Part shown: one piece after another, positions 1 through 64,000 of the stretch
Numbering within the stretch: position 1 is the stretch's first letter
How the letters are laid out: the number at the start of each line of letters is the position of its first letter
Origin: Candidatus Latescibacterota bacterium
GTDB lineage: Bacteria; Latescibacterota; UBA2968; UBA8231
Reading direction: 5' to 3'
DNA: 64,000 bases
Assembly (NCBI GenBank): GCA_965223905.1
Contig: CBDCXV010000001.1
Location: 1,184,001-1,248,000, forward strand
The notes under the pieces: generated by a model
What the model saw: the letters and a program-made list of their open reading frames with translations, nothing else
The model's database searches: none
Told to the model about the DNA's origin: nothing
Made by a program: the position numbers and the translations under genes

Positions 1-413
1 GTGCCTGGGGCCCGGATGCGGATTTGCACGCCAGGGGATATCGACACTTGCTCGAAGTCGATGGGCTAGTTCTTCTCCTTGGTGTAGACATAGACCGATG
101 TTCAAGCATGCATCTCGCGGACGGTGTGAAGGTTACCAGGCAGGCCAGGAAGCGGATGAATGCATTATGGCCTGATTCAGGGTGCAAAATCACGGACGAA
201 GTCAGGCGGGAATATCCTTCAGATATAATCATTGGCCCCAGGGAAGGGACATCTGGAAATCCTTGGGAAAATGCCAGGCAGGAAGCTGAAAGACGAGGAT
301 TGATAAGGAGAGGTAAGGTCGGTCGAGCAGACTGCTTGCTATTCAGGGCGAGGGATCTAGTCGGTCTGATTGAGGAAGTTCGTAAATCTGGGCCTTTCAA
401 AGACGCATTGTAG
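1..413 (+). CDS. AAC(3)-family (aminoglycoside 3-N-acetyltransferase-like) protein, 5' truncated by window edge
   Basis: Frame open from window start (AWGPDADLHARGY...). Motifs 'DGLVLLLGVDIDRCSSMHLA' and 'GKVGRADCLLF' are typical of the AAC(3)/YokD C-terminal half. Confidence 0.65.
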   Translation, partial: AWGPDADLHARGYRHLLEVDGLVLLLGVDIDRCSSMHLADGVKVTRQARKRMNALWPDSGCKITDEVRREYPSDIIIGPREGTSGNPWENARQEAERRGLIRRGKVGRADCLLFRARDLVGLIEEVRKSGPFKDAL

Positions 414-479
414 AACATTTAGACGAGGAATAAATGGCGTCAAGGGGTTTGGCGCTGTCGATGCTTCGAAGGCGGGGAG

Positions 480-557
480 GAAGCGGCCGTCGTGGTTGCG
501 GTACAGCCCCACAAGAAGGGGTGCCGCTGTCCTCAGTGTGGGCGCCGGGGCGCGTGA
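480..557 (+). mobile_element. Possible ISL3 transposase N-terminal zinc-finger remnant
   Basis: Translates as VVAVQPHKKGCRCPQCGRRGA*, resembling the CPxCG zinc finger of ISL3 transposases. The rest of the element is absent. Confidence 0.35.
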
Positions 558-624
558 TAGCTCAGCGCGGAGAAAGCAGGGCAAAGGTCCAAGACGAACC
601 GCGGCGGTCCTGGCCGGAAAGACT

Positions 625-2105
625 ATGCAATACTTCCAACCTGATGGGGACTTTTTCGTCGGGACTGCTTCCTGTGTCGTGTGGGTCGAAACGATCGATA
701 TGTTCTCCGGGACCATCTGCCCTTCTACCACGAAGGTGTCTTCCGGCTCTTCTACCTTCTGGACGAGGGCCACCACGGAGCACTCGGCGGGTTGGGAGGC
801 CATCAATGGGCACAGGCCAGCACGACGGACCTCGTTCACTGGGAACACCATCCGCTCCAAGCATGCCATCCCGATCACCGAGGAACGTGAAGGTTCCATC
901 TGCACCGGTTCGGTGTTCTTCCACGAAGGGACATACTACGGTTTCTACGCGACGCGCATGCGCGACAGGACGCAGCATCTGAGTCTTGCAACCAGTCGAC
1001 TGCATGCCCTTCTACCACGAAGGTGTCTTCCGGCTCTTCTACCTTCTGGACGAGGGCCACCACGGAGAAGGCCGACCCCAACCCCTTCGCCTCGCCGCCC
1101 ACCGGCTACGACCCTGTTCATTACCGAGACCCCATCGTCTTCAAGGATCGTTGTGAGGGGCTCTTCCACATGCTCGTTACGGCGTTCCTGGAAGACTGGC
1201 CCATCGGCGACCGCGGCGGATGCCTTGCCCACCTGGTCTCCCCCGACTTGAAACACTGGGAGAACAGAAAGCCGTTTATTGTCCCGGGTTTGCCGGGGGC
1301 GCCCGAATGTCCGGACTATTTCTTCTGGAATGGCTGGTACTACCTCATTTTCAGCAACCGTGGGGTTGCCCGCTACAGAATGTCGCGAGAGCCATTTGGA
1401 GCCTGGCTTCGGCCGAAGGTCGACACGCTTGACGGAAATGCCGCACGGGTAATGAAGACGGCGCCATTCGGGGACGGCAGGCGCCTTGGTGTTGCCTGGA
1501 TCGGCACACGCGAGAACAACCGGGACGATGGACCGTTTCAGTGGGGGGGCAACGCGGTTTTCCGAGAACTTGTACAGCATGACGACGGCACCCTTGGTGC
1601 GAAATTCCCGGACGAGCTGACCCCTTCCGGTGAGCCGTTGTCCGCCATGAACATGTCCGCCCTCCACCTGTCCGCGCTCGATGCCGATACGAGAGTTGAG
1701 GGACGCAGTGTCCACGCAGCAGCTCGGCAAGGCCTGGCAGCGGCCGGGTGCTCAGGCATTCCACGCAATGCGCGACTGGCAATCCGTGTCCTTCCTCAGC
1801 CAGGCCCCCTGGGTTTCGGGCTTCGTCTCAGGGCTGGTGAGCCCTTCGACTCCGGATACGACCTGCGCTTCTCACCCTGTGACCGGGTCGCCAGGCTGCA
1901 CGATCAGTGGATATATGGTGTCGATGGACTGGATCGCTCCTTCTCCCTGGAGATAGTTCTCAGGGACGACATCATTGACGTTTGCATCGACGGCCGCAGG
2001 ACGCTTGTCGATCGATGTCCGGAAAGGCGGGGCGACCGGATGCTGCTGTATGCGCAGGATTCCGGGGTCACGTTTGAGGTTGCCGAGATCGCTGCTCTGC
2101 CGTAG
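625..2105 (+). pseudogene. GH32-family (beta-fructofuranosidase-like, five-bladed propeller) glycoside hydrolase, 5' part disrupted
   Basis: Reconstructs across frames as MQYFQPDGDFFVG-DCMPFYHEGVFRLFYL...HQWAQASTTDLVHW...ICTGSV...YRDP...PECPD. Broken by an insertion at 669-717, a small insertion near 858 and a copied segment at 998-1067. Confidence 0.8.
718..1067 (+). repeat. 63-bp exact direct repeat (718-780 and 1005-1067) inside the GH32 gene
   Basis: tgcccttctaccacgaaggtgtcttccggctcttctaccttctggacgagggccaccacggag occurs twice. Confidence 0.95.
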
Positions 2106-2220
2106 CGCAAAGAGAATTGCGGGCCACACCACCCGCCACCAATCCCCAACACCCGGGGAACAGAAGCTGGGGTTCACAAACAGACAGCCCGTTAGGCGCC
2201 AGTCGAGAAAACTCCCGAAC

Positions 2221-2775
2221 GTGAGACGGACGGCCACCAAAATCCCACTCAGGGTGCAGACAACGCGGTTGGAAACCTTCAACCGCGAACGTCACGACTG
2301 GCCGGTCTCCCTGCGCCGGAAGTGCTCGGCGGATTCAGGGCGAACCTGGGTCTTCACGGATGGTGGCGGTGATGGAAGGTTCGGGGCTGTCGTTGTGCGT
2401 CCGGGAATCGAAGAGCACCGGATAGCGGGACGGCGTGAGTCACGGGCAAACAGCGTGGTTGCCGAACTCGATGGGGTCGTGTTGGGTCTGGAGAATTGCC
2501 AACTGGGTGAGAGAATCACGATCGTGTCCGACTATCTGTGGACAGCTTACTATATCAACGGCTGGCGCCGCGTGCACAACCCCCGGCTGCGTGAAGGGGT
2601 TGTACAGGCGAGGACCTGTCTCGAAAAGCTGCGGGGCGCCGTGTTCGTGCATTACGCGCTGGAAACCGGGGGCGAATGTGCCTTCAGACGATGGAACGCT
2701 GTCGCTCATGACCTGTGTCAAAAGGACATGGTCGGGACCAACTCGCGTACTCGTTGGGACAAGACCAGCGCTTGA
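2221..2775 (+). CDS. RNase H (RNase HI-like) domain protein; start uncertain
   Basis: Motifs WVFTDGG, 'NSVVAELDGVVLGL', 'ITIVSD' and 'WNAVAHDLC' follow the RNase HI D-E-D-D layout; the last Asp position appears to be His or shifted by one. Confidence 0.65.
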   Translation: MRRTATKIPLRVQTTRLETFNRERHDWPVSLRRKCSADSGRTWVFTDGGGDGRFGAVVVRPGIEEHRIAGRRESRANSVVAELDGVVLGLENCQLGERITIVSDYLWTAYYINGWRRVHNPRLREGVVQARTCLEKLRGAVFVHYALETGGECAFRRWNAVAHDLCQKDMVGTNSRTRWDKTSA

Positions 2776-2873
2776 GCGGAATCTCTCTCATGCCAGGGAG
2801 TGACTCTTAAGAGGTCGCCTTTCCCCGGTATTATCATTAGTCAGACACGTCACCTAAAAAGGAAACGCGCAAA

Positions 2874-3641
2874 ATGGGACACTGCTGGACGCTTGCCCTT
2901 GAACAGCAGACCGACCTGACCCCATCCCATGGCTCGGTTTCCGAGTTGGCGGCAGCGGTACGCCGAGGCGCGGATCTCAGGCTTTACATGACCACGGATC
3001 GGTACGAGGAAACCCTCTACTTCCAGCAGACTTATGCCGGTGAGAATGGCGCGTTCGCAGGGCTGATGAGCCACCACCACAGCTACGTGCACCGCGGCCA
3101 GGACATAGAGCAACCATACATCAGCATCTTCAAATACGACGACTCCGGGACCTTCTCCCACGTGAAGTGGATGTGGCGAGATATCCGCCTGGATGAGAGC
3201 CAGGCCTATCCGTACGGGATATATCGATGGTTTACCTGCGACCGCTGGCGAACCGTCTACGAGCACGATGCCGATGGCAGTCCCGTGCGCGGAAATCTGG
3301 AGGAACTGAAAGAGCATGTCCGGCTGGGGCACTCGGTTCAGGTAGGAGTCCGCCAACTGTTCGGTTTGGCCGAGGATACCACTGCCGGGCCATCGCACAT
3401 CTCGTTTGTCACCACGATGCAGCCGCTCATCCGGGATGGCCATGTGCAGTCCAACTGCGACCTCGTTGCGATAGGCGCCCCGAAATGGCCGTGCACCTGG
3501 CGCGACGGCCTCCATGTGGCAGTGATGCTCCCCTCCACGTCCGGTGAGATTCTCTGCTTCCTTGCCGAACCGGGGAATCTCCCGTTTAGACGGGTCATGC
3601 GCCGGCGCCCCATGCAGTGGATGGTGGCGGAGATGGAGTGA
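2874..3641 (+). CDS. Hypothetical protein with internal two-fold domain repeat
   Basis: Clean 255-aa ORF with upstream purine-rich RBS. Repeat units are WTLALEQQTDLTPSHGSVSELAAAVRRG and WRTVYEHDADGSPVRGNLEELKEHVRLG. Confidence 0.75.
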   Translation: MGHCWTLALEQQTDLTPSHGSVSELAAAVRRGADLRLYMTTDRYEETLYFQQTYAGENGAFAGLMSHHHSYVHRGQDIEQPYISIFKYDDSGTFSHVKWMWRDIRLDESQAYPYGIYRWFTCDRWRTVYEHDADGSPVRGNLEELKEHVRLGHSVQVGVRQLFGLAEDTTAGPSHISFVTTMQPLIRDGHVQSNCDLVAIGAPKWPCTWRDGLHVAVMLPSTSGEILCFLAEPGNLPFRRVMRRRPMQWMVAEME

Positions 3642-3719
3642 ACGCGCGAACCGTTGAATGAACCGCCAAACCCGGAGTAGGAACAGGAAGCGTTGCCGCC
3701 GGGAAACCAACCGAGGAAT

Positions 3720-4205
3720 ATGCCAAGAAAACCGATTCAAGTGCTTGTGATTCCATTCCGCATAGGATCTGAGCCGGAGTTTGCGGTTTTTCACCGTTCC
3801 GACGAGGAGATGTGGCAATTCATTGCCGGTGGCGTTGAGGACCAGGAGGACGCAATGCAGGCCGCCCGGCGGGAGGCAGAAGAAGAGGCGTCCATACCGA
3901 GTAACTTGTCGTTTGTTTCGCTGGATTCAGTTGCCTCGATTCCCAGGACATCATTTGAAGAGACGGAGCACTGGCCGGAAGATCTGCTTGTTGTACCCGA
4001 GTATTCGTTCGCCGTCGATGTCGGCGACCGAGAGCTGGTGCTATCCTTCGAACACGACGAGGTGAGGTGGGTGCCTTACGACAAAGCCCGGTGTCTCCTT
4101 ACATGGGACAGCAATCGGGTGGCGCTCTGGGAGCTCAACGAGAGGCTGGCCAACCACACAACAGTGAGGTCTCCAGAACTTTTCGGTAGTCTTCCGGGTG
4201 TGTAA
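3720..4205 (+). CDS. NUDIX hydrolase (dATP pyrophosphohydrolase-like)
   Basis: Nudix box GGVEDQEDAMQAARREAEEEASI, plus 'LSFEH' and 'WDSNRVALWEL'. Confidence 0.9.
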   Translation: MPRKPIQVLVIPFRIGSEPEFAVFHRSDEEMWQFIAGGVEDQEDAMQAARREAEEEASIPSNLSFVSLDSVASIPRTSFEETEHWPEDLLVVPEYSFAVDVGDRELVLSFEHDEVRWVPYDKARCLLTWDSNRVALWELNERLANHTTVRSPELFGSLPGV

Positions 4206-4317
4206 TTCCACCATCCGCAAATACATCGGTATTCGCCTCGACGCTGATCAGGAGGTCCGAGGGCAGTTAATTGTTTGGGGATAATTGGTCCAAACCAGGA
4301 GACAGGGAGAAAAGGGA

Positions 4318-4938
4318 ATGTTCGGAAAACTCTTCGTCGTATGCCTCATTGTTGCCGGTTCATGTTTCAGAGTCGAGGCCGAGCGTCCGGCTGGAATGGT
4401 TCTCTACTTCAAGTCCGGGGACGAGGTATTCCTGCTTCTCGCGGACCATCGGGAAAAGGACAGAGGTTGGGCGGGTTACGGAGGAGGTCCGTATGAGGGG
4501 GAGAGCGCGGCTGAAACGGCGGCGAGAGAAACGGAGGAAGAGACGAGAGGCTACTTTCTGCGGGATGATCTGCTCGCCCTGATCAAGGGCCAGAAGCCAG
4601 TGATAGACAATGGCTTTGCCTTGTACTTCGCGGAAGTTCCCTTTGTTCCCGCACCACTTGTGACCAACAATCCACTTCCCAGCGACGACGAATCCTACGT
4701 TGAAAGAGGTCCGTACGCATGGATTCCGTATTCCGAACTCGAGCCATACTTGAAAGGTCCGATCGAACCTGAAGACAGATATTCAATTGAAGAGAGGTTA
4801 CTTCCCGGTGAGCGATATACTTCCTGGTACTGGCCTGTCTGGCTTGGCAGTGTCTGGAAATCCGTGGAAACGAATTCGATTCCCTGGGACGTCGGAGTGA
4901 GCCCCGACCTGTCCGGAAAGGGGAGCCATGACCCCTGA
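4318..4938 (+). CDS. NUDIX hydrolase with putative signal peptide
   Basis: Nudix box GGPYEGESAAETAARETEEETRG; hydrophobic N-terminus MFGKLFVVCLIVAGSCFRVEA. Confidence 0.8.
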   Translation: MFGKLFVVCLIVAGSCFRVEAERPAGMVLYFKSGDEVFLLLADHREKDRGWAGYGGGPYEGESAAETAARETEEETRGYFLRDDLLALIKGQKPVIDNGFALYFAEVPFVPAPLVTNNPLPSDDESYVERGPYAWIPYSELEPYLKGPIEPEDRYSIEERLLPGERYTSWYWPVWLGSVWKSVETNSIPWDVGVSPDLSGKGSHDP

Positions 4939-5776
4939 GTCCGAGAGCGGGATGAAGGTCGGTGAGCAGATCGCCAGATACTACACTGAACTGCCCGAGG
5001 TGGCCGGAGTAGTCCTTGGCGGGTCAGTAGCACGGGGCACTGCCGACCCGAGTTCCGATCTGGACCTCTTCGTTTTCTGCCACGACTACCCAAGTAAACG
5101 TTTTCGATCTGAAGTCGTTGCCGGATTTCAGGGGGAAGGGTGGAAGCAACATGGCAATAAGCTCGATCGGGGGATTTTGAGGGACTGCTTTCGGGGTTCC
5201 GGTCATCGAATCGATATCGAGCACGTACGCGTCAGCAGCTATGAGTCTGCAGTCGAAGATGTCTTGTGTCGCCACGACACCGATCGCGACAAACAAAGCC
5301 TGCTGGGAGGATTGCTCGACTCCCGTTCATTGCATGACACCGGGATTATCGAAAAATGGAAGTCGAGGATATCCAAGTGCCCGGATGGCCTGCAGCGAAA
5401 GGTGCTCGAGGAGAATCTTTCCATGAGTCCTCTTTGGATCCCCGAGATCTACGCCCGGAACCGGGACGATCACTTGTATCTGTTGGAGGCGCTGAGCAGT
5501 GTTGGAACCTCCATCCTCGGCTTGCTGCATGGCCTCAACCGGATGTACCAGCCTGGCGAGTACAAGCGGGTCACGCTCCTTCTGTCCCGACTGGAGGTGG
5601 CACCACCGAACATCGTGGAAAGGTGGAAGTCCGTTTTCCAGTACGGGTCCGTTGGAGTGGTAAAGGAGCTTGAGACCATCGTTCTGGAGATCTTCAGCCT
5701 CGTTGAGGCACGCTGTCCGGATATTGATGTCGCATCCGCTCGGACCGGCTTCACGACCGACACGGATACAGAGTAG
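4928..5776 (+). CDS. Nucleotidyltransferase domain protein (DUF4037-like)
   Basis: Pol-beta-type motif GGSVARGTADPSSDLDL followed by a helical C-terminal domain. Confidence 0.8.
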   Translation: MTPESESGMKVGEQIARYYTELPEVAGVVLGGSVARGTADPSSDLDLFVFCHDYPSKRFRSEVVAGFQGEGWKQHGNKLDRGILRDCFRGSGHRIDIEHVRVSSYESAVEDVLCRHDTDRDKQSLLGGLLDSRSLHDTGIIEKWKSRISKCPDGLQRKVLEENLSMSPLWIPEIYARNRDDHLYLLEALSSVGTSILGLLHGLNRMYQPGEYKRVTLLLSRLEVAPPNIVERWKSVFQYGSVGVVKELETIVLEIFSLVEARCPDIDVASARTGFTTDTDTE

Positions 5777-5884
5777 ACGTAGACCCTGGAATTTATGGCG
5801 AAGAAAGGAAGGAGCTCAGGGAAATTAGCCCCAAACCTCGTTCCTTCGGTTGCACCCCATCTTGTCCGGATCTGACCCCAAACG

Positions 5885-5980
5885 ATGCGCATCGGTCTTA
5901 TTTCAGATACTCACTGCCCAGAGCGATGCTCCGCCTACCCAGTCGCTTTGGGCCAGGTATTCCGGGATCTCGATCTGACA
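5885..5980 (+). pseudogene. Metallophosphoesterase (YfcE-like) N-terminal fragment, in frame with the next gene
   Basis: MRIGLISDTH...VFRDLDL is the metallophosphoesterase start; it stops before the GD motif. Confidence 0.6.
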
Positions 5981-6007
5981 GCCGGTCAACTCTCCACCCG
6001 GATCGTT

Positions 6008-6481
6008 ATGGCGACCCTGCACCTGCTTTGCGGTTTCATTGGAGCAGGTAAAACAACCTTCGCGAAATCGCTGGAAAGAGATCATTCCGCGGTTCTGTTC
6101 AGCCATGATGAATGGATGGTCCGGCTGTATGGGCGAAATCCCCCCAGTGAACATTTTCAGACATACTATCACAGGGTCGAGGATCTGATCTGGCAGATGG
6201 CCTCCCGTTTTCTCGCCCTGGGACATGATGTTGTTCTCGATCATGGTTTTTGGAGTCGCGCTGACCGGGATCTGGCAAGGCGCAAGTCTCAGGAAATCGG
6301 CGTTCCAGCGAAGCTCTATTTTCTGCACTGCTCCGAGGAAGTAATGCGGGAACGAGTACTGATCCGGACTGAAGAATCACAAGAATCCCTTTACATCAAC
6401 GAACATGCTTTCGAGAAGCTCAGGGAGCGATTTGAAGCACCCATGGATGACGAGGAGTACGTTGCGGTCAAGACCGACTGA
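6008..6481 (+). CDS. AAA_33-family P-loop kinase/ATPase
   Basis: LHLLCGFIGAGKTT Walker A; 'SHDEW'; 'VVLDHGFWSRADR'; 'FEAP'. Confidence 0.85.
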   Translation: MATLHLLCGFIGAGKTTFAKSLERDHSAVLFSHDEWMVRLYGRNPPSEHFQTYYHRVEDLIWQMASRFLALGHDVVLDHGFWSRADRDLARRKSQEIGVPAKLYFLHCSEEVMRERVLIRTEESQESLYINEHAFEKLRERFEAPMDDEEYVAVKTD

Positions 6482-6535
6482 AACCAGGGGAACACACTTA
6501 TTCCCTCCACGCAGGCTGAGAGGGTATTGAAGACT

Positions 6536-6706
6536 ATGCAGATCTCGGTCGAAGATAATCCCACTTCTGAAGATTGCGATTTCGTTCGGAACCGCCTCCA
6601 TGAGCATAATGCAGCAATTGTGGGACCGGACAACTATGTGCCTCTTGCCATTTTCGTCCGTGACGATACGGGCACAATTCCCGCAGGCCTGCTCATTGTT
6701 CGATGA
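6536..6706 (+). pseudogene. GNAT acetyltransferase N-terminal fragment
   Basis: MQISVEDNPTSEDCDFVRNRLHEHNAAIVG...LAIFVRDDTGTIPAGL, then premature stop. Confidence 0.55.
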
Positions 6707-6737
6707 TTCAGATTCATGCCATCAAGGGGATCCTGAG

Positions 6738-7210
6738 ATGATTTCCGTGTTGCTGTTCGATGTCGGGGATACCCTTCTGGACGCATCCTCCGGACAACAG
6801 GACGCCCTGCAGGAGGCACATCGAACCGCTCTTGCCAAATTTGGATTCGAGCTGTCAGCGGGAGAGTACCAGCAGCTCGACCACGAAAAAATGCTGCAGT
6901 TCGTCCCCAGTGCCATGCACGCCATCACCTGGCACTTTGCCAGGCCCGACGTGTGCCTGTTCAATGAGATTATCGAGGAAGTGGGGTCACACTATCCCCA
7001 AATTCGCGCTCTCGGGTTCAGGTTGCATCCCGGAATCGCAGCGGTCCTCGAACAGCTGGCCGGGGAATCCGGGGAATACACGCTTGCGCTGGCTGGCAAC
7101 GCCCCGGCAGACATCACCGAGGTCCTGGACGACCTGGGTGTGTTGCGCTGGTTTCGCCACAGGGAGGTGTCGGGAAGCATAGGGGTCAAGAAGCCTGACG
7201 AACGTTTCTT
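6738..7210 (+). pseudogene. HAD-family hydrolase, 3' truncated
   Basis: Motif I 'LLFDVGDTL' and 'GVKKPDERFF'. It runs into an antisense SDR fragment at 7211, before the GD motif IV. Confidence 0.75.
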
Positions 7211-7530
7211 CCGCGGCGGAAGAGATGTTGACGATCCTGCCGTAGCGGCGCTCGATCATGTGCGGGGCGAGCGCCTTGCAGAGGAAGAAGGGGCCCTTGA
7301 CGTGTATGTCGTAGTTGCTGTCCCATTCCTCGCCGGTGAAGTTGGTGAACGGGGAACCGACGATGCTGCCGAAGTGGCCGGCGTTGTTGACGAGAATGTC
7401 GATGGCGCCGAGGCGCTCGATCGACTCTGAGACGAGGTCCTGGCAGGCGGACTCATCGGTTATGTCGGCGCCGATGGCGATCGCGGTTGCCGCTTCGCTC
7501 TCGAGCTGGTCGGCGGTGGCCTGCGCCCTG
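7211..7530 (-). pseudogene. Internal fragment of an SDR oxidoreductase, paralogous to 12119-12438
   Basis: Near-identical but not identical DNA to the SDR at 11910-12557 (DILVNNAGHFGSIVG...VNISSAA). Both ends are missing. Confidence 0.85.
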
Positions 7531-7673
7531 CCGCCGCTCAGTTCTATGAGCACCAGAACGGGCGAATTCCGCGGCCCGATGGGGGATTGGATCGCTCGAT
7601 ACTGTACCCAGACGTATTTGCGCCGCATCCGATTTGACCGCCCCCGAGACGACCTCTCCATTAATCCGATACT

Positions 7674-8528
7674 TCAATTTTTTGGCATCCGCGTGTGAGT
7701 CCTTGTCATCGGGGGCGGCACTACGTACCTCTCGAATGCGTATCCTGGTGCCGTTATTCCGTTTTGTATGATGCAAAACAGCGATACGAGCAGATATTCG
7801 AGACTATTTTCGGGTTTCACGAAAGTAACCCCCGGACAACCCAGTGCGCTATAGGACATTTGCCTCTCCGATGCCGGTGCCAGCATTTCCTGGTCGACAG
7901 TCAACACCACGTTTGGCCTCAACTCTGCCGGAAACTGATCGTACAGGTCCATAGTATGCGTCACCATCGTCTCAGGATTGGCACCGAAGGACTGACCGAG
8001 CCCAAACGCATAGATCTGCGCAGAAGAGGATGAATTTTGTATTGTTTCCTTATTGCCGTCCATGAGACGCGTGTTCTTGTCAAGATACGTGCGAACTTGG
8101 ACTGATCCTTGTGGCGGTCCATTGTCCCTTACTGGTCTTGCGAATCTCTTCAACCTCCTTACAGAAGCCACGTTACTGTATATGTCTCCTAATTCCTTTT
8201 TCCCAATCGTGCTTTTTATCGAACCAATGGCAATCACCGCCTCACACGGATAGTAACTCACGTCATCCGATACATTGAAGACTGGACAGAATTGTTGTTC
8301 ATAAAGAATTACGTCGATTTGTCCTGATGCGTTACCTTCGCTATCAATGACGCATCCGGTTCCTACTCCGACGCCACCTGGCAGAATCGATTCAAGTTTT
8401 GCCCTGACGGCCCTTTCCCTCGCTTGCCCTTTCAGCCCAGGCGTGGTTGCCTGTCCTGAGCTGCTATATGTGAGTACCAACTCCTCGCCGAGGCTCTTGA
8501 TGTACGCGTGTGTGTCGAATTGAGGCAT
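7674..8528 (-). CDS. DUF6602 domain protein (PD-(D/E)XK-like)
   Basis: 'TPGLKGQARE', 'GVGTGCVID', 'SGQIDVILYE' and 'YPCEAVIAIGSIKS' match the DUF6602 pattern. Composition is more AT-rich than the flanks. Confidence 0.7.
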   Translation of the reverse strand: MPQFDTHAYIKSLGEELVLTYSSSGQATTPGLKGQARERAVRAKLESILPGGVGVGTGCVIDSEGNASGQIDVILYEQQFCPVFNVSDDVSYYPCEAVIAIGSIKSTIGKKELGDIYSNVASVRRLKRFARPVRDNGPPQGSVQVRTYLDKNTRLMDGNKETIQNSSSSAQIYAFGLGQSFGANPETMVTHTMDLYDQFPAELRPNVVLTVDQEMLAPASERQMSYSALGCPGVTFVKPENSLEYLLVSLFCIIQNGITAPGYAFERYVVPPPMTRTHTRMPKN

Positions 8529-8925
8529 GTTGCTATACCCGCGCTTTCGTCGCGTTGCCGTTCAAAGTGACCATTCGAGCCGGACCTTTCCCGTTGTGCT
8601 CGACTCAGTCTGCGTGTGCACCTTCGCCTCTTCCAACTGCGCCATCGTCTGTCTTGCCTTGCGGTCCATCGCAGTGATCAGTTCGGGCCATTTCATTCTT
8701 TATTTCTCTGCCCTCTTGTCTGCGACGTTCTGCGGCTGATTACGCCCTTCCTGGCCGTCGTTAGAGGGCGTACTGCCGCACTTAGTTGAAGGCGGCGTCA
8801 AGGTCCGAGTGCATCCTCAGGCGAAGCAGTCCCGCTTCCCCACGTCGGCTCAGCCATTGCCGCAGGTATCCTTGAGGCCGCCGCTACAAAAGCGAAGAAA
8901 ATAAACCGACGCGGGTGGATAAGTT

Positions 8926-9735
8926 TTAGGGGGAGAGCATTTCGGCGATTTCATCGAGATACTCTTTAAGGGGTAAGCCGTGGCTTCTTGCTAAAATAGC
9001 TAGCGTATCAATCTTTGTCCGTTCCCCCTTTTCGATTCTGCGCACATGGCGTTCAGAAAGTCCTCGTATATCGGCTTGCTTAACCCCGTACTGCTTGCGC
9101 AATGCGGCAACGGCCTCTCCGAATCGAAGGTCGTACATTAGTTGTTCCCGATCCTTTTTCTTACGCCATGTTTCGTCTTTTAGGTAGCGAATAGCATCTA
9201 GGTCAATGTGTACATCAACCTCAGGCCAGTGTATATAACTGCCTTCACTGGAGATGGTAAATGAAGAACGCTGTTGGGATGGAATGGACTCCAGGGCGGA
9301 CATTTCTGCAAAACCCACTCTGAATAAATTATGATCACACGCCATGACAAAGAATTCCTCACCTACAACCTGTGCATCGGCAATGAGTTGATCGGGACAT
9401 CCAAGACTCCAAGCCGTTAGCACGCGCTTTGGCACATCCTTAGTCGAATGCACGAGGATATTTCGGCTGCTTTTGAGTTTTGCCTCGTAAAGCATCTGCG
9501 GCAAAAACTGAGCGTTGTCGTCTTCGCGGACGAAAAGGGTTCGAAGATGGTTCCGCTGATTGGCAGCACGGACAAAGTCACTTACCGTAGGAAGATCGGC
9601 AACAGAAGTTAATACGAAAATATCCCGAGCGTCCACTTGGCTCTCATTCGTTCTAACAACGGTGAAAGAGGGCGGAATGATGTCATAGCTAAATAGGTCT
9701 TGAGCCCAGACAATCATTTCAGCAGTCCTTGGCAT
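8926..9735 (-). CDS. DUF2442/DUF3532 domain plus C-terminal XRE HTH (putative antitoxin/regulator)
   Basis: 'FTISSEGSYIHWPEVDVHID' (DUF2442-like) and 'FGEAVAALRKQYGVKQADIRGLSERHVRRIEKG' (HTH). Confidence 0.75.
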   Translation of the reverse strand: MPRTAEMIVWAQDLFSYDIIPPSFTVVRTNESQVDARDIFVLTSVADLPTVSDFVRAANQRNHLRTLFVREDDNAQFLPQMLYEAKLKSSRNILVHSTKDVPKRVLTAWSLGCPDQLIADAQVVGEEFFVMACDHNLFRVGFAEMSALESIPSQQRSSFTISSEGSYIHWPEVDVHIDLDAIRYLKDETWRKKKDREQLMYDLRFGEAVAALRKQYGVKQADIRGLSERHVRRIEKGERTKIDTLAILARSHGLPLKEYLDEIAEMLSP

Positions 9736-9744
9736 TTTAGCTCC

Positions 9745-10065
9745 TTATATCACTTTGGTTTCCCACTCGGCATAAAGTGCGTCTCTATGCTGAAGCACTA
9801 GACCTACCAGTTTCCTCCGCTCTTTGCTCGAAGGGCCTGATCCCGAAGGGGGAAACTTCACATTAAAAGCTAGATTCTTGGATTTACACGTACCAAAAAA
9901 GACGCGTATCTCCCATTTGTCCGGTTTGCGAGCGTGAAAATGAGGAGGTTCGTGATCTGAGGAATTGAACCATAATTCTACCCCTGCCAATTGAAAGCAT
10001 TCCAACTTTCCCAAAAGATGGCTCCTCGCTTCTTTCTTCCAAAGAACATATCCAAAACCGGACAA
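9745..10065 (-). CDS. DUF4160 domain protein (putative toxin partner of DUF2442)
   Basis: 'WFNSSDHEPPHFHA' and C-terminal 'LYAEW'; directly upstream of the DUF2442 gene. Confidence 0.8.
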   Translation of the reverse strand: MSGFGYVLWKKEARSHLLGKLECFQLAGVELWFNSSDHEPPHFHARKPDKWEIRVFFGTCKSKNLAFNVKFPPSGSGPSSKERRKLVGLVLQHRDALYAEWETKVI

Positions 10066-10332
10066 TTAATCAATCGTATACAAATTAACAATGTCCGCCA
10101 TCTGGCTGCAATGATTTCGCTTGATGGTAGCAGATCGGATGCCATTATAGTCGTTGATTCTCAGGTCTATCGTTCAGTCCAGGACCATGCCGCCGCTGAC
10201 GTTTATCGTCTGCCCGGTGACGTTGCGCGCCTCATCGGAGGCGAGGAAGGCGACCATGTTGCCGATGTCCTCGGGCGACTGCTCGCGCTGCATCGGCGTC
10301 GAGTTGGCGATGAACAGGTCGAACACCTCGCG

Positions 10333-11909
10333 GGGGCGTCTTAAGTAATTGTTATAGCGCAATTCAGGTGCGTATGTGTATATTTTACAGTAAGTTGCTT
10401 TCTTTTTCCGCATCCCCTGCGGCGCGCTCCCCTGATTTCAGAAAGAAGGGGAGCGATGAGTGCGATTCTCTCTCTGGAAGTTTTTCAGGAGCGGCAGAGT
10501 CAGGACCGCTTTCGAAGCCGGGCGCATGAAGCCTTGGACCAATGGCTGGATCGGGTGGAGACGCAAATGAGCGCGCGCGGATCTTGTGCGCCGACGTTGC
10601 TGGAGATCACCGCGGCGATGTCTCAAGAGCGCTCCGGGCTCACCGCGGCCTTGGTGGAAGCCTTCGTCGAACGCCGCCACGGCCATTTCCTGGCCCAGGA
10701 AGAGGCGGCCTGCCCCAAGTGCAAAGGCCTGCTGCGAGCGCGCCCGTCTCGCTCGCGCACGGTGGAGACGCTGCTCGGGCCGGTGACCTTGGAGCGTCCC
10801 TATTTCTACTGCGTTGGCTGTCACCACGGGTTCTATCCGCTGGACGAGGCCCTGGGCCTGTCGGCGCAGCGCAAGCAGTGGGACGTGCAGCAGGCCGGGG
10901 TCAAGCTGGGGCTGGAGATGCCCCACCGGCGCGCCGCCGAACTGTTGGACGAGCTCACCGACGCGTCGATGAGCGATTGTGTGATTCACGAGGTGCTGCA
11001 ACAGACCGGGTCGTTGGACGTGCTGCAGGTGTGTCCGGACGCGGCCGATATCCAGGATCGCATTGCGCAAGCCGCCGCCGGTCGCAAGTGGCGGCCGATC
11101 GTGGTGTTGGCCATCGACGCGGCCGACGTGCCCAGTCGTCCCCAGACCGCCAAAGGCACCCGTCCCGGACGCAAGAAGAGCCGGGCTCGGCGAAGGCGTT
11201 GGCAGGGGGAATACCACGAAGCCAAGGGCTTTCGCTTCTACCTGATAGACGATGAGCGCATCGAGCAGCTGATCTCCTGGCACCAGATGGGCAACGAACA
11301 GGCCTTCGGCGCGGCCTTGCGCCAGGTCAAGGAGGCGGGGCTGATCCCGGAGGATCAGGTGCGCTTGTGTGCCATCGGAGATGGCGCTCCGTGGATCTGG
11401 AAGTGGGTGGAAGAGCTGTTCCCGAGCGCCCGTCAGATCCTCGACTACTACCATTGCAGCAGCTACCTGCACGCGGTGGCCGAGGCCCAATACGGCGCCG
11501 ATGCGGCGCGTGCTGCCCATTGGCTGGAAGCGACCCTGGCGCGCCTGTTCTGCGGCGAGGGCAGCGGCGTGGTCTGGGGTCTGCAGCGCATGCAGCCGCT
11601 CTCGGAAGAGGCCGGAGAGGCCATCGGCACGGCCTTGACCTACCTGCAAAAGCGACTGCACCAGGTCGATTTCGGCAGCCATCGCAAGGGCGGATACCCG
11701 ATCGGGTCGGGGGCGATCGAATCGGCGCATCGCTTCATCGGCCACGTTCGTCTGAAACGGTCGGGCGCTTGGTGGTATAAGGAAAACAGCAACGCCATTC
11801 TGGCCCTGCGCTGCGCCTTGTACAATGGAACGCTTGACCGGGTCTTTCAGCAGTACCGAGAAAACCTAAAAACAACCACCGAAACCGTAACAATCAGCTA
11901 AGACACCCC
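10333..11909 (+). mobile_element. ISKra4-family insertion sequence, apparently intact
   Basis: Imperfect TIRs GGGGCGTCTTAAGTAATTGTTA / GGGGTGTCTTAGCTGATTGTTA; 6-bp TSD CTCGCG at 10327-10332 and 11910-11915. Confidence 0.92.
10456..11901 (+). CDS. ISKra4-family DDE transposase (UPF0236-like)
   Basis: 'GDGAPWIW', 'ILDYYH' and 'GYPIGSGAIESA...RLKRSGAWW'. Confidence 0.9.
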   Translation: MSAILSLEVFQERQSQDRFRSRAHEALDQWLDRVETQMSARGSCAPTLLEITAAMSQERSGLTAALVEAFVERRHGHFLAQEEAACPKCKGLLRARPSRSRTVETLLGPVTLERPYFYCVGCHHGFYPLDEALGLSAQRKQWDVQQAGVKLGLEMPHRRAAELLDELTDASMSDCVIHEVLQQTGSLDVLQVCPDAADIQDRIAQAAAGRKWRPIVVLAIDAADVPSRPQTAKGTRPGRKKSRARRRRWQGEYHEAKGFRFYLIDDERIEQLISWHQMGNEQAFGAALRQVKEAGLIPEDQVRLCAIGDGAPWIWKWVEELFPSARQILDYYHCSSYLHAVAEAQYGADAARAAHWLEATLARLFCGEGSGVVWGLQRMQPLSEEAGEAIGTALTYLQKRLHQVDFGSHRKGGYPIGSGAIESAHRFIGHVRLKRSGAWWYKENSNAILALRCALYNGTLDRVFQQYRENLKTTTETVTIS

Positions 11910-12584
11910 CTCGCGGGCGCTCTTGCCGGCATAGGCGGGATCCACCTCGGCGAGCTTCGGCGCCAGGGTGTGCCAGAAGTTGGTCCACACGAACCCGGGA
12001 CAGACGGCGTTGACGGTGATGTTGTGCGGTCCCAGGTCCTTGGCGGTCAGCCGCGTCAGGCTGAGCATGGCGTTCTTGGCCGCGGCGTAGGTCGGCAGGA
12101 AAGTCGGGTCGCGTCTGGCCGCGGCGGAAGAGATGTTGACGATCTTGCCGTAGCGGCGCTCGATCATGTGCGGGGCGAGCGCCTTGCAGAGGAAGAAGGG
12201 GCCCTTGACGTGCACGTCGTAGTTGCTGTCCCACTCCTCGCCGGTGAAGTTGGTGAACGGGGCGCCGACGATGCTGCCGAAGTGGCCGGCGTTGTTGACG
12301 AGAATGTCGATATGGCCCAAGCGCTCGATGGCCTGGGCAACGAGGTCCTGGCAGGCGGATTCATCCGTTATGTCGGCGTCGATGGCGATCGCGGTGGCCC
12401 CATCGCTCTCGAGTTTGTCCGCGGTGGCCTGCGCCCTGTCGGCGTCGATGTCGGTTGCCGCGATGGCCGCCCCTTCGCGCGCCAGGCAGTTCGAAATGCC
12501 GAGGCCCATGCCGCCCCCGGCGCCGGTGACGATGGCGGTCCTGTCTTTCAGTCGCATGCTGGTCTCCCTTGGATATTTTCGGTA

Positions 12585-13634
12585 TCAGGCCAACTCGGAA
12601 GGCAGGTCGAGTCCGAAGCGGGCGGCCGCGGCCCGCAGCTTGGCCACGGTGCCTGCGGGTAGCGGTATGCCGCGGGCAGATCTCTCTTCGAACGCTTCCT
12701 GCTCGAGGTCGCCGGGCACCTTGAGCGGACCGGCGCCCTCGTGGGTCGGCAGTCCGGCCATGGTGGCGGCGAGCTGGTCGACGTCGTCGCGGAAGGCGTC
12801 GAGGTCGGTGAAGGTGGCGATGTCGATGGCGGCGACGAAGCTGTTCTGCGTTCCCCAGCCGACGTCCCCGCCGTGCAGCCACGGCGTCAGCAGCGGGTTG
12901 CCGGACATCAGGCTCGACATGCACTCGAACAGCAGCGCCAGGCCGTACCCCTTGTAGCCTGCGGCGGGGCGGACGAACGCGGCCCTGGCCGGGTCGGTGG
13001 TGACGTTGCCGTCCTCGTCGAGGGCCCAGTCGTCGGGAATCGCCAGTCCCTTGTCGAGGGCCACGCCGACCTTGCCGTGGGCGACGACACTGGTGGCCAT
13101 GTCGAGGCTGATCGGGACGCGGTTGCGCCCCGGGGCGGCGATGGCGATCGGGCTGTTGTGGGTGCCCCCTGTCTTCGCCCCCGGCGGCGCCATGTTGGCC
13201 GGACAGCTGGTCACCACGGCGATGCCGACCAGTCCCTGCGCCGCCGCCAGGTGGGTGTAGTACGCCATGCAGCCCTGGTGGCGGGTGTTGCGGATGAGGC
13301 TCCAGCCGATGCCGACGTCGCGCGCCTTGGCGATCGCCTTGTTCATCGCCGGCACCGTGACGACCGGCCCGAAGGCGTGGTCGGCCTCCATCAGCAGGAT
13401 CGCCGCGGTCTCCTTTTCGATCCGCACGTTCGGCCGCGGGCGCACGTACCCCTTGTCGACCCAGTCGATGTAGGCCTCGACGAGCTGCACGCCGTGCGAG
13501 TCGACGCCGCGCATGTTGCTCCACACCAGGACCTCGGCCTCGAGGGCCGCGTCTTCGTCCGGCATTCCCAGGGCGGCGAATATCCGCGTCGCAAACTCCT
13601 GCAGCCGCCCTTCTTCGATCCGCACTTCACTCAT
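12585..13634 (-). CDS. Ldh_2-family (malate/L-lactate/ureidoglycolate dehydrogenase-like) oxidoreductase
   Basis: 'RGVDSHG', 'THNSPIAIAAP', 'LDMATS' and 'GYKGYGLAL'. Confidence 0.9.
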   Translation of the reverse strand: MSEVRIEEGRLQEFATRIFAALGMPDEDAALEAEVLVWSNMRGVDSHGVQLVEAYIDWVDKGYVRPRPNVRIEKETAAILLMEADHAFGPVVTVPAMNKAIAKARDVGIGWSLIRNTRHQGCMAYYTHLAAAQGLVGIAVVTSCPANMAPPGAKTGGTHNSPIAIAAPGRNRVPISLDMATSVVAHGKVGVALDKGLAIPDDWALDEDGNVTTDPARAAFVRPAAGYKGYGLALLFECMSSLMSGNPLLTPWLHGGDVGWGTQNSFVAAIDIATFTDLDAFRDDVDQLAATMAGLPTHEGAGPLKVPGDLEQEAFEERSARGIPLPAGTVAKLRAAAARFGLDLPSELA

Positions 13635-13755
13635 GTCGTCTAGACCTTGTGCATTGACCAAGTAGAGAGGATCTCCTCCGATCTCGATGTTCGCGAGTTA
13701 GCTTCGGTACGAAACACCGCACCCAAGACAGAGCACGCCACGAGAAGGAGGAGGC

Positions 13756-14640
13756 ATGCCGAAGTCTACGAAATTTGTGTCGCTGGAACAGCATAGGGAT
13801 TCGATCGCCGTTGCTGGGAAGACTTCAAATACGCCAAACGCCGGGCGCGGCAGCGGCTCAACTCGTTCCTGTTGCGTCAGGGCCGGGTTTACTCGTGCAG
13901 TCGGTGAACGCAGGCCCATTTCCGCTGGCTGGAGACCTAAAGCTTCGGTCATCCGGCGCAACAGATCGCCTTCCAGGAGTATGGGGACGCAGTGGGAGGA
14001 GGCGACGCGAACGGTGAAGACCCTGGAAGAGGACATGGCGCAGGCGCTGGAGGGCTGGTCTTTGGAACCGGTGGTGCGCGCCCTGATGGCGTTGCGGGGC
14101 GTCGAGCGGGTGGTAGCCATGGCGTCATGGCAGAGCTGGGCGAAATCACGCGTTTCAGCCGTCGCAGTTGATGGCCTCTATCGGTCAAGTGCCCAGTGAG
14201 CATTCCAGCGGTCACACGCGTCGGCAAAACGGGCAACGGCCATGTGCGACGGGTGCTGACGCAGGCGGCTTGGTGCTACCGCTTCCCGGCGCGCAAGACG
14301 TCGCATCTGCAACGGCGTGCCGAGCAGAGCCGCGAAGGAAGAGACGCTCGCGCCACACGAGGTGAGCGAAGATGTTGTCCATGATGACGACAGGCACCCT
14401 GAGACGGGAAAAACCGGGCACTCTGGAAACGCGTCAGCGTAGCCAGAAAGACGGCCAGGGCTCCGACGTTCAAGACACCGATGCCTATGCGCAGACTGGA
14501 CCAGTTGACGGGAATCCGCAGGACGAGAAGGGCGACTGACTACGCCGGGAAGACCAGCAGTCACGGCGGTAAACAGGAGGAGAGTCACGGATGGATATCA
14601 GTTCGAGAGTTCTGTCTCTGCCATCCGGATAACCCATTGC
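13756..14640 (+). mobile_element. IS110-family element, degenerate (frameshifted transposase fragments plus 3' non-coding end)
   Basis: Fragments 'FVSLEQHRDSIAVA', 'VVRALMALRGV', 'PSEHSSG' and 'KTGNGHVRRVLTQAAWCYRFPAR' lie in different frames. Confidence 0.75.
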
Positions 14641-14710
14641 GCCCTTTTCTTGTGTCGGATTTCAGGCTCGGTCTGTTCGTCAGAAAATTAAAGTTCGCAG
14701 TTTGATCGCC

Positions 14711-16465
14711 TCAACGGCGAAACGGCGTACTCTTTTGCAGCCCAGACCCCTCGAGAAGGAAGTGATAGGCGCCCGCTTCGAGCCCTTCTACCTCCTCAAC
14801 CATACCGCTCGGCCAGCGGATCGTAGCGCGGGCTCTGGCGCTGCCTCCGGGTAACCCCACACGGACACGCGGGTCCTGGCTCGCGAGATAGGAAGCGCCG
14901 GCGTGGACCTCCCGAAGCACTGTTCGCCCCGCGGCCTCGATCAGGACTCGCGCTCCGTAAGCATTGCGATTCGATTGCGGAGGAGACCCCTCCAGCCGCA
15001 GGCCGAGGGCGGGGTGGTCCTGCCCCACCATGTTCTCGAGGAGCAACGCCTCGGCGCCGTTGTTGTTGATGATGACGTCATCGTCGCCGTCACCGTCGAT
15101 ATCCGCCGCGGCTAGTCCGCGCCCGGCTCGGCGAGGGAGCAGGCGTCGCCCCCCCTGGGCGGCCAGAATCTCCTGATAGCGTCCGCCGATGTTTTCGAAG
15201 AGCAGGTCGTCCTGCTCAAAGGAGCTGCTCTCCGTGATGAGGTGGATGTTGTCGACAATGTGGCCGTTGGTGGCGACGAGATCGAGGTCGCTGTCGAGAT
15301 CGAAGTCGAGGAAACAGGTGCCGAATCCGACGTAGGCGAGGGTGGCGGCACCCAGGCCGGTCCCATAGCTGACCTCCATGACCGCGGTCCCTTCATCATT
15401 TCGGTAGAGGGAGTTGGTTTGGGCGTCGAGGTTGGTCACCGTGATATCGAGATCGAGGTCGCCGTCAAAGTCGCCCATGTCCGTTCCCATCCCCGCCTCG
15501 GCTCTGGCGCCGTAGCCGTAGGCGGCGCCGTAGTAAAGGGCCTCCTCGGTGAAGTGGATTCGCCCTTCTTCGCGGTGGTTGATATAGAGGAAGTTGGGGG
15601 TCCCGTCGTTGGCCACGTAGAGATCGGGATCACCGTCGCCCTCGAAATCTCCGGCGACGACGCCCAGGCCCTTGCCAGAGCAATCGGTGATGCCCACCTC
15701 CTCGGCGACCTCGGTGAACCTCCCGGTGCCGTCGTTCCGCAGCAACTGATCGCAGAGACCCCCATAGGCTTGCGGTCCGCAGTAGACCAAAAGACCCGCC
15801 CGCCTCCAGGGGATGGAGGTGGCTGGGTCGAAATCGACGTAGCTGGCGACATAGAGATCCAGGTCCCCATCGAGATCGAAGTCGAAGAAGACGGCGGAGG
15901 TGGACCACTGGGGAAGGTCGATCCCCGCCCACTCCGTGATGTCCTCGAAGGTGCCGTCCCGGCGGTTGCGGAAGAGACGGTCTGCTCCGTAGTTGCTCAG
16001 GAAGAGATCGGAGTCCCCGTCGTTGTCGATATCCCCCACGGCGATTCCCATTCCATATCCTTCGTCGCCGAGCCCGACCGCAGCGGTAACCTCCTCGAAG
16101 TTGCCATGTCCGTCGTTTTGGAAGAATCGATTGCGAGGGGGGTCTGGGGGAGGAGGGGTGCCGGGAAGGGGGGCGCCGTTCAGGAGATAGAGGTCGTAGT
16201 CTCCATCCTGCCCATGATCGAGAAAACCGGCTCCCGAACCCATGATCTCCACGATGTAGCGGTTCCCCGTGAATCCCGTGAAGTGCTGGAAGTCGATGCC
16301 CCGCTCTTCGGTGACGTCGCGAAACGGGAGCTCGGCTTCGGTCGTCGCGGCGGAAGGAGCTCGTTCGGAGTCGGCGGAACGCTCCGCGATCGCCGCGCAG
16401 TTGCACCACGCGCCTACCGCCACGAAGAAGACGACGACGAAGGCCGGCGTCCGTCCCGAACTCAT
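14711..16465 (-). CDS. CRTAC1-family FG-GAP repeat protein with ASPIC/UnbV domain
   Basis: Signal peptide; repeated DxDxDGDxDL motifs; 'GMG' motifs; C-terminal 'SNRNAYGARV...SYLASQD...IRWPSG'. Confidence 0.9.
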   Translation of the reverse strand: MSSGRTPAFVVVFFVAVGAWCNCAAIAERSADSERAPSAATTEAELPFRDVTEERGIDFQHFTGFTGNRYIVEIMGSGAGFLDHGQDGDYDLYLLNGAPLPGTPPPPDPPRNRFFQNDGHGNFEEVTAAVGLGDEGYGMGIAVGDIDNDGDSDLFLSNYGADRLFRNRRDGTFEDITEWAGIDLPQWSTSAVFFDFDLDGDLDLYVASYVDFDPATSIPWRRAGLLVYCGPQAYGGLCDQLLRNDGTGRFTEVAEEVGITDCSGKGLGVVAGDFEGDGDPDLYVANDGTPNFLYINHREEGRIHFTEEALYYGAAYGYGARAEAGMGTDMGDFDGDLDLDITVTNLDAQTNSLYRNDEGTAVMEVSYGTGLGAATLAYVGFGTCFLDFDLDSDLDLVATNGHIVDNIHLITESSSFEQDDLLFENIGGRYQEILAAQGGRRLLPRRAGRGLAAADIDGDGDDDVIINNNGAEALLLENMVGQDHPALGLRLEGSPPQSNRNAYGARVLIEAAGRTVLREVHAGASYLASQDPRVRVGLPGGSARARATIRWPSGMVEEVEGLEAGAYHFLLEGSGLQKSTPFRR

Positions 16466-17559
16466 TCCTCCTCCACGGCCTCTCTCTGCGCCAGCTCGCT
16501 CCTGAAGCGATCCGCAACCTCCCGTGCGCGTTCGTGTTCACCCAAGTGGCGGAGCGTGATTCCCAGCGCCCGGAGTGAAGGAGGGTGCGCAGGGGAGATC
16601 CTCAGCGACTCTTCCAGGTGTTTCTTGGCGAGGGGATGGTCACCGAGCTGTTGAGCGACGAGCCCTCGCTGCAGATGGGCCTCGGTGCGGTTGCGGGGCC
16701 CGACTTCGTCACCCTTTGCCAGCAACTCATCGAGCGTTCCTGATGCGCGTTCGAACTCGCCGAGTCGATAGAGCAGTACCCCCAGCTTGAGCAGCACAGA
16801 ATCGTCCTCAGGTCTGAGCTCGACCCCCATCTCCAAGGCCTTGCGCGCGTCCTCGAGCGCGTTGGCCGCCAGCGCGTACTCGACGATTTTGTCGAGGGTG
16901 TGCATGTGTCGCTCGTCGGGTGGATAGAGCTCGAGCAGCTCGTAGTAGCCCCACAGCGCGCGCCGGGCAACCTCGGTCCTGGCGCCGAGATAAAGTGCCT
17001 CGGCGAAGGACATCCAGTTCGAGTGGTTCCCGGGCTCCAGCCCCACGGCCTCCCGCAGATCCCGCCGAGCCGCTTCGTAGTTCCTCACCTGCAGATGCGC
17101 GTATCCGCGCAGTTTATAGAGAATTACCTTTTCCGGGGCCTTTTCGATGGCCCAGGAAAATCGCTTGATGGCGTCATCGAATTTACGTTCGCGCAAGAGG
17201 GCGTATCCGATGGCGTGATCGAGACCGGAATCGAGCGGCGACGGGCTCAACACTTCCGCGGCAAGGAGGACGTTCTTGGCGTGCTCGAACGCTTCCCGGG
17301 TTTCCGGTTTGTTTGCGTCCTTCTTCTCCAGCTGCTGGGCCTGGTTGAAGAGGATCTGACCGAGCAAGTAGGCCAGCCGATGATCCTCCGTGCCCTGCAT
17401 CCCGGCCTGGCACACCTCGGCCGCCTCGGCGAGTTGCCCTTTTTGGAAGAGCTCTTGCGCCCGAGCGTAATGGTCTGGGACCTGTTGTCGAGCCCGGATC
17501 TCGGATCCTGTACCGAGGAGGACGAGAGGAACTGCGATGGAAAGCACACAATGAATCAT
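16462..17559 (-). CDS. Tetratricopeptide-repeat protein, secreted
   Basis: Signal peptide and multiple TPR-like helix pairs; overlaps the CRTAC1 start (ATGA). Confidence 0.85.
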   Translation of the reverse strand: MIHCVLSIAVPLVLLGTGSEIRARQQVPDHYARAQELFQKGQLAEAAEVCQAGMQGTEDHRLAYLLGQILFNQAQQLEKKDANKPETREAFEHAKNVLLAAEVLSPSPLDSGLDHAIGYALLRERKFDDAIKRFSWAIEKAPEKVILYKLRGYAHLQVRNYEAARRDLREAVGLEPGNHSNWMSFAEALYLGARTEVARRALWGYYELLELYPPDERHMHTLDKIVEYALAANALEDARKALEMGVELRPEDDSVLLKLGVLLYRLGEFERASGTLDELLAKGDEVGPRNRTEAHLQRGLVAQQLGDHPLAKKHLEESLRISPAHPPSLRALGITLRHLGEHERAREVADRFRSELAQREAVEEE

Positions 17560-17815
17560 TTGAACCTCTTTCCATCCCATTCGGACTCTCTTCAACTGAG
17601 TGGCTCCTCTGACGGGGCGACTCCGGAGTTGAGCGCTCTGCCTGTGAATCTCGAGCGGGAGTTTAGTAGGTTGGGACAATCCGCTTTCAGCTTCAAGGGG
17701 CTCACCGTGGGCACAGCTCTATGTGGTGCCATCGGCACCATCGCCCCTCCGGCGTCGCGGAACGCTCGATACAGCCAGTGGTCGCGTCACCACGATCACT
17801 AGGCCCTCGTGAAAG

Positions 17816-18015
17816 GTAACCATTCAGTTCCGCATGGGTCGTTGAGCGAATTTGAAAATGAGCTGTTCTTTTTGGGCGTTCGCTGGACCACGGCCTGTCA
17901 AGCCGCCCTACCAGCCAGCTCCTTCGCTCCTGCCCCAAGTCAACCCAAACCTCACGGTAGTTCCAACGCCCCGCACTCTTTTCTGGCCCTATCACCCAGG
18001 GATCTGAACGGTTAC
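17816..18015. mobile_element. 200-bp IS66-derived MITE
   Basis: TIRs GTAACCATTCAGTTCC / GTAACCGTTCAGATCC; exact 8-bp TSD CGTGAAAG at 17808-17815 and 18016-18023; internal PAPSLLP remnant of the TnpC end. Confidence 0.85.
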
Positions 18016-18183
18016 CGTGAAAGGGCTCGCGGCAAGGCAAGGCCTGTAGGCGTGGTCTCACATACATTTGTTTGCGGGCGACGATGGTCCAAAAACCGCA
18101 AATCGTGCGGAAGTTTGCCACGGGTTCACTGGGCGCCACCCCAATAGGAGCGTGCTGGTGTCAGCCTCCAGGTCAACCGAGCC

Positions 18184-19059
18184 ATGAGAAGGACAACGGT
18201 CTTCGCCGTAATCGCTGGTTTGGCGGTGCTGATGTTGTCGGTCCAATACGGATACTCCAGATGGGACTATGCGCGATTCCAGCGGGGATTACAAGCGCGA
18301 ATGGATGCGCTCACGGCAGTCCACCAGGAGCGCCTCGACGACGCACCGCGAATCGCCCGCGAGCGCATCGCCTACGCCGCACACATGGACGAATGGGAGA
18401 GGCGCACGGCACACGACCCCGAACTCGCGTCGACGGCAAGAGAGAAAACCCTGGTGCGCATGCAGGCGCTGGCTCAGAGCGGTCTCACCGCTGTCGAGCG
18501 CCTGAAAGAGATCGCGACACTCGCCTCGCCTCGCCAGTCAAACGTCAAGGTCCGCGGCGCGCCGGGTCAGTATCGCGTGCACGTAACCTTCAACCTGACC
18601 GAGTTGACCTCTGGCGAACAAGGTTCGGCTACGAAACACAAGAGCGTTGCATCCCTGAAACGCGAAGTCGTAAGCACCATCTGCAGGATCATGAGGGATC
18701 TCTACAGACATTGCGGAACGCAGGATCTGCGCGACGTCACTGTGGGCTGTCAGCGAGGGGTATTGGCCAGGGAGCTCGACCAGGACAAGCTGCGCCGTTC
18801 GGGCATGACGATGAAGGAGCTGGCCCAGCGTCTTCAAAACGCCAGCCCAATCTCACGGGAACGGCTGATGCAAAGCGTCACAACGGAACGACTGACGACG
18901 ATGACGATCTACCGAGCTGCTCTGGATCGGAGAGCAACGAGGAGAATCGGAGATTGGCAGAGCGCGCAGCTCCACGAGATAGAACTCATCCTCAGCCGGG
19001 TTGAGGATGAGTTTCCCAATATGAAGCTCGTGGTCCGTTCGGATTCGAGCTCCCCGTAG
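18184..19059 (+). CDS. Hypothetical membrane-anchored protein
   Basis: N-terminal TM/signal segment, then a coiled-coil, then an alpha/beta domain. Confidence 0.7.
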   Translation: MRRTTVFAVIAGLAVLMLSVQYGYSRWDYARFQRGLQARMDALTAVHQERLDDAPRIARERIAYAAHMDEWERRTAHDPELASTAREKTLVRMQALAQSGLTAVERLKEIATLASPRQSNVKVRGAPGQYRVHVTFNLTELTSGEQGSATKHKSVASLKREVVSTICRIMRDLYRHCGTQDLRDVTVGCQRGVLARELDQDKLRRSGMTMKELAQRLQNASPISRERLMQSVTTERLTTMTIYRAALDRRATRRIGDWQSAQLHEIELILSRVEDEFPNMKLVVRSDSSSP

Positions 19060-19087
19060 TTTCTGATCACAAGAGAGTCCCGCTCGC

Positions 19088-19645
19088 ATGAAAGATGCCG
19101 AACGCGACGATTTCATTCAGAGACTGATCTGGGGCGCAGTCATCCTGCTCGCCAGTTCCGGACTCGGATACCTCGTGTTCATACAGCCTGCCGAGCTGGA
19201 GAAGGAAGCGGCGCTACTGAAACACGAACAGCGAGAAGCCGACCTCGCAGTTCAATGGGAGTTGCAGCGCTGGGGAAAGCTCGGGGAAGGCGACGTGATC
19301 AAGGGCATAGCCAGCGATCCCGAGCTCGACATAACCGAGATGCTGGAACGAGCTGCGTCCTTTGCCATGCCCGAGAACTGTGAAGTGAAGGTTATCCGTG
19401 ACAGCTTCACCGAAATCGATGTTCACGTCACGGCCAGGAAAAAGATCGGCAAGGACCAACTCGTCGCGGCCACCATGAGATTCATGCCGCGCTGCTGGTT
19501 GTTCGTCAACTCGGTATCCTATGAGGCGCCGGATGGAACACTGATGGTACTCGGCAGACGCGAGATCGAAGGCGTACGCGATTGGCACAGTATAGACCAA
19601 GACCGGTTGAGTCGGATGTTCACCACCGTAGCTCGTACCTACTGA
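19088..19645 (+). CDS. Hypothetical membrane-anchored protein, likely paralogue of the upstream gene
   Basis: TM 'LIWGAVILLASSGLGYLVFI', coiled-coil and a shared 'DWxS' tail motif. Confidence 0.7.
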   Translation: MKDAERDDFIQRLIWGAVILLASSGLGYLVFIQPAELEKEAALLKHEQREADLAVQWELQRWGKLGEGDVIKGIASDPELDITEMLERAASFAMPENCEVKVIRDSFTEIDVHVTARKKIGKDQLVAATMRFMPRCWLFVNSVSYEAPDGTLMVLGRREIEGVRDWHSIDQDRLSRMFTTVARTY

Positions 19646-19666
19646 AATACTGAACGCGTGGGTCGC

Positions 19667-22252
19667 TCAATACACCAGAGCGACTGTCTGGAGGGCGTGT
19701 TTCTTGTCGAGGCCGGCACCATCGGTGTCGGCCTCCAGGCCCAATCTCACTGCATACAGTCCCGGAGGCGCCAAGTGGCCAGAGTCATCCGTGCCGTCCC
19801 AGGCGATCCGATAGCGACCCGCACCAGTTTCGCGGCGCTGCGTCAAGCGGCGCACGAGCCGACCGCTCACATCGTAGATCTCCATCTCCACGGTCTGGTT
19901 CGCCCCGACCAGCACGAGGGTAAACTCCACCATGACCTCATCGTTGATACCGTCGCCGTTGGGAGAGGCGACTCGTGGCGAGATATTCAGTTCCCAAAAC
20001 AGCACCCTGCTCTCGGGCTGTGCGACCACGATGAACGTGCTGCTGGCGACCTCGCCGGTGGCGTCCCCCGGATCGACCCGCTGCCAGAATTCCGAGTCCG
20101 AGTTGCGCAGGGAAGCCTCCAGAACACCGCCGCTCGAATACAGCGTCGCGGGAAAATCCAGCCGCAGGACCTCTATTCCTGATTCCACGGGAGGGAATTT
20201 CACATGCAGACTGTCTCCATAGCCCAACACCTCGAGGCCCGGGCTCTCATCCAGCTCTGTGGCCGGCCCGGAAAACAGGCGTATGTGCTTCTGCACATCA
20301 TCTCCCTCGCCCAGTACCATGCCAGATGGCGGCCGCACCAACAGCTCGTCGAATTGCCGCTCCAGCGTGTCCACCTTCACATACAGCGAAAAGGAGCGCT
20401 CGACGCCCATCGCCTCCACCAGCGTCGGCGTGACTTCGCCCAGTAGTCGCCGCGCGAAGGGATCGGAAAAGCGCAACCGGACCGACCGGAGAGTGGCGGC
20501 AGTATGAGCGTCGTCGGAGAGCAACGTCGCCCGGACCTTGACGATTTTCCGCGGCGACGGCGAGGTGATCTTGCTCCCGGAGGGGTCCTCGTAACGCCCG
20601 CTCAGAGGCGACCAATCCGGTCCCTCTTCGTGAAGGAGTATCTTCTCGCCCCGGATGCTCTTGTAAGCCCTGCTGTAGTACTTTTTCGCCCCCGCGTCTC
20701 CCTTCCCGAGCAACTGCCCTTCAGTCGTGTAGTAGAGCGTATCTGTGATCACGGTGTTTCCCGTCTTCGTCTGCAGCACCACCTGCGTCCCGGGCGGTGT
20801 GTCCGCCTCCCACGATATCTCGGTGAGATTCTTGCTTCTCCGCATCTCGATGTTGTCCGACTCCAGCCACACCTCCGGCTGGAAGCCCGAACCGAACAGC
20901 TGCATTTCCGCCAGATAGGCGTTGGCCCACCCCTCCCACAGGAGCCGGAAGAAGCGCGCCTTGACCGGATCGAAATCGTGCCGATCGATAAGCATGGTGC
21001 TCGCCGGGCGGTAGCCGGAATACTCCCGCTCGATGCGCGTCGCCACCGTCCATACGAGGCTACCGTCAGCATGCCGTTGACCGTCTGAGAAATTCAGCTC
21101 GTAATTGGAGAAACCGCGAGCCGAACCGCTCCCCCGAAAATTCGTGGCCATTCGCTGGCTGTCGACCCAGTAGGATGAACCCAGATCGACCACAAGGTCG
21201 TCCTGACCCGTGGTATTCTTCAAAATGATGCTCGTGACCAGATCATGGTCGAGGAAGGCTCCGGGCTCGATCTCTTGCCGCGTCACGATCGTCCCACCGC
21301 GGAACAGCGTCCCGCCGAGGATCTCGTCGCCACCCCCCCAGACTTCAAGCTCCGCCAGCCGGGGCCGCTCACGGCGGAAGTAGCGGATGCTGCCCCGTCT
21401 CTCGGGCTCCAGCTTCCAGTAGACTTTCTCGGGTACTGCCGACTCCCTCGTGTCGCTGAGGCGCGTGGAATATTCCACCAGCCCCTTTTCCCCGGCATCG
21501 AGGCCGTCGTAATCCAGTTTACTCACCTCGGCGCCGCGGTCCAGATTACTGCCCCGGACGACGACCTGCACGAACCTGACGAGACTCTCTCTCGCTTCCT
21601 GGCCGGCGTTGGACAGATCCACTTCGAAGTGCCGCCGGGTCCTGTTGGGCTCGATCGTCTGTATCACCGACAGGTACTCGATGGCATTGCCGCCGAGCGC
21701 GGAGATCGGCTTCTGGCCGTCCGAGGTGAGGACGTCAAACAGGAGAAAGGGATCACCCTGCCCGGGACCGACGAAACGCACGACGAGCCGGTTGGCGAAG
21801 ACGACCCGTCCCAGATCCACCGTGAACCACCACTCGTCGGCCAGATTGATTTGGGCTGACGACGGGGGGTCGGGCTCCCAGTAGGTGCTCATGTCGCCGT
21901 CGAAGACATTGACTACATCCTCACGGTTCGAGCCGGCCTGCACGGCGTCGAGCAGCTCGATCTCCTCCGTCGGCTTGTTCCTCAGGTGCTTTGGTGGCCG
22001 TTGGCGCAAGGCTTCTACGATTTCGAGGGCGGCGTTCGTGTGCCTGCGCAGGCGCCGCGGACGAACGCCGTCCGCGGAGACCTCGACGGTCGCGGCGGCC
22101 GATACCCAGTTCTCGAAGTGACGGCTCCCCTCGATTACCACTTGGTTCGCCCTGATCGAGTGACCCCTCTGGGCCCAGGCGTCGGTGACGGGGAACAAGA
22201 GAAGCGAAGCAACCAGCAGGCGATAGGCGATGTCGCGTAGCGATTCGGGCAC
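19667..22252 (-). CDS. Secreted discoidin-like multidomain protein with FlgD/T9SS-like C-terminal domain
   Basis: Signal peptide (...DAWA|Q); 'FDGDMSTYW', 'FTVDLG', 'LAELEVWG'; CTD 'SPNGDGIND...IYDVSGRLVRRL...WDGTDDSG...PPGLY...VALVY'. Confidence 0.85.
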   Translation of the reverse strand: MPESLRDIAYRLLVASLLLFPVTDAWAQRGHSIRANQVVIEGSRHFENWVSAAATVEVSADGVRPRRLRRHTNAALEIVEALRQRPPKHLRNKPTEEIELLDAVQAGSNREDVVNVFDGDMSTYWEPDPPSSAQINLADEWWFTVDLGRVVFANRLVVRFVGPGQGDPFLLFDVLTSDGQKPISALGGNAIEYLSVIQTIEPNRTRRHFEVDLSNAGQEARESLVRFVQVVVRGSNLDRGAEVSKLDYDGLDAGEKGLVEYSTRLSDTRESAVPEKVYWKLEPERRGSIRYFRRERPRLAELEVWGGGDEILGGTLFRGGTIVTRQEIEPGAFLDHDLVTSIILKNTTGQDDLVVDLGSSYWVDSQRMATNFRGSGSARGFSNYELNFSDGQRHADGSLVWTVATRIEREYSGYRPASTMLIDRHDFDPVKARFFRLLWEGWANAYLAEMQLFGSGFQPEVWLESDNIEMRRSKNLTEISWEADTPPGTQVVLQTKTGNTVITDTLYYTTEGQLLGKGDAGAKKYYSRAYKSIRGEKILLHEEGPDWSPLSGRYEDPSGSKITSPSPRKIVKVRATLLSDDAHTAATLRSVRLRFSDPFARRLLGEVTPTLVEAMGVERSFSLYVKVDTLERQFDELLVRPPSGMVLGEGDDVQKHIRLFSGPATELDESPGLEVLGYGDSLHVKFPPVESGIEVLRLDFPATLYSSGGVLEASLRNSDSEFWQRVDPGDATGEVASSTFIVVAQPESRVLFWELNISPRVASPNGDGINDEVMVEFTLVLVGANQTVEMEIYDVSGRLVRRLTQRRETGAGRYRIAWDGTDDSGHLAPPGLYAVRLGLEADTDGAGLDKKHALQTVALVY

Positions 22253-22262
22253 GGTTATGCCT

Positions 22263-23879
22263 TTACAAGTTCTCCTCGAAGACCTCGACGCCGTATTTCT
22301 GGCGCAATCCTCTGATGAACTTGACGTATTTCAAGCCTGATCTGTGGAGGGTGACATAGGCCTTTGCACGCCGCTGCGAGTACGCGTTGAACGGCTTCGT
22401 CGTGGAAGGGCGCCGCTCCTGGACCACGAGTATGGTGAAGCCCTCCTTCCCTCTGATCGGGCCGGCTACTTCCCCGATTCCCAAATCCTTGACGATATCC
22501 CACCAGCCGGGATACAGGGCCTCTTCATACCTGGTCAACTCGACTCTCCCGCCGTGGTGTTCCGCCCCCTCGCGGATGGTGTGCAGGGACGCGAGCTCGA
22601 CTGGATCGGCGCCCGCGTCGATCTGCCGGCACAGCTCCTCCGCCCGTTGTCTGGTCCCGACCAGGATCTCGGTGACGACGATGGTTTCGATCGTCTGAAA
22701 CTTCTCGGGATGCCGCTCGTAGAAAGTGCGCGCTTCCTCGAAGGTGACCTCGGGAATGAGGTCATCCACGCCTCGTTTACGCAGGCGGCTCACGAGCTGG
22801 TCCTCTCTCTCGTCGTTCACCGCCGATTCGATCACCGGGTCGTCGTCGAAGCCGAGGCGACGGCCTTCTTCGAGAAACAGCCGCAAGGGTAGAACGGCCT
22901 TCACGAGGGAGTCCACTCGGTCTGCATTGGTGAAGTCCGCTCTAGGTAACAGGGTGCGCAGATTTCCGAATGTCACGTTTCCTCCCGCGAAAGTGCACAG
23001 GACCTGATCGTCGAACCGGGAGCTGTCCGCGACGTCCCCGGCAAACGCTTGCGACAGCCGTGCGATAGTCGAGTCGATAGTCTGAGGTGCGTAGGCCTCG
23101 AGCAGAGAGTCCACGACGACCAGGGTCCGCTCCTTCTTTTTTCGCTGCAGGACCTCCCCTCTGACGAGGTCTTCCGCCTGCGCCAGCGGCACCGGTATTT
23201 CGTCCAGAATCTTGATCACCATCCACTTGCCTTGGAACGGCAGGGGCTCCGACAGTTCACCGACTGCCAGCTTGAAAATATGGTGTTTCAGAACCCAAGA
23301 GGTTTTGTCCACGAGGAGATAGACGCCGCTGTCTCCCCCCTGGTCCCGGGTCTCGTGTTCCGACCGCTCTCTGGCGAGCTGGGCGAAACTGGCCCCCGCT
23401 TCCAGCTCCTCCAACACATGCTCCGCCTCCTTCCACGTCGGCACGAGAATGCTGGCCACCCTGAGGGCTCGATCTCTCTCCGTGGCGTGGAAATGCTCGA
23501 TAAGCTCGTCCTCGGAGACGCTGACCTTCCGGTGGATCTCCAGGCTGGAGTAGCGCCTGGCGATCTGCGTCTCGCGGAACCGCGCCAGCCTTTTTCTGAA
23601 GCCGGGTTCCCTGTCGATGCCCAAACTCATCGCCTCCGCGAGCAGGACTGTCTTGTCGACCAAGCTGCGCAACAGAGCGCTATCGGTCTGGGCGTTCTCC
23701 GGCGTCATACGGACAAACTGCGCCTTGAACTGTTCGAAATCGGCTCTCGTGATGGCGCGGCCGTCGACCGTTGCCAGCACGGCGGCAGGCGGTGCGGCCT
23801 TCACCTGCTCAGACGGAAATCCCGACAGAGCCAGCGCCACAGCGACGCTGCAAAGGTGCGGTGCGGATCTGATCATCAT
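22263..23879 (-). CDS. Parvulin-type peptidyl-prolyl isomerase, SurA/PpiD-like, two PpiC domains
   Basis: 'VLATVDGRAIT', 'GASFAQLARERS...GGDSG', 'VGELSEP'; second domain 'GEVAGPI'. Confidence 0.85.
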   Translation of the reverse strand: MMIRSAPHLCSVAVALALSGFPSEQVKAAPPAAVLATVDGRAITRADFEQFKAQFVRMTPENAQTDSALLRSLVDKTVLLAEAMSLGIDREPGFRKRLARFRETQIARRYSSLEIHRKVSVSEDELIEHFHATERDRALRVASILVPTWKEAEHVLEELEAGASFAQLARERSEHETRDQGGDSGVYLLVDKTSWVLKHHIFKLAVGELSEPLPFQGKWMVIKILDEIPVPLAQAEDLVRGEVLQRKKKERTLVVVDSLLEAYAPQTIDSTIARLSQAFAGDVADSSRFDDQVLCTFAGGNVTFGNLRTLLPRADFTNADRVDSLVKAVLPLRLFLEEGRRLGFDDDPVIESAVNDEREDQLVSRLRKRGVDDLIPEVTFEEARTFYERHPEKFQTIETIVVTEILVGTRQRAEELCRQIDAGADPVELASLHTIREGAEHHGGRVELTRYEEALYPGWWDIVKDLGIGEVAGPIRGKEGFTILVVQERRPSTTKPFNAYSQRRAKAYVTLHRSGLKYVKFIRGLRQKYGVEVFEENL

Positions 23880-23993
23880 GGCTGATCGATTGTCCTCAAG
23901 CAAAGCGAACCGCCCACGAACACGCCAGTGCCCTCAACTGCAATCCTCGTATTCTCGACGCCGAAGTTTCAAAGATTTCTATTGCATGGCGCA

Positions 23994-26954
23994 CTAACGC
24001 AGTCCGGCGAAGACAGTCATGTACCCCAGCCCCGCCGTGGACGACTCAGAATCGTCGCCGATGACCTCCAGGGAGCGCTGGTCGATGCGGAGGCCGACCT
24101 GGGTCGTCAGTGCATATCCGCGGTAGTCGCTCACGTTTGTGAGCTGGATAGCCGCGGCGGTGCCGCGAAAATCTCCGGATGTGTCACCCGCCAGATCGCC
24201 CTCACCCCGCAGGTTGTAGAAGAATCGCTGCTCGAGGCCCGCTTTAATGCGAGTTCTCCTGAGGATGGGAAATTCGAAGAGGAAGAAGCCAATACCATCC
24301 CACGAGCGCTGCTTCTCCTTCGTCAGGGCGAACGGGACTTGGCGGAGGAACTCGCTCTTGAACCTGGGCGAAATCGTGAAGTTACCCAATCGGTGGGTGT
24401 ATTCGATTTTGTTGATAAGGCCGAGAAAGCCGGAATTCTCGCGACCGTAGCGTCCTTCGATGCCGAAGGGATCGAATACGGACAGAGTGTCGCCGGCCTC
24501 GTCCACCGTCACCTGTACGTCCGCATCCCGCTGCTGCCAAGTCTCCCACTTGAAGCGGTGTAAGGTCTTCCAGTTCAGCGAGGATTGGTACTGCCAGTCG
24601 GTGTAAAAGGTATTGATCCACGTATCCTCCGCCGCCAGGGGGTCTCCGATCTGCTCCATCTGCCCCGATGAACCCGTGGGCCGCCCCTCCTCAACGGGCT
24701 GCATCACCCACTGGATCAGGTCGTCGGCGATGGTATCCTTCGCGCTCCTGAGCATGTCGAACACGCGCAGCCGTCCCGCCGACGACCAGTCGCGCTCGTA
24801 GGTGAACATGCCGTAAGTCGTGTGGTTCCGGCGCCGGGATTTCCCCTCATCCTGCTGCAGTTGCCCGAGGGTGAGCTTGCTGCCGGGGGTGAACTCGGCG
24901 CTGCCGTACAGATTGTAGCCGAAATGGTCCCTCCTGTACGGGTAGTCCGGTTCGTCATCATTTTCGAAGCGCTCGACCCAGCCGTTGTTGTTCAGGTCGA
25001 TGCCGAACAGGAACTCCGGCCGGTCGGAGCTGTAACGCAGGAATGGCTCGTCGTAATCCGGGAAGAAGTTAGGGCGCTCCGGAGTGCTGTTCTGGTTGAA
25101 GTCGGAGATGAAATCGAGATTCTCGTCGTAGCCGGGAAAGAGATCCGGGTCCGGTACTCCCCTGCCTTCTATCGAATCGAATCCGCGTCGCGGCACGAAG
25201 GATCCCTCGCGGACGCGGTGCCAATCCGGCTGACGGTCATTGTCGTCGTTGTCATCGACCCACTCGTAGAGTAGCCTCGTGGCGTCGGGCGAGTAGTCGG
25301 GCAGCCCGCTACCGTCCAGGGGCAGTACGCTCGTGGTGTATTCGTCGTCCATGCCGAAGCCCTCGGCGAACAGCGAAAACGGGCCAACCCCCTGCCATGA
25401 CAGATTCACCATCCAGCCTAGGGCGTTCCTGTCGCCCTGGATCCCGGAGATGGCGCGGTGCTGATCGCGGCCCAGTCCCGGGTACTTGCGGTACTGGGTG
25501 TTGACGTTGATCTCACCGTAGACGTCGATGCCGTGGTAGCCCCGAATCTCGGCAGTGAGACCCATGATGGTGGCGGCGGTGGGGAGGCCGTAGTCGAAGA
25601 CGACTTCGCGCTGGTTGAGGCCACTCTCGATGTTCCCCTCGGCCCGTGCGACGGGCCTGAACTGAGGTACGCCGAATTTATCCGTCTGTCGGTCCGAGGT
25701 GACCTCTACCCGGTAGTCGTTGGCCAGGATGAGCCTGACCCGCAGGTTCTTTATCGCCGACAGGGCCTCCTGTGCGTCCTCGCGGTTCAAGCCGACCTGC
25801 GTCTGAAGAAGAGAGCGCAGTGTCAAGCGCTCGACAGACGCCCGCTGCTCGTCGTCAGTCACCGTGGGCGGCACGTCGAGCAGGTAACTCAAGACGATGG
25901 CGTCCGGGCCGTCCGCGGTGCGAAGCCCATCCACGAATTTGCCCCCGCCGACTCCCACCTCCCCGGTGAGGAACTGCAGTCCCGCAATAGAGCCGAAGCC
26001 GATGCCGCTGCCCACGATGACGGTGTCTCGCGGCACCATGGCGACCGTGTCGCCGAACACCTCCTGCCGCACGAGTGTCGTCGTGATCTCGATTTCGTCG
26101 CGCACGAGGACGGCGCCGCCTTTGCCGTCTTCGGGGGAGTCATCCGACAGCCGCACGACGAGCGTCGTGATACCCTTGGAGAGCTGCTCGGGCGCGAGGT
26201 ACCCCTTGAGCGGATTCCCCTGCCCGGCGTTGAAGGCGCCATTGTTGTTGTGGCTGTTGACCAGATTGAACCCGAGGGTGAGGGCGTCGGTGACGTCCAC
26301 TTCCAACCTGCCGCCCACCAGATTCGTCATGTTCTGGGTGCTCGTGTCCCCGGTGCCGAGAAAGGGGTCACTGATCCGGGAGAACAAAGCGGTCGTTCGG
26401 TACGGACCGGCTTCGAGGCTGGCGACGACCCCATTGAAGCCGGCCTTGCGGAAGATCATGGGGGTGAGCAGAGCCGACACCTCGTCACCGACGAGGACGG
26501 AGACGGCGTACTCGCCCTTGCGGTCAGAGCTGATGAGCAGGCGGTCGAACCATTTGTCATAGCGGCCACCCGCCTGAACGATCTGCGAGCTCCCAGAGAC
26601 TTGCGGCTGGCTCTGGCGCCAGTCGTAAACCAGCCATCCCTTGGTGGTGAGGTTTCCGTACACGTCGTAGAAGTAGTCACCTTCCAATGACCTGTCGATG
26701 TAGCGCTGGTATCGCTCGCGGGCGAGATTCGTGTACTCCCACTGGCTGCGCCCGAGTTCGGCGAACATCGTCGGGGGCACGTACCAGCGGTGCACGGTCG
26801 GGTCGAGCGCATTCGTGTAGATGGGAACGCCGGAGCTGCTGTAGACCATGTCCTCGCCCGGGCGGGTTCCCAGGTGATTGCCGTAATCCTGAGCCGTTAC
26901 AGACGTGCTCGCGAGGGCGAGGCAGGCCAGTGCGACGGCGAGTCGGGAAAACAT
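23994..26954 (-). CDS. Large exported protein, putative outer-membrane beta-barrel (paralogue 3)
   Basis: Signal peptide; shared N-terminal block LDPTVHRWY...EGDYFYD...GWLVYDWRQ; acidic loops DDNDDND, DENLDFISD, DLNNNGW; amphipathic C-terminal strands ending YMTVFAGLR. Confidence 0.8.
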   Translation of the reverse strand: MFSRLAVALACLALASTSVTAQDYGNHLGTRPGEDMVYSSSGVPIYTNALDPTVHRWYVPPTMFAELGRSQWEYTNLARERYQRYIDRSLEGDYFYDVYGNLTTKGWLVYDWRQSQPQVSGSSQIVQAGGRYDKWFDRLLISSDRKGEYAVSVLVGDEVSALLTPMIFRKAGFNGVVASLEAGPYRTTALFSRISDPFLGTGDTSTQNMTNLVGGRLEVDVTDALTLGFNLVNSHNNNGAFNAGQGNPLKGYLAPEQLSKGITTLVVRLSDDSPEDGKGGAVLVRDEIEITTTLVRQEVFGDTVAMVPRDTVIVGSGIGFGSIAGLQFLTGEVGVGGGKFVDGLRTADGPDAIVLSYLLDVPPTVTDDEQRASVERLTLRSLLQTQVGLNREDAQEALSAIKNLRVRLILANDYRVEVTSDRQTDKFGVPQFRPVARAEGNIESGLNQREVVFDYGLPTAATIMGLTAEIRGYHGIDVYGEINVNTQYRKYPGLGRDQHRAISGIQGDRNALGWMVNLSWQGVGPFSLFAEGFGMDDEYTTSVLPLDGSGLPDYSPDATRLLYEWVDDNDDNDRQPDWHRVREGSFVPRRGFDSIEGRGVPDPDLFPGYDENLDFISDFNQNSTPERPNFFPDYDEPFLRYSSDRPEFLFGIDLNNNGWVERFENDDEPDYPYRRDHFGYNLYGSAEFTPGSKLTLGQLQQDEGKSRRRNHTTYGMFTYERDWSSAGRLRVFDMLRSAKDTIADDLIQWVMQPVEEGRPTGSSGQMEQIGDPLAAEDTWINTFYTDWQYQSSLNWKTLHRFKWETWQQRDADVQVTVDEAGDTLSVFDPFGIEGRYGRENSGFLGLINKIEYTHRLGNFTISPRFKSEFLRQVPFALTKEKQRSWDGIGFFLFEFPILRRTRIKAGLEQRFFYNLRGEGDLAGDTSGDFRGTAAAIQLTNVSDYRGYALTTQVGLRIDQRSLEVIGDDSESSTAGLGYMTVFAGLR

Positions 26955-29798
26955 TCAATTCACTCCGGCGAAGACGGTGATGAAGCTGGTGGTCTCTGTC
27001 CTGCCTGCACTCACCTTCTCGACCTGTCCGGGAACTCCTTCCCGTGCTTGAACCTGCTCCACCGAGACCCGCGCCAGCCGCAGGCCGATGTGTGTCGTCA
27101 AGCGGTAGCCCAGATACGACGAGCGGTTGGCCACCTGGACGGCCACGTTGACGGAGCGTTCATCCCCGGTCGGGCCGACCCTGCCCGTCTCTACCAGCTG
27201 GTCTTCGTCCATCACCCTGTCGGCGAACTGGGCCAGCTCGATGCCCGCCGTCAGCGAGCTTTGGGTGAGGACCGGGACCTGGGCCAGGAGCATGGCCAAA
27301 CCAGTCCACTGCTTCTGCTCGCCCTCTTCTTTCACGAACGCATCCTGCCGCAGATACTCGCTCTTCAGACGCGGCCACAGCGTCAGGGACCCGAGGTTTA
27401 TGTCGTATTCGAGCTTGTTGATCAACCCGAACAGACTCGGCGCCCTTGCCATCTTGCGACCCGTCAGATCCCGGGGATCGTCCTGCGTCTGGTTGAAATA
27501 CTCGTACTTCAGCGTCCCCTCGACCTTCAGCTTCTCGATCGCCGTGTAGCTGAGCCCCAGCCACGCGGTGTTGATCCAAGTGTCCTGAGCCCGTAGAAAG
27601 TCCTTCACAATGGGTTGGGCCGGTGCACGGAGAAAAGGCGACAGCTGCCGACGATCATCAGGGATCGAATCCGAGGCCCGCCGAACCATGTCGAAAACGC
27701 GCACCCGACCTCGCCCCCCATAGGTCTTGTCGAAGGTGAACAGCCCGTAGGTGGTGGTGTTGTCCTGGTCGTCCGACTGCATGTGCTCGTCCGTGCGTCC
27801 CACCATCAACCGCATCTCCGGTGTCAGGTGCATCCCGAGGAAGGCGTTGTACCCTTCGCGGTCAGCCTTGTAGGGATAGTCAGGCAGATCGTCGTCTTCG
27901 AAACGGTCGATCCAGCCGTTGTTGTTCAGGTCGATTCCGAATAGAAGCTCGGGCCGCTCCACATCGTAGCGCAGAAACGGCTCCTCGTAGTCAGGCAGCT
28001 CGTTGGACACCAACCCGTTGTCGTTCTGGTTGAAATCGGAGATGCCATCGTTGTTCTCATCCCAGCCGGGGAATACGTTTCGATCTATCACACCCGAACC
28101 CGGGCGCACCCAGTCCGCCACCGCGTCCTGATCGTCGTTGTCGTCCACGAACTCGAAGACCCGAAGGGTGGGTCGGTCGTACTGCGTATTCCCGCCTCCA
28201 TCCACGACGAAGGCGCTGCTGGCGTAGTCCTCGTCGATACCGTAGGCCTCGCCGTAGGCGAAGAATGGAAACTGCTGCTTGGAGAGTGTAACGTAGCGCG
28301 CATCGGCCTCCCGCCGGGAAATCTCGTGGCCCTCGTTCGCGTCGAAGAGGGTCGCATTGGGATACTGGAAGTAGCGGAAACTGCGGTCCCACTCCCCGTA
28401 GAAATCGATTCCCCAGATGTCCGTTCCCGCGATCGTAAAACCGGCCACCACGGTGGCGGTAGGCAGTCCGTAATCGAACTTCACCCGCTGGATGTTCGAG
28501 ATGTTCGTGACGTTGTCGGCAGCGCGGCGCACGACCAGGAGGGCAGGCTTTTCCGCGTCGATGAGGTCGCCGGTGAGCGGCGGCGACGGAACCCTGCTCT
28601 GGCCGGTCTGCCGGTTCGACCACAACTCGATCTTGAAATCGTTCGCCAGGACATAGTCGAACTCGACCTCGACGATGTTGGTGGCATCGAGTTCGGTGCC
28701 GTCATCTCGCACGAGCTGGAAGGCGGGATCGGTGAAGTCGTAGTTGAGGACGATGCGCTCGTCGCCGTCTGCGGCGATGAACCCGGTACGCACGAAGCCG
28801 CCGAACACGGCGGGCCACTCCGTCCCCGACCGCACCACCTGGTCCAGGGTCCACACCTGTTGGGTGTCCGTCTCGAAATCCTGCGTCGTGATGCGGATGT
28901 CGTGACTGAACAGGGCCGCACCACCCGCGCCGTCATCGGGCGAATCGTCGCTGAGAATGACGGCGATGGCCGTTACCGGAGCGCTGCCCTGACCGGCCGT
29001 CAGGTTGCCAGCCAGAAAGTTGCCGCTGAACAGATCGAGGGCGGTGTAGGAGTTGCGGCCGTCGACGAAGGTGCCGCCCAGGGTGATCCGATCGCTCACG
29101 TCGACCTCGGCTCGAACGCCGACAAGGCTGGTGGAATTCGTCGTCCGCCGCGGCTGTGGAACGGCCAGCCTGAGGGGATCGCTGATGCGCGAGGCGAGCA
29201 CGGTGAAGGCGTACCTGTCGGAAACGAGGTCCGCCTGGATGCCGTTGAAGGCGGGCTTCGAAAACGTCATCGGCGTCAGCGTCGTGCGAATCTGATTACC
29301 TACAGTGATGGCGTAGGCATCGTCCCCTTTCCGGTCGCTGCTGACGGTGACCTTGCTGAACCACTGAGTAAATTGGTTACTCTTGAACAAGGCGCTGCCG
29401 TCCTGCGTCGGCTGTGACTGCCGCCAGTCGTAGACGAGCCAGCCCCGGCTGAGGTAATCGCCGAAGAAATCGTAGAAGTAGTCCCCCTCGCGAACCGTGC
29501 TGACGTAGCGCTGGTATCGATTGCGGGCGTAGTTGGAGTATTCCCTCTGGTTCCACTGGTACTCGACGAACAGCTCCTGCGGTACATACCAGCGCTGCAC
29601 CGTCGGGTCGAGCGCGCCGAAGAGCACTCCGGAGCCACGGGGATCGAAGCTCACTTTGCGGCCGCGCTGCGCGTCGCGAGCGCCGTACGACTGGGCCCCG
29701 GGTCCATCGACCGCGGACAACACGACGACCAAAAGGCACGCGAGAATCCTGTGAACATCCCTCGATGGTCTGTGTCTGTCTGCGGCGGCCGACGGCAT
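26955..29798 (-). CDS. Large exported protein, putative outer-membrane beta-barrel (paralogue 2)
   Basis: Same conserved blocks as paralogues 1 and 3; ends FITVFAGVN. Confidence 0.8.
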   Translation of the reverse strand: MPSAAADRHRPSRDVHRILACLLVVVLSAVDGPGAQSYGARDAQRGRKVSFDPRGSGVLFGALDPTVQRWYVPQELFVEYQWNQREYSNYARNRYQRYVSTVREGDYFYDFFGDYLSRGWLVYDWRQSQPTQDGSALFKSNQFTQWFSKVTVSSDRKGDDAYAITVGNQIRTTLTPMTFSKPAFNGIQADLVSDRYAFTVLASRISDPLRLAVPQPRRTTNSTSLVGVRAEVDVSDRITLGGTFVDGRNSYTALDLFSGNFLAGNLTAGQGSAPVTAIAVILSDDSPDDGAGGAALFSHDIRITTQDFETDTQQVWTLDQVVRSGTEWPAVFGGFVRTGFIAADGDERIVLNYDFTDPAFQLVRDDGTELDATNIVEVEFDYVLANDFKIELWSNRQTGQSRVPSPPLTGDLIDAEKPALLVVRRAADNVTNISNIQRVKFDYGLPTATVVAGFTIAGTDIWGIDFYGEWDRSFRYFQYPNATLFDANEGHEISRREADARYVTLSKQQFPFFAYGEAYGIDEDYASSAFVVDGGGNTQYDRPTLRVFEFVDDNDDQDAVADWVRPGSGVIDRNVFPGWDENNDGISDFNQNDNGLVSNELPDYEEPFLRYDVERPELLFGIDLNNNGWIDRFEDDDLPDYPYKADREGYNAFLGMHLTPEMRLMVGRTDEHMQSDDQDNTTTYGLFTFDKTYGGRGRVRVFDMVRRASDSIPDDRRQLSPFLRAPAQPIVKDFLRAQDTWINTAWLGLSYTAIEKLKVEGTLKYEYFNQTQDDPRDLTGRKMARAPSLFGLINKLEYDINLGSLTLWPRLKSEYLRQDAFVKEEGEQKQWTGLAMLLAQVPVLTQSSLTAGIELAQFADRVMDEDQLVETGRVGPTGDERSVNVAVQVANRSSYLGYRLTTHIGLRLARVSVEQVQAREGVPGQVEKVSAGRTETTSFITVFAGVN

Positions 29799-29811
29799 AA
29801 CGAGCGTCCCC

Positions 29812-32166
29812 TCAATAAGCGACTGCGATGACGCCGGTAGCGGTCGATACGACGCCGACGGAAGTCGACACTCTGGGTCCGGCGTCCACGGAAACCGAAT
29901 AGATGTAATTGCCAGGCGGCGTCAGGTCGCCGCCGGCGTCGGTGCCATCCCAAGGCCAGGCAAAACGACCGCTGCTGCGAAGCTCCTCACGGCTCACGAT
30001 CAAGCGCCCCGAGAGATCGTAGATCTTTATCTGCACCAATGTGGGAGCCCCGATATTCGTGAGGTCGAAGCGGATGAGGGACCTGTCGTTGGCACCGTCT
30101 CCGTTCGGCGTCACGACAGGCGGGTCGGCTTCCACGTTTACGAGCAGGTTCGGGGTAATCGGCACGACCACCGACAGGTTCCTCGAACCGAGACTGCCGA
30201 CGGGCCGTTGAGGTGGGTCGGGATCGGGCCGATCGGGCCTGCTGAGATCCGCCGCATTGCCGGCGATAACCGACTGACCCACGACGGGATTGTCGGCATT
30301 GCGCACCCGCGCCGTGAACTGGGTGCCGAAGCGCAGAACGGCATTGTCGAAGTCGACCCTGATCAGACCGCCGCTCTGCATCCGCGGAAACGAAATGACG
30401 AAGCCGTCGTCCCGCACCTCGGTGATGGAGATGTTGTCGGCCGTGAGGGGCAGAGCTTCGTCGCTCAGAGCGCTGCCGGAAAAATCGGCCCGCTCCACGA
30501 CTCCGTCCGACCCGCTGATGACGACCTCGCGCACGGCGGACGTCCGCAAGGGGGTGTCGATCTCCAGCTGATCGAAACCGATGCCACGAGGGCCGGGCCG
30601 GTTCAAAACCGCGTAGGTAAACGGTGTCGTCTCGCCTACGACCGCGGTGCGCGGCAGGATCTCGGCGATCAGGGAATCTGTCAACGCCGGCCGCGACACG
30701 TCGAAAGCGAGCCCTCCGAGGCCGGTGGCGGAGTCGAAGGAACCATTTTCGAACTCCACCATGAACTGGAAGTATCGCCGCGGGTTCGGCGAGGTGACCG
30801 GCACCCCGGCTCCCAGACTCCCCAGCGCGTCACTCTCCACGAGTCCAGACAGGGAATACGGAGCGGACCAGTCACTCCAGTTGGTCAGGTCGTCCTTCAG
30901 ATTTCTCTTGTCGCTGTCGGCTACGCCCGCGTAGTAGTCCCGATCGATCTCGAGCTCCAGTCTCTGCTCGAGGGGCAGCTCACTGAAGAAGAGGAGGGCC
31001 TCTCTGCCATCGACATCGGGGTTGTCCAGGACGGTCGTCACGATGCTCTTCAACTCGGCATCCTCGACGTCGGCCGCCCGTTTCCACAGAGCGTCGATAG
31101 GGATGTCGTGCGGCTGTATCCCGCCGCTGCCGAGCACGGACGCCGATGTCACGTGCACGAGGATGACGCGTCCCGACGCCTGCAGTCCAACGCGGGGATA
31201 CACGATTGGCTGCGGATCGACGCCGGTGCGGGTGCGGATCTGCGCCTTCGCCAAGAACGGATCGCCCCTGTGCTCGAGAACCCAGCGGATGTTCCCCAGC
31301 AGGGAGGGCTCGTCAAAATCGAAGACGTTCGAGACGTATCTGGCCTCGGGCACATAGCCGCGGGCGAAGATCTGGAATTCGGCGATCTCGAAGTCTGTAT
31401 TGGAGAGCGATTTGAGCCTCAGATGACGGACGAACTGCGGCTCGAATTTCAGGTCGACCACCGCGTCCTCGTTCTGGGGCACGAATCCCCCATCGAGATT
31501 CGGGAAACGGAGGATGTTGTCGCGTTCGTTCTCCGGCGCTCCGTCGTTGACGAAGATCTCGAACCCCTTGAGGAAGTCCCTCTGAAACGGATATCGAGGT
31601 GCGGGATAGTCGGAGTCGGCGTTGCGAGGAAAGAACTTGATCCGGTTGATGCCGAAGATGGCTCCCAGGTCGAACTGGATGATCATGCCGAAGGCGTTGG
31701 CGCTCTGCCCGGGCTCGTCCGCCCGCACCTCGAGGGCGGTGTCCCCGTCGTCGTCGATCATGAGGGAAAAGCTCTTCTCGAGATCGCGAAAGCCGAAGGT
31801 CGGCGTGGTCATGCTGCCGCCGCGCGCCTCCAGGGCGAGCATGATGTTCTGAGTGGTGTCCGCTCGTTGCGGAAAGATCCAGTTCGCCCTGTCCGCCACG
31901 CCGAAATCGATGACCCCGCCGGGAGCGTTCGTCTGTTCCACGGAGTGGGCCCCCCGGATTACGATCGCATCGATTTTTTTACACCGGTCGCACGATGCTC
32001 CTTCCCGACGCCAGACCTCACCTCGTTCACCGCCCACGATGACGGCCTGGGTCTGGGCTTGCGCCGAGGCCAGCCACCCCGTCGCTACTACTACGAGGAC
32101 TCCAGCGGCTCCGGCGCCGAAGCGCGGCAGCTGGTGGGGGATGACGATGCGCTTCGTCCGTATCAT
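29812..32166 (-). CDS. Secreted discoidin-like protein with FlgD/T9SS-like C-terminal domain
   Basis: Signal peptide; 'IQFDLG...INRIKFFP', 'EIAEFQIFARGY', 'SPNPRRYFQF'; CTD 'TPNGDGAND...IYDLSGRL...WDGTD...VIAVAY'. Confidence 0.85.
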   Translation of the reverse strand: MIRTKRIVIPHQLPRFGAGAAGVLVVVATGWLASAQAQTQAVIVGGERGEVWRREGASCDRCKKIDAIVIRGAHSVEQTNAPGGVIDFGVADRANWIFPQRADTTQNIMLALEARGGSMTTPTFGFRDLEKSFSLMIDDDGDTALEVRADEPGQSANAFGMIIQFDLGAIFGINRIKFFPRNADSDYPAPRYPFQRDFLKGFEIFVNDGAPENERDNILRFPNLDGGFVPQNEDAVVDLKFEPQFVRHLRLKSLSNTDFEIAEFQIFARGYVPEARYVSNVFDFDEPSLLGNIRWVLEHRGDPFLAKAQIRTRTGVDPQPIVYPRVGLQASGRVILVHVTSASVLGSGGIQPHDIPIDALWKRAADVEDAELKSIVTTVLDNPDVDGREALLFFSELPLEQRLELEIDRDYYAGVADSDKRNLKDDLTNWSDWSAPYSLSGLVESDALGSLGAGVPVTSPNPRRYFQFMVEFENGSFDSATGLGGLAFDVSRPALTDSLIAEILPRTAVVGETTPFTYAVLNRPGPRGIGFDQLEIDTPLRTSAVREVVISGSDGVVERADFSGSALSDEALPLTADNISITEVRDDGFVISFPRMQSGGLIRVDFDNAVLRFGTQFTARVRNADNPVVGQSVIAGNAADLSRPDRPDPDPPQRPVGSLGSRNLSVVVPITPNLLVNVEADPPVVTPNGDGANDRSLIRFDLTNIGAPTLVQIKIYDLSGRLIVSREELRSSGRFAWPWDGTDAGGDLTPPGNYIYSVSVDAGPRVSTSVGVVSTATGVIAVAY

Positions 32167-32168
32167 TT

Positions 32169-34976
32169 CTATCTCTGTACTCCGGCGTATATGGCGATGA
32201 AGCTGGTGGTCTCCGTGCGGTCCTTGCTCACCTTCTGGAAGGCGCCCGTATCCGTCCCCCGCACCCGCTCTGCGAAGATGCGCGCCACGCGCAGGCCGAC
32301 CTGGGTCGTCAGCAGGTACCCCTCGTAACTCGACTGGTTCGTCATCTGTAGCGCGACGTTCATGGAGCGCTCGTCCCCGGTCGCTCCCACCTGACCGAGT
32401 TCCACCATCTCGTCTTCGTCCGCGACGCGGTCGTCGAACTGAGCGAGCTCGAGACCTGTGGTGATGGTGCTGTGAGACATATAGGGGAACGAGGCGGTGA
32501 GCATGGCGATTCCCAACCAGTGTTTCAGATCGTCCTCTTCCAGCACCAACGAGTCTCGTCGCAGATACTCGCTCTTCAGCCTCGGCCGCAGCGCCAGGGG
32601 CCCGAGGTTGAAGTCGTACTCGACCTTGTTGACAAGCCCGTACATGCTCGGCGAGTCGGCCATGGGCCGGTTCGTGAGATCGCGCGGATCGTCGTCAGCA
32701 TGGTTGAAGAGCTCATACTTCAGCTTGTTCACCAGCTTCACGTTGGAGATCGCCGTGTAGTCGAACTGTAGCCAGGCCGTGTTGATCCACGTGTCCTGTG
32801 CCGGCAGAATGTCAGCCGCCACGGGCCGATTGATCTCGCCGAAGACGGCCGACGCCACCACCCGGTCGTCCGGGATCGTGTCCGAAGCCCGCTTCAGCAT
32901 ATCGAAGAAGCGCAGCCGACCCAGCCCGGGATAACCCTTGTCGAACGTAAGCAGTCCGTAGTTTGTAACATTGTCGCGATTGTCTGACAGCATGCGTTCG
33001 TTCGTACGACCCACCATCACGCGCGTCGCCGGAGTCAGGTGGGTGCCCACGAAGGCGTTGTAGCCTTTGCGGTCTCCCTTGTAGGGATAGTCGGGCAGCT
33101 CGTCGTCTTCGAAGCGGTCGATCCAGCCGTTGTTGTTCAGATCGATGCCGAAAAGAACTTCCGGCCGGTCCACGTCGTGGCGCAGAAAGGGCTCCTCGTA
33201 GTCCGGCAAGGCATTGGGCACCGCCCTGTTGTCGTTCTGGTTGAAATCCGAGATGAAGTCGTTGTTTTCGTCCCATCCGGGAAAGATATCCGTGTCGCCT
33301 GCCGTAGAGCCTGCTCGAACCCAATCAGGCAGCGCGTCCTGATCGTCGTTGTCGTCCACGAATTCGTAGACGGAGGCGCCGGGCGCGTTGTATTGGATGT
33401 TGCCGCTCGTGTCCACGATGAAGACGTTGGTGGTATAATCGAGGTCGATGTCGTATGCCTCACCGTAGACGAAAAGCGGATACTCTTGCTTGGAGATGGT
33501 GAGATAGCGGGCGTCGGCCGTGCGCCGCGATATCTTGTGGCCCTTGTTGGAGTTGAACAGGGCGGCGTTGGGATACTGGGCGTAGCGGAAATTGCGATCC
33601 CACTCGCCGTAGAAATCGATGCCCCAGATGTTACTGCCCTGGAGTGTGAACCCGGCGACGACGCTCGCCGTCGGCAGCCCGTAGTCGAACCTCACCCGCT
33701 GGATATTCGAGATGTCCTCCACGTTGCCGGAAGCGCGCTTCACGAGCAACAGGGCCGGCTCCCTCTCGTCGATGACGTCGGCGGTCAGCGGCGGCAGAGG
33801 CACCCCTCTCCGGGCGGTCTGCCTGTCGGACCAGATCTCGATTTTGAAGTCATTGGCCAGAACGCAGTCGAACTCCACGGCGACGATGCTCGTCACCTCG
33901 GGGCCGAGGTAATCGGGGTCGGTGAAGTCGTAGTTCAGGATGATGCGTTCGTCGCCGTCAGCGGCGAGGAATCCGGCGCGTTCGAAGCCGCCGAACACGG
34001 CCGGCCACTCCGTGCCGGGGCGAACCACCTGCTCGAGCGTCCACACCGTCTCCCTTCCGGTGTCGAAGTCGCGGCTGGTGATGCGGATGTCGTGAGCGAA
34101 CAGAGCCGCACCCCCTTTCCCGTCCTGCGGCGAGTCGTCGCTGAGAATGACGGCAATGGCGGACATCGGTGAGCTGCTCTGTCCGGCGGTCAGGTTCCCC
34201 GCCACGAAGTTGCCGTCGAACATGTCGAGTGCGGCATTCGAATTGCGGGCATCCACCAGCGTGCCGCCGATGGTGATGAAGTCACCCACCTGCGCCGTGG
34301 CGCGCCCGGCGATCATACTCGTCGAGTTCGTCTGGCGCCGCGGCGCCGGAAACGTTCCGGACAGCGGATCGCTGATTCGCGATGCGAGAACGGTGAGGGC
34401 GTATTTGTCGGAGAGGAGGTCCGCCTGCACGCCGTTGAAGGTGGGTTTGGAAAACGTCATCGGCGTCAAGGTAGTGCGGAGGCGATTGCCCACGGTGATG
34501 GCGTAGGCGTTCTGGCCCTTTTCGTCGCTGGCTATGGTGACGGAGGTGAACCACTGCTCGAACCGGCTGGTCTTGAATATGCTGCTGCCGTCTTCCTTGG
34601 GCTGATCCTGGCGCCAGTCGTAGATCAGCCAGCCGCGGCTCACGAAATCGCCGTAGAAGTCGAAAAAGTAGTCTCCTTCTAAAAGCGTGTTTACGTAGCG
34701 CTGGAACGGATAGCGGGCGTAGTTGGTGAATTCCCATTGCCGCCACCGGTACTCGGCGTGCAACTCCTGAGGGGCGTACCAATGATGTAAAGACGGGGTA
34801 AGAGCGCCAAAGAGGACGCCGGGGCCGCGCGGCTCCCAACTGACTTCGCCGCCGCGCTGTATGCCGACGCGGGCGCCGTAATCCTGCGTACCGGCCGAGG
34901 CGGCGGCGCAAGCCAACCACGTTCCGACGACGACTGTGAGCGTACCGGGGAGTTTCACATCGAGGAAGATAGACAT
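32169..34976 (-). CDS. Large exported protein, putative outer-membrane beta-barrel (paralogue 1); start uncertain
   Basis: Colinear with paralogue 2 over the full length; ends FIAIYAGVQR. Confidence 0.8.
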   Translation of the reverse strand: MSIFLDVKLPGTLTVVVGTWLACAAASAGTQDYGARVGIQRGGEVSWEPRGPGVLFGALTPSLHHWYAPQELHAEYRWRQWEFTNYARYPFQRYVNTLLEGDYFFDFYGDFVSRGWLIYDWRQDQPKEDGSSIFKTSRFEQWFTSVTIASDEKGQNAYAITVGNRLRTTLTPMTFSKPTFNGVQADLLSDKYALTVLASRISDPLSGTFPAPRRQTNSTSMIAGRATAQVGDFITIGGTLVDARNSNAALDMFDGNFVAGNLTAGQSSSPMSAIAVILSDDSPQDGKGGAALFAHDIRITSRDFDTGRETVWTLEQVVRPGTEWPAVFGGFERAGFLAADGDERIILNYDFTDPDYLGPEVTSIVAVEFDCVLANDFKIEIWSDRQTARRGVPLPPLTADVIDEREPALLLVKRASGNVEDISNIQRVRFDYGLPTASVVAGFTLQGSNIWGIDFYGEWDRNFRYAQYPNAALFNSNKGHKISRRTADARYLTISKQEYPLFVYGEAYDIDLDYTTNVFIVDTSGNIQYNAPGASVYEFVDDNDDQDALPDWVRAGSTAGDTDIFPGWDENNDFISDFNQNDNRAVPNALPDYEEPFLRHDVDRPEVLFGIDLNNNGWIDRFEDDELPDYPYKGDRKGYNAFVGTHLTPATRVMVGRTNERMLSDNRDNVTNYGLLTFDKGYPGLGRLRFFDMLKRASDTIPDDRVVASAVFGEINRPVAADILPAQDTWINTAWLQFDYTAISNVKLVNKLKYELFNHADDDPRDLTNRPMADSPSMYGLVNKVEYDFNLGPLALRPRLKSEYLRRDSLVLEEDDLKHWLGIAMLTASFPYMSHSTITTGLELAQFDDRVADEDEMVELGQVGATGDERSMNVALQMTNQSSYEGYLLTTQVGLRVARIFAERVRGTDTGAFQKVSKDRTETTSFIAIYAGVQR

Positions 34977-35029
34977 ACTGAACTCGTTGTGCGAGCATGG
35001 GTTGCGCTCTACCAGGACTCCTGGCCGAT

Positions 35030-35075
35030 CCGGAGCGAGACGCTGTGCGCCAGTCCGCTTATGGCCTCGCGCGCT
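35030..35075. repeat. 46-bp exact copy of 37811-37856 (3' end of the GH42-like gene)
   Basis: ccggagcgagacgctgtgcgccagtccgcttatggcctcgcgcgct is present at both sites. Confidence 0.95.
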
Positions 35076-35099
35076 GCTCTGATCGTCGAACAAACATCG

Positions 35100-37094
35100 C
35101 TACATATATCCCAAGATCCGTCCCTTATCGACGGTGAGCGCGTAGATTACACCCCACATGCCCCCTACTACCACCTGTCCGAGAATCAAACCCAGAAAGA
35201 ACGGTTTCAGGCCCTGAAACAGCTTGCTTCCCCCCACGTGCAGGATAATGGCCTTCAGCAACCAGGCGAGAAAGGCGGAGAACCAGATCGAGCTCGTCAG
35301 CCATCCCACGGCAATCACCAGCCCGATGGGGTGCAGAGGCCACCAGTGCCAGCGGTAGTGCGCCCACATCAAAAACCACTCGATTGATCCGCCGATTCCC
35401 TTGAACAGCCATCCCCTCATGTTGGCGTCTGGCAACTTCTCGATCGTCGGACCTATGTAGGGCCAGCCATGGCCGCCAGTCCATTTGAGCTGGGCCAGGT
35501 TGATGGCGCCGTGGCTGTAGGACATGTTGAGTGTCGTGAACAGCGATGCTCCGAGGCTGGCGATCAGCGCGATCATCAAACCCCAGAACAATCGTGTCTT
35601 GCTCCCCCGTATGCTCTCGGCCAGCTTGAGCCCGTTGGAGGCGGCAACCATGGGCGAGGTGCGCGACTCTCCCTGCCAGATGAAGGTAAAGGTGAGCGCT
35701 ATCAGCCCCTTGGCTCCCAGAATCGACGTCCCGAACCCCGATATGATGAAATAGGCCGGCACGATCGGGCTGCGGGCCGTCGGCACGCCCGCCGTCGCCA
35801 CGACGCGGGCGACGAGGGCGAAGAAAATGAGACTGACGATGACAAGCACCGGGACGAACACGAGAGGCACGCCCGAGCGCCACAGCCATATGCAGACGAT
35901 GACGAAGCTGACGAGAAACCCGACGGCGGCGGTGCGGTAGCGCAACAGCTCCTCGCTGTCGACGCCGCGGCGCGCCGGATTCCAGGCCGTGTTCAGCATA
36001 TCCCGTAGGTGGACGCGGGCGCTCCACAGTCCGAAGAGGATGAAGACGATGACGGCGCCCGTCTGCTGATGGGTCAAATCCGCGGCGATCGGGTAGGACT
36101 CGTAGGCGCTCAGTCGTTCGGTGCTGGCGATACCGAGCACGTTGAAAATCCCCTCCTGCACCCTGCACAGGACGTAGAAGAACCAGATACTGAAGATGAG
36201 ATCGAGGCTGGCCAGATAGAAGAAGCCGATGTAGGCGAAGTTGACTGTCAGACCCAACGTCACCGTGTCGCGAAACAGCGTGAGGGCGCCCCCTATGTGC
36301 GGGTCCGGGAGGAACGGCCAGAAGAAGTTGAGTCCCTTGAAGGAGAAGAACACGAACGGCACGGCGAATCCCACCCACATGACTTTCCGTTTGAACAGCG
36401 GCGCAATTTGCGATGTCATGCTCCTGTCGTTCTCGAGCATGCTCTGTGGCAGCTGCATCATCGGATAGGCCAGGCGCTCGTGCACCGACCACTGCCGGTG
36501 CAGGATGGCGCTCATGCAGATGAGCATGAAGCCCATGACGACGATGAGGCCGAGCCAGTACGCCATCGGCTCCACCCACGATTCCCACGGAATCGAGGCT
36601 CCTTTCGGCAACCCTTCGTAGTATCCCTTGATCGCCTCGCGATCCTGTGGCACCATCCATGTCGGTATTTGATCGTGAAAGAGCTCCTCGAACCTGTTCT
36701 CCGGAGAGGCGTAGTAGTACGGGTAGACCAGCGTTCCGATGAGAAAGAACACGAGACCCCAAGTGGGCACCGTGACCGCCATGAGGAGCATGCAGTAGAT
36801 GAGCACGAGGTCTGCCTTCGACAACTGGAAGCGACGGCCGAGATAGCCGACGATGATGTTGACGACGAGGACACAGACGAAAAAGAAGATGGCCCCGGGA
36901 GAAGAGGGGTTGTAGCCGATCAGGTAGTACTGGTATACCACCACGAAGGGGGCGACGATACCGATGGCTAGGCAAAGAGCCGTGCCGAGAATGAGCCCCT
37001 TGAGGCTGAAGGCAGAACTTGCCACGCTATCTCCGATCGCCGAGAGCCGTGTCTGAGATACGGCACTCACGAGAAACCACAGACTCGAGGCCAT
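35100..37094 (-). CDS. DUF6785/DUF6784 polytopic membrane protein (putative peptide/OPT-like transporter); real start probably GTG near 37026
   Basis: Many TM helices; 'ILHRQWSVHERLAYPM' and 'WWPLHPIG' signatures; 'KPFFLGLILG'. Confidence 0.8.
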   Translation of the reverse strand: MASSLWFLVSAVSQTRLSAIGDSVASSAFSLKGLILGTALCLAIGIVAPFVVVYQYYLIGYNPSSPGAIFFFVCVLVVNIIVGYLGRRFQLSKADLVLIYCMLLMAVTVPTWGLVFFLIGTLVYPYYYASPENRFEELFHDQIPTWMVPQDREAIKGYYEGLPKGASIPWESWVEPMAYWLGLIVVMGFMLICMSAILHRQWSVHERLAYPMMQLPQSMLENDRSMTSQIAPLFKRKVMWVGFAVPFVFFSFKGLNFFWPFLPDPHIGGALTLFRDTVTLGLTVNFAYIGFFYLASLDLIFSIWFFYVLCRVQEGIFNVLGIASTERLSAYESYPIAADLTHQQTGAVIVFILFGLWSARVHLRDMLNTAWNPARRGVDSEELLRYRTAAVGFLVSFVIVCIWLWRSGVPLVFVPVLVIVSLIFFALVARVVATAGVPTARSPIVPAYFIISGFGTSILGAKGLIALTFTFIWQGESRTSPMVAASNGLKLAESIRGSKTRLFWGLMIALIASLGASLFTTLNMSYSHGAINLAQLKWTGGHGWPYIGPTIEKLPDANMRGWLFKGIGGSIEWFLMWAHYRWHWWPLHPIGLVIAVGWLTSSIWFSAFLAWLLKAIILHVGGSKLFQGLKPFFLGLILGQVVVGGMWGVIYALTVDKGRILGYM

Positions 37095-37104
37095 CCCGTC
37101 AAGA

Positions 37105-37535
37105 GGTCGAGATCAGACGCTGCACGCCAAGATCGGGCAGCTGACCGTCGAGAACGATTTCTTGTCTCGCGCCTTCGGCCGTTGAGCCGCGACCGAAGGG
37201 TAACGATGATCGATCCGAATCATCCCCGGCTCCCTATCGTGCGCCAGTGCACCTTGGTCGCCATCTCGCGCTCCACCTACTACTACGCGAGTCGAGGGGA
37301 AAGTTCCTTTAACTTGCAGTTGATGTGCCGCATCGACGAGCAGTTTCTGGCCACCCCGTGGTATGGGTCCCGCCAGATGGCCCGTCACCTTCGGCGCCAG
37401 GGCCATGGGGTCGGCAGCAAGCGGGTGCGCCGCTTGATGCGACGGATGGGACTGACGGCCATCTACCGCAAGCCGTCGACGTCGTCGCCGGATTGGGCGA
37501 CGCGCACGGTGCTTTCGTGGCGGATGTCGAATACC
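37105..37535 (+). mobile_element. IS3-family remnant (OrfA end plus truncated OrfB)
   Basis: 'TLHAKIGQLTVENDFL', 'RQCTLVAISRSTYYY', 'WYGSRQM...KRVRRLMRRMGL' and 'DWATRTVLSWRMSNTL'. Confidence 0.8.
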
Positions 37536-37698
37536 CTGCGCCAGCAGCAGCCCAATGTCCTCGACTATCTCACTCTGGCCTGTCACGCCGCCGTGCGGCA
37601 GCAGCCGGCTCCCTCGCTTTTGCTCCCAACCCACTCCGTCATTCAGTAGTCTCTCCCGCGACCGCTCCCAGGCCACAGCCAGGGAACTGAACGGTTAC
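37532..37698 (+). mobile_element. IS66-family right end (TnpC C-terminus plus TIR)
   Basis: 'TLRQQQPNVLDYLTLAC...PAPSLL'; ends ...GAACTGAACGGTTAC, matching the TIR of the MITE at 17816-18015. Confidence 0.75.
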
Positions 37699-37772
37699 TT
37701 CCGGCACTCCTCGACGAGGATTTCCGGTTCGTCGGTGTCCAGGTAGTCGTCGATCGTGGCTCCGAGCCGCAT
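37699..37772 (-). pseudogene. N-terminal stub of a gene cut by the IS66 end (possibly a TIM-barrel sugar isomerase)
   Basis: RBS AGGAGG then MRLGATIDDYLDTDEPEILVEECR, abutting the IS end. Confidence 0.5.
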
Positions 37773-37801
37773 CGGCGGTTCCCTCCTAAACCGGCCTCGG
37801 A

Positions 37802-40800
37802 TCAGTCGAGCCGGAGCGAGACGCTGTGCGCCAGTCCGCTTATGGCCTCGCGCGCTTCCACCTTCCATCGTCCGGGGGGAGCGTTCAGGGGCAGGATGAA
37901 CTCATGCGCTCCCGCCCCATCGGCCGCCACGATGTTCTCAGCAAAGTCCTCTAACTCGCTGCCGTCCGGAGCGTACAGGCGCAGTCTGACCACGTGCCGT
38001 TCCTCTGCCGCCGCCGCGGGGGCTGTGCGCACGCGGTTGATCAGCCTGATGTTGCCGGCCTCCGTCACACCCTCGCTTGTTTCCAGGTGTGGTTTGCCGA
38101 TGCGATACGGGACCACCGCATAGGCGCCCAGACCTTCCAGCGGTTTCTCCACCTCGAAACTGTCGTGACGGCCCAGATACTGGTTGCTCTTCAGGTCGTA
38201 GACATGTCCCGCGACTGGAGGTGTGATACGCAGGACTTCGGTTCCCGCCCCCCGTCGCTTGCCGCTGTCCAGTTGAAGAATGAATGAATGCCACAACGCC
38301 AGGATGTGTATGTCGCCGTCACTGAAATGTGAAAGCGTGGGCCGCTCGAGCTCAGCATCCGATGATTCAAGCTCTGCCGATCGGTATCTCTCAGGCCGGT
38401 CTACTCGGAGCCTCTCCACACCGAAGAGCGGCGTCAATCCGTACCAGCCCAGCAACCGTTTCATCATGCCAACTGCGCCCGCGTCTGCAGCGAGCGGCGC
38501 GAAGTTGAGCAGCGCCGCCCGGCCAGCGCCGTAACGGGATATCAGCATGACGGCCCGCTCGTCCGTCTCTCCGAGGCTCCTGGCCGTCGTCAGCGCAACT
38601 GGCGGGCCTGCTATCACCGGCACATCCACCACGTCCATCTTCAGTCCGTCCCCGCCCCCGCTGAATGTCAGTTCCGTCTCCAGCGCACCGTAGTCACTCC
38701 ACGCGGCCTCATGCAATACCCCAAACACCTCGTCGAGGTGCCCCTGCGCGCCTGGGTAGCCGTGCCTGTCCGCCACCGCCGGTCGTATGTCGGCCAGCAG
38801 CATGCCGCCGTCTGCGACAAACTCCTTCACAGCCGCTGCCGCCTCGATCTCCAGCGCCTGCGCAAACGGCAGGATCAGCAGCCGCACGCCATTCTCCTCA
38901 AGCATACCGTCCGCTATCTGTTGCTCGGATATGGCGCTGTACTGATAGCCGAGCAACTCCAGTGTGCGGGTGAACAGCCAGAACTGGCGTGAAGGATACA
39001 GTTTGCTCGCCGCATCGGAGCGCTGGATTTCCTGCCAGGCCGTGGCCGCGTGTTCGCTGGAACGCGAATAGAGAACGGCGATGCCGCTGTCATCGAATTC
39101 GCTCTCGAATACCAGGCGGTCTATGCCCGTGCGTATCTGCGCTACCGGCTCTATGGGCCATCGCCCTTCTTCCGTGGTGCGCAAATCCGCCAGCAGCGGC
39201 TGCCTGAAATTGCTGCTCGCGCCCACGTTTCCGTGTATGCCCGCCCAGTAGTTGAACCCGTTCATCCCCTGAAACAGGCACACCCATGGCTGCTGTCCGA
39301 ACCGCAGGCTGTAGAGTGCCTGGTCCGCGGTGTGTATCCAGGGCACACAGAAGGTATCGCCACGCCCGTAGAGCAGATGCCTGTGCTCAGGCGGCGAAAA
39401 GGACCTCAGATGCGGTAACGGGAGCATGGAACCGGCCAGCACGCGACTCAACAGAAGCGAGTAATCGATGCCGCTGAAGCTGTTGGCGTAGCTCATGCGA
39501 CCTTCAGCGCCCCAGCCGAAATCATCCGATACTGCCTGGGCTTCAGGGTCATGGCGGCGCAACACATCCCGCTTGTACTGCAGGAAATCGGCGAAGACCC
39601 TGTCCATATGCCGCCGGTGGTCTATCCATCGCGCTATCTGCCCCTTCTCTACGGCATCAGCCAGGACGATGGGGCGCACTTCGCTCCACGCCTCAAAAGC
39701 CGTGCCCCAGCCCGTGTTGAGTGCTTCCAGCGAGCCGTACTCTCCACGCGCGAAGGTGCTGAAGCTGGCGATACAGTGGTCCGAAAAACAGACATCCGCT
39801 TCCCCCAAACGACTGCCGAGCCCCATCAGGTTGAACTCATGGGTCATCGAATAGGCCAGCGGCGCGTAGGGCAGCGCATCCGGTTGCCCCACTTCCTCCA
39901 TACGCTGCGTCGCGCCGCGCTGCGCATCGCCGGGGTCGGTGAGACAGGGTCTTCTTATGGGCGCATGCTCCTTGTCTCCGAGCACTTCCCGCCCTCCCGG
40001 AAAGTTCACCGCCGCCTGGGCTATCGTCCGGATGTTGTTGAACGCATTGATGCGCCAGTGACCCCAGAAGGCACTTGTTACGCCGTGTCGTTTTCTGAAT
40101 TGCTCTGAGACCAGGATCCCCAGATAACTCGGGTCAGCATGGGACCACGGGATTTGCCACAACTGAAAGTCGAAGGTGTCGTCATACCAGTCCTGCTCGC
40201 GCGCTATCGCCAGCTGACGCGCATGCACGTCTTCTGTGCCCGCAGGTCCGGCCAGCTCCGCCTCGAGTGTGTGCATGAGCACCGGCGCTGCGTCGATATC
40301 CAGTGCGAACGGGATCTCGCGGCCGGTCAAACGGTCGATCGTCGTTTCATGCCAGAGGTGACCGTCGGCATCCATCAGCCGCAGCCGCAACAGATGACCG
40401 TCGCCTTGCTCACGGTCCAACACCACACTCCCTTCGAGGCGCTCGCCCACTCTGTAATATCCCTGAGTGGAGCGCCCGCCGATCTGAGTATCACGCCCCA
40501 GTTTGATCTGTTGTATGGCGATGTCCCCGGATACCTCGAGAGAGACGCTGGACCAATCTGATATGCTGCCCTGTGCCGTCTTCAGCTGGACGTGAAGCCA
40601 GTGTGTGCCCCCCCGAAGCCGCGGCAGCTCTACTCGTGCGGATTCGCTGCCCGCGTCCAGTATCGCCTCTCCCCGGGGCAGCTGGCGGCCGTGATGGGCA
40701 TAGTCGTCGAACCACCAAGACAGGGCTCCGGCCCGGGGAAGCGGTGCGCTGAACACGACCTGCACGGCAGCCGGCAGCTCTTTGCGAGTTATGCTGGCGC

Positions 40801-42721
40801 GCAGCGCCTCACTCTGCACGCCCGGCAGCGCTATGCGGCTGATATGCGCCGCGGGCAGCCTGCCGGAAGCCCAGACCATGGCCTTCATGATGTATGAGAT
40901 CTGTGCCTCGAACTCACCCCGCAGGTATCGGCCCGGGCGCACGACACGCGGCGCTTCCTCATCCCATTCGACCAGCCCCTCGAGGAACGCTATGCGCCCG
41001 TCGCCGTATCGGTAGAACCGCGCTTCCACGTCTGTGACCACGCCCGATGAGACATAGCCGACCCCTTCCCCCGTGAGGTGATCTTCGTTCAGCGCCTCCG
41101 ACCACGCGCCTTCGAGGTAGTTTTCGGGAGGGTCGCCATGCCACGGCCGGATGGGATCGCCGAAGATGACCAGCCCCGCGCCTGCTCGCACCCGCGCCAG
41201 GATCTTCTCCGTCAGTGAGACGGGGAAATCGGGAGGGCTGAGATGTCTTACGACAATGCAATCGACGGGTGCGGACAGTTTCTCCAGGGCGTCATCGAGC
41301 GCCCGGAACACCTCAGGCTCTCCGCCGCCGCCGCGTATCCAGTGGTCGTGGCCGAAATCGTTCTCCCGCTCGAACATCACCGGCTGATACGACACGCTCA
41401 TGCGCTGCGCCAGCTCGAGCGTCCAGCGGTGACGCCAGCGCGGCAAGACCGTCACGATTTTCAGCTCGCCGCCCGCATACGGCTTCGCCCACCGGGTGTG
41501 CGGCGTCTCGATCTCCTCGCTCAACAGATGCCATTCGTCTCCCCAGGGAATCGACTGGTGGTCCCAGCCCGCCGCCCACTGGCTGCCGCCCTCGCGGCGC
41601 ATGACGGACACATCGTCCAGGACGAGATGCACCTCGCCGTGGGTCTGGATGACCAGGTAGGGTCGCGGGACGTCGTTGTAGTACGTCTTGCGGTAGACTT
41701 CGGCCCAGGCGCTGCGCAGCGCCGGTTTCGTGTTGACCCGGCCGATGGCCTGAATGAAGGAGGTTTCGCTCCCGTCGACCTGATTGCGCACCGAGATGCT
41801 CGCGTATTCGCCGCCCATATACTGAGCCGTGAACGAGATCTCGTAGGGGATGCTGATATCCACGTCAAGCGGGATATACAGCTTGCGGCTCACATCGCCG
41901 CCGCCCATTGTGTTTATCTCGAGGGACGCCTCGCCGCTGATCGGGTCGACGGTCCTCAGCGCGATCTCGCCCGGCCGGAAGGCATACGCGCCTTCCCCGT
42001 TGCGCCAGCCTGCGGGAATAGACGGTGCCCCGACCCCTGATCCCGCCTCGAAGTCATGGTTGCCCACCACCTGAAGGTCGGGATCGTATTCCGGCTCCTC
42101 TATCTCCACTCGCGCCCAGTCCGCCGGCGCAATGGCGCGCAACTCGTCCGGACCTCCCAGCGTCAGCACGGAACTGCCACTGCCACTTATGAAGCGCACC
42201 GCGAGCACATTCATCCCCTTCTCCAGCTTCACGTCCACTGTGTGATTGGAGATGGAAGGCGGCCACGCCCCGTTCCCGGTGACCAGGGTGTTCACGATCC
42301 GCGCGCCGTTCAGCCATGCCTGCAAAAACCAGTCGGCGCCCATGCCGAGCGTCGCGGTCTGGGCTTTGTCGGAATGCAGCTCGAGAAAGGCGTAGGCGGT
42401 GTTGTACACCTTCACCCCACCGAACAACGGCGCGAAGTCGAGGACGATGCCGTCTTCCGCCCGCACCCGCCGGCCGGCGATCACTTTGGTAATCCCGTAG
42501 AATCCCGGGACCTCTATGCTCTGGGGAATGCGCTTGAGCGTCTCTTGCGGAAGCAGATGGTCTTCGCGTTCCAGCGGAAAAAAGACGACCCATTCGGCCG
42601 GCCAGGTAAGGGTCCCGGACACATCCGCCGGGCCGCTCCATGCGGGACCGGCGCCGGCCAGCAGGGCCAGGATGATTGCTCTGATCGTCGATTGTCGAAC
42701 AGGCATCATGGGAGCCTCCAC
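37802..42721 (-). CDS. Large secreted GH42/beta-galactosidase-like multidomain protein
   Basis: Signal peptide; N-terminal 'GMGADW...WLNG' jelly-roll; CBM-like 'NHDFE'; 'PCLTDP', 'EYGSLEALNTGWGT', 'IAVLYSRSS'; trimerisation-like 'LLILP...FVADGGMLLAD'. Confidence 0.75.
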   Translation of the reverse strand: MEAPMMPVRQSTIRAIILALLAGAGPAWSGPADVSGTLTWPAEWVVFFPLEREDHLLPQETLKRIPQSIEVPGFYGITKVIAGRRVRAEDGIVLDFAPLFGGVKVYNTAYAFLELHSDKAQTATLGMGADWFLQAWLNGARIVNTLVTGNGAWPPSISNHTVDVKLEKGMNVLAVRFISGSGSSVLTLGGPDELRAIAPADWARVEIEEPEYDPDLQVVGNHDFEAGSGVGAPSIPAGWRNGEGAYAFRPGEIALRTVDPISGEASLEINTMGGGDVSRKLYIPLDVDISIPYEISFTAQYMGGEYASISVRNQVDGSETSFIQAIGRVNTKPALRSAWAEVYRKTYYNDVPRPYLVIQTHGEVHLVLDDVSVMRREGGSQWAAGWDHQSIPWGDEWHLLSEEIETPHTRWAKPYAGGELKIVTVLPRWRHRWTLELAQRMSVSYQPVMFERENDFGHDHWIRGGGGEPEVFRALDDALEKLSAPVDCIVVRHLSPPDFPVSLTEKILARVRAGAGLVIFGDPIRPWHGDPPENYLEGAWSEALNEDHLTGEGVGYVSSGVVTDVEARFYRYGDGRIAFLEGLVEWDEEAPRVVRPGRYLRGEFEAQISYIMKAMVWASGRLPAAHISRIALPGVQSEALRASITRKELPAAVQVVFSAPLPRAGALSWWFDDYAHHGRQLPRGEAILDAGSESARVELPRLRGGTHWLHVQLKTAQGSISDWSSVSLEVSGDIAIQQIKLGRDTQIGGRSTQGYYRVGERLEGSVVLDREQGDGHLLRLRLMDADGHLWHETTIDRLTGREIPFALDIDAAPVLMHTLEAELAGPAGTEDVHARQLAIAREQDWYDDTFDFQLWQIPWSHADPSYLGILVSEQFRKRHGVTSAFWGHWRINAFNNIRTIAQAAVNFPGGREVLGDKEHAPIRRPCLTDPGDAQRGATQRMEEVGQPDALPYAPLAYSMTHEFNLMGLGSRLGEADVCFSDHCIASFSTFARGEYGSLEALNTGWGTAFEAWSEVRPIVLADAVEKGQIARWIDHRRHMDRVFADFLQYKRDVLRRHDPEAQAVSDDFGWGAEGRMSYANSFSGIDYSLLLSRVLAGSMLPLPHLRSFSPPEHRHLLYGRGDTFCVPWIHTADQALYSLRFGQQPWVCLFQGMNGFNYWAGIHGNVGASSNFRQPLLADLRTTEEGRWPIEPVAQIRTGIDRLVFESEFDDSGIAVLYSRSSEHAATAWQEIQRSDAASKLYPSRQFWLFTRTLELLGYQYSAISEQQIADGMLEENGVRLLILPFAQALEIEAAAAVKEFVADGGMLLADIRPAVADRHGYPGAQGHLDEVFGVLHEAAWSDYGALETELTFSGGGDGLKMDVVDVPVIAGPPVALTTARSLGETDERAVMLISRYGAGRAALLNFAPLAADAGAVGMMKRLLGWYGLTPLFGVERLRVDRPERYRSAELESSDAELERPTLSHFSDGDIHILALWHSFILQLDSGKRRGAGTEVLRITPPVAGHVYDLKSNQYLGRHDSFEVEKPLEGLGAYAVVPYRIGKPHLETSEGVTEAGNIRLINRVRTAPAAAAEERHVVRLRLYAPDGSELEDFAENIVAADGAGAHEFILPLNAPPGRWKVEAREAISGLAHSVSLRLD

Positions 42722-42780
42722 AGGTACCGCTCCGGATCTATGGAAGTAGCGTTGCGCTGAACGAGTGTCGCGGGCTTTCG

Positions 42781-44826
42781 TCAGTAGACCAGCGAGACGA
42801 CCCCGAGGGCGGTGTCGCTACCCTCGTCGGCGTCGACGTCGAGCCGCAGGAGGTACACCCCGGGAACAGCGAGCGTGCCGGCGCCTTCCGTGCTGCCGTC
42901 CCAGGTCGCGCTCAGGCGTCCGCTGGCCGAGTGTCCGTCAAAGACATCGGCCACTTTCCGTCCCGCCAGATCGTAGAGGCTCAAAGTGACCGGTACTGCA
43001 CCGGACAGGTTGACGAGGTCGAAGGAGATCTCGATGGCGTCGTTGACGCCGTCGCCGTTGGGGGTGGCCACCGGAGAGGACAGCCGCAGGGCCTGTATCG
43101 AGCTCTGGGCGAGATCGGCCAGCCCCACTGAGAGGGTGTTGCTGGCGACCAGCTCGTCGGCGTCGCCGGCGGCTACGAGCTGGCGCGGCTCCTGAGGTCG
43201 CGAGCTGTCGAAGACTCTGCCCTGGAAGACGGTACCGAACCTGAACACTTCGGTCTGAAACAGGATCTCGATCAGATGGTTCGTGCGCTGCAGGTCCACG
43301 TGGGGGAAATTGACGACAAAGCTGGTCGGACCGCCCTGCCAGCCCCACTGCGATTCATCCAGGTAGATTTCGTTGATCCGCACGGAATCCACACTGGAGA
43401 CCTCGGTCGCCGTCTCGATCTCGATGCTGTCGAATCCCAAGTCCCTGTCGAGCAGCCTCGGCAGCACCAGGTATCGGAACTGGGTCAGGGTGCGCGCCTG
43501 CACCATTTGTGGAACTATCTCGGCCACCACCTGGCTGGCGATCGGGGGGCTCGATACGCGGAACTCGAGATAATCGAGGCGCGAGCTCGAGCGGGCGTCC
43601 GTGGATCTGAGATCGATGTCGAACTGCACGTAGCGGCGCGGGCGGTCTGCCGCAAGCGCCGCTACACCGCTGTCGAAATCGAGCGGGGTCGTCCAGAACT
43701 GCCAGTTCTTGCTGTCCGGCACGATGCCGGCCTTTTCGCCGCCCTCGAGTCGCTGGTAGCTGGCGCGGGTCAGGGGTCGGCCGTCGGCGCCCTGGCTCGA
43801 ACGCTCACCGCCTCTGAAGGTGTAGCGCCAGTATTTCTGCGGATCCGGGGTGTCGCCGTTGCGGGTGATGATGTCCACTGTGGCGTCTGGGCCGTCTACC
43901 CCCCTCCACACGAAGTCGCCCAGGGTGGAGGGCTGTCCGAGATCGATGATGTTCGAGCGGTATCTCGCACGCGGTACGTATCCGTCTGCGTAGATCTCGA
44001 TCTCGGCGATTTCCCAGATCCCGGAACGGCCGATCAGGAAAATGTTCTGAGTCGGCGAGCTCTTCACTTCCAGATCGAGGGTGGACGTGCGGTTCTCGGT
44101 CGAGGAGAACACGGTGCCCTCTTCCGTCCAGTCAAAGAAGTTGAACCCCGCGGTTGAATGCGTGTATTTCAGGCTTCTCTGGGCCACGCCCGCGGGCGGG
44201 TTCAGCGGGGGGCCGGCGCCGCGCAGGCCGTCCTTGAGCGCGTCGCCGTCGTTGACGGCGATGGTGAGCTCCTTGACGAAGCGCTGGGTCGCGTATTTCG
44301 GAGTGGGATACAGTTTGATGCGGGTAATGGGAAGGGGACCACCCAGGTCGATCTCGAGAATCTTGAGGCCGCCCCACGTGTAGTTCGAACCGCTGCCGGA
44401 AAACGCCGTGGTCGGATCCTCGTCGAACATCAATTCGAGACCTGGTTCCCTTTTGAAGCTGTAGGCATCCGTCGACCGGGTGTCGCCCCCCCTGGCCCTG
44501 ACGAGTGGACCCAGATTGACGTTCGGGTCCAGCAGCTCGGGGGCTATGAAATCCGGGTCGAAAACGACGAGATGACTTCTCCCGAAAAACGCGTCGCCCG
44601 TCCCCGACCACGGCAGCTGCACGAATCGGGATGCGCCGTCCGCCTGCGGGGCCGGCAGCTCGTCCCAGTTCAACCGCATGATCTCCAGCGGTCCGTCGAT
44701 ATCAGGAGCAGGCAGGCTCTCGCCGCCGATTCTGTAGACGGTGACCGCATCGCTGTGCGACAGAACCACCGCCGACATGGCAAGTGCGAAGGCGAGCAGC
44801 CTGAGCTGCAGTCGAGGGGTATCCAT
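42781..44826 (-). CDS. Secreted discoidin-like protein with FlgD/T9SS-like C-terminal domain
   Basis: Signal peptide; 'EIDLGG...ITRIKLYP', 'WEIAEIEIYADGY'; CTD 'TPNGDGVND...LYDLAGRKV...WDG...PGVY...VVSLVY'. Confidence 0.85.
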   Translation of the reverse strand: MDTPRLQLRLLAFALAMSAVVLSHSDAVTVYRIGGESLPAPDIDGPLEIMRLNWDELPAPQADGASRFVQLPWSGTGDAFFGRSHLVVFDPDFIAPELLDPNVNLGPLVRARGGDTRSTDAYSFKREPGLELMFDEDPTTAFSGSGSNYTWGGLKILEIDLGGPLPITRIKLYPTPKYATQRFVKELTIAVNDGDALKDGLRGAGPPLNPPAGVAQRSLKYTHSTAGFNFFDWTEEGTVFSSTENRTSTLDLEVKSSPTQNIFLIGRSGIWEIAEIEIYADGYVPRARYRSNIIDLGQPSTLGDFVWRGVDGPDATVDIITRNGDTPDPQKYWRYTFRGGERSSQGADGRPLTRASYQRLEGGEKAGIVPDSKNWQFWTTPLDFDSGVAALAADRPRRYVQFDIDLRSTDARSSSRLDYLEFRVSSPPIASQVVAEIVPQMVQARTLTQFRYLVLPRLLDRDLGFDSIEIETATEVSSVDSVRINEIYLDESQWGWQGGPTSFVVNFPHVDLQRTNHLIEILFQTEVFRFGTVFQGRVFDSSRPQEPRQLVAAGDADELVASNTLSVGLADLAQSSIQALRLSSPVATPNGDGVNDAIEISFDLVNLSGAVPVTLSLYDLAGRKVADVFDGHSASGRLSATWDGSTEGAGTLAVPGVYLLRLDVDADEGSDTALGVVSLVY

Positions 44827-44830
44827 ATGC

Positions 44831-44865
44831 AAAAAAGGGGGAAAATCCAACCGGATTCTCCCCCT
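44831..44865 (-). terminator. Rho-independent terminator after the CBM9-like gene
   Basis: Minus strand AGGGGGAGAATCC-GGTT-GGATTTTCCCCC followed by TTTTTT. Confidence 0.75.
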
Positions 44866-44899
44866 GCCAGTCCTGTGTGGTGACGTAAAGGCGACTTCG

Positions 44900-45817
44900 T
44901 TACTTGGCGACGGACGCCTTCACGTTCCCCCAGCTGTCCTCTTCGACCGCCGTGGCCATGAGCTCCTCGTCTATCTCCGTCAGGACGAAATCAGCCAGAT
45001 AGTCGGCATTGACATTGGACTCGCCGACCGAGGTCAGACTCCAGCGCGCGGTCTGCACCGGGTCTTCTCCGTCGTGGTCCCAGACGTTCACGCTCAGGCC
45101 GATGACCTCGCCCTCCATCATGAAGTGCTCGACGCTCCCCACGGGGTCCTGGTAGTTGAAGTCATCCCATGCTGTGAGCATGAATTCCGCGGTCACGCTG
45201 AACTCTTCGCCATTTCCCGGCGTGCCTGAGTTGATCGTGTAGGCGGCGTTCGTGTAGGGCAACTCACCATACCAGTCCGCAGAGGTCATCCACATCCAGA
45301 CCCACTCGCTGTTGTCGCCAAAGTTGTCACCCATGAAGAGGCCGTCGTCGAACCAGAGGTGGTAGATCTGGGCATGGCGACTCCTGTGCCGTGCGGCTTC
45401 CTCATCCGACATCCCTTCGACTTGCCAGTAGTTGCCGCCCGAATGGTCGGCGTCGATGGTGGGCTCGATATCGTCCGACTGAAACCAGTAGTCGTCGTAC
45501 CGCTCATAAGCCCAGTAGAGCTTGCTCGACCCCTGCACGAAACTCGTCATCCAGCGGAACGAAAGGTCGGATGGGTCGAGGCCTGCCTTCGACTCGTGAT
45601 CGCCCTCGTAGCTGTCGACGTTGTAGTTTTCGTGAGTGAGCCAGAATTCCTCCGGGACGATGTCCCAGTCGCGGAGGTCTCCGTCAAACACCGGCAGCTT
45701 GTCCGCCGGCCACTGCCAGATGATGCCCCGATAATCAGGCGGATCATGCGCGATTGCGGGGATGCTGAGGGCACAAATGAGCGCGCAGGCACCCGAACTC
45801 ATTGCCATCTGCTTCAT
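44900..45817 (-). CDS. Secreted CBM9/DOMON-like acidic protein with C-terminal TAVE..SWGxVK tail
   Basis: Signal peptide; 'PVFDGDLRDW'; 'GEVIGLSVNVWDHD'; tail TAVEEDSWGNVKASVAK; strong RBS AAGGAGGAG. Confidence 0.75.
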   Translation of the reverse strand: MKQMAMSSGACALICALSIPAIAHDPPDYRGIIWQWPADKLPVFDGDLRDWDIVPEEFWLTHENYNVDSYEGDHESKAGLDPSDLSFRWMTSFVQGSSKLYWAYERYDDYWFQSDDIEPTIDADHSGGNYWQVEGMSDEEAARHRSRHAQIYHLWFDDGLFMGDNFGDNSEWVWMWMTSADWYGELPYTNAAYTINSGTPGNGEEFSVTAEFMLTAWDDFNYQDPVGSVEHFMMEGEVIGLSVNVWDHDGEDPVQTARWSLTSVGESNVNADYLADFVLTEIDEELMATAVEEDSWGNVKASVAK

Positions 45818-45893
45818 GAGAGTCTCCTCCTTGGGGGAATTAGCGCGGCACCTCTTTTAGAAACGCGATCGCGATAGGGTACGGCACTTGGCT

Positions 45894-45902
45894 AGTATAC
45901 CA
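45894..45902 (-). promoter_or_regulatory. Putative sigma70 extended -10 promoter (TG-n-TATACT)
   Basis: Minus strand TGGTATACT lies about 77 nt upstream of the ATG at 45817. Confidence 0.5.
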
Positions 45903-46049
45903 CATTACTGGCCGATGACCAAGACAAAAAGAAGATGGCCGGAACGATGGCGGCTGGCGCGACTGGGGCAAATAACCCATCCGGATCGTCGCGAAAGGGG
46001 CGAGCTGGGTTGTCGCCTGTCGCATCGAGGGGCCATCTATTCCAAAGGG

Positions 46050-47320
46050 CGCTGTACCGATGATCCGGCTCACGTCGGGCAGCGGCGACGGGGAGTGCTT
46101 TTCTCTGACTTCGGTGCGCGACTCGATGCCATCCTGCGCCAAGGCCAGCAGCTCATCATCCCTCCCTGAAAACCAGCTCTTTGAGTTGCCGCGGCGCGAT
46201 GTTGACGTGCAGCACTTCGTAGGCCCAGTCGAAGTCCTGCAGCGTCGTCATCAGCGGATAGCGCGCCTTGTCGCGACAAATCTCGTACTCGAAGCGTTTT
46301 CCCGGAGGGTAACTTCATGAGGCCGGCCTCGACGTCGCAGAGCATGGCGTAGAGGGGCAGCGGCTCGAGCTTGTACAGGTATTCGGTCTCCCATTCGCGC
46401 AGCGGCATGGCGGCGCGGTCGTCGAATATGTCCTCGATAGCGGCTTCGCCGAACATCGAGTGGCGCATCTCGTCCCACATGTGTCGCGAGATATCGACGT
46501 AGAACGACCAGGGGCTGTGCCTCCTGTCTCACACAACACGAATGAAAGCGCCTCGGCGATGGTGAGCTCGCCCAGGCGAGTACAGACCATCTGGGCGAGC
46601 CGCTGCGGGACCTGATCGTCTTCCATGTGATCGACGTCCCAGACCCTCGGAAAGGTGTCGGCCCATGTCTGTTCCCGCGGAATGACGTAGGGCGCCTGAC
46701 AGCGATCTTTTTTCAGCTGCCCGGGACCGATGTCGCCGGTGCCGTCGATGTCGCCCGCGGCTTTCAGCAGATGTTCGAGCCATGCGGCCCACACCTCGGC
46801 TTCTTCAGTCTCCCACGATGAGGTGCCCGCACCGGCGTACGCTGCTCGCAGCAGAGCCACGCTCTCTTCCTCATCGTCGATTATCTCTTTGAGAGTGCGG
46901 ACGCCGCCGTAGTCCGCCAGGCCGTTGGTCTGGGCAGCGTAGCGGCGATAGGCCCTCGTCCTGGCCGGCTTGATGACCCGCGTCAGCCCGGCCAGGAGCT
47001 CGGCGGTGCCGCGCGAGTCCAGAGCTTCATTGAAGACGACCTTCAGCTCCTGATTGGGTTCCTCGTACGCCCTGCGCTTCGACACCCGAAGCTCAACCAG
47101 CCGCTCCTTGAGCCGGTCGGCGTGCTGGCTGTCTTCGTATTGATATCGAGACAGCAGCGCCTTCACGTCGCGGGACGGCGTACTGATGTGTGCGGCTTCG
47201 AGAAACATCAGCCGCGACTCAGCGTAGGCGAACCGGTGCAGTCGCGCCCGCACACTCGTCGACGCCGAGTCCGACCTGTTTCGTGTTTTTCAGGCCGGCG
47301 TATCGATAATATGGATCATT
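46050..47320 (-). pseudogene. DUF455/ferritin-like di-iron protein, frameshifted
   Basis: 'YEDSQHA', 'FYVDISRHMWDEMRHSMFGE' and 'DFDWAYEVLHV' are spread over several frames. Confidence 0.65.
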
Positions 47321-47340
47321 GTTATCTCCGCCCTGGATGG

Positions 47341-48207
47341 CTATTTGGCGGACGCGATGAATTCGTCGAGCGCCGCCGCACTCGGCAGGCCATCGATGAC
47401 ACCGAGTCTGGTGGCGCAGTAGGCGCCGGCGTAGTCGCGCGCGCGACGGCTTCATTCAGGTCTGCGCCCTTGCCCACACCTACCGCGAGCGCCGCGTTGA
47501 AGCTGTCGCCGGCTCCCGTGACATCGAGCGCTTAAATTTGCCGGTGCGGACACTTCTTCGAAGCTGCCTGGAGTCACAATCAGCGACCCCTGTGCGCCTC
47601 TGGTGACGACGATTTGTTTGACGCCCAGATCGAGCAGCCGGCGAGCCAGCTCCGGCGTGGATGTCGGATCGTCCGGTTCCAGTCCCTGGAGGATGCTCCG
47701 TCTCGTTTGGGGTCATGAGATCGACGCTCGCCAGCTGTTGCGGGTCGAATCGTCTGCGCCGGAGTCGGGTTCAGCAAGGTGAAAGCTCCGTACTTTGGGC
47801 CCAGCTGGATGGCTCGCTCCATTGCATCGTGGGAGACCTCGAACTGGGTCATCACGATGTCGCTGGCTGCGATCAGATCCTCTGCGGCGTCCACGTACTC
47901 GGGGCGCATGTGCAGATTGGCGCCGAGGTGTCCGAGGATGGAATTCTTCCCGAGGGCAGCACGGTGACCATGCCGACGGCCGTGTTGACACCGGGAATTC
48001 GATGGATGTGCTCGAAAGAGATCATCTCCCGCTCGAACAGCTCGTCGGCAATCGGCGCGAACAGATCGTCTTCGACATTGGTTGGTGCCTTGCCTCCGGG
48101 ACCGAGGTCGAAGAGATCGCCGATCAGGCCCTTGCCCAGCACTGGCACCCGGGTACGCGAATGGTGATGCCGATGACGAAGCTGCCGTGGACGGTGATGG
48201 CTACCAT
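47341..48207 (-). pseudogene. Ribokinase (PfkB family), frameshifted and internally deleted
   Basis: 'ITVHGSF', 'GPGGK', 'TQFEV', 'LLNP', 'TPNETE' and 'DVTGAGDSFNAALAV' occur in different frames. Confidence 0.8.
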
Positions 48208-48213
48208 AGGCTT

Positions 48214-50016
48214 CTAACCAAAAGGTATACGGTCGCCGTGCCAGGGAAAGGCACAGCTGGGTTTGTTGCAGTAGAGCTGCATGTCGATGTGTAGGTCCAG
48301 CTCGGTGCCGGGGAGCAGGCGGACCTGAAAGGTTTTGTCGTTCACCTCGACCGGCGTCTCCTCGCCTGATACCTCCACCCGACCGAAGCGATGCTCGCCA
48401 TACGAGCCGGCCTGCACGATGAGATCGCGCGCCGAGTGCACGCTCAAGTTCACGATCGACAGATCCACGCTCTCTGCATCAAGGCCGCTGACCAGGGCGG
48501 CCACGTCCTGCGGCAGGCCTGGTCGTTGCTGCTGAGCGTCAAAGTGGCGCAGGCGGCCCCGCGAAAGGCCGCCCCAGTATACGGCTTGGGGGCCGCCCGT
48601 GGTCAGATGCACCAGGGCTTCGTGCACGACGGGGTTGTGCTGCTGCCAGCGATGCGGGTCCGTGTAGTTCGTCATATCGGTCTCGTCCTCCAAGATACAC
48701 CGCACTCGCCGCCGGATCTCCTCGTAATTCGCCTGGAGGATGGCCTCGGGATATCCGGGACAGTCCCCGGCCAGAAAGCGAATCCAGGCCCGGTCGTCTT
48801 CTTGCATGGGGCCGCGCGAGGTGACGATTGCCCAGTCGTGACGGTCGCCCCGGCGCAGCCGTTCCAGCCTGTCCCAGTCCCTCTGCTCCATGGAGGCGGC
48901 CCACAGGTGGACGCATTCCTGGCTGCGAGGGGGGCCGTAGTCGGTCCATCCTTCTCCGCTTTTGTACCTCTGCGGTATGTGCAACTCGCCGTTCTCTTCC
49001 CGGGCATGTTCCAGCAGCATGTCGAGCTGCGAGCGGATCAGGTCCAGGTAGCGGGCTTCTCCGGTGATCAGATAGGCGCTTTCAGAGGCTATGGTCATGG
49101 CCGAGCCCATCATCAGGCGGGAACTGGTGGCGGACCAGCCATAGAACCCACCCCACCACTCGCCCTGGCGGGTCTCGCCGATAAGGCCGTTGGGGCCGAC
49201 ATTGTCCGGGATGATACCGTTGTTTTGCTCGATCCGTTCCATCCAGGCTTCGACGTATTCGACCACCCAATCGCGGTATTTGTCCTCGTGAGTGAGCAGA
49301 AAGGCATGGGCCACCATGGGCACGACTCCCAAGTTTATCGGGATGTCGGCGTTCATGACCACTTCGTCGAATCTGGCGTGGACCCAGGCGCGAACAGCCT
49401 CGTCCTCGTGCCATTTTGCGGGCAGCTCGAATCCGGTGCCCAGGGTGGTATGCCCGTGCTCGAGGTTGAAATACACATCGTCGAATCGGGCGTGGAAGAG
49501 CGGACCCTTGCTGCCACTGAAGGGCGAGCGGATGATGCGGTGCTCGGGATCGTAGTTGGGCGCCTCGGGATCCGCGCCCATGTAGAATCCGGCAAAGCGC
49601 CGGGCCCGGCGCATCATCTCGGCATTGGTCGGATTGGACAGGCCCAGGGCGTAGAAATAGATGTAGTTTTCGCTGTTGTGGAACCAGTCGTCGTCGTTGA
49701 CGAATTCCTTCGAAGCGCGGCCGTAGTGATAGGTGAGCTGGCGGGTGACGGCGTTCCACTCGTGAGTGGCCATCTCGCCGGTGTAGGCGCTGCCCCCGAG
49801 GGAGTAGTACGCCGGCCAGTTGATGAAAGACTCGTACAGATCGTCGGCCCAGACTCCGTCGCCGGGATACTCCTCGATCCAGATCAGGGTTCCGTCGGAG
49901 CGGGTGTACCGGTCGATGAAGATGGGGGTGGCTTGGTCCATGGTGTCGAACAGCCGGCGCTCCAGTACGGCCCAGGCAGGTGCCCGCGTGGGCGTGTGGC
50001 TCTGGATGATGGGCAT
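48214..50016 (-). CDS. Conserved hypothetical protein (probable alpha/alpha-barrel, carbohydrate-active-like)
   Basis: Intact ~600-aa ORF; 'DDLYESFINWP', 'DWFHNSE' and 'GIIPDNVGPNG..GE...WWGGFYGW'. Confidence 0.75.
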   Translation of the reverse strand: MPIIQSHTPTRAPAWAVLERRLFDTMDQATPIFIDRYTRSDGTLIWIEEYPGDGVWADDLYESFINWPAYYSLGGSAYTGEMATHEWNAVTRQLTYHYGRASKEFVNDDDWFHNSENYIYFYALGLSNPTNAEMMRRARRFAGFYMGADPEAPNYDPEHRIIRSPFSGSKGPLFHARFDDVYFNLEHGHTTLGTGFELPAKWHEDEAVRAWVHARFDEVVMNADIPINLGVVPMVAHAFLLTHEDKYRDWVVEYVEAWMERIEQNNGIIPDNVGPNGLIGETRQGEWWGGFYGWSATSSRLMMGSAMTIASESAYLITGEARYLDLIRSQLDMLLEHAREENGELHIPQRYKSGEGWTDYGPPRSQECVHLWAASMEQRDWDRLERLRRGDRHDWAIVTSRGPMQEDDRAWIRFLAGDCPGYPEAILQANYEEIRRRVRCILEDETDMTNYTDPHRWQQHNPVVHEALVHLTTGGPQAVYWGGLSRGRLRHFDAQQQRPGLPQDVAALVSGLDAESVDLSIVNLSVHSARDLIVQAGSYGEHRFGRVEVSGEETPVEVNDKTFQVRLLPGTELDLHIDMQLYCNKPSCAFPWHGDRIPFG

Positions 50017-50479
50017 ATCGGTTTTCCGGAATTTTGTCGCAGTGTTGTGAGACGATAATAGGTCAGGCGACGACGCGAGAGAGAAGTCTGGAGGACTTGT
50101 CAAATGAAACTGTGGATGGCGTGGTCTTCGGTCCGCTCGTTTTCAACACGACTCAGCTGCGACAAGGCGCAAGCCGGTTCCGGTGGAGGGGCCTTCGCCC
50201 ATCGCCTATGACCCGAACCCGAAGGTCTACGAGCGGCTCGGGGTCGAGCCCCCGCCGGCGCCGGAGCACAAGATGCCCCGAAAGACGGGCCCTGCTCGAA
50301 AGGACGCTGAACCCGGCCAAGGAGCGAGATTTCAAAGTTTTTCATCATGTACGTTAACATCGCCGCCGAATCGGGAGGTTACGGCGACCACCTCCACGAC
50401 GAGAAGAGCATGCGTGCCCGAGTCGCGCGGATGGTCGATACACTCGAGCATTTTCCCTGATCGACGGCGCGATCATGGA

Positions 50480-51105
50480 CGGTCCCCGCGACCCGTGCGT
50501 GTGAAGGTGCACGACTTCGTCATCCCCACCCAGGGTAAGGCGATTCCTTATGGGGTCTATGATCTGAGTCTCGAAGAAGGCTGGGGCAGTGGGGGGGGGG
50601 GCGATCACGACACGGCCCCTTTCGCGGTCAACGCGATCCGCAGCTGGTGGAAACACATGGCGTCCGGCCTACGGCGGTGCTTCGCACTTGGTAATCACGG
50701 CCAACGCAGGGGGCAGTAACGGCCCGAGACTCCGACGGTGGAAGTGGGAGTTGCAGCGCTTTGCGGATCGCACCGGACTGAAGATCACGGTATGCAACTA
50801 TCCTCCCGGCACCAGCAAATGAATGGAACCGCATTGAGCATCGCCTGTTCTCATATATCGCCAGGCGAGGCAAGCCCCTGGTCAGTCTGACCGCGGTGGT
50901 CCATCTGATCGCGCCACGAGAACGGACACCGGGCTTCGGGTGCGCTCCGAGAATCGACAAGCGATCCTATCCCAGAGGCGTGGGCGTCACGGATGAGCAA
51001 ATGGAGCATGTCAAGTTCTCGCGGCATGAGTTCCACGGAGATTGGAATTACACGATCAGACCGAAGACCGCACGCTGAGTGGACCATTTGTTTCGACAAT
51101 TCCTA
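50480..51105 (+). mobile_element. ISAzo13-family transposase remnant
   Basis: 'VKVHDF...GKAIPYGVYD', 'DHDTAPFAVNAIRSWW', 'ITANAGGSNG', 'YPPGTSK-WNRIEHRLFS' and 'EFHGDWNYTIRP'. Confidence 0.85.
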
Positions 51106-51560
51106 CGCCGGCACGGTGTTCCGCTCGGTCGAGACCCTGCGCGAGAGGAACTAGAACATCAGTGACCGCGACGCCCTGGAGGTCGCGCGGGCACTTTTGG
51201 GCATCGTGCTGCCGAATGTCGAGGGGATCGCAGACTTCGAGACCGCGCTGAACCCGGAGTTCTACACGCAGATCGTCACACTGGAGACGCGCCGGGGCCC
51301 TGGCTGCCGTCGACGATCCGGAGCGCATCGTGCCGTGGCTCGACACCGGTCCTTTTCCCCACGACGGCGATCCCATGTCCGCCAGGGCCTCAAGTTTGTT
51401 GTTGCGGGCGGCTGACGAGGGCGGGCTCGAGCGCTTCCTCTACCACCACCCAAGGCAATTTGACGGCCGGCGAATGGGTAGTGATCAGCGATCTGTGCGG
51501 GACCGCGCTGGAATCCGCGAGCCAGCGACTTCCCGACATGCTGGTTCTTTGATTCAATAA

Positions 51561-51884
51561 TGATTCTCTCGTAAAAACCCTACGTCGCTCAGAATGCCCG
51601 GTTTGTCATACAACATATAGTGCATGCGTTGTCTTCGTTGGCCAATATATAGTGGCGCTCTAATGTGCTGAATCGCTGAACATCCTCAAAATGGGGTTTA
51701 TACGAAGGAGTCAATAATGATTCTCTCGTAAAAACCTGCACCGTCCATAATGGCCGATGTTGTGATGCATCATATGGTATAGATGCTGGTCTATCAACCA
51801 CAACATGTAGTAGATCTCTAGTGTGCTAAATCGCTGAATTTTCCTGAAATTTTTTCCTGAAATGGGGTTTCTACGAGGGAGTCA
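51561..51884. mobile_element. Two tandem AT-rich MITE-like units (51561-51713 and 51718-51884)
   Basis: Each starts TGATTCTCTCGTAAAAACC and ends GGGTTT(A/C)TACGA(A/G)GGAGTCA (imperfect TIR). Flanked and separated by ATAA, ATAA and GTAA. Confidence 0.75.
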
Positions 51885-53433
51885 GTAATGCCTTGTCGAG
51901 CGTCGGATAGAACGGCAGCGGTTTGTCGTTCGGATGAACTCCCGTGATCTCGTCCCCCTTCCAGGCGAACTCATAGGTATCGCCAGCCGGCATGGTCTCG
52001 GATGTGCGCCTGGTCGGCAGTCCGTGTTGCAGGACGACTTCACAGCCAGATCGCAACCGATCCCGAGGCAAATACGCAAATGTCCCGATCTTCTTTAGCT
52101 CTGCCTCACGTCCGTCAACAGACAGTCGCACCGACTCGGGGGGTGCCCAGCCGGGGATGCGCAGGAAGAGGTTGTCCTCTATTCTGGGAATGATCGTGAC
52201 CCTCGCTTGGTCGTCACGGTGCACGGCAACCTGCACGTCGGCCTCTTCATAGTCGAAATGCATGTTGACGAACAAGCCGGCCTGCTCGCGGGAACAAACG
52301 TGCTCATAAATGGCACTCATCGTGTGCACGATCTCTGCCGTGCCGCTCGGATTGAACCCCTTGCCGGCATGGGGATAGCTATTCCCTCCCCAGCCGCCTA
52401 TGGCCTTTTGCGAAATCTCCACATCCGGGTTGTCGCGAACATCAGCTTCGGTCGTCTGCCCCGGAAAGAGGCGCGCCCGCACCAGTCGCTCCACGTCGTC
52501 GTAGCACCCGGTCCTCCCCGTGTGCGCGAGCCACAACGACAGTCGTGCTGCCGCGCCCGTCGATTCGGTGTTGGCCAGCGGATTTCCCGTCTTGTCGGGA
52601 AACCTCAGTACCCCCAGGTCGTGAGCTACCCAACCGCTTTCGTTGACGATATCGGGAACACCAACCTCGTAAGTGCGCACCACGGCGTCGACATACTTCG
52701 ACTGATGGGTCATGCTGCCGAGCAGTAGCAGACCACACAGTGTGTACAGGTAGGACTGGCGGTCACCGGGGGTTTTGTTCTTGAGATCATCGGGAATCGT
52801 GCCGTCGGGATTCGTGGCGTAGGTGAGGTGGAAGCGGGCCAAGTCCTCGGCCAGCTCCATGGCCAGCGAGTCGCCTGTCGCCTCGTAAAACCACATCAGT
52901 GCCTCAATGCAGCGCCCGTGCTGGACGATCAACGGGAAGCGGTCCTCGTTGGACGGCGTATGTCCCGGATGCTCATTCTCTCCGCCGGTGAAGAGCTTCT
53001 TATACTCGAACTGGTCGAAGTCCCAGGTGAAATCTGGTTTGAGGCCGCGGCGAATCGATTCCAGGTACTTGTGACCGGCCTTTGGCACCCAGGTGTTGTT
53101 GCGGTACTTGGCGAGTGCGGCGAACGCCAAGATACCCTCGCGCAGACTGTGGAGCTCGAATTTAAGCGGCTGCCAGTCCAGTCCCGGCGGCACCCAGAGC
53201 AGTCCATCGGGATTGTCCGTGAGCCAGTAAAGATTGCGCAGGTTTGCCCCTTCCATGTGACCGGGGATGGAAAACCCGGTGGCGTGTTCGAGGCGCAGCA
53301 TGGCGTCCCACCACCGGCCCAGATCGTGCGTGATCGCCCAGCTTCCCGTGGGCAGATAGTCCCGCTCGGGATCGAGCCAGCCCAGCAGATGCCGGCCACC
53401 CAGCTCCATCGAATCCTTCAGCTTCATAGTCAT
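51871..53433 (-). CDS. Hypothetical protein, GH127/GH146-like (alpha/alpha) barrel plus beta-sandwich
   Basis: 'GRWWDAML', 'YDDVERLVRARL', 'GLFVNMHF' and 'LFLRIPGWA'. The stop codon lies inside the MITE end. Confidence 0.6.
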   Translation of the reverse strand: MTMKLKDSMELGGRHLLGWLDPERDYLPTGSWAITHDLGRWWDAMLRLEHATGFSIPGHMEGANLRNLYWLTDNPDGLLWVPPGLDWQPLKFELHSLREGILAFAALAKYRNNTWVPKAGHKYLESIRRGLKPDFTWDFDQFEYKKLFTGGENEHPGHTPSNEDRFPLIVQHGRCIEALMWFYEATGDSLAMELAEDLARFHLTYATNPDGTIPDDLKNKTPGDRQSYLYTLCGLLLLGSMTHQSKYVDAVVRTYEVGVPDIVNESGWVAHDLGVLRFPDKTGNPLANTESTGAAARLSLWLAHTGRTGCYDDVERLVRARLFPGQTTEADVRDNPDVEISQKAIGGWGGNSYPHAGKGFNPSGTAEIVHTMSAIYEHVCSREQAGLFVNMHFDYEEADVQVAVHRDDQARVTIIPRIEDNLFLRIPGWAPPESVRLSVDGREAELKKIGTFAYLPRDRLRSGCEVVLQHGLPTRRTSETMPAGDTYEFAWKGDEITGVHPNDKPLPFYPTLDKALLTPS

Positions 53434-53594
53434 CTACCTCCGCAAAGTGTGCGTCGGTCGGGAGTACGTGGCTGTCTCGGTCGCGGTCAAATCAGTATAG
53501 GTTGCGATCCCCGCGGCCGACAGCTCGGGGTCGCTGGCGGACTGCGGCATGCAGCACGATATTGACGCGCCCAACTCTGGAGAGGACGATCTCA

Positions 53595-54515
53595 ATGGCA
53601 GAGCTGAAGGAGCGACGCCTGGGTCACACGGAGATGCGCCCGAAAGGACTGGGCATGGGCGGCGCCTGGTGGTCGGCGCATCCTGCTCGTGAAACCATCG
53701 CCGCCATCGAACGCGCCGTGGAGCTGGGAATCGACTTCTTCGATACGTATCCCGGCGAAGGCGAAGAGCGCTGGGGTGAGGGGCTTTCAGGCGGAAAGAG
53801 GGAGTTCGTGTACCTTCAGGGGAAGGTCAGCAGCGCCGTTGCGAATGACCAGACGTCCGATCACTCCGCCGCCAGGACTCGCAGCAGCGTCGAGGCGAGT
53901 CTCAGGCAGTTGCGCACGGACCACCTCGATTCCTGTCTCATCCACGGCTACGATCGGCCGGAGCAGCTCGATGAGGACGGCTTCATCGATCCCCTGGGTC
54001 CTGGCAACGCCCTCGATGAACTCATCAAAATGCGAGACGAGGGGCTCATCAGGCACATCGGCATCGGTGCCCGTCATGCCGACGTCATCAACAGGGCAAC
54101 GGCGACGGGAGAGATCGAAATCGTGCTGACTTATATGGAGTACAACCTGTTGACCCAGGCAGCGGCCGACAGCTTCTTCCCCCAGTGCCGCGAGCGCGAC
54201 GTGGGCGTCATTCTCGCCAGTCCTCATGGCATGGGAATTCTCACGGGCGCCGAGCCCGATGACGCGAGGGCGCGTCGCATGATCCCCGGCACGGAGCTGA
54301 GGGCCCATGCCATGTGGAAGTGGTGCAGAGATCGCGGTGTCAACATCCGTCACTTGGCGATCCAGTTCTGCATGGCCGCACCCGCCGTCGACAGCATCGT
54401 TCTGCCCGGGCCGGCGTCGGTACAGCAGCTCAAGGAGGCCTACGAGGCCGGCACCGCCGATATTCCCGCGGAGGTTTGGCGCGACTTCGAAGCCGAGTTC
54501 GGCGTCGGCGTGTAG
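53595..54515 (+). CDS. Aldo/keto reductase
   Basis: 'RRLGHT', 'GIDFFDT', 'SLRQLRTDHLD...IH' and 'GLIRHIGIG'. Confidence 0.9.
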   Translation: MAELKERRLGHTEMRPKGLGMGGAWWSAHPARETIAAIERAVELGIDFFDTYPGEGEERWGEGLSGGKREFVYLQGKVSSAVANDQTSDHSAARTRSSVEASLRQLRTDHLDSCLIHGYDRPEQLDEDGFIDPLGPGNALDELIKMRDEGLIRHIGIGARHADVINRATATGEIEIVLTYMEYNLLTQAAADSFFPQCRERDVGVILASPHGMGILTGAEPDDARARRMIPGTELRAHAMWKWCRDRGVNIRHLAIQFCMAAPAVDSIVLPGPASVQQLKEAYEAGTADIPAEVWRDFEAEFGVGV

Positions 54516-54536
54516 CCCCCGCGTCAGGTCGTCTTC

Positions 54537-56462
54537 CTAATCGGAGCGCCTCGCTGCCCAGTCCTTGCGCAGGGCAAAGACGCGTTCGTCCCAGATGTGC
54601 ACGTTCTGTCGTTCGGACCAGTGGGCTCCGCCGACGACGAGTAACCTGCCGTTCAATACCCCGGCCCCTCCCCAGGAATTCTCCTTCGGCAAATCGGGTC
54701 CCGACCGCCACACCCTTTCGTCGGGCGAATACCGCCAACTCTCACGCGTTTTGTGATCGCCCAGTGCCCACACCTCGCCCTCGTAAGCGGCGACATACGA
54801 GGTCACTGGAAGATGGGATGGTTCCGGGAGCTCCTCCCACTCGCCCCGCTCTGGATCGAGAGCGAAGAACCCTTGCCCGCCGATGACGTAGATGACCTCA
54901 TTCAAAACACATCCGGCGAATTGGCGTATCGGTCGGGGCAACTCGGGCCCGAAACGCCACACTCTCTCACCGGGTCCAATGGTCTCCACGCTGGCGAGGG
55001 CTTCCTCGCCCAGGCCCCGATGTGCACCGCCGATGGCGAACACCCTTCCCTTCGCGGTCAGCGCCACGACTTCCGTGCGAGGCGTGTTGAGTCGGGGCCC
55101 TGACCGCCAACGGCCGGTCGCCGGGTCGAAAATGGCCACCTCGTCCAGGGGGACGAGGTCATACGTCCCCTCCCGGTCCGCCAGATCGGCTCTTCCGCCA
55201 ATCGCCCAGATTTCCCCTTCAAACACCGTGAGGCCGTTGTGGCACAGAGGGGCCGGCATCCGCGACACGACGCTCCATGAGTTGGTCGTGGGATCGTAGC
55301 CCAAGAGTTCATCGAAGATGCGTCGCTCTGCGGGGAATCCCCATCCCACCGTCAGCCCACCGGCGACGTAGAGATAATCGTCCAGTTCCACCGCTACGAT
55401 GTCATGGTTTCCACCGGGTAGTGGAGCGACCGACTCCCAATGCCGTTGCCAGGCATTGAGCGCCGGCTCCAACCGCATGAGCCGGGTACCGGACGCGAAC
55501 CAGACGCCACCCAAAGGATCGCAGTGGATGAGCTCGATCGCCCCGGAGGACCCGGGTTCCAGGAGAGTGCGCGTGAAAAGGACATTCGCGGTATCGGCGT
55601 CGAGCTCTACCATGGCTCCCGTGTCGAATCCTGCCAGCGCCATGTCAGTGGGAGATCGCGAAAGGGTCGTGATCGTTCCCGGAAGGTCCTCGGTACCGGT
55701 GGGAACGTGCCATCCCTCGGTCGGCGAGAGAGGATCCAGTCGTCGCAAACTCTCGTCTCCCACCGCCCAGAAAAAACCCTCCGCATCGGCACTCAACAGT
55801 CGCCACCCTTCACCCTCGGGTTGTGGCTCTACCCGTTGCCACGCTTGCGGCGCGTTCGCCGTCCGGATGACGAGATGGGTCGTACCGTCGGCGCCTTCGA
55901 CGATCCCCCAATGGTTGTCGTACATGTCGTGGTCCAACGGGATCGCACGGCGACCCCCCGTCAAACCGCTGGGGACATCCGCATAGACAGCGTTCGATTC
56001 CCGAAAACGCTCACAGCCTTCCATCCACACGCTACCGTCCCGGCTGCCGGCCAGGCGACGGGTGAAATCTGAGGTGCAGCCGAACTGTTCCGTGACATCG
56101 GCGATTGCCCACCCCTCTGCCAGATCGAGTTGAAGTACCAATGATCCGCGCGCGATGAACAGCTTTTCATCGCGACTGAGCGCCAAGCCACTCACGTCAC
56201 CCGCGATGACACGTCGCAACCGTGCGCCTTCGACGACGAACAGACCGCCGGCCTGTGTGGGAATGGCCGCGAACAGTCTGCCGTGACGATCGCTACCGAG
56301 TGCCACCGGAGCGACCGGCAGATCGACTACGTGGCGTATGACTCGGTCGATATCTCGATTCGAGTCGCGAGAATTGCGCGGTGCGCCCAGCTCCTGTGAT
56401 CCGTCAACCGAGAGCTGAAGCGCGAGCAGGCTTGCCCATACTGTCATTGTCATCATGCGCAT
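54537..56462 (-). CDS. Secreted Kelch-repeat protein with N-terminal beta-propeller
   Basis: C-terminal Kelch repeats (LYVAGG, IWAIGG, VFAIGG, IYVIGG, LLVVGG); N-terminal 'DxxGxxW' propeller blades. Confidence 0.85.
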   Translation of the reverse strand: MRMMTMTVWASLLALQLSVDGSQELGAPRNSRDSNRDIDRVIRHVVDLPVAPVALGSDRHGRLFAAIPTQAGGLFVVEGARLRRVIAGDVSGLALSRDEKLFIARGSLVLQLDLAEGWAIADVTEQFGCTSDFTRRLAGSRDGSVWMEGCERFRESNAVYADVPSGLTGGRRAIPLDHDMYDNHWGIVEGADGTTHLVIRTANAPQAWQRVEPQPEGEGWRLLSADAEGFFWAVGDESLRRLDPLSPTEGWHVPTGTEDLPGTITTLSRSPTDMALAGFDTGAMVELDADTANVLFTRTLLEPGSSGAIELIHCDPLGGVWFASGTRLMRLEPALNAWQRHWESVAPLPGGNHDIVAVELDDYLYVAGGLTVGWGFPAERRIFDELLGYDPTTNSWSVVSRMPAPLCHNGLTVFEGEIWAIGGRADLADREGTYDLVPLDEVAIFDPATGRWRSGPRLNTPRTEVVALTAKGRVFAIGGAHRGLGEEALASVETIGPGERVWRFGPELPRPIRQFAGCVLNEVIYVIGGQGFFALDPERGEWEELPEPSHLPVTSYVAAYEGEVWALGDHKTRESWRYSPDERVWRSGPDLPKENSWGGAGVLNGRLLVVGGAHWSERQNVHIWDERVFALRKDWAARRSD

Positions 56463-56477
56463 TTGCTGAAAAATCTC

Positions 56478-56999
56478 CAGTAGTGTCCCGTTGTTGGCTG
56501 AGGATTTTTTCGTAAGGCATTAATTTCGTTGATGTTACAGCATTTATAAGTGGAATAGACTTGAAATCGTCTCGTTATTTGGGCCCTCCCCTCCTCGGCA
56601 ATTCACAAGGAAAGGCCCATGTACAGCGGACGCTTCGTCTTTTCCCAGCTCATGGAATTTTTTCCGTTGCGCGCCTTCCGACAGTGGAGTTGTTCTTCAA
56701 GTGGATCAAGCAGCACCTGCGGATCAAGGCATTTTTCGGTACCTCCGAAAACGCGGTAAAGACCCAGATCTGGATCGCCATCAGCATGTACGTGCTCGTG
56801 GCCATCGTCAAGAAGCAGCTTCACGTCAACCGCCGTCTCTCCGAAATCCAGCAAATTCTCACCGTTTCACTTTTCGAGAAAGTTGATATTTTACAAGTAC
56901 TTACGAAAACACATCTCCAAAACGAATCAGAGCACTTGTAACCAGTTGAATTTATTCGACTCCGGGGTATCCACCTAACCGGACTAACGGAAAACACTG
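56478..56999 (+). mobile_element. Internally deleted IS4-family element (DUF4372-type)
   Basis: N-terminus MYSGRFVFSQLMEF is joined to C-terminal ELFFKWIKQHLRIKAFFGTSENAVKTQIWIAI; left end CAGTAGTGTCCCG. The right end is approximate. Confidence 0.8.
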
Positions 57000-57739
57000 C
57001 CCCGTTGGGAGATAAACGGTACGACCGAACAGGGGATTGCCCAGTAAAGTGGATCGCTACGCGCTGAACCGCGCCGAGGCAAGTTCCAGGGATGTAGAAT
57101 CCGGCATTGTCGCGCGGCGTACCGAGCCATTGGTAGCGGTCGGCCTGTGGTCACCGACGCTCAACCCGGTTGTCCCGAAGCGGTCCGGTTGCATGGATAC
57201 CCCTAATTCGACTAATAACGGAACACTACTGGAAAAATCTGATTGGTTGTCTTTCCGATGGAAAAGAAAGCCTGAGGCAGTTTGAGACTTCGTCAACGCC
57301 TCAATACGCAGTCCGAGCGATTCTGACCGCTGATCGTGATCTCGACAGGCTCCATCGCGGCCTGTATCATCCTCTCCACCGGCTCGGTTCCAGATCTCGT
57401 GAAATGTCACGGACAGCTGCAAGCATTCAGACCGGTTCGAGCGTCTCAACGTGTGGATCCGGGGAGACTTGAGCGCGGGCATCTGGAGGCACCAGTTGCG
57501 GAGCCTGTCTGAATGCGTGTGTGAGGCAGGGCAGCGACAAACCAAATGAAGGGTATCGAATCCAGGATTCGATAAGGCAGATGCTGCTCGGCGCAAATCC
57601 TTGCCCATAAAGTCGCCGATCCATCCCGACCCGCGGCGCTCCCTCGCCGCATCCACTGATACGACTCGCTCATGCGCCTTGCGAGCCGGGCGCCTCGGGG
57701 GCCGAATATGGTCAGATCTATTTCTTCTGAGACAGGACA

Positions 57740-58975
57740 CTAACCGCCCTCCATGGACTGAATGCTGTAGTAGCCGGCGTAGAACTCCCGGCTCCGGTCG
57801 CGCACCCAGGTGCGGTCCCGGGCCTGCTCCCCGAACCTGAGCAGCCCGAACTCCTCCAGCTCCTCGCCGGGCTTGCCACCGGTGGCCCACTCGGCGAGCC
57901 AGCGGCCGATAGCAACCGATCCGGCGATGCCGACCGCGGCGCATCCCGAGGCGACGATCAGCCCTTCGGCCCCCGGCACTGGCCCGATGAGGTAGCGGCC
58001 GTCCGGGGCGAAGGTGGTGATTCCCTGCCGGTACTCGGCGATCTCGAGGTCGCCGAGCACCGGAAAGCAGGGGACCAGCCTTCGCCGGGCCTCGGCGATG
58101 GTGGCCAGCGGATCGTCGACGTCGCTGCTGCGGAAGCCGGCGGGAAGCCCGTCGAGGTCTATGAGGTGGGGCTCCGGCTCGAAGAAGCCGTACAGGTACC
58201 CGCCTTGGTCGGGGCGCAGGTAGCAGCTGACGTCGGTGACGCGGACCACGGGATGGTCCTCCGGGATGCCGCCGACCGGCACGGTGCGGGCACGCTGGTG
58301 GCGAATCGTCTGCATCGGCAGCTCGACCCCGGCGAGCCGGGCGATTCTCCCGGTCCAGGGGCCGCAGGCGACGATCACCCGCTCCGCGGCCCGCGGTCCG
58401 CTGTCGGTGCTCACGCCGCTCACGCTGCCGTTTTCCACCGCGAGGCCGGTCACCTCGACCCCGCATTCGATTTCGACGCCCCCTTCCCGCGCCGCGGCGG
58501 CGTAGGCGAGGGCGCACTGGCGCGCGTCGACGTACCCGTCCCCCTCGACGAACAGCCCCCCAGGCAGCCGCTCGACCTCCATCTCCGGGCACATCCTCTT
58601 CATCTCGCCGCGGCCGGCGATTTCCGCCCGCACCCCGGTTCTGTCGGCGAGATCGATCAGCCTCCGGTACGCCTCCATGCGCTCCTCGGTGAGGGCGGCC
58701 ATCAGGCTGCCGGGCCGCCGCAGGCCGGGGTCGTGGCCGGTTTCCCCGGCGAAGCCGTCGAGCAGGTCGAGGGCGTAGCGTATGGCGGAACACATGGTCG
58801 GCGAAGAGCGTATCTGCCCGACGAGGCCGGCGGCCCTGGGGGTGGTTTCGTCGGCGAGGTCGGCGTTGCGCTCCAGCAGGCGCACGCTGCCGGCGCCGCG
58901 GGCGGCGAGATGGTAGGCGGTGCTCAAGCCCCAGATGCCGCCGCCGACCACGAGGAAATCAGAAGTTCTGCTCAT
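57740..58975 (-). CDS. FAD-dependent oxidoreductase (DAO; sarcosine/dimethylglycine dehydrogenase-like N-terminal type)
   Basis: 'VVGGGIWGLSTAYHLA', 'TTPRAAG' and 'TFAPDGRYLIG'. Confidence 0.88.
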   Translation of the reverse strand: MSRTSDFLVVGGGIWGLSTAYHLAARGAGSVRLLERNADLADETTPRAAGLVGQIRSSPTMCSAIRYALDLLDGFAGETGHDPGLRRPGSLMAALTEERMEAYRRLIDLADRTGVRAEIAGRGEMKRMCPEMEVERLPGGLFVEGDGYVDARQCALAYAAAAREGGVEIECGVEVTGLAVENGSVSGVSTDSGPRAAERVIVACGPWTGRIARLAGVELPMQTIRHQRARTVPVGGIPEDHPVVRVTDVSCYLRPDQGGYLYGFFEPEPHLIDLDGLPAGFRSSDVDDPLATIAEARRRLVPCFPVLGDLEIAEYRQGITTFAPDGRYLIGPVPGAEGLIVASGCAAVGIAGSVAIGRWLAEWATGGKPGEELEEFGLLRFGEQARDRTWVRDRSREFYAGYYSIQSMEGG

Positions 58976-59056
58976 ATCGAGCCCTTTTTGATCAGACCTG
59001 GCAAAATGGTAAATGACGAGTGGTTTCAGGAGATGGAACTGCCGAAAGCAAAACCC

Positions 59057-59401
59057 TCATCCAGTGAGAAGGACCGTCAGCTTTTCCATGACTTCCCCCA
59101 CCACCTGCGCCGGGGCTCGACACCCGAAGCCGGTTCGTCGGGCCCGCCAGTCCAGGCTCTTGACCTGGTCGGCCAGGACGACACCGGTAACGAGACTGGC
59201 GGATGGGAGGGAAACCTCGAAGGGGTAGCCCTTGACCCTGGAAGTGATGGGGCAGCATAGCGCCAGAGAGGTTTTCTCGTTGTAGCTCTGCGGACTCAGA
59301 ACAAGAGCAGGCCGACGCCCGGCCTGTTCATGTCCAGCCTGGAGAGTGAAGGCAAGCCAGACAATGTCCCCCCTGCCCGGGACATATCCCCGCTCTACCA
59401 T
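59057..59401 (-). CDS. mazF: MazF endoribonuclease toxin
   Basis: 'YVPGRGDIVWL', 'GHEQAGRRPALVLSP..YN', 'CPITS..KGYPFEV' and 'LADQVKSLDWRAR'. Confidence 0.93.
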   Translation of the reverse strand: MVERGYVPGRGDIVWLAFTLQAGHEQAGRRPALVLSPQSYNEKTSLALCCPITSRVKGYPFEVSLPSASLVTGVVLADQVKSLDWRARRTGFGCRAPAQVVGEVMEKLTVLLTG

Positions 59402-59634
59402 GCCTCGTTGCCCTGGGCGGGGCCGGTGTCCGCCTCGGGATGGAGATTGTCCTCCGTCACCTGGTCCAGCATGTCGTCCAGGTTATAGGTCTTCTTGCGC
59501 ATCACGACCTGGTCGCCCTGCGAGATCATCTCGATGGAAGAGCCTTCCTGAACGCCCCATTGCTCGGCGATCGGCTTGGGGATGCGCACCGCCAGGCTGG
59601 TGCCCCATTTGGCGATATGGGATTTCGCTCCCAT
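59395..59634 (-). CDS. mazE: MazE (AbrB-fold) antitoxin
   Basis: 'KWGTSLAVRIP' and 'NLHPEADTGPAQGNEAW'; overlaps mazF. Confidence 0.92.
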   Translation of the reverse strand: MGAKSHIAKWGTSLAVRIPKPIAEQWGVQEGSSIEMISQGDQVVMRKKTYNLDDMLDQVTEDNLHPEADTGPAQGNEAW

Positions 59635-59972
59635 TGGAATACCTCCCGATCTTCATTTGGTGACTTTCATATATATAAAATATATCTCCATTGTTTCTGA
59701 AGGACAGCCAAAGCTGAGATCCGTCTGGTGAGCCGGCCAGAGCATTGGAGGGCAGACTGGCACTGACCGCAGTAACGGCTGTCACGGAACATCCCGTGGC
59801 GTCTTCGGCCGGGGCATCCCCGTTTGCCGGGTGCCTGAGCGCGGGCAAAACGGCCGCCTTTCCATATCAAGTCCATTTCCTGGTGTAGCGTCCTACGGAT
59901 AACATGAAAACCGGCGCTGAGACGGGAAAGATCCGCGCCGGAAAAATTGCAAGGGATTCCTGGGACGCGACA

Positions 59973-60770
59973 CTATACCCGCCCCTCGAACTCCCGCCCC
60001 CGGACCAGCATGAAGCGAAACTCGCCGGGCGGCTTCCCGCACTCCATCATCAGGCGCTGATCCTCGTTCCCGCTGCCGAGGTACATGGTCTCGGATCGGA
60101 TGTAGTGGAGGGCCAGGCCGCGCCGCCGGTCGGGGGTGGAGTTGGCGCCGGTGCGGTGGAAGTTGAGACCGTGGTGGAACAGGCAGGAGCCGGCCTGCAA
60201 TTCCACCGGAACCGGTTCGGGGAGCAGGGGATCGTCGAGGAAGCGGGCTTTCCGCTCCGGGGTGATCGGCCCCCACTTGTGGCTTCCCGGCAGCACCGTC
60301 ATGCAGCCGTTTTCCACCGTGGCGTCGTCGAGGGCGACCCAGCATGAGACGTGGTCCTGCGGTGCGAACTGGGGCCAGGCCACCGAGTCCTGGTGCCAGT
60401 CGGTGACGGTGCCGTGATAGCGGGCCTTCATCATCAACTGGTCGCAGTAGAGCTTGATGTTGGGCCCCAGCAGCTCCTCGATGACGTCGACGATGGCCTC
60501 CTTGCGGGCGGCTGCTTCGAACAAGGGGTCGAAATAGCACAGGTGGGTCATCTTGCGCACCTGGTCGAGGCGGTCGACGCCGTCGCCGTCCTCCTGGCGG
60601 AAGGCGGCTTCAAGCTGGATGTAGCGCGGGGGGACGTGATCCGCTTCGCCCCGGGCTATCTCCTCGCTGCGCCGGCGCAGGTCACCGAGTTCGCCGTCGG
60701 AGAGGACGCGGTCGAAGGGCAGGTAGCCCTGTTCCTCGAAATGGGTTTTCTGCGCCTGGGTCAGGGTCAT
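59973..60770 (-). CDS. Phytanoyl-CoA dioxygenase family (PhyH) protein
   Basis: 'WHQD', 'WVALDDATVENGCM.VLPGSH' and 'H...HRTGANSTPDRRR'. Confidence 0.92.
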   Translation of the reverse strand: MTLTQAQKTHFEEQGYLPFDRVLSDGELGDLRRRSEEIARGEADHVPPRYIQLEAAFRQEDGDGVDRLDQVRKMTHLCYFDPLFEAAARKEAIVDVIEELLGPNIKLYCDQLMMKARYHGTVTDWHQDSVAWPQFAPQDHVSCWVALDDATVENGCMTVLPGSHKWGPITPERKARFLDDPLLPEPVPVELQAGSCLFHHGLNFHRTGANSTPDRRRGLALHYIRSETMYLGSGNEDQRLMMECGKPPGEFRFMLVRGREFEGRV

Positions 60771-60772
60771 AA

Positions 60773-61801
60773 TTATTCCCTCGGGAGTGGCAGGTCTATT
60801 CTCGCGTTGTCCCGGGCCTGGGACTGCAGGGCCGCGAGCATGATTTCCAGGGTGTCGCGGGCCCGCCGCGGGGGCGAGCTGCTCACCGCCGTCCCTTCGA
60901 TCATCTCCGCCAGCTCCTCTACCGCGGGGATGAGGGCGGCGCCGAAGGGGTCGGGGTAGGCGGCGCCGGTGTCGGAGGAGACCGGGATCAGGTTCCCCTG
61001 GGACTCCGAGGTGGTCCAGACCTGGCAGTGCTGGTCGCTGACCACGATGCGCCCGTTCGGCCCCTGCAGGTCGTACTCGGAAAACTGCGGCGTCAGCTTG
61101 GCGCTGTTGACCAGGGCGCGGACCCCGTTGGCGAATTCGACGATCAGGGTCGAGCCCGGGTCGTACTGCGGATCCCTGCCTCCCTTGCCGTCGTACACCA
61201 GGCCGTACTCCTCGAAGCCGCGTTCGTGGGCGGCGATCACCCAGACGGGGTCCGCCTCGGCATAGTAGCAGACCGCGTCGACGATGTGGGTGCCGTTGCG
61301 GAAGAGCATGGAGCGCCGGCCCCCCATGTGGGCGACGATGCGGGTCAGGGGGCCCAGGGCGCCGTCGCGCACGGCCCGGCGCATCTCCCGGTAGCGGGGA
61401 ATCCAGCTGCGGGTGTGGTCGACGGACATGCAGGTGCCGTTGCCCTCCACCGTGGCGATCATGCGGTCGGCGTCCTCCAGGGTGGTGGCCAGCGGTTTTT
61501 CGCAGAAGATCCCCCTGACGCCGGCCTCCGAGGCATCGCAGGTCGCCCCGGCGTGCAGGTGATCTGGGGTGGCGACGCTGACCACGTCGAGGTTTTCCCG
61601 CTCCAGCATGAGGCAGTAGTCGGTGTATTCGCCGATGCTGCCCGCGGGAATTTCCGCCCGCTCGTAAAACCGCGGCATGACACCGGGGTCGATGTCGCAG
61701 ACGGCGGCCAGGTCGTACCGGGGGGAACGGGCGTAGGCGTAGGCGTGGGAGCCGCCGAGGCCGCCGCCGATTACCGCGGCGCGCAAGGTGTCGTCGCTCA
61801 T
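60773..61801 (-). CDS. Gfo/Idh/MocA oxidoreductase
   Basis: 'AVIGGG', 'DVVSVATPDHLH', 'CEKPL' and 'GTH..D'. Confidence 0.92.
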   Translation of the reverse strand: MSDDTLRAAVIGGGLGGSHAYAYARSPRYDLAAVCDIDPGVMPRFYERAEIPAGSIGEYTDYCLMLERENLDVVSVATPDHLHAGATCDASEAGVRGIFCEKPLATTLEDADRMIATVEGNGTCMSVDHTRSWIPRYREMRRAVRDGALGPLTRIVAHMGGRRSMLFRNGTHIVDAVCYYAEADPVWVIAAHERGFEEYGLVYDGKGGRDPQYDPGSTLIVEFANGVRALVNSAKLTPQFSEYDLQGPNGRIVVSDQHCQVWTTSESQGNLIPVSSDTGAAYPDPFGAALIPAVEELAEMIEGTAVSSSPPRRARDTLEIMLAALQSQARDNARIDLPLPRE

Positions 61802-62015
61802 GTCATCTCCTTTTCAGCGATTTGGGGATTTCTCCGCCGGCAGGTCGGGAATGCCTACCCCCGGTCGCGTTGACCTGTGGCGCGAAAGGCCCGCGTGCCG
61901 GCAGAGCTCCGGGGGTTCCTCCGCTGGCAGGCAGGACATGCCCCGGCGGCGTTGGCCAGGTGAGTCAAAGGCCCGCGCGCCGGCGGCTCCGGGGGATTCG
62001 GCTGACAAACCCCCC

Positions 62016-63377
62016 TCAGACGATGCCGAAGGCGAGCATGGCGTCGGCGACTTTGCGGAAGCCGGCGATGTTGGCCCCGGCGAGGTAGTCGATGTTCCCC
62101 TCCTCGCCCCGGCCGTGCTCGGCGCAGCGGGCGTGGATGTCGCTCATTATCTGCTCGAGTTGCCGCTCCATGTCCTCCAGGGTCCACGAGAGTCGGGCGG
62201 AGTTCTGGCTCATCTCGAGACCGGAGACGGCGACGCCGCCGGCGTTGGCCGCCTTGGCCGGTCCGAACAGCACCCCGGCCTCCCGGAACAGCTCGACGGC
62301 GTCCGACTCGCTCGGCATGTTGGCCCCCTCGCAGACGGCGCGCACGCCGTTGCCGATCAGTGTCTGGGCGTCCTCCGCCGACACCTCGTTCTGGGTGGCG
62401 CAGGGCAGGGCTACGTCGCAGGGCACGCCCCAGGGGCGGGCCCCGGCGTGGTAGGCGACGCCGGGGTATGCGTCGGCGTATTCCGAGATGCGACCGCGGC
62501 GGACCTCCTTGAGGTCCTTGAGGAAGTCGAGCTTCTCCTCGCCGATGCCGTCCGGGTCGTGCACGAACCCTGCTGAATCGGACAGGGTCTGCACCCGGCC
62601 CCCGAGCTGGATCAGCTTCTCCGCGGCGTGCAGCGAGACGTTGCCCGAACCGGAGATGTTGGCGCGCAGCCCCTCCATCCCCTCGCCGGCCTCGGCGAGC
62701 ATGTGCGACAGGAAAAGCACCGCCCCGTACCCGGTCGCCTCGCTGCGGATCAGGCTGCCCCCGAACTCGAGCCCCTTGCCGGTGAGCACCCCCTCGAAGG
62801 CCCCGGTGATGCGCTTGTACTGGCCGAACATGAAGCCGATCTCGCGCGCCCCGACGCCGATGTCGCCGGCGGGCACGTCGACGTGGGAACCGACGTGGCG
62901 GTAGAGCTCGGTGGTGAAGGCCTGGCAGAAGCGCATCACCTCGCCGTCCGACTTCCCCTTGGGATTGAAGTTGGCGCCCCCCTTGCCGGCCCCCATCGGC
63001 AGGCCGGTCAGGCTGTTCTTGAAGGTCTGTTCGAAGGCGAGGAACTTGAGCACGCTCGGGGTCACCGTGTGCGAGAAGCGCAGTCCCCCCTTGTAGGGGC
63101 CTATGGCGTTGTTCATCTGCACGCGGTAGCCGCGGTTGACGCGGATCTCGCCGGCGTCGTCCTGCCAGGAGACGCGGAAGGAGACGGTCCGGTCCGGCTC
63201 GGTCATGCGCTCGAGGATCCGGTACTCCCGGTAGACGGGGTGGCGGTCGATGTAGGGCAGCAGCGCTTCGGCCACCTCGCGGACCGCCTGGTGAAACTCC
63301 ACCTCGCCCGGGTTGCGGATCGCCAGGCCGTCCATGAACCGGGCGAGCTCGGGATGGGGTTCTTTCCTGTCTGTCAT
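62016..63377 (-). CDS. gdhA: NADP-specific glutamate dehydrogenase
   Basis: 'EFHQAVREV', 'GPYKGGLRF', 'EQTFKNSLTGLPMGAGKGG', 'DVPAGDIGVG' and 'KAANAGGVAVSGLEMSQN'. Confidence 0.96.
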   Translation of the reverse strand: MTDRKEPHPELARFMDGLAIRNPGEVEFHQAVREVAEALLPYIDRHPVYREYRILERMTEPDRTVSFRVSWQDDAGEIRVNRGYRVQMNNAIGPYKGGLRFSHTVTPSVLKFLAFEQTFKNSLTGLPMGAGKGGANFNPKGKSDGEVMRFCQAFTTELYRHVGSHVDVPAGDIGVGAREIGFMFGQYKRITGAFEGVLTGKGLEFGGSLIRSEATGYGAVLFLSHMLAEAGEGMEGLRANISGSGNVSLHAAEKLIQLGGRVQTLSDSAGFVHDPDGIGEEKLDFLKDLKEVRRGRISEYADAYPGVAYHAGARPWGVPCDVALPCATQNEVSAEDAQTLIGNGVRAVCEGANMPSESDAVELFREAGVLFGPAKAANAGGVAVSGLEMSQNSARLSWTLEDMERQLEQIMSDIHARCAEHGRGEEGNIDYLAGANIAGFRKVADAMLAFGIV

Positions 63378-63439
63378 GTTCGCTTCCTCTCAGAGGGTTT
63401 GTCCCGGGAACGGGGATGAGGTCCCCGGGGCGGTGGACC

Positions 63440-63646
63440 CGTTACCGTATCGCCGTTCCCGGCGCCTTGCCCTTGTTGCCGAACCAGGTATTGAACGCCT
63501 GCGACCAGTGGGAGATCCCCCGGATGGCCGTGGTTCTTGCCGCAGTTGTTCGGACCGATGAGGACGGTCGGATGGCCCAGATCGATGCGCTCAGTTTCCC
63601 CGAAACGCTTGAAGTTGCGGATTTCCAGGTAGTGGAGAAGTCTCAT
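63440..63646 (-). pseudogene. N-terminal fragment of an AAA/ABC-type (OLD/AAA_15-like) ATPase
   Basis: MRLLHYLEIRNFKRFGETERIDLGHPTVLIGPNNCGK, then frameshift and truncation before gdhA. Confidence 0.7.
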
Positions 63647-64000
63647 GCAGGGAGTCCGGCCAGGCGCCGCAACCCGGCTTCGCGCGGCTCCTCGGCCCGG
63701 CGGAGGGCGATCTCGGGAACGTGCAGCTCCTGCAGCACCTCCGGCTCGGCGCGCACGAAGCCCTCGGCGTAGCCGACGCGAGCTGACCAGCCTGCGCTTC
63801 CCGCCCCGATTTCCACCCGCTTGCGCGCGAACTCGTCGAACTGGCCCTGGCTCTCGAACAGCGTTTCCGCCTCGATGCGCTTGTCGCGCCACTCCGTGAT
63901 GTCGACGTAGAAATCGATCTCGTTGAGGGTGAAGTAGGCGCCGAGGTAGTAGGTCACCGCGGTGGTATGGGGTCTTTCCCGGGTCTCGTAATTCGGCATC
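63643..64000 (-). CDS. PIG-L/LmbE-family deacetylase, C-terminal part (runs off window)
   Basis: 'DFYVDIT...KRIEA...FESQ' and 'YAEGF'. Confidence 0.65.
   Translation of the reverse strand, partial: MPNYETRERPHTTAVTYYLGAYFTLNEIDFYVDITEWRDKRIEAETLFESQGQFDEFARKRVEIGAGSAGWSARVGYAEGFVRAEPEVLQELHVPEIALRRAEEPREAGLRRLAGLPA

Follow-up and report, generated by a model that had tools for sequence, protein, structure and literature searches.

What does a family of large, massively duplicated proteins do for the secreted proteins encoded between its members? The question is raised by a run of genes in the window, a 64,000-nucleotide stretch of DNA from the genome of an uncultured, sponge-associated Candidatus Latescibacterota bacterium, in which three paralogues, here called P1 to P3, are interleaved with proteins, here called C, that end in a tail resembling the C-terminal domain (CTD) of T9SS cargo. 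We read the run as a single copy of a cell-surface cassette that is lineage-specific and massively paralogous in Latescibacterota-type bacteria, in which new barrels would serve as docks for T9SS-displayed binding proteins, probably in the capture and uptake of carbohydrate. We hold this joint reading with about even confidence, and its parts differ in strength when taken one by one.

The run of genes and its accessory parts

The run consists of minus-strand open reading frames (ORFs). Their order and positions agree with those of the first-pass annotation, as do the gaps of 0-13 nt quoted there once they are recomputed. The ORF coordinates give 6 nt between T and P1, 2 nt between P1 and C1, 13 nt between C1 and P2, 0 nt between P2 and P3, 90 nt between P3 and PPIase, and 10 nt between PPIase and C2. 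Judged by its tight spacing, the run extends upstream to 45817 and also includes a GH42-like protein, C3, and S. Its features are as follows.

44900..45817, minus strand: S, 305 aa, secreted, CBM9-like, with a conserved SWG.IKA-type C-terminal tail; first gene of the run
42781..44850, minus strand: C3, 689 aa, C family, F5/8 type C domain and type-B-like CTD
37802..42721, minus strand: GH42-like protein, 1639 aa, secreted, with a GH42-like (beta-galactosidase-like) core
35100..37094, minus strand: T, 664 aa, polytopic inner-membrane protein, DUF6785 and DUF6784
32169..35093, minus strand: P1, 974 aa, alpha-type member of the P family
29812..32166, minus strand: C1, 784 aa, C family, type-B-like CTD in about the last 105 aa (29815-30129)
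26955..29798, minus strand: P2, 947 aa, alpha-type P protein, the reference for all residue numbers
26964..27866, minus strand: P2 residues ~645-945, 12 strands in 11 successive antiparallel hairpins, predicted membrane-spanning sheet
27864..28154, minus strand: P2 residues ~549-645, invariant acidic segment with EF-hand-like D/N loops, probable metal-binding insertion
23994..26954, minus strand: P3, 986 aa, beta-type P protein, whose start abuts the P2 stop
22263..23903, minus strand: PPIase, 546 aa, periplasmic double-parvulin of SurA-like architecture
19667..22252, minus strand: C2, 861 aa, F5/8 type C domain at about residues 113-185, CTD in the last ~95 aa (19670-19954)

The true start of P1 probably lies downstream of the listed TTG. 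The term "barrel-like" that the first-pass annotation used for P1 was a guess and not an observation. The signal peptides that it assigned to six non-transporter genes were recovered, as all six proteins have a hydrophobic, signal-peptide-like N-terminus and no later hydrophobic helix (by eye and in Kyte-Doolittle windows).

The accessory genes point to carbohydrates in several places. The GH42-like protein passes the cut-off of Glyco_hydro_42 (32 bits, cut-off 21), and its match to Glyco_hydro_42M stays below (22.2 bits, cut-off 25.8). T belongs to its family by both domains (DUF6785 396.2 bits, cut-off 25; DUF6784 88.6 bits, cut-off 26.4), reaches a maximum 19-residue hydropathy of 3.11, and has 58 ORFs in its own genome. 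Many neighbours of T are enzymes of sugar and sugar-acid catabolism: the 126 ORFs around 20 T genes include GFO_IDH_MocA (6), xylose-isomerase-like (5), MR_MLE (4), aldo/keto reductase (3), HpcH aldolase (3), UxuA (2), and aldose epimerase (2). We found no evidence for the earlier description of T as OPT-like. Nor is T a fixed member of the module, as had been supposed: it is a facultative neighbour, found near P in 6 of the 21 P clusters of this genome and in 16 of 80 loci of other genomes.

The PPIase, described before as SurA-like, does have this architecture, with two parvulin domains (Rotamase_2 82.7 bits, Rotamase_3 55.3 bits) behind a weak N-domain (SurA_N_3, 19.7 bits, below cut-off), and reaches 23.7 bits against the SurA equivalog NF008038 (cut-off 394). 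It has 22 paralogues in the genome, many of them locus-specific, and recurs in P clusters, in 11 of the 21 of this genome and on the same strand in 34 of the 80 foreign loci. S itself has no Pfam match. It clusters with 11 of the 81 ORFs that flank the other P/C loci of the genome, and one of the 12 members matches CBM9_1 (E 4e-6). An SWG.IKA-type tail within the last 16 aa occurs in 54 of 5008 called genes, compared with 2, 1, and 0 at control offsets. The most frequent families among the 81 flanking ORFs are TPR (9), FG-GAP/ASPIC (4), YfiO (4), and DUF4159 (4), and the 25 families listed of 82 include no glycoside hydrolase.

The P family, its tailed partners, and the T9SS of the genome

P1 to P3 form one family of proteins of ~930 aa, P2 being 64% identical to P1 and 42% to P3. 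The first-pass annotation was unable to assign this family and named a match to a characterised one as an outcome that would count against its proposal; we found no such match for P1 to P3 in Pfam or NCBIfam, and P2 has no relative in PDB, whether searched by single sequence or by two profiles. A search of 52 diverse members against Pfam (E<=1) gave only local, sub-threshold matches to SlpA_C (PF21620) in 10 of them (best 30.2 bits, cut-off 35; best E 2e-7; profile positions ~232-304 only). This only recurring Pfam signal of the family falls in the acidic segment ~549-645, which contains invariant and near-invariant D/N columns. Two candidate identities were rejected. Against P as a TonB-dependent receptor or SusC, there is no TonB_dep_Rec or Plug match, and hhalign gives probabilities of 0.1-0.3% against the genome's own 21 TonB-dependent receptors. 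Against P as PorP/SprF, neither PF11751 nor TIGR03519 matches it, PF11751 being absent from the 52 members, hhalign gives 0.5% against 8 PorP-like proteins, and P is about three times as long.

The family is large. Among 8000 candidates scored, 755 are homologues of P2 at E<=0.001, and the best 120 listed of these lack any Pfam domain; among 1.84 billion representatives, 945 clusters match at the same threshold. The records annotate P only as "hypothetical protein", and the named relatives that carry it are all Latescibacterota or "Gemmatimonadota"-labelled MAGs. The 7.9-Mb genome of the window has 34 P ORFs, with 47 tblastn-type matches from 39 candidates.

The C proteins form a discoidin-type family, and their type-B-like T9SS tail contains a PNGDG motif. 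C1 passes the cut-off of CHU_C (PF13585; 31.4 bits, cut-off 27). C2 passes those of FlgD_ig (43.7 bits), F5_F8_type_C (36.2 bits), and F5_F8_type_C_2 (31.7 bits), falls below that of CHU_C (23.8 bits), and matches the FlgD Ig domain 3osv in PDB (E 1.9e-5). C3 stays below all cut-offs (CHU_C 24.4, FlgD_ig 19.9, F5_F8_type_C 18.2 bits) and is homologous to C1 and C2 over its full length, with PNGDG visible in its translation. TIGR04131 scores 22.6 bits in C1 and 17.1 bits in another C protein, against a cut-off of 35. Of 34 C bodies, 15 contain an F5/8 type C domain and 14 a NedA-like galactose-binding domain. A PNGDG..ND start motif is the hallmark of type-B CTDs, and C1 to C3 all have it in the expected C-terminal position.

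Within the genome, the type-B-like tail is nearly confined to the C family. We counted 150 genes with CTD-like tails, 92 type-A-like (none of the C family) and 58 type-B-like (47 of the C family). In 46 genes a PNGDG motif is placed 40-125 aa before the C-terminus, compared with 0 genes at the control offset; 40 of the 46 belong to the C family, and 37 have a P gene no more than 10 kb away. The type-B CTD that had been proposed for C is supported as a type-B-like tail co-encoded with P both in this genome and across genomes, and we consider C very probably T9SS cargo.

The pairing of P and C recurs within and across genomes. A C gene is present in 20 of the 21 P clusters of the genome. In 78 of the 80 foreign loci C shares the strand of P, and 75 have P-P genes in tandem, with the order alpha then beta in 68 of 78. 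Of the 121 genomes in a phylum sample, counted from genome lists, 57 have both P and C, 10 have P alone, 2 have C alone, and 52 have neither. One relative (G060) has 65 P match rows, ~50 of them near full length, and a single weak C-body match (5e-22), and P is therefore evidently able to function with partners other than C; another (G003), with 16 P matches, yields no C-body match at the threshold applied. The conserved neighbourhood of four gene types that had been expected holds for P and C, with a recurring PPIase and only an occasional DUF6785 protein T. The DNA sources of the locus include sponge metagenomes. In a sponge metatranscriptome run, seven contigs match the locus over their full length (six identical, one with 3 differences) and an eighth over 34 nt only; the seven lie on T, P1, C1, P2, and the junctions P2/P3 and PPIase/C2, and their presence in an RNA library is not proof of transcription. 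We think it more likely than not that P and C associate physically.

Two papers show that type-B cargo binds and requires cognate PorP/SprF-like barrels, which are often co-encoded (PMC9143113; PMC12618676). There is no PorP/SprF-like gene within the window, and PF11751 and TIGR03519 have no match in the genome in searches that the control genomes did not validate. Yet phmmer with PorP-like ORFs of relatives identified three homologues in this genome, two of them inside divergent P loci with the order C, PorP-like, P. One of these loci (L275) has two P genes at its end, and the other (L285) has one, with a second 4 kb upstream of C. In a relative (G001), a PorP_SprF match lies directly upstream of a P triplet. 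Since PorP-like genes lie between C and P in the divergent loci, P is not simply a giant replacement of PorP.

In an alternative reading, P would be only a docking platform, a functional counterpart of PorP/SprF or PorQ that holds adhesins or binding proteins with type-B-like CTDs and transports nothing, the cassette then diversifying surface adhesion, for example to the matrix of a sponge host. That type-B-like CTDs and P are paired exclusively fits this role, as do the published anchoring of type-B proteins by PorP (PMC9143113), a neighbour census without obvious CAZymes among the families listed, the usual absence of T from the loci, the sponge metagenomes, in which adhesion proteins are plausible, and an N-terminal domain of P that covaries with many strands like a permanent plug (see below). 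However, a barrel of ~930 aa, often in an alpha-beta pair, far exceeds the ~300 aa that PorP-like anchors need, the PorP-like genes that co-exist with P in divergent loci may already fill the anchoring role, and the galactose-binding and CBM9-like domains and the GH42-like enzyme suggest carbohydrate handling. We therefore regard pure anchoring as an unlikely account, and return to docking combined with carbohydrate capture.

The genome also encodes a T9SS of its own. A search for SprA and PorV, suggested by the first-pass annotation, found SprA_N (98 bits) in a 2069-aa frame and, adjacent to PorU (617 bits, cut-off 420), a PorV-like gene (91 and 48 bits, below 250); a search for GldK gave only weak formylglycine-type matches. 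Of the 121 genomes in the phylum sample, 112 have SprA, among them members of families with neither P nor C. Because the genome has its own T9SS core and SprA also occurs where P and C are absent, P is an accessory partner of an ordinary T9SS and not a new export machine. With this T9SS and the 92 type-A-like CTD genes, the view of the P module as a T9SS analogue in a foreign phylum is lost. What endures of the undescribed display or export system is the new P family and its pairing with T9SS-tailed cargo; a separate export system does not.

In one version of that system, P would be a dedicated exporter, an outer-membrane translocon for C or for a polymer, independent of SprA. The tight coupling of P and C in operons, the chaperone-like periplasmic protein in many loci, and the large barrel size suggested by covariation would all suit it. 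Yet the genome has SprA, PorU, and PorV-like genes next to its type-A cargo, the C tail is recognisable as a T9SS CTD (CHU_C in C1 and FlgD_ig in C2 past cut-offs), SprA occurs in 38 of the 40 genomes sampled from the same family, all 40 of which have P, and Pfam shows no secretin, usher, Omp85, or two-partner signature in P1 to P3 and the 52 members. Such an exporter is thus very unlikely, and we keep P as a partner of the ordinary T9SS.

The predicted fold of P

We analysed mean-field covariation in 579 P sequences over 765 columns (effective number 336). It gave 21 antiparallel and 8 parallel ladders scoring at least 14, compared with a mean of 4.8 and a maximum of 8 in 30 column shuffles; because the parallel scores are not negligible, the map is noisy. 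The main feature is a series of 11 consecutive antiparallel hairpins over P2 residues 645-945, with arms of up to ~19 residues and centres at ~675, 695, 724, 755, 778, 803, 823, 847, 868, 896, and 922. The nested ladders keep a common register within two residues, and the consensus hydrophobicity of the strands alternates. Long-range antiparallel pairings, 240-456 and 517-649, bridge both insertions, N-terminal residues 166-177 covary with 245, 500, 521, 841-849, and 942, and the segment 280-440 shows crossing, sandwich-like pairings. Between the first and last strands, only the single covarying pairs 942-166 and 938-224 were found.

P1 to P3 share the general features of outer-membrane barrels, a signal-peptide-like N-terminus and antiparallel strands that all pair with their next neighbours, and the hairpin meander fits a transmembrane barrel, the closure of which is putative. 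The canonical beta-signal of such barrels ends in an aromatic residue; in P this is rare (F or Y last in 74 of 585), and a conserved aromatic lies five residues from the end. Both large insertions follow an even-numbered strand with either strand count fitted, and they are periplasmic if the N-terminus is. Large insertions on this side are unusual for outer-membrane proteins. On balance, P is likely an outer-membrane barrel, its membrane location and closure being the predicted parts; of the barrel proposed earlier, covariation supports the barrel-type all-beta meander. That P is instead a large secreted or periplasmic all-beta protein of stacked sandwich or propeller-like domains, a soluble or surface-layer partner of C, would agree with single covarying pairs as the only sign of closure, the non-canonical C-terminal signal, the lack of detected homology to known barrel families, and the pairings in 280-440, but is very unlikely given eleven uninterrupted next-neighbour hairpins with arms of up to ~19 residues, which are unlike propellers or sandwiches, long-range pairings that join three strand blocks into one sheet, strands of alternating hydrophobicity, and a co-encoded SurA-like chaperone.

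A possible capture station and its known counterparts

From the genes and their arrangement, we infer the following for secretion, anchoring, chaperoning, substrate class, transport, and the feeding of the importer. C, with its galactose-binding or discoidin-type domain, conserved body, and type-B-like CTD, would use Sec at the inner membrane and the genome's ordinary T9SS at the outer membrane, after which the P proteins from neighbouring genes would hold it at the surface. P would be an outer-membrane beta-barrel, most likely of ~18-22 strands, with an N-terminal domain touching many of them, a beta-rich insertion of ~200 aa, and an acidic, putatively metal-binding one, and would come as a fixed alpha-beta pair in the locus type of the window. 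The SurA-like double parvulin may chaperone these large barrels across the periplasm. The assembly would capture carbohydrate at the surface, aided by the CBM9-like S and the GH42-like enzyme, P would probably also be a conduit across the outer membrane, and T, where present, may import the products across the inner membrane. Carbohydrate capture and uptake is a tentative purpose, to which we give somewhat less than even weight.

A bolder version is doubtful: that the alpha and beta P proteins together make up a new class of plugged outer-membrane translocon, with T9SS-delivered, CTD-docked binding proteins as a substrate-capturing lid, hence an independent solution to the SusC/SusD problem without a TonB-dependent receptor, invented in Latescibacterota and kept in 30-60 copies per genome, with locus-specific SurA-like proteins and ~50 small SWG.IKA-tail proteins as further dedicated parts.

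The more cautious reading, a T9SS-fed surface cassette, has consequences of its own. Latescibacterota are an uncultured, widespread group, prominent in sponges as well as sediments. With the P/C cassette, these bacteria seem to build a nutrient-capture station on their surface in a way not described before. P is among the largest paralogous families of these genomes (30-65 match rows), without a family model or a solved relative, which makes it a target for structural work on large barrels. Its strict pairing with the type-B-like tail carries the rule of cargo plus cognate barrel beyond Bacteroidota and suggests that uptake or adhesion stations can be assembled by means of the T9SS. The pair could also mark substrate-specific loci in these genomes, as SusC/SusD does for Bacteroidota.

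Among known systems, the PPIase resembles SurA in its signal peptide, weak SurA-like N-domain, two parvulin domains, and position beside presumed barrel clients. However, it scores far below the equivalog cut-off, and its 22 paralogues contrast with SurA, normally a single housekeeping gene. SlpA of Deinococcus, of the SlpA/OmpM type, is a 30-strand barrel with metal-binding insertions, and P would likewise be a large single-chain barrel with an acidic, probably metal-binding insertion. Yet the match spans ~70 of the 656 SlpA_C profile positions, below cut-off, and P differs in lacking an SLH domain, a coiled-coil stalk, and evidence of a trimer, and in its genomic context.

As in SusC/SusD loci of Bacteroidota, a predicted outer-membrane protein of ~1000 aa is paired with presumed surface carbohydrate-binding proteins, in dozens of paralogous loci per genome that sometimes include enzymes and an inner-membrane transporter. 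The analogy made earlier does not extend to membership, as SusD and TonB-dependent receptor families are missing from the Pfam matches of nine proteins of the run. P shows neither a TonB-dependent receptor nor a Plug signature and has no known link to TonB, the run has no visible hybrid two-component or ECF/anti-sigma regulator, and C carries a T9SS CTD instead of a lipoprotein anchor.

The nearest counterpart is the T9SS type-B pathway of Bacteroidota with PorP/SprF (SprB-SprF, PG1035-PorP). The cassette differs from it in its Latescibacterota-type host, in the ~930 aa of P, often in an alpha-beta pair and without detectable homology to PorP/SprF, in the SurA-like chaperone that belongs to it, and in the number of type-B-like tails, 58 here against the 12 type-B substrates that are reported for F. 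johnsoniae (PMC12618676). It shares with that pathway a C tail of ~95 aa with a PNGDG..ND start, a cargo gene beside the gene of its presumed outer-membrane partner, many paralogous pairs, a T9SS core in the same genome, and, in divergent loci, a PorP-like gene between C and P.

A gene run with an unassigned protein family

The run lies on the minus strand, and its seven genes from T to C2 are those of the first-pass annotation, which had described mostly 0-13-nt gaps, signal peptides in the six non-transporter proteins and three proteins that it could not assign. The ORF coordinates bear out this arrangement, inspection finds a signal-peptide-like start in all six proteins, and P1-P3, paralogues of ~930 aa, have no match in Pfam or NCBIfam.

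Genes of the run in order of transcription (window coordinates, strand, Pfam/NCBIfam content)
44900-45817, minus: S, CBM9-like secreted protein of 305 aa (first)
42781-44850, minus: C3, CHU_C/FlgD_ig-type C-terminal domain (CTD) and F5/8 type C domain by Pfam (second)
37802-42721, minus: GH42-like protein of 1639 aa (third)
35100-37094, minus: T, membrane protein with DUF6785 and DUF6784 (fourth)
32169-35093, minus: P1, no matches (fifth)
29812-32166, minus: C1, CHU_C/FlgD_ig-type CTD (sixth)
26955-29798, minus: P2, no matches (seventh)
23994-26954, minus: P3, no matches (eighth)
22263-23903, minus: PPIase, two parvulin domains and a weak SurA N-domain (ninth)
19667-22252, minus: C2, CHU_C/FlgD_ig-type CTD and F5/8 type C domain (last)

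The earlier label of T as "OPT-like" has to be dropped, as Pfam at E<=0.01 shows no OPT family in it; a PDB sequence search with T gave only chance matches, to a 40-aa photosystem protein. The same search with C1 and C2 returned the FlgD Ig domain as sole match. Directly downstream of the run lies a pair of genes (14711-17679, minus) for an FG-GAP/ASPIC protein (584 aa) and a TPR protein (405 aa). Both types recur in the source genome, TPR in 9 and FG-GAP in 4 of 81 ORFs near P/C loci, and FG-GAP in 8 of 126 ORFs near T genes. Upstream (51871-56462), a weak match to a GH127 middle domain, an aldo/keto reductase and a Kelch/NanM-like beta-propeller are all compatible with sugar metabolism. The G+C content falls to 0.497 within 8001-10000, against 0.56-0.68 in the rest of the window.

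Scoring of 8000 candidates gave 755 homologues of P2 at E<=0.001. The top 120 are all nameless or "hypothetical protein", none with a Pfam domain, and the few that are named come from Latescibacteria/Latescibacterota or "Gemmatimonadetes" MAGs. Among 1.84 billion representatives, searched with a profile, there are 945 P clusters at E<=0.001, including 336 at E<=1e-30. The source genome (7.92 Mb, 11 contigs, 93.6% complete) has 34 P, 71 C-like, 58 T-like (DUF6785/DUF6784 family) and 22 PPIase ORFs among its 20,090 ORFs of at least 120 aa. Among 121 genomes sampled from the phylum, P was found at E<=1e-30 in 67: in 40/40 of the family to which the source genome belongs, and in 0/29 and 0/13 of two sister families.

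Genomic context and the type IX secretion system

In the source genome, 20 of the 21 P clusters contain a C gene, 11 a PPIase and 6 a T gene. In the best 80 foreign loci, a sample drawn from some 35 MAG records and biased towards P2 orthologues, the four gene types proposed earlier to be kept together recur to different degrees: a same-strand C occurs in 78, tandem P genes in 75, a same-strand PPIase in 34/80, with more on the opposite strand, and a same-strand T in 16/80. The order of the tandem is fixed, with the P1/P2-like member (alpha) first and the P3-like member (beta) second in 68 of 78 foreign loci. The C body (profile A5) is found in 59 of the 121 phylum genomes, and the joint counts (57 genomes with both P and C, 10 with P but not C, 2 with C but not P, 52 with neither) are to be read as a description and not as a test, since relatives are not independent. 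In one relative of the same family, G060, 65 P match rows (~50 near full length) stand against a single C-body match, a weak one (5e-22), and much the same holds for G086, which shares its genus; the partner of P in G060 must then belong to a different or very divergent family.

SprA and PorV, which the first-pass annotation had proposed to look for, are both represented in the source genome, the former by a frame of 2069 aa that matches SprA_N and the latter by a PorV-like gene directly downstream of PorU (617 bits, above cut-off). Profile models made from the genome's own tails identified 150 CTD-bearing genes. The 92 type-A-like tails start with YPNPFN and include no member of the C family; the 58 type-B-like tails start with PNGDG..ND and end with VAY, and 47 of them belong to the C family. 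PNGDG has the expected spacing from the C-terminal end in 46 genes, and none has it at the control offset. Of these 46 genes, 40 are of the C family and 37 have a P gene no more than 10 kb away, so that in this genome the type-B-like tail is all but confined to P-adjoining proteins. The bodies of the C proteins carry an F5/8 type C domain in 15/34 and a NedA-like galactose-binding domain in 14/34.

The suggestion that P and its neighbours form an export system of their own is made unlikely by the distribution of SprA, which is present in 112 of the 121 genomes and common in the families lacking P and C (28/29 and 13/13). P and C are therefore accessory to the T9SS and outside its core.

A further kind of tail was found on S. 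The pattern ..AVE..SWG.IKA.F, followed by 0-3 residues, ends 54 of the 5008 called genes, against 2, 1 and 0 at control offsets. These genes, the S gene of the window (44900-45817, minus) among them, mostly encode secreted proteins of 200-335 aa, many of them CBM9-like S proteins adjoining P/C loci. The tail, which has no match in Pfam, NCBIfam or the literature searched, resembles a sorting or docking tag spread across the genome.

A probable barrel alongside PorP-like proteins

Structural databases gave little guidance on P. The single P2 sequence had no match in the PDB, and the family profiles A1 and A2 gave chance-level matches only (acetyltransferase, EcoR124 subunit, MPEG1; E 0.03-2). 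No relationship to the TonB-dependent receptors of the source genome or to PorP-like proteins was detected with hhalign, a comparison that is insensitive between barrel families, as PorP-like proteins and TonB-dependent receptors likewise show no similarity to each other. The sole recurring Pfam signal was the model of the SlpA barrel, sub-threshold and in 10 of 52 diverse members; SlpA is described in PMC9388160 as a 30-strand barrel with metal-binding insertions inside its lumen. The match aligns an acidic segment with ~70 positions of the model and is limited to it, for which reason P is not taken to be an SlpA relative.

We therefore turn to covariation within the family. The sequence set comprised 585 distinct full-length members from search matches, the 80 syntenic loci, ten relatives and the source genome, excluding sequences <780 or >1250 aa. 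Alignment to the family profile, after leaving out 9/588 rows with <85% coverage and 127/892 columns with >10% gaps, had 579 rows, 765 columns and an effective number of 336. It was analyzed by inversion of the covariance matrix (21-letter, zero-sum gauge, gap state omitted) with average-product correction. Smaller sets (334 sequences with a reduced alphabet and the gap as reference state; 295 sequences) gave gap/indel artefacts or noise, with similar scores for parallel and antiparallel ladders.

In the final alignment, 21 antiparallel against 8 parallel five-residue ladders score at least 14, and column-shuffled maps average 4.8 and never exceed 8 (30 shuffles). In P2 numbering, residues 645-945 form an unbroken ladder chain of 11 hairpins, centred at ~675, 695, 724, 755, 778, 803, 823, 847, 868, 896 and 922, with arms of up to ~19 residues and nested ladders that agree in register to within 2 residues (e.g., 701-747, 706-740, 720-729). 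Further hairpins occupy residues 140-245 and 448-527, and the antiparallel long-range ladders 240-456 and 517-649 connect the three blocks, bridging a beta-rich insertion of ~200 residues and an acidic one of ~115. The predicted strands of the consensus alternate in hydrophobicity. The invariant motif at residues 166-177 covaries with distant-strand positions (245, 500, 521, 841-849, 942), as a domain lodged within a barrel would. Against a barrel count that the map does not establish closure, that the C-terminus departs from the canonical aromatic beta-signal, that the parity of the insertions is odd and that hhalign detects no kinship with TonB-dependent receptors or PorP-like proteins. On balance, P is probably a barrel, as first proposed.

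Type-B cargo binds and requires cognate PorP/SprF-like barrels, often co-encoded (PMC9143113; PMC12618676). Direct searches with TIGR03519 and PF11751, for which control genomes gave no validation, found no match in the source genome. Marginal PF11751 matches (20-28 bits) occur in 29 of the 121 phylum genomes, in 0/40 of the source genome's family and 25/29 of a P-less sister family; one (G001:C224:1270-1833) has a P triplet immediately downstream of it. With the PorP-like ORFs of relatives as phmmer queries, the source genome yields three homologues, two of them inside loci of a divergent P clade (130-200 bits to P1-P3, mainly doublets or triplets).

Divergent P loci of the source genome (G000; contig:positions)
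L274: C1:1489500-1509499
L275: C2:278000-297999
L283: C10:2100500-2120499
L285: C11:903000-922999
L291: C3:1-13906

In L275 and L285 the PorP/SprF-like gene, of ~300 aa, sits between C and P. It is followed by two P genes in L275 and by one in L285, where a second P lies 4 kb upstream of C. Such genes within P loci, in the order C, PorP-like, P, tie the cassette to type-B cargo biology and show that P adds to, rather than simply replaces, PorP. Conserved neighbours of the divergent clade also include a ~1080-aa and a ~400-425-aa protein (4 loci each).

Possible function, expression and relation to known systems

The ORFs near 20 T genes (126 in total) include GFO_IDH_MocA, xylose-isomerase-like, enolase-superfamily, aldo/keto reductase, HpcH aldolase, UxuA and aldose epimerase families, which suggests that DUF6785/DUF6784 may be an uncharacterised family of carbohydrate importers. 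PhyH dioxygenases make up 9 of the same 126. Carbohydrate handling is suggested by the galactose-binding-type domains of C, the CBM9-like S, the GH42-like enzyme and the sugar-catabolic neighbours of T. Around the P/C loci, TPR, FG-GAP/ASPIC, YfiO-like and DUF4159 families lead among the 81 flanking ORFs, and the 25 families listed, of 82, include no glycoside hydrolase. For this reason surface capture and uptake of carbohydrate is held only tentatively, with a role in display or adhesion alone as its main rival.

Near-identical DNA occurs in runs of 11 studies, several labelled sponge metagenome; for the runs with small shares of words (X4-X20), the label alone is taken as a sign of habitat. 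In one run of a sponge metatranscriptome, seven contigs match the locus over their full length, six of them identical to it and the seventh with 3 differences; one more contig has a 34-nt match only. The seven cover T, P1, C1, P2 and the P2/P3 and PPIase/C2 junctions, the junction contigs (26859-27032 and 22145-22362, respectively) being identical to the window, a hint rather than a proof that the locus is expressed.

The literature searched (DUF6785; Latescibacter/Latescibacterota with T9SS, outer membrane or polysaccharide loci), judged partly by titles and the starts of abstracts, contained no description of these loci. That T9SS cargo may be encoded together with an outer-membrane partner is an established principle, and the analogy with SusC/SusD is known too; what is new is the partner family with its size and its pairing of alpha and beta members, the SurA-like gene specific to the locus and the extent of the expansion.
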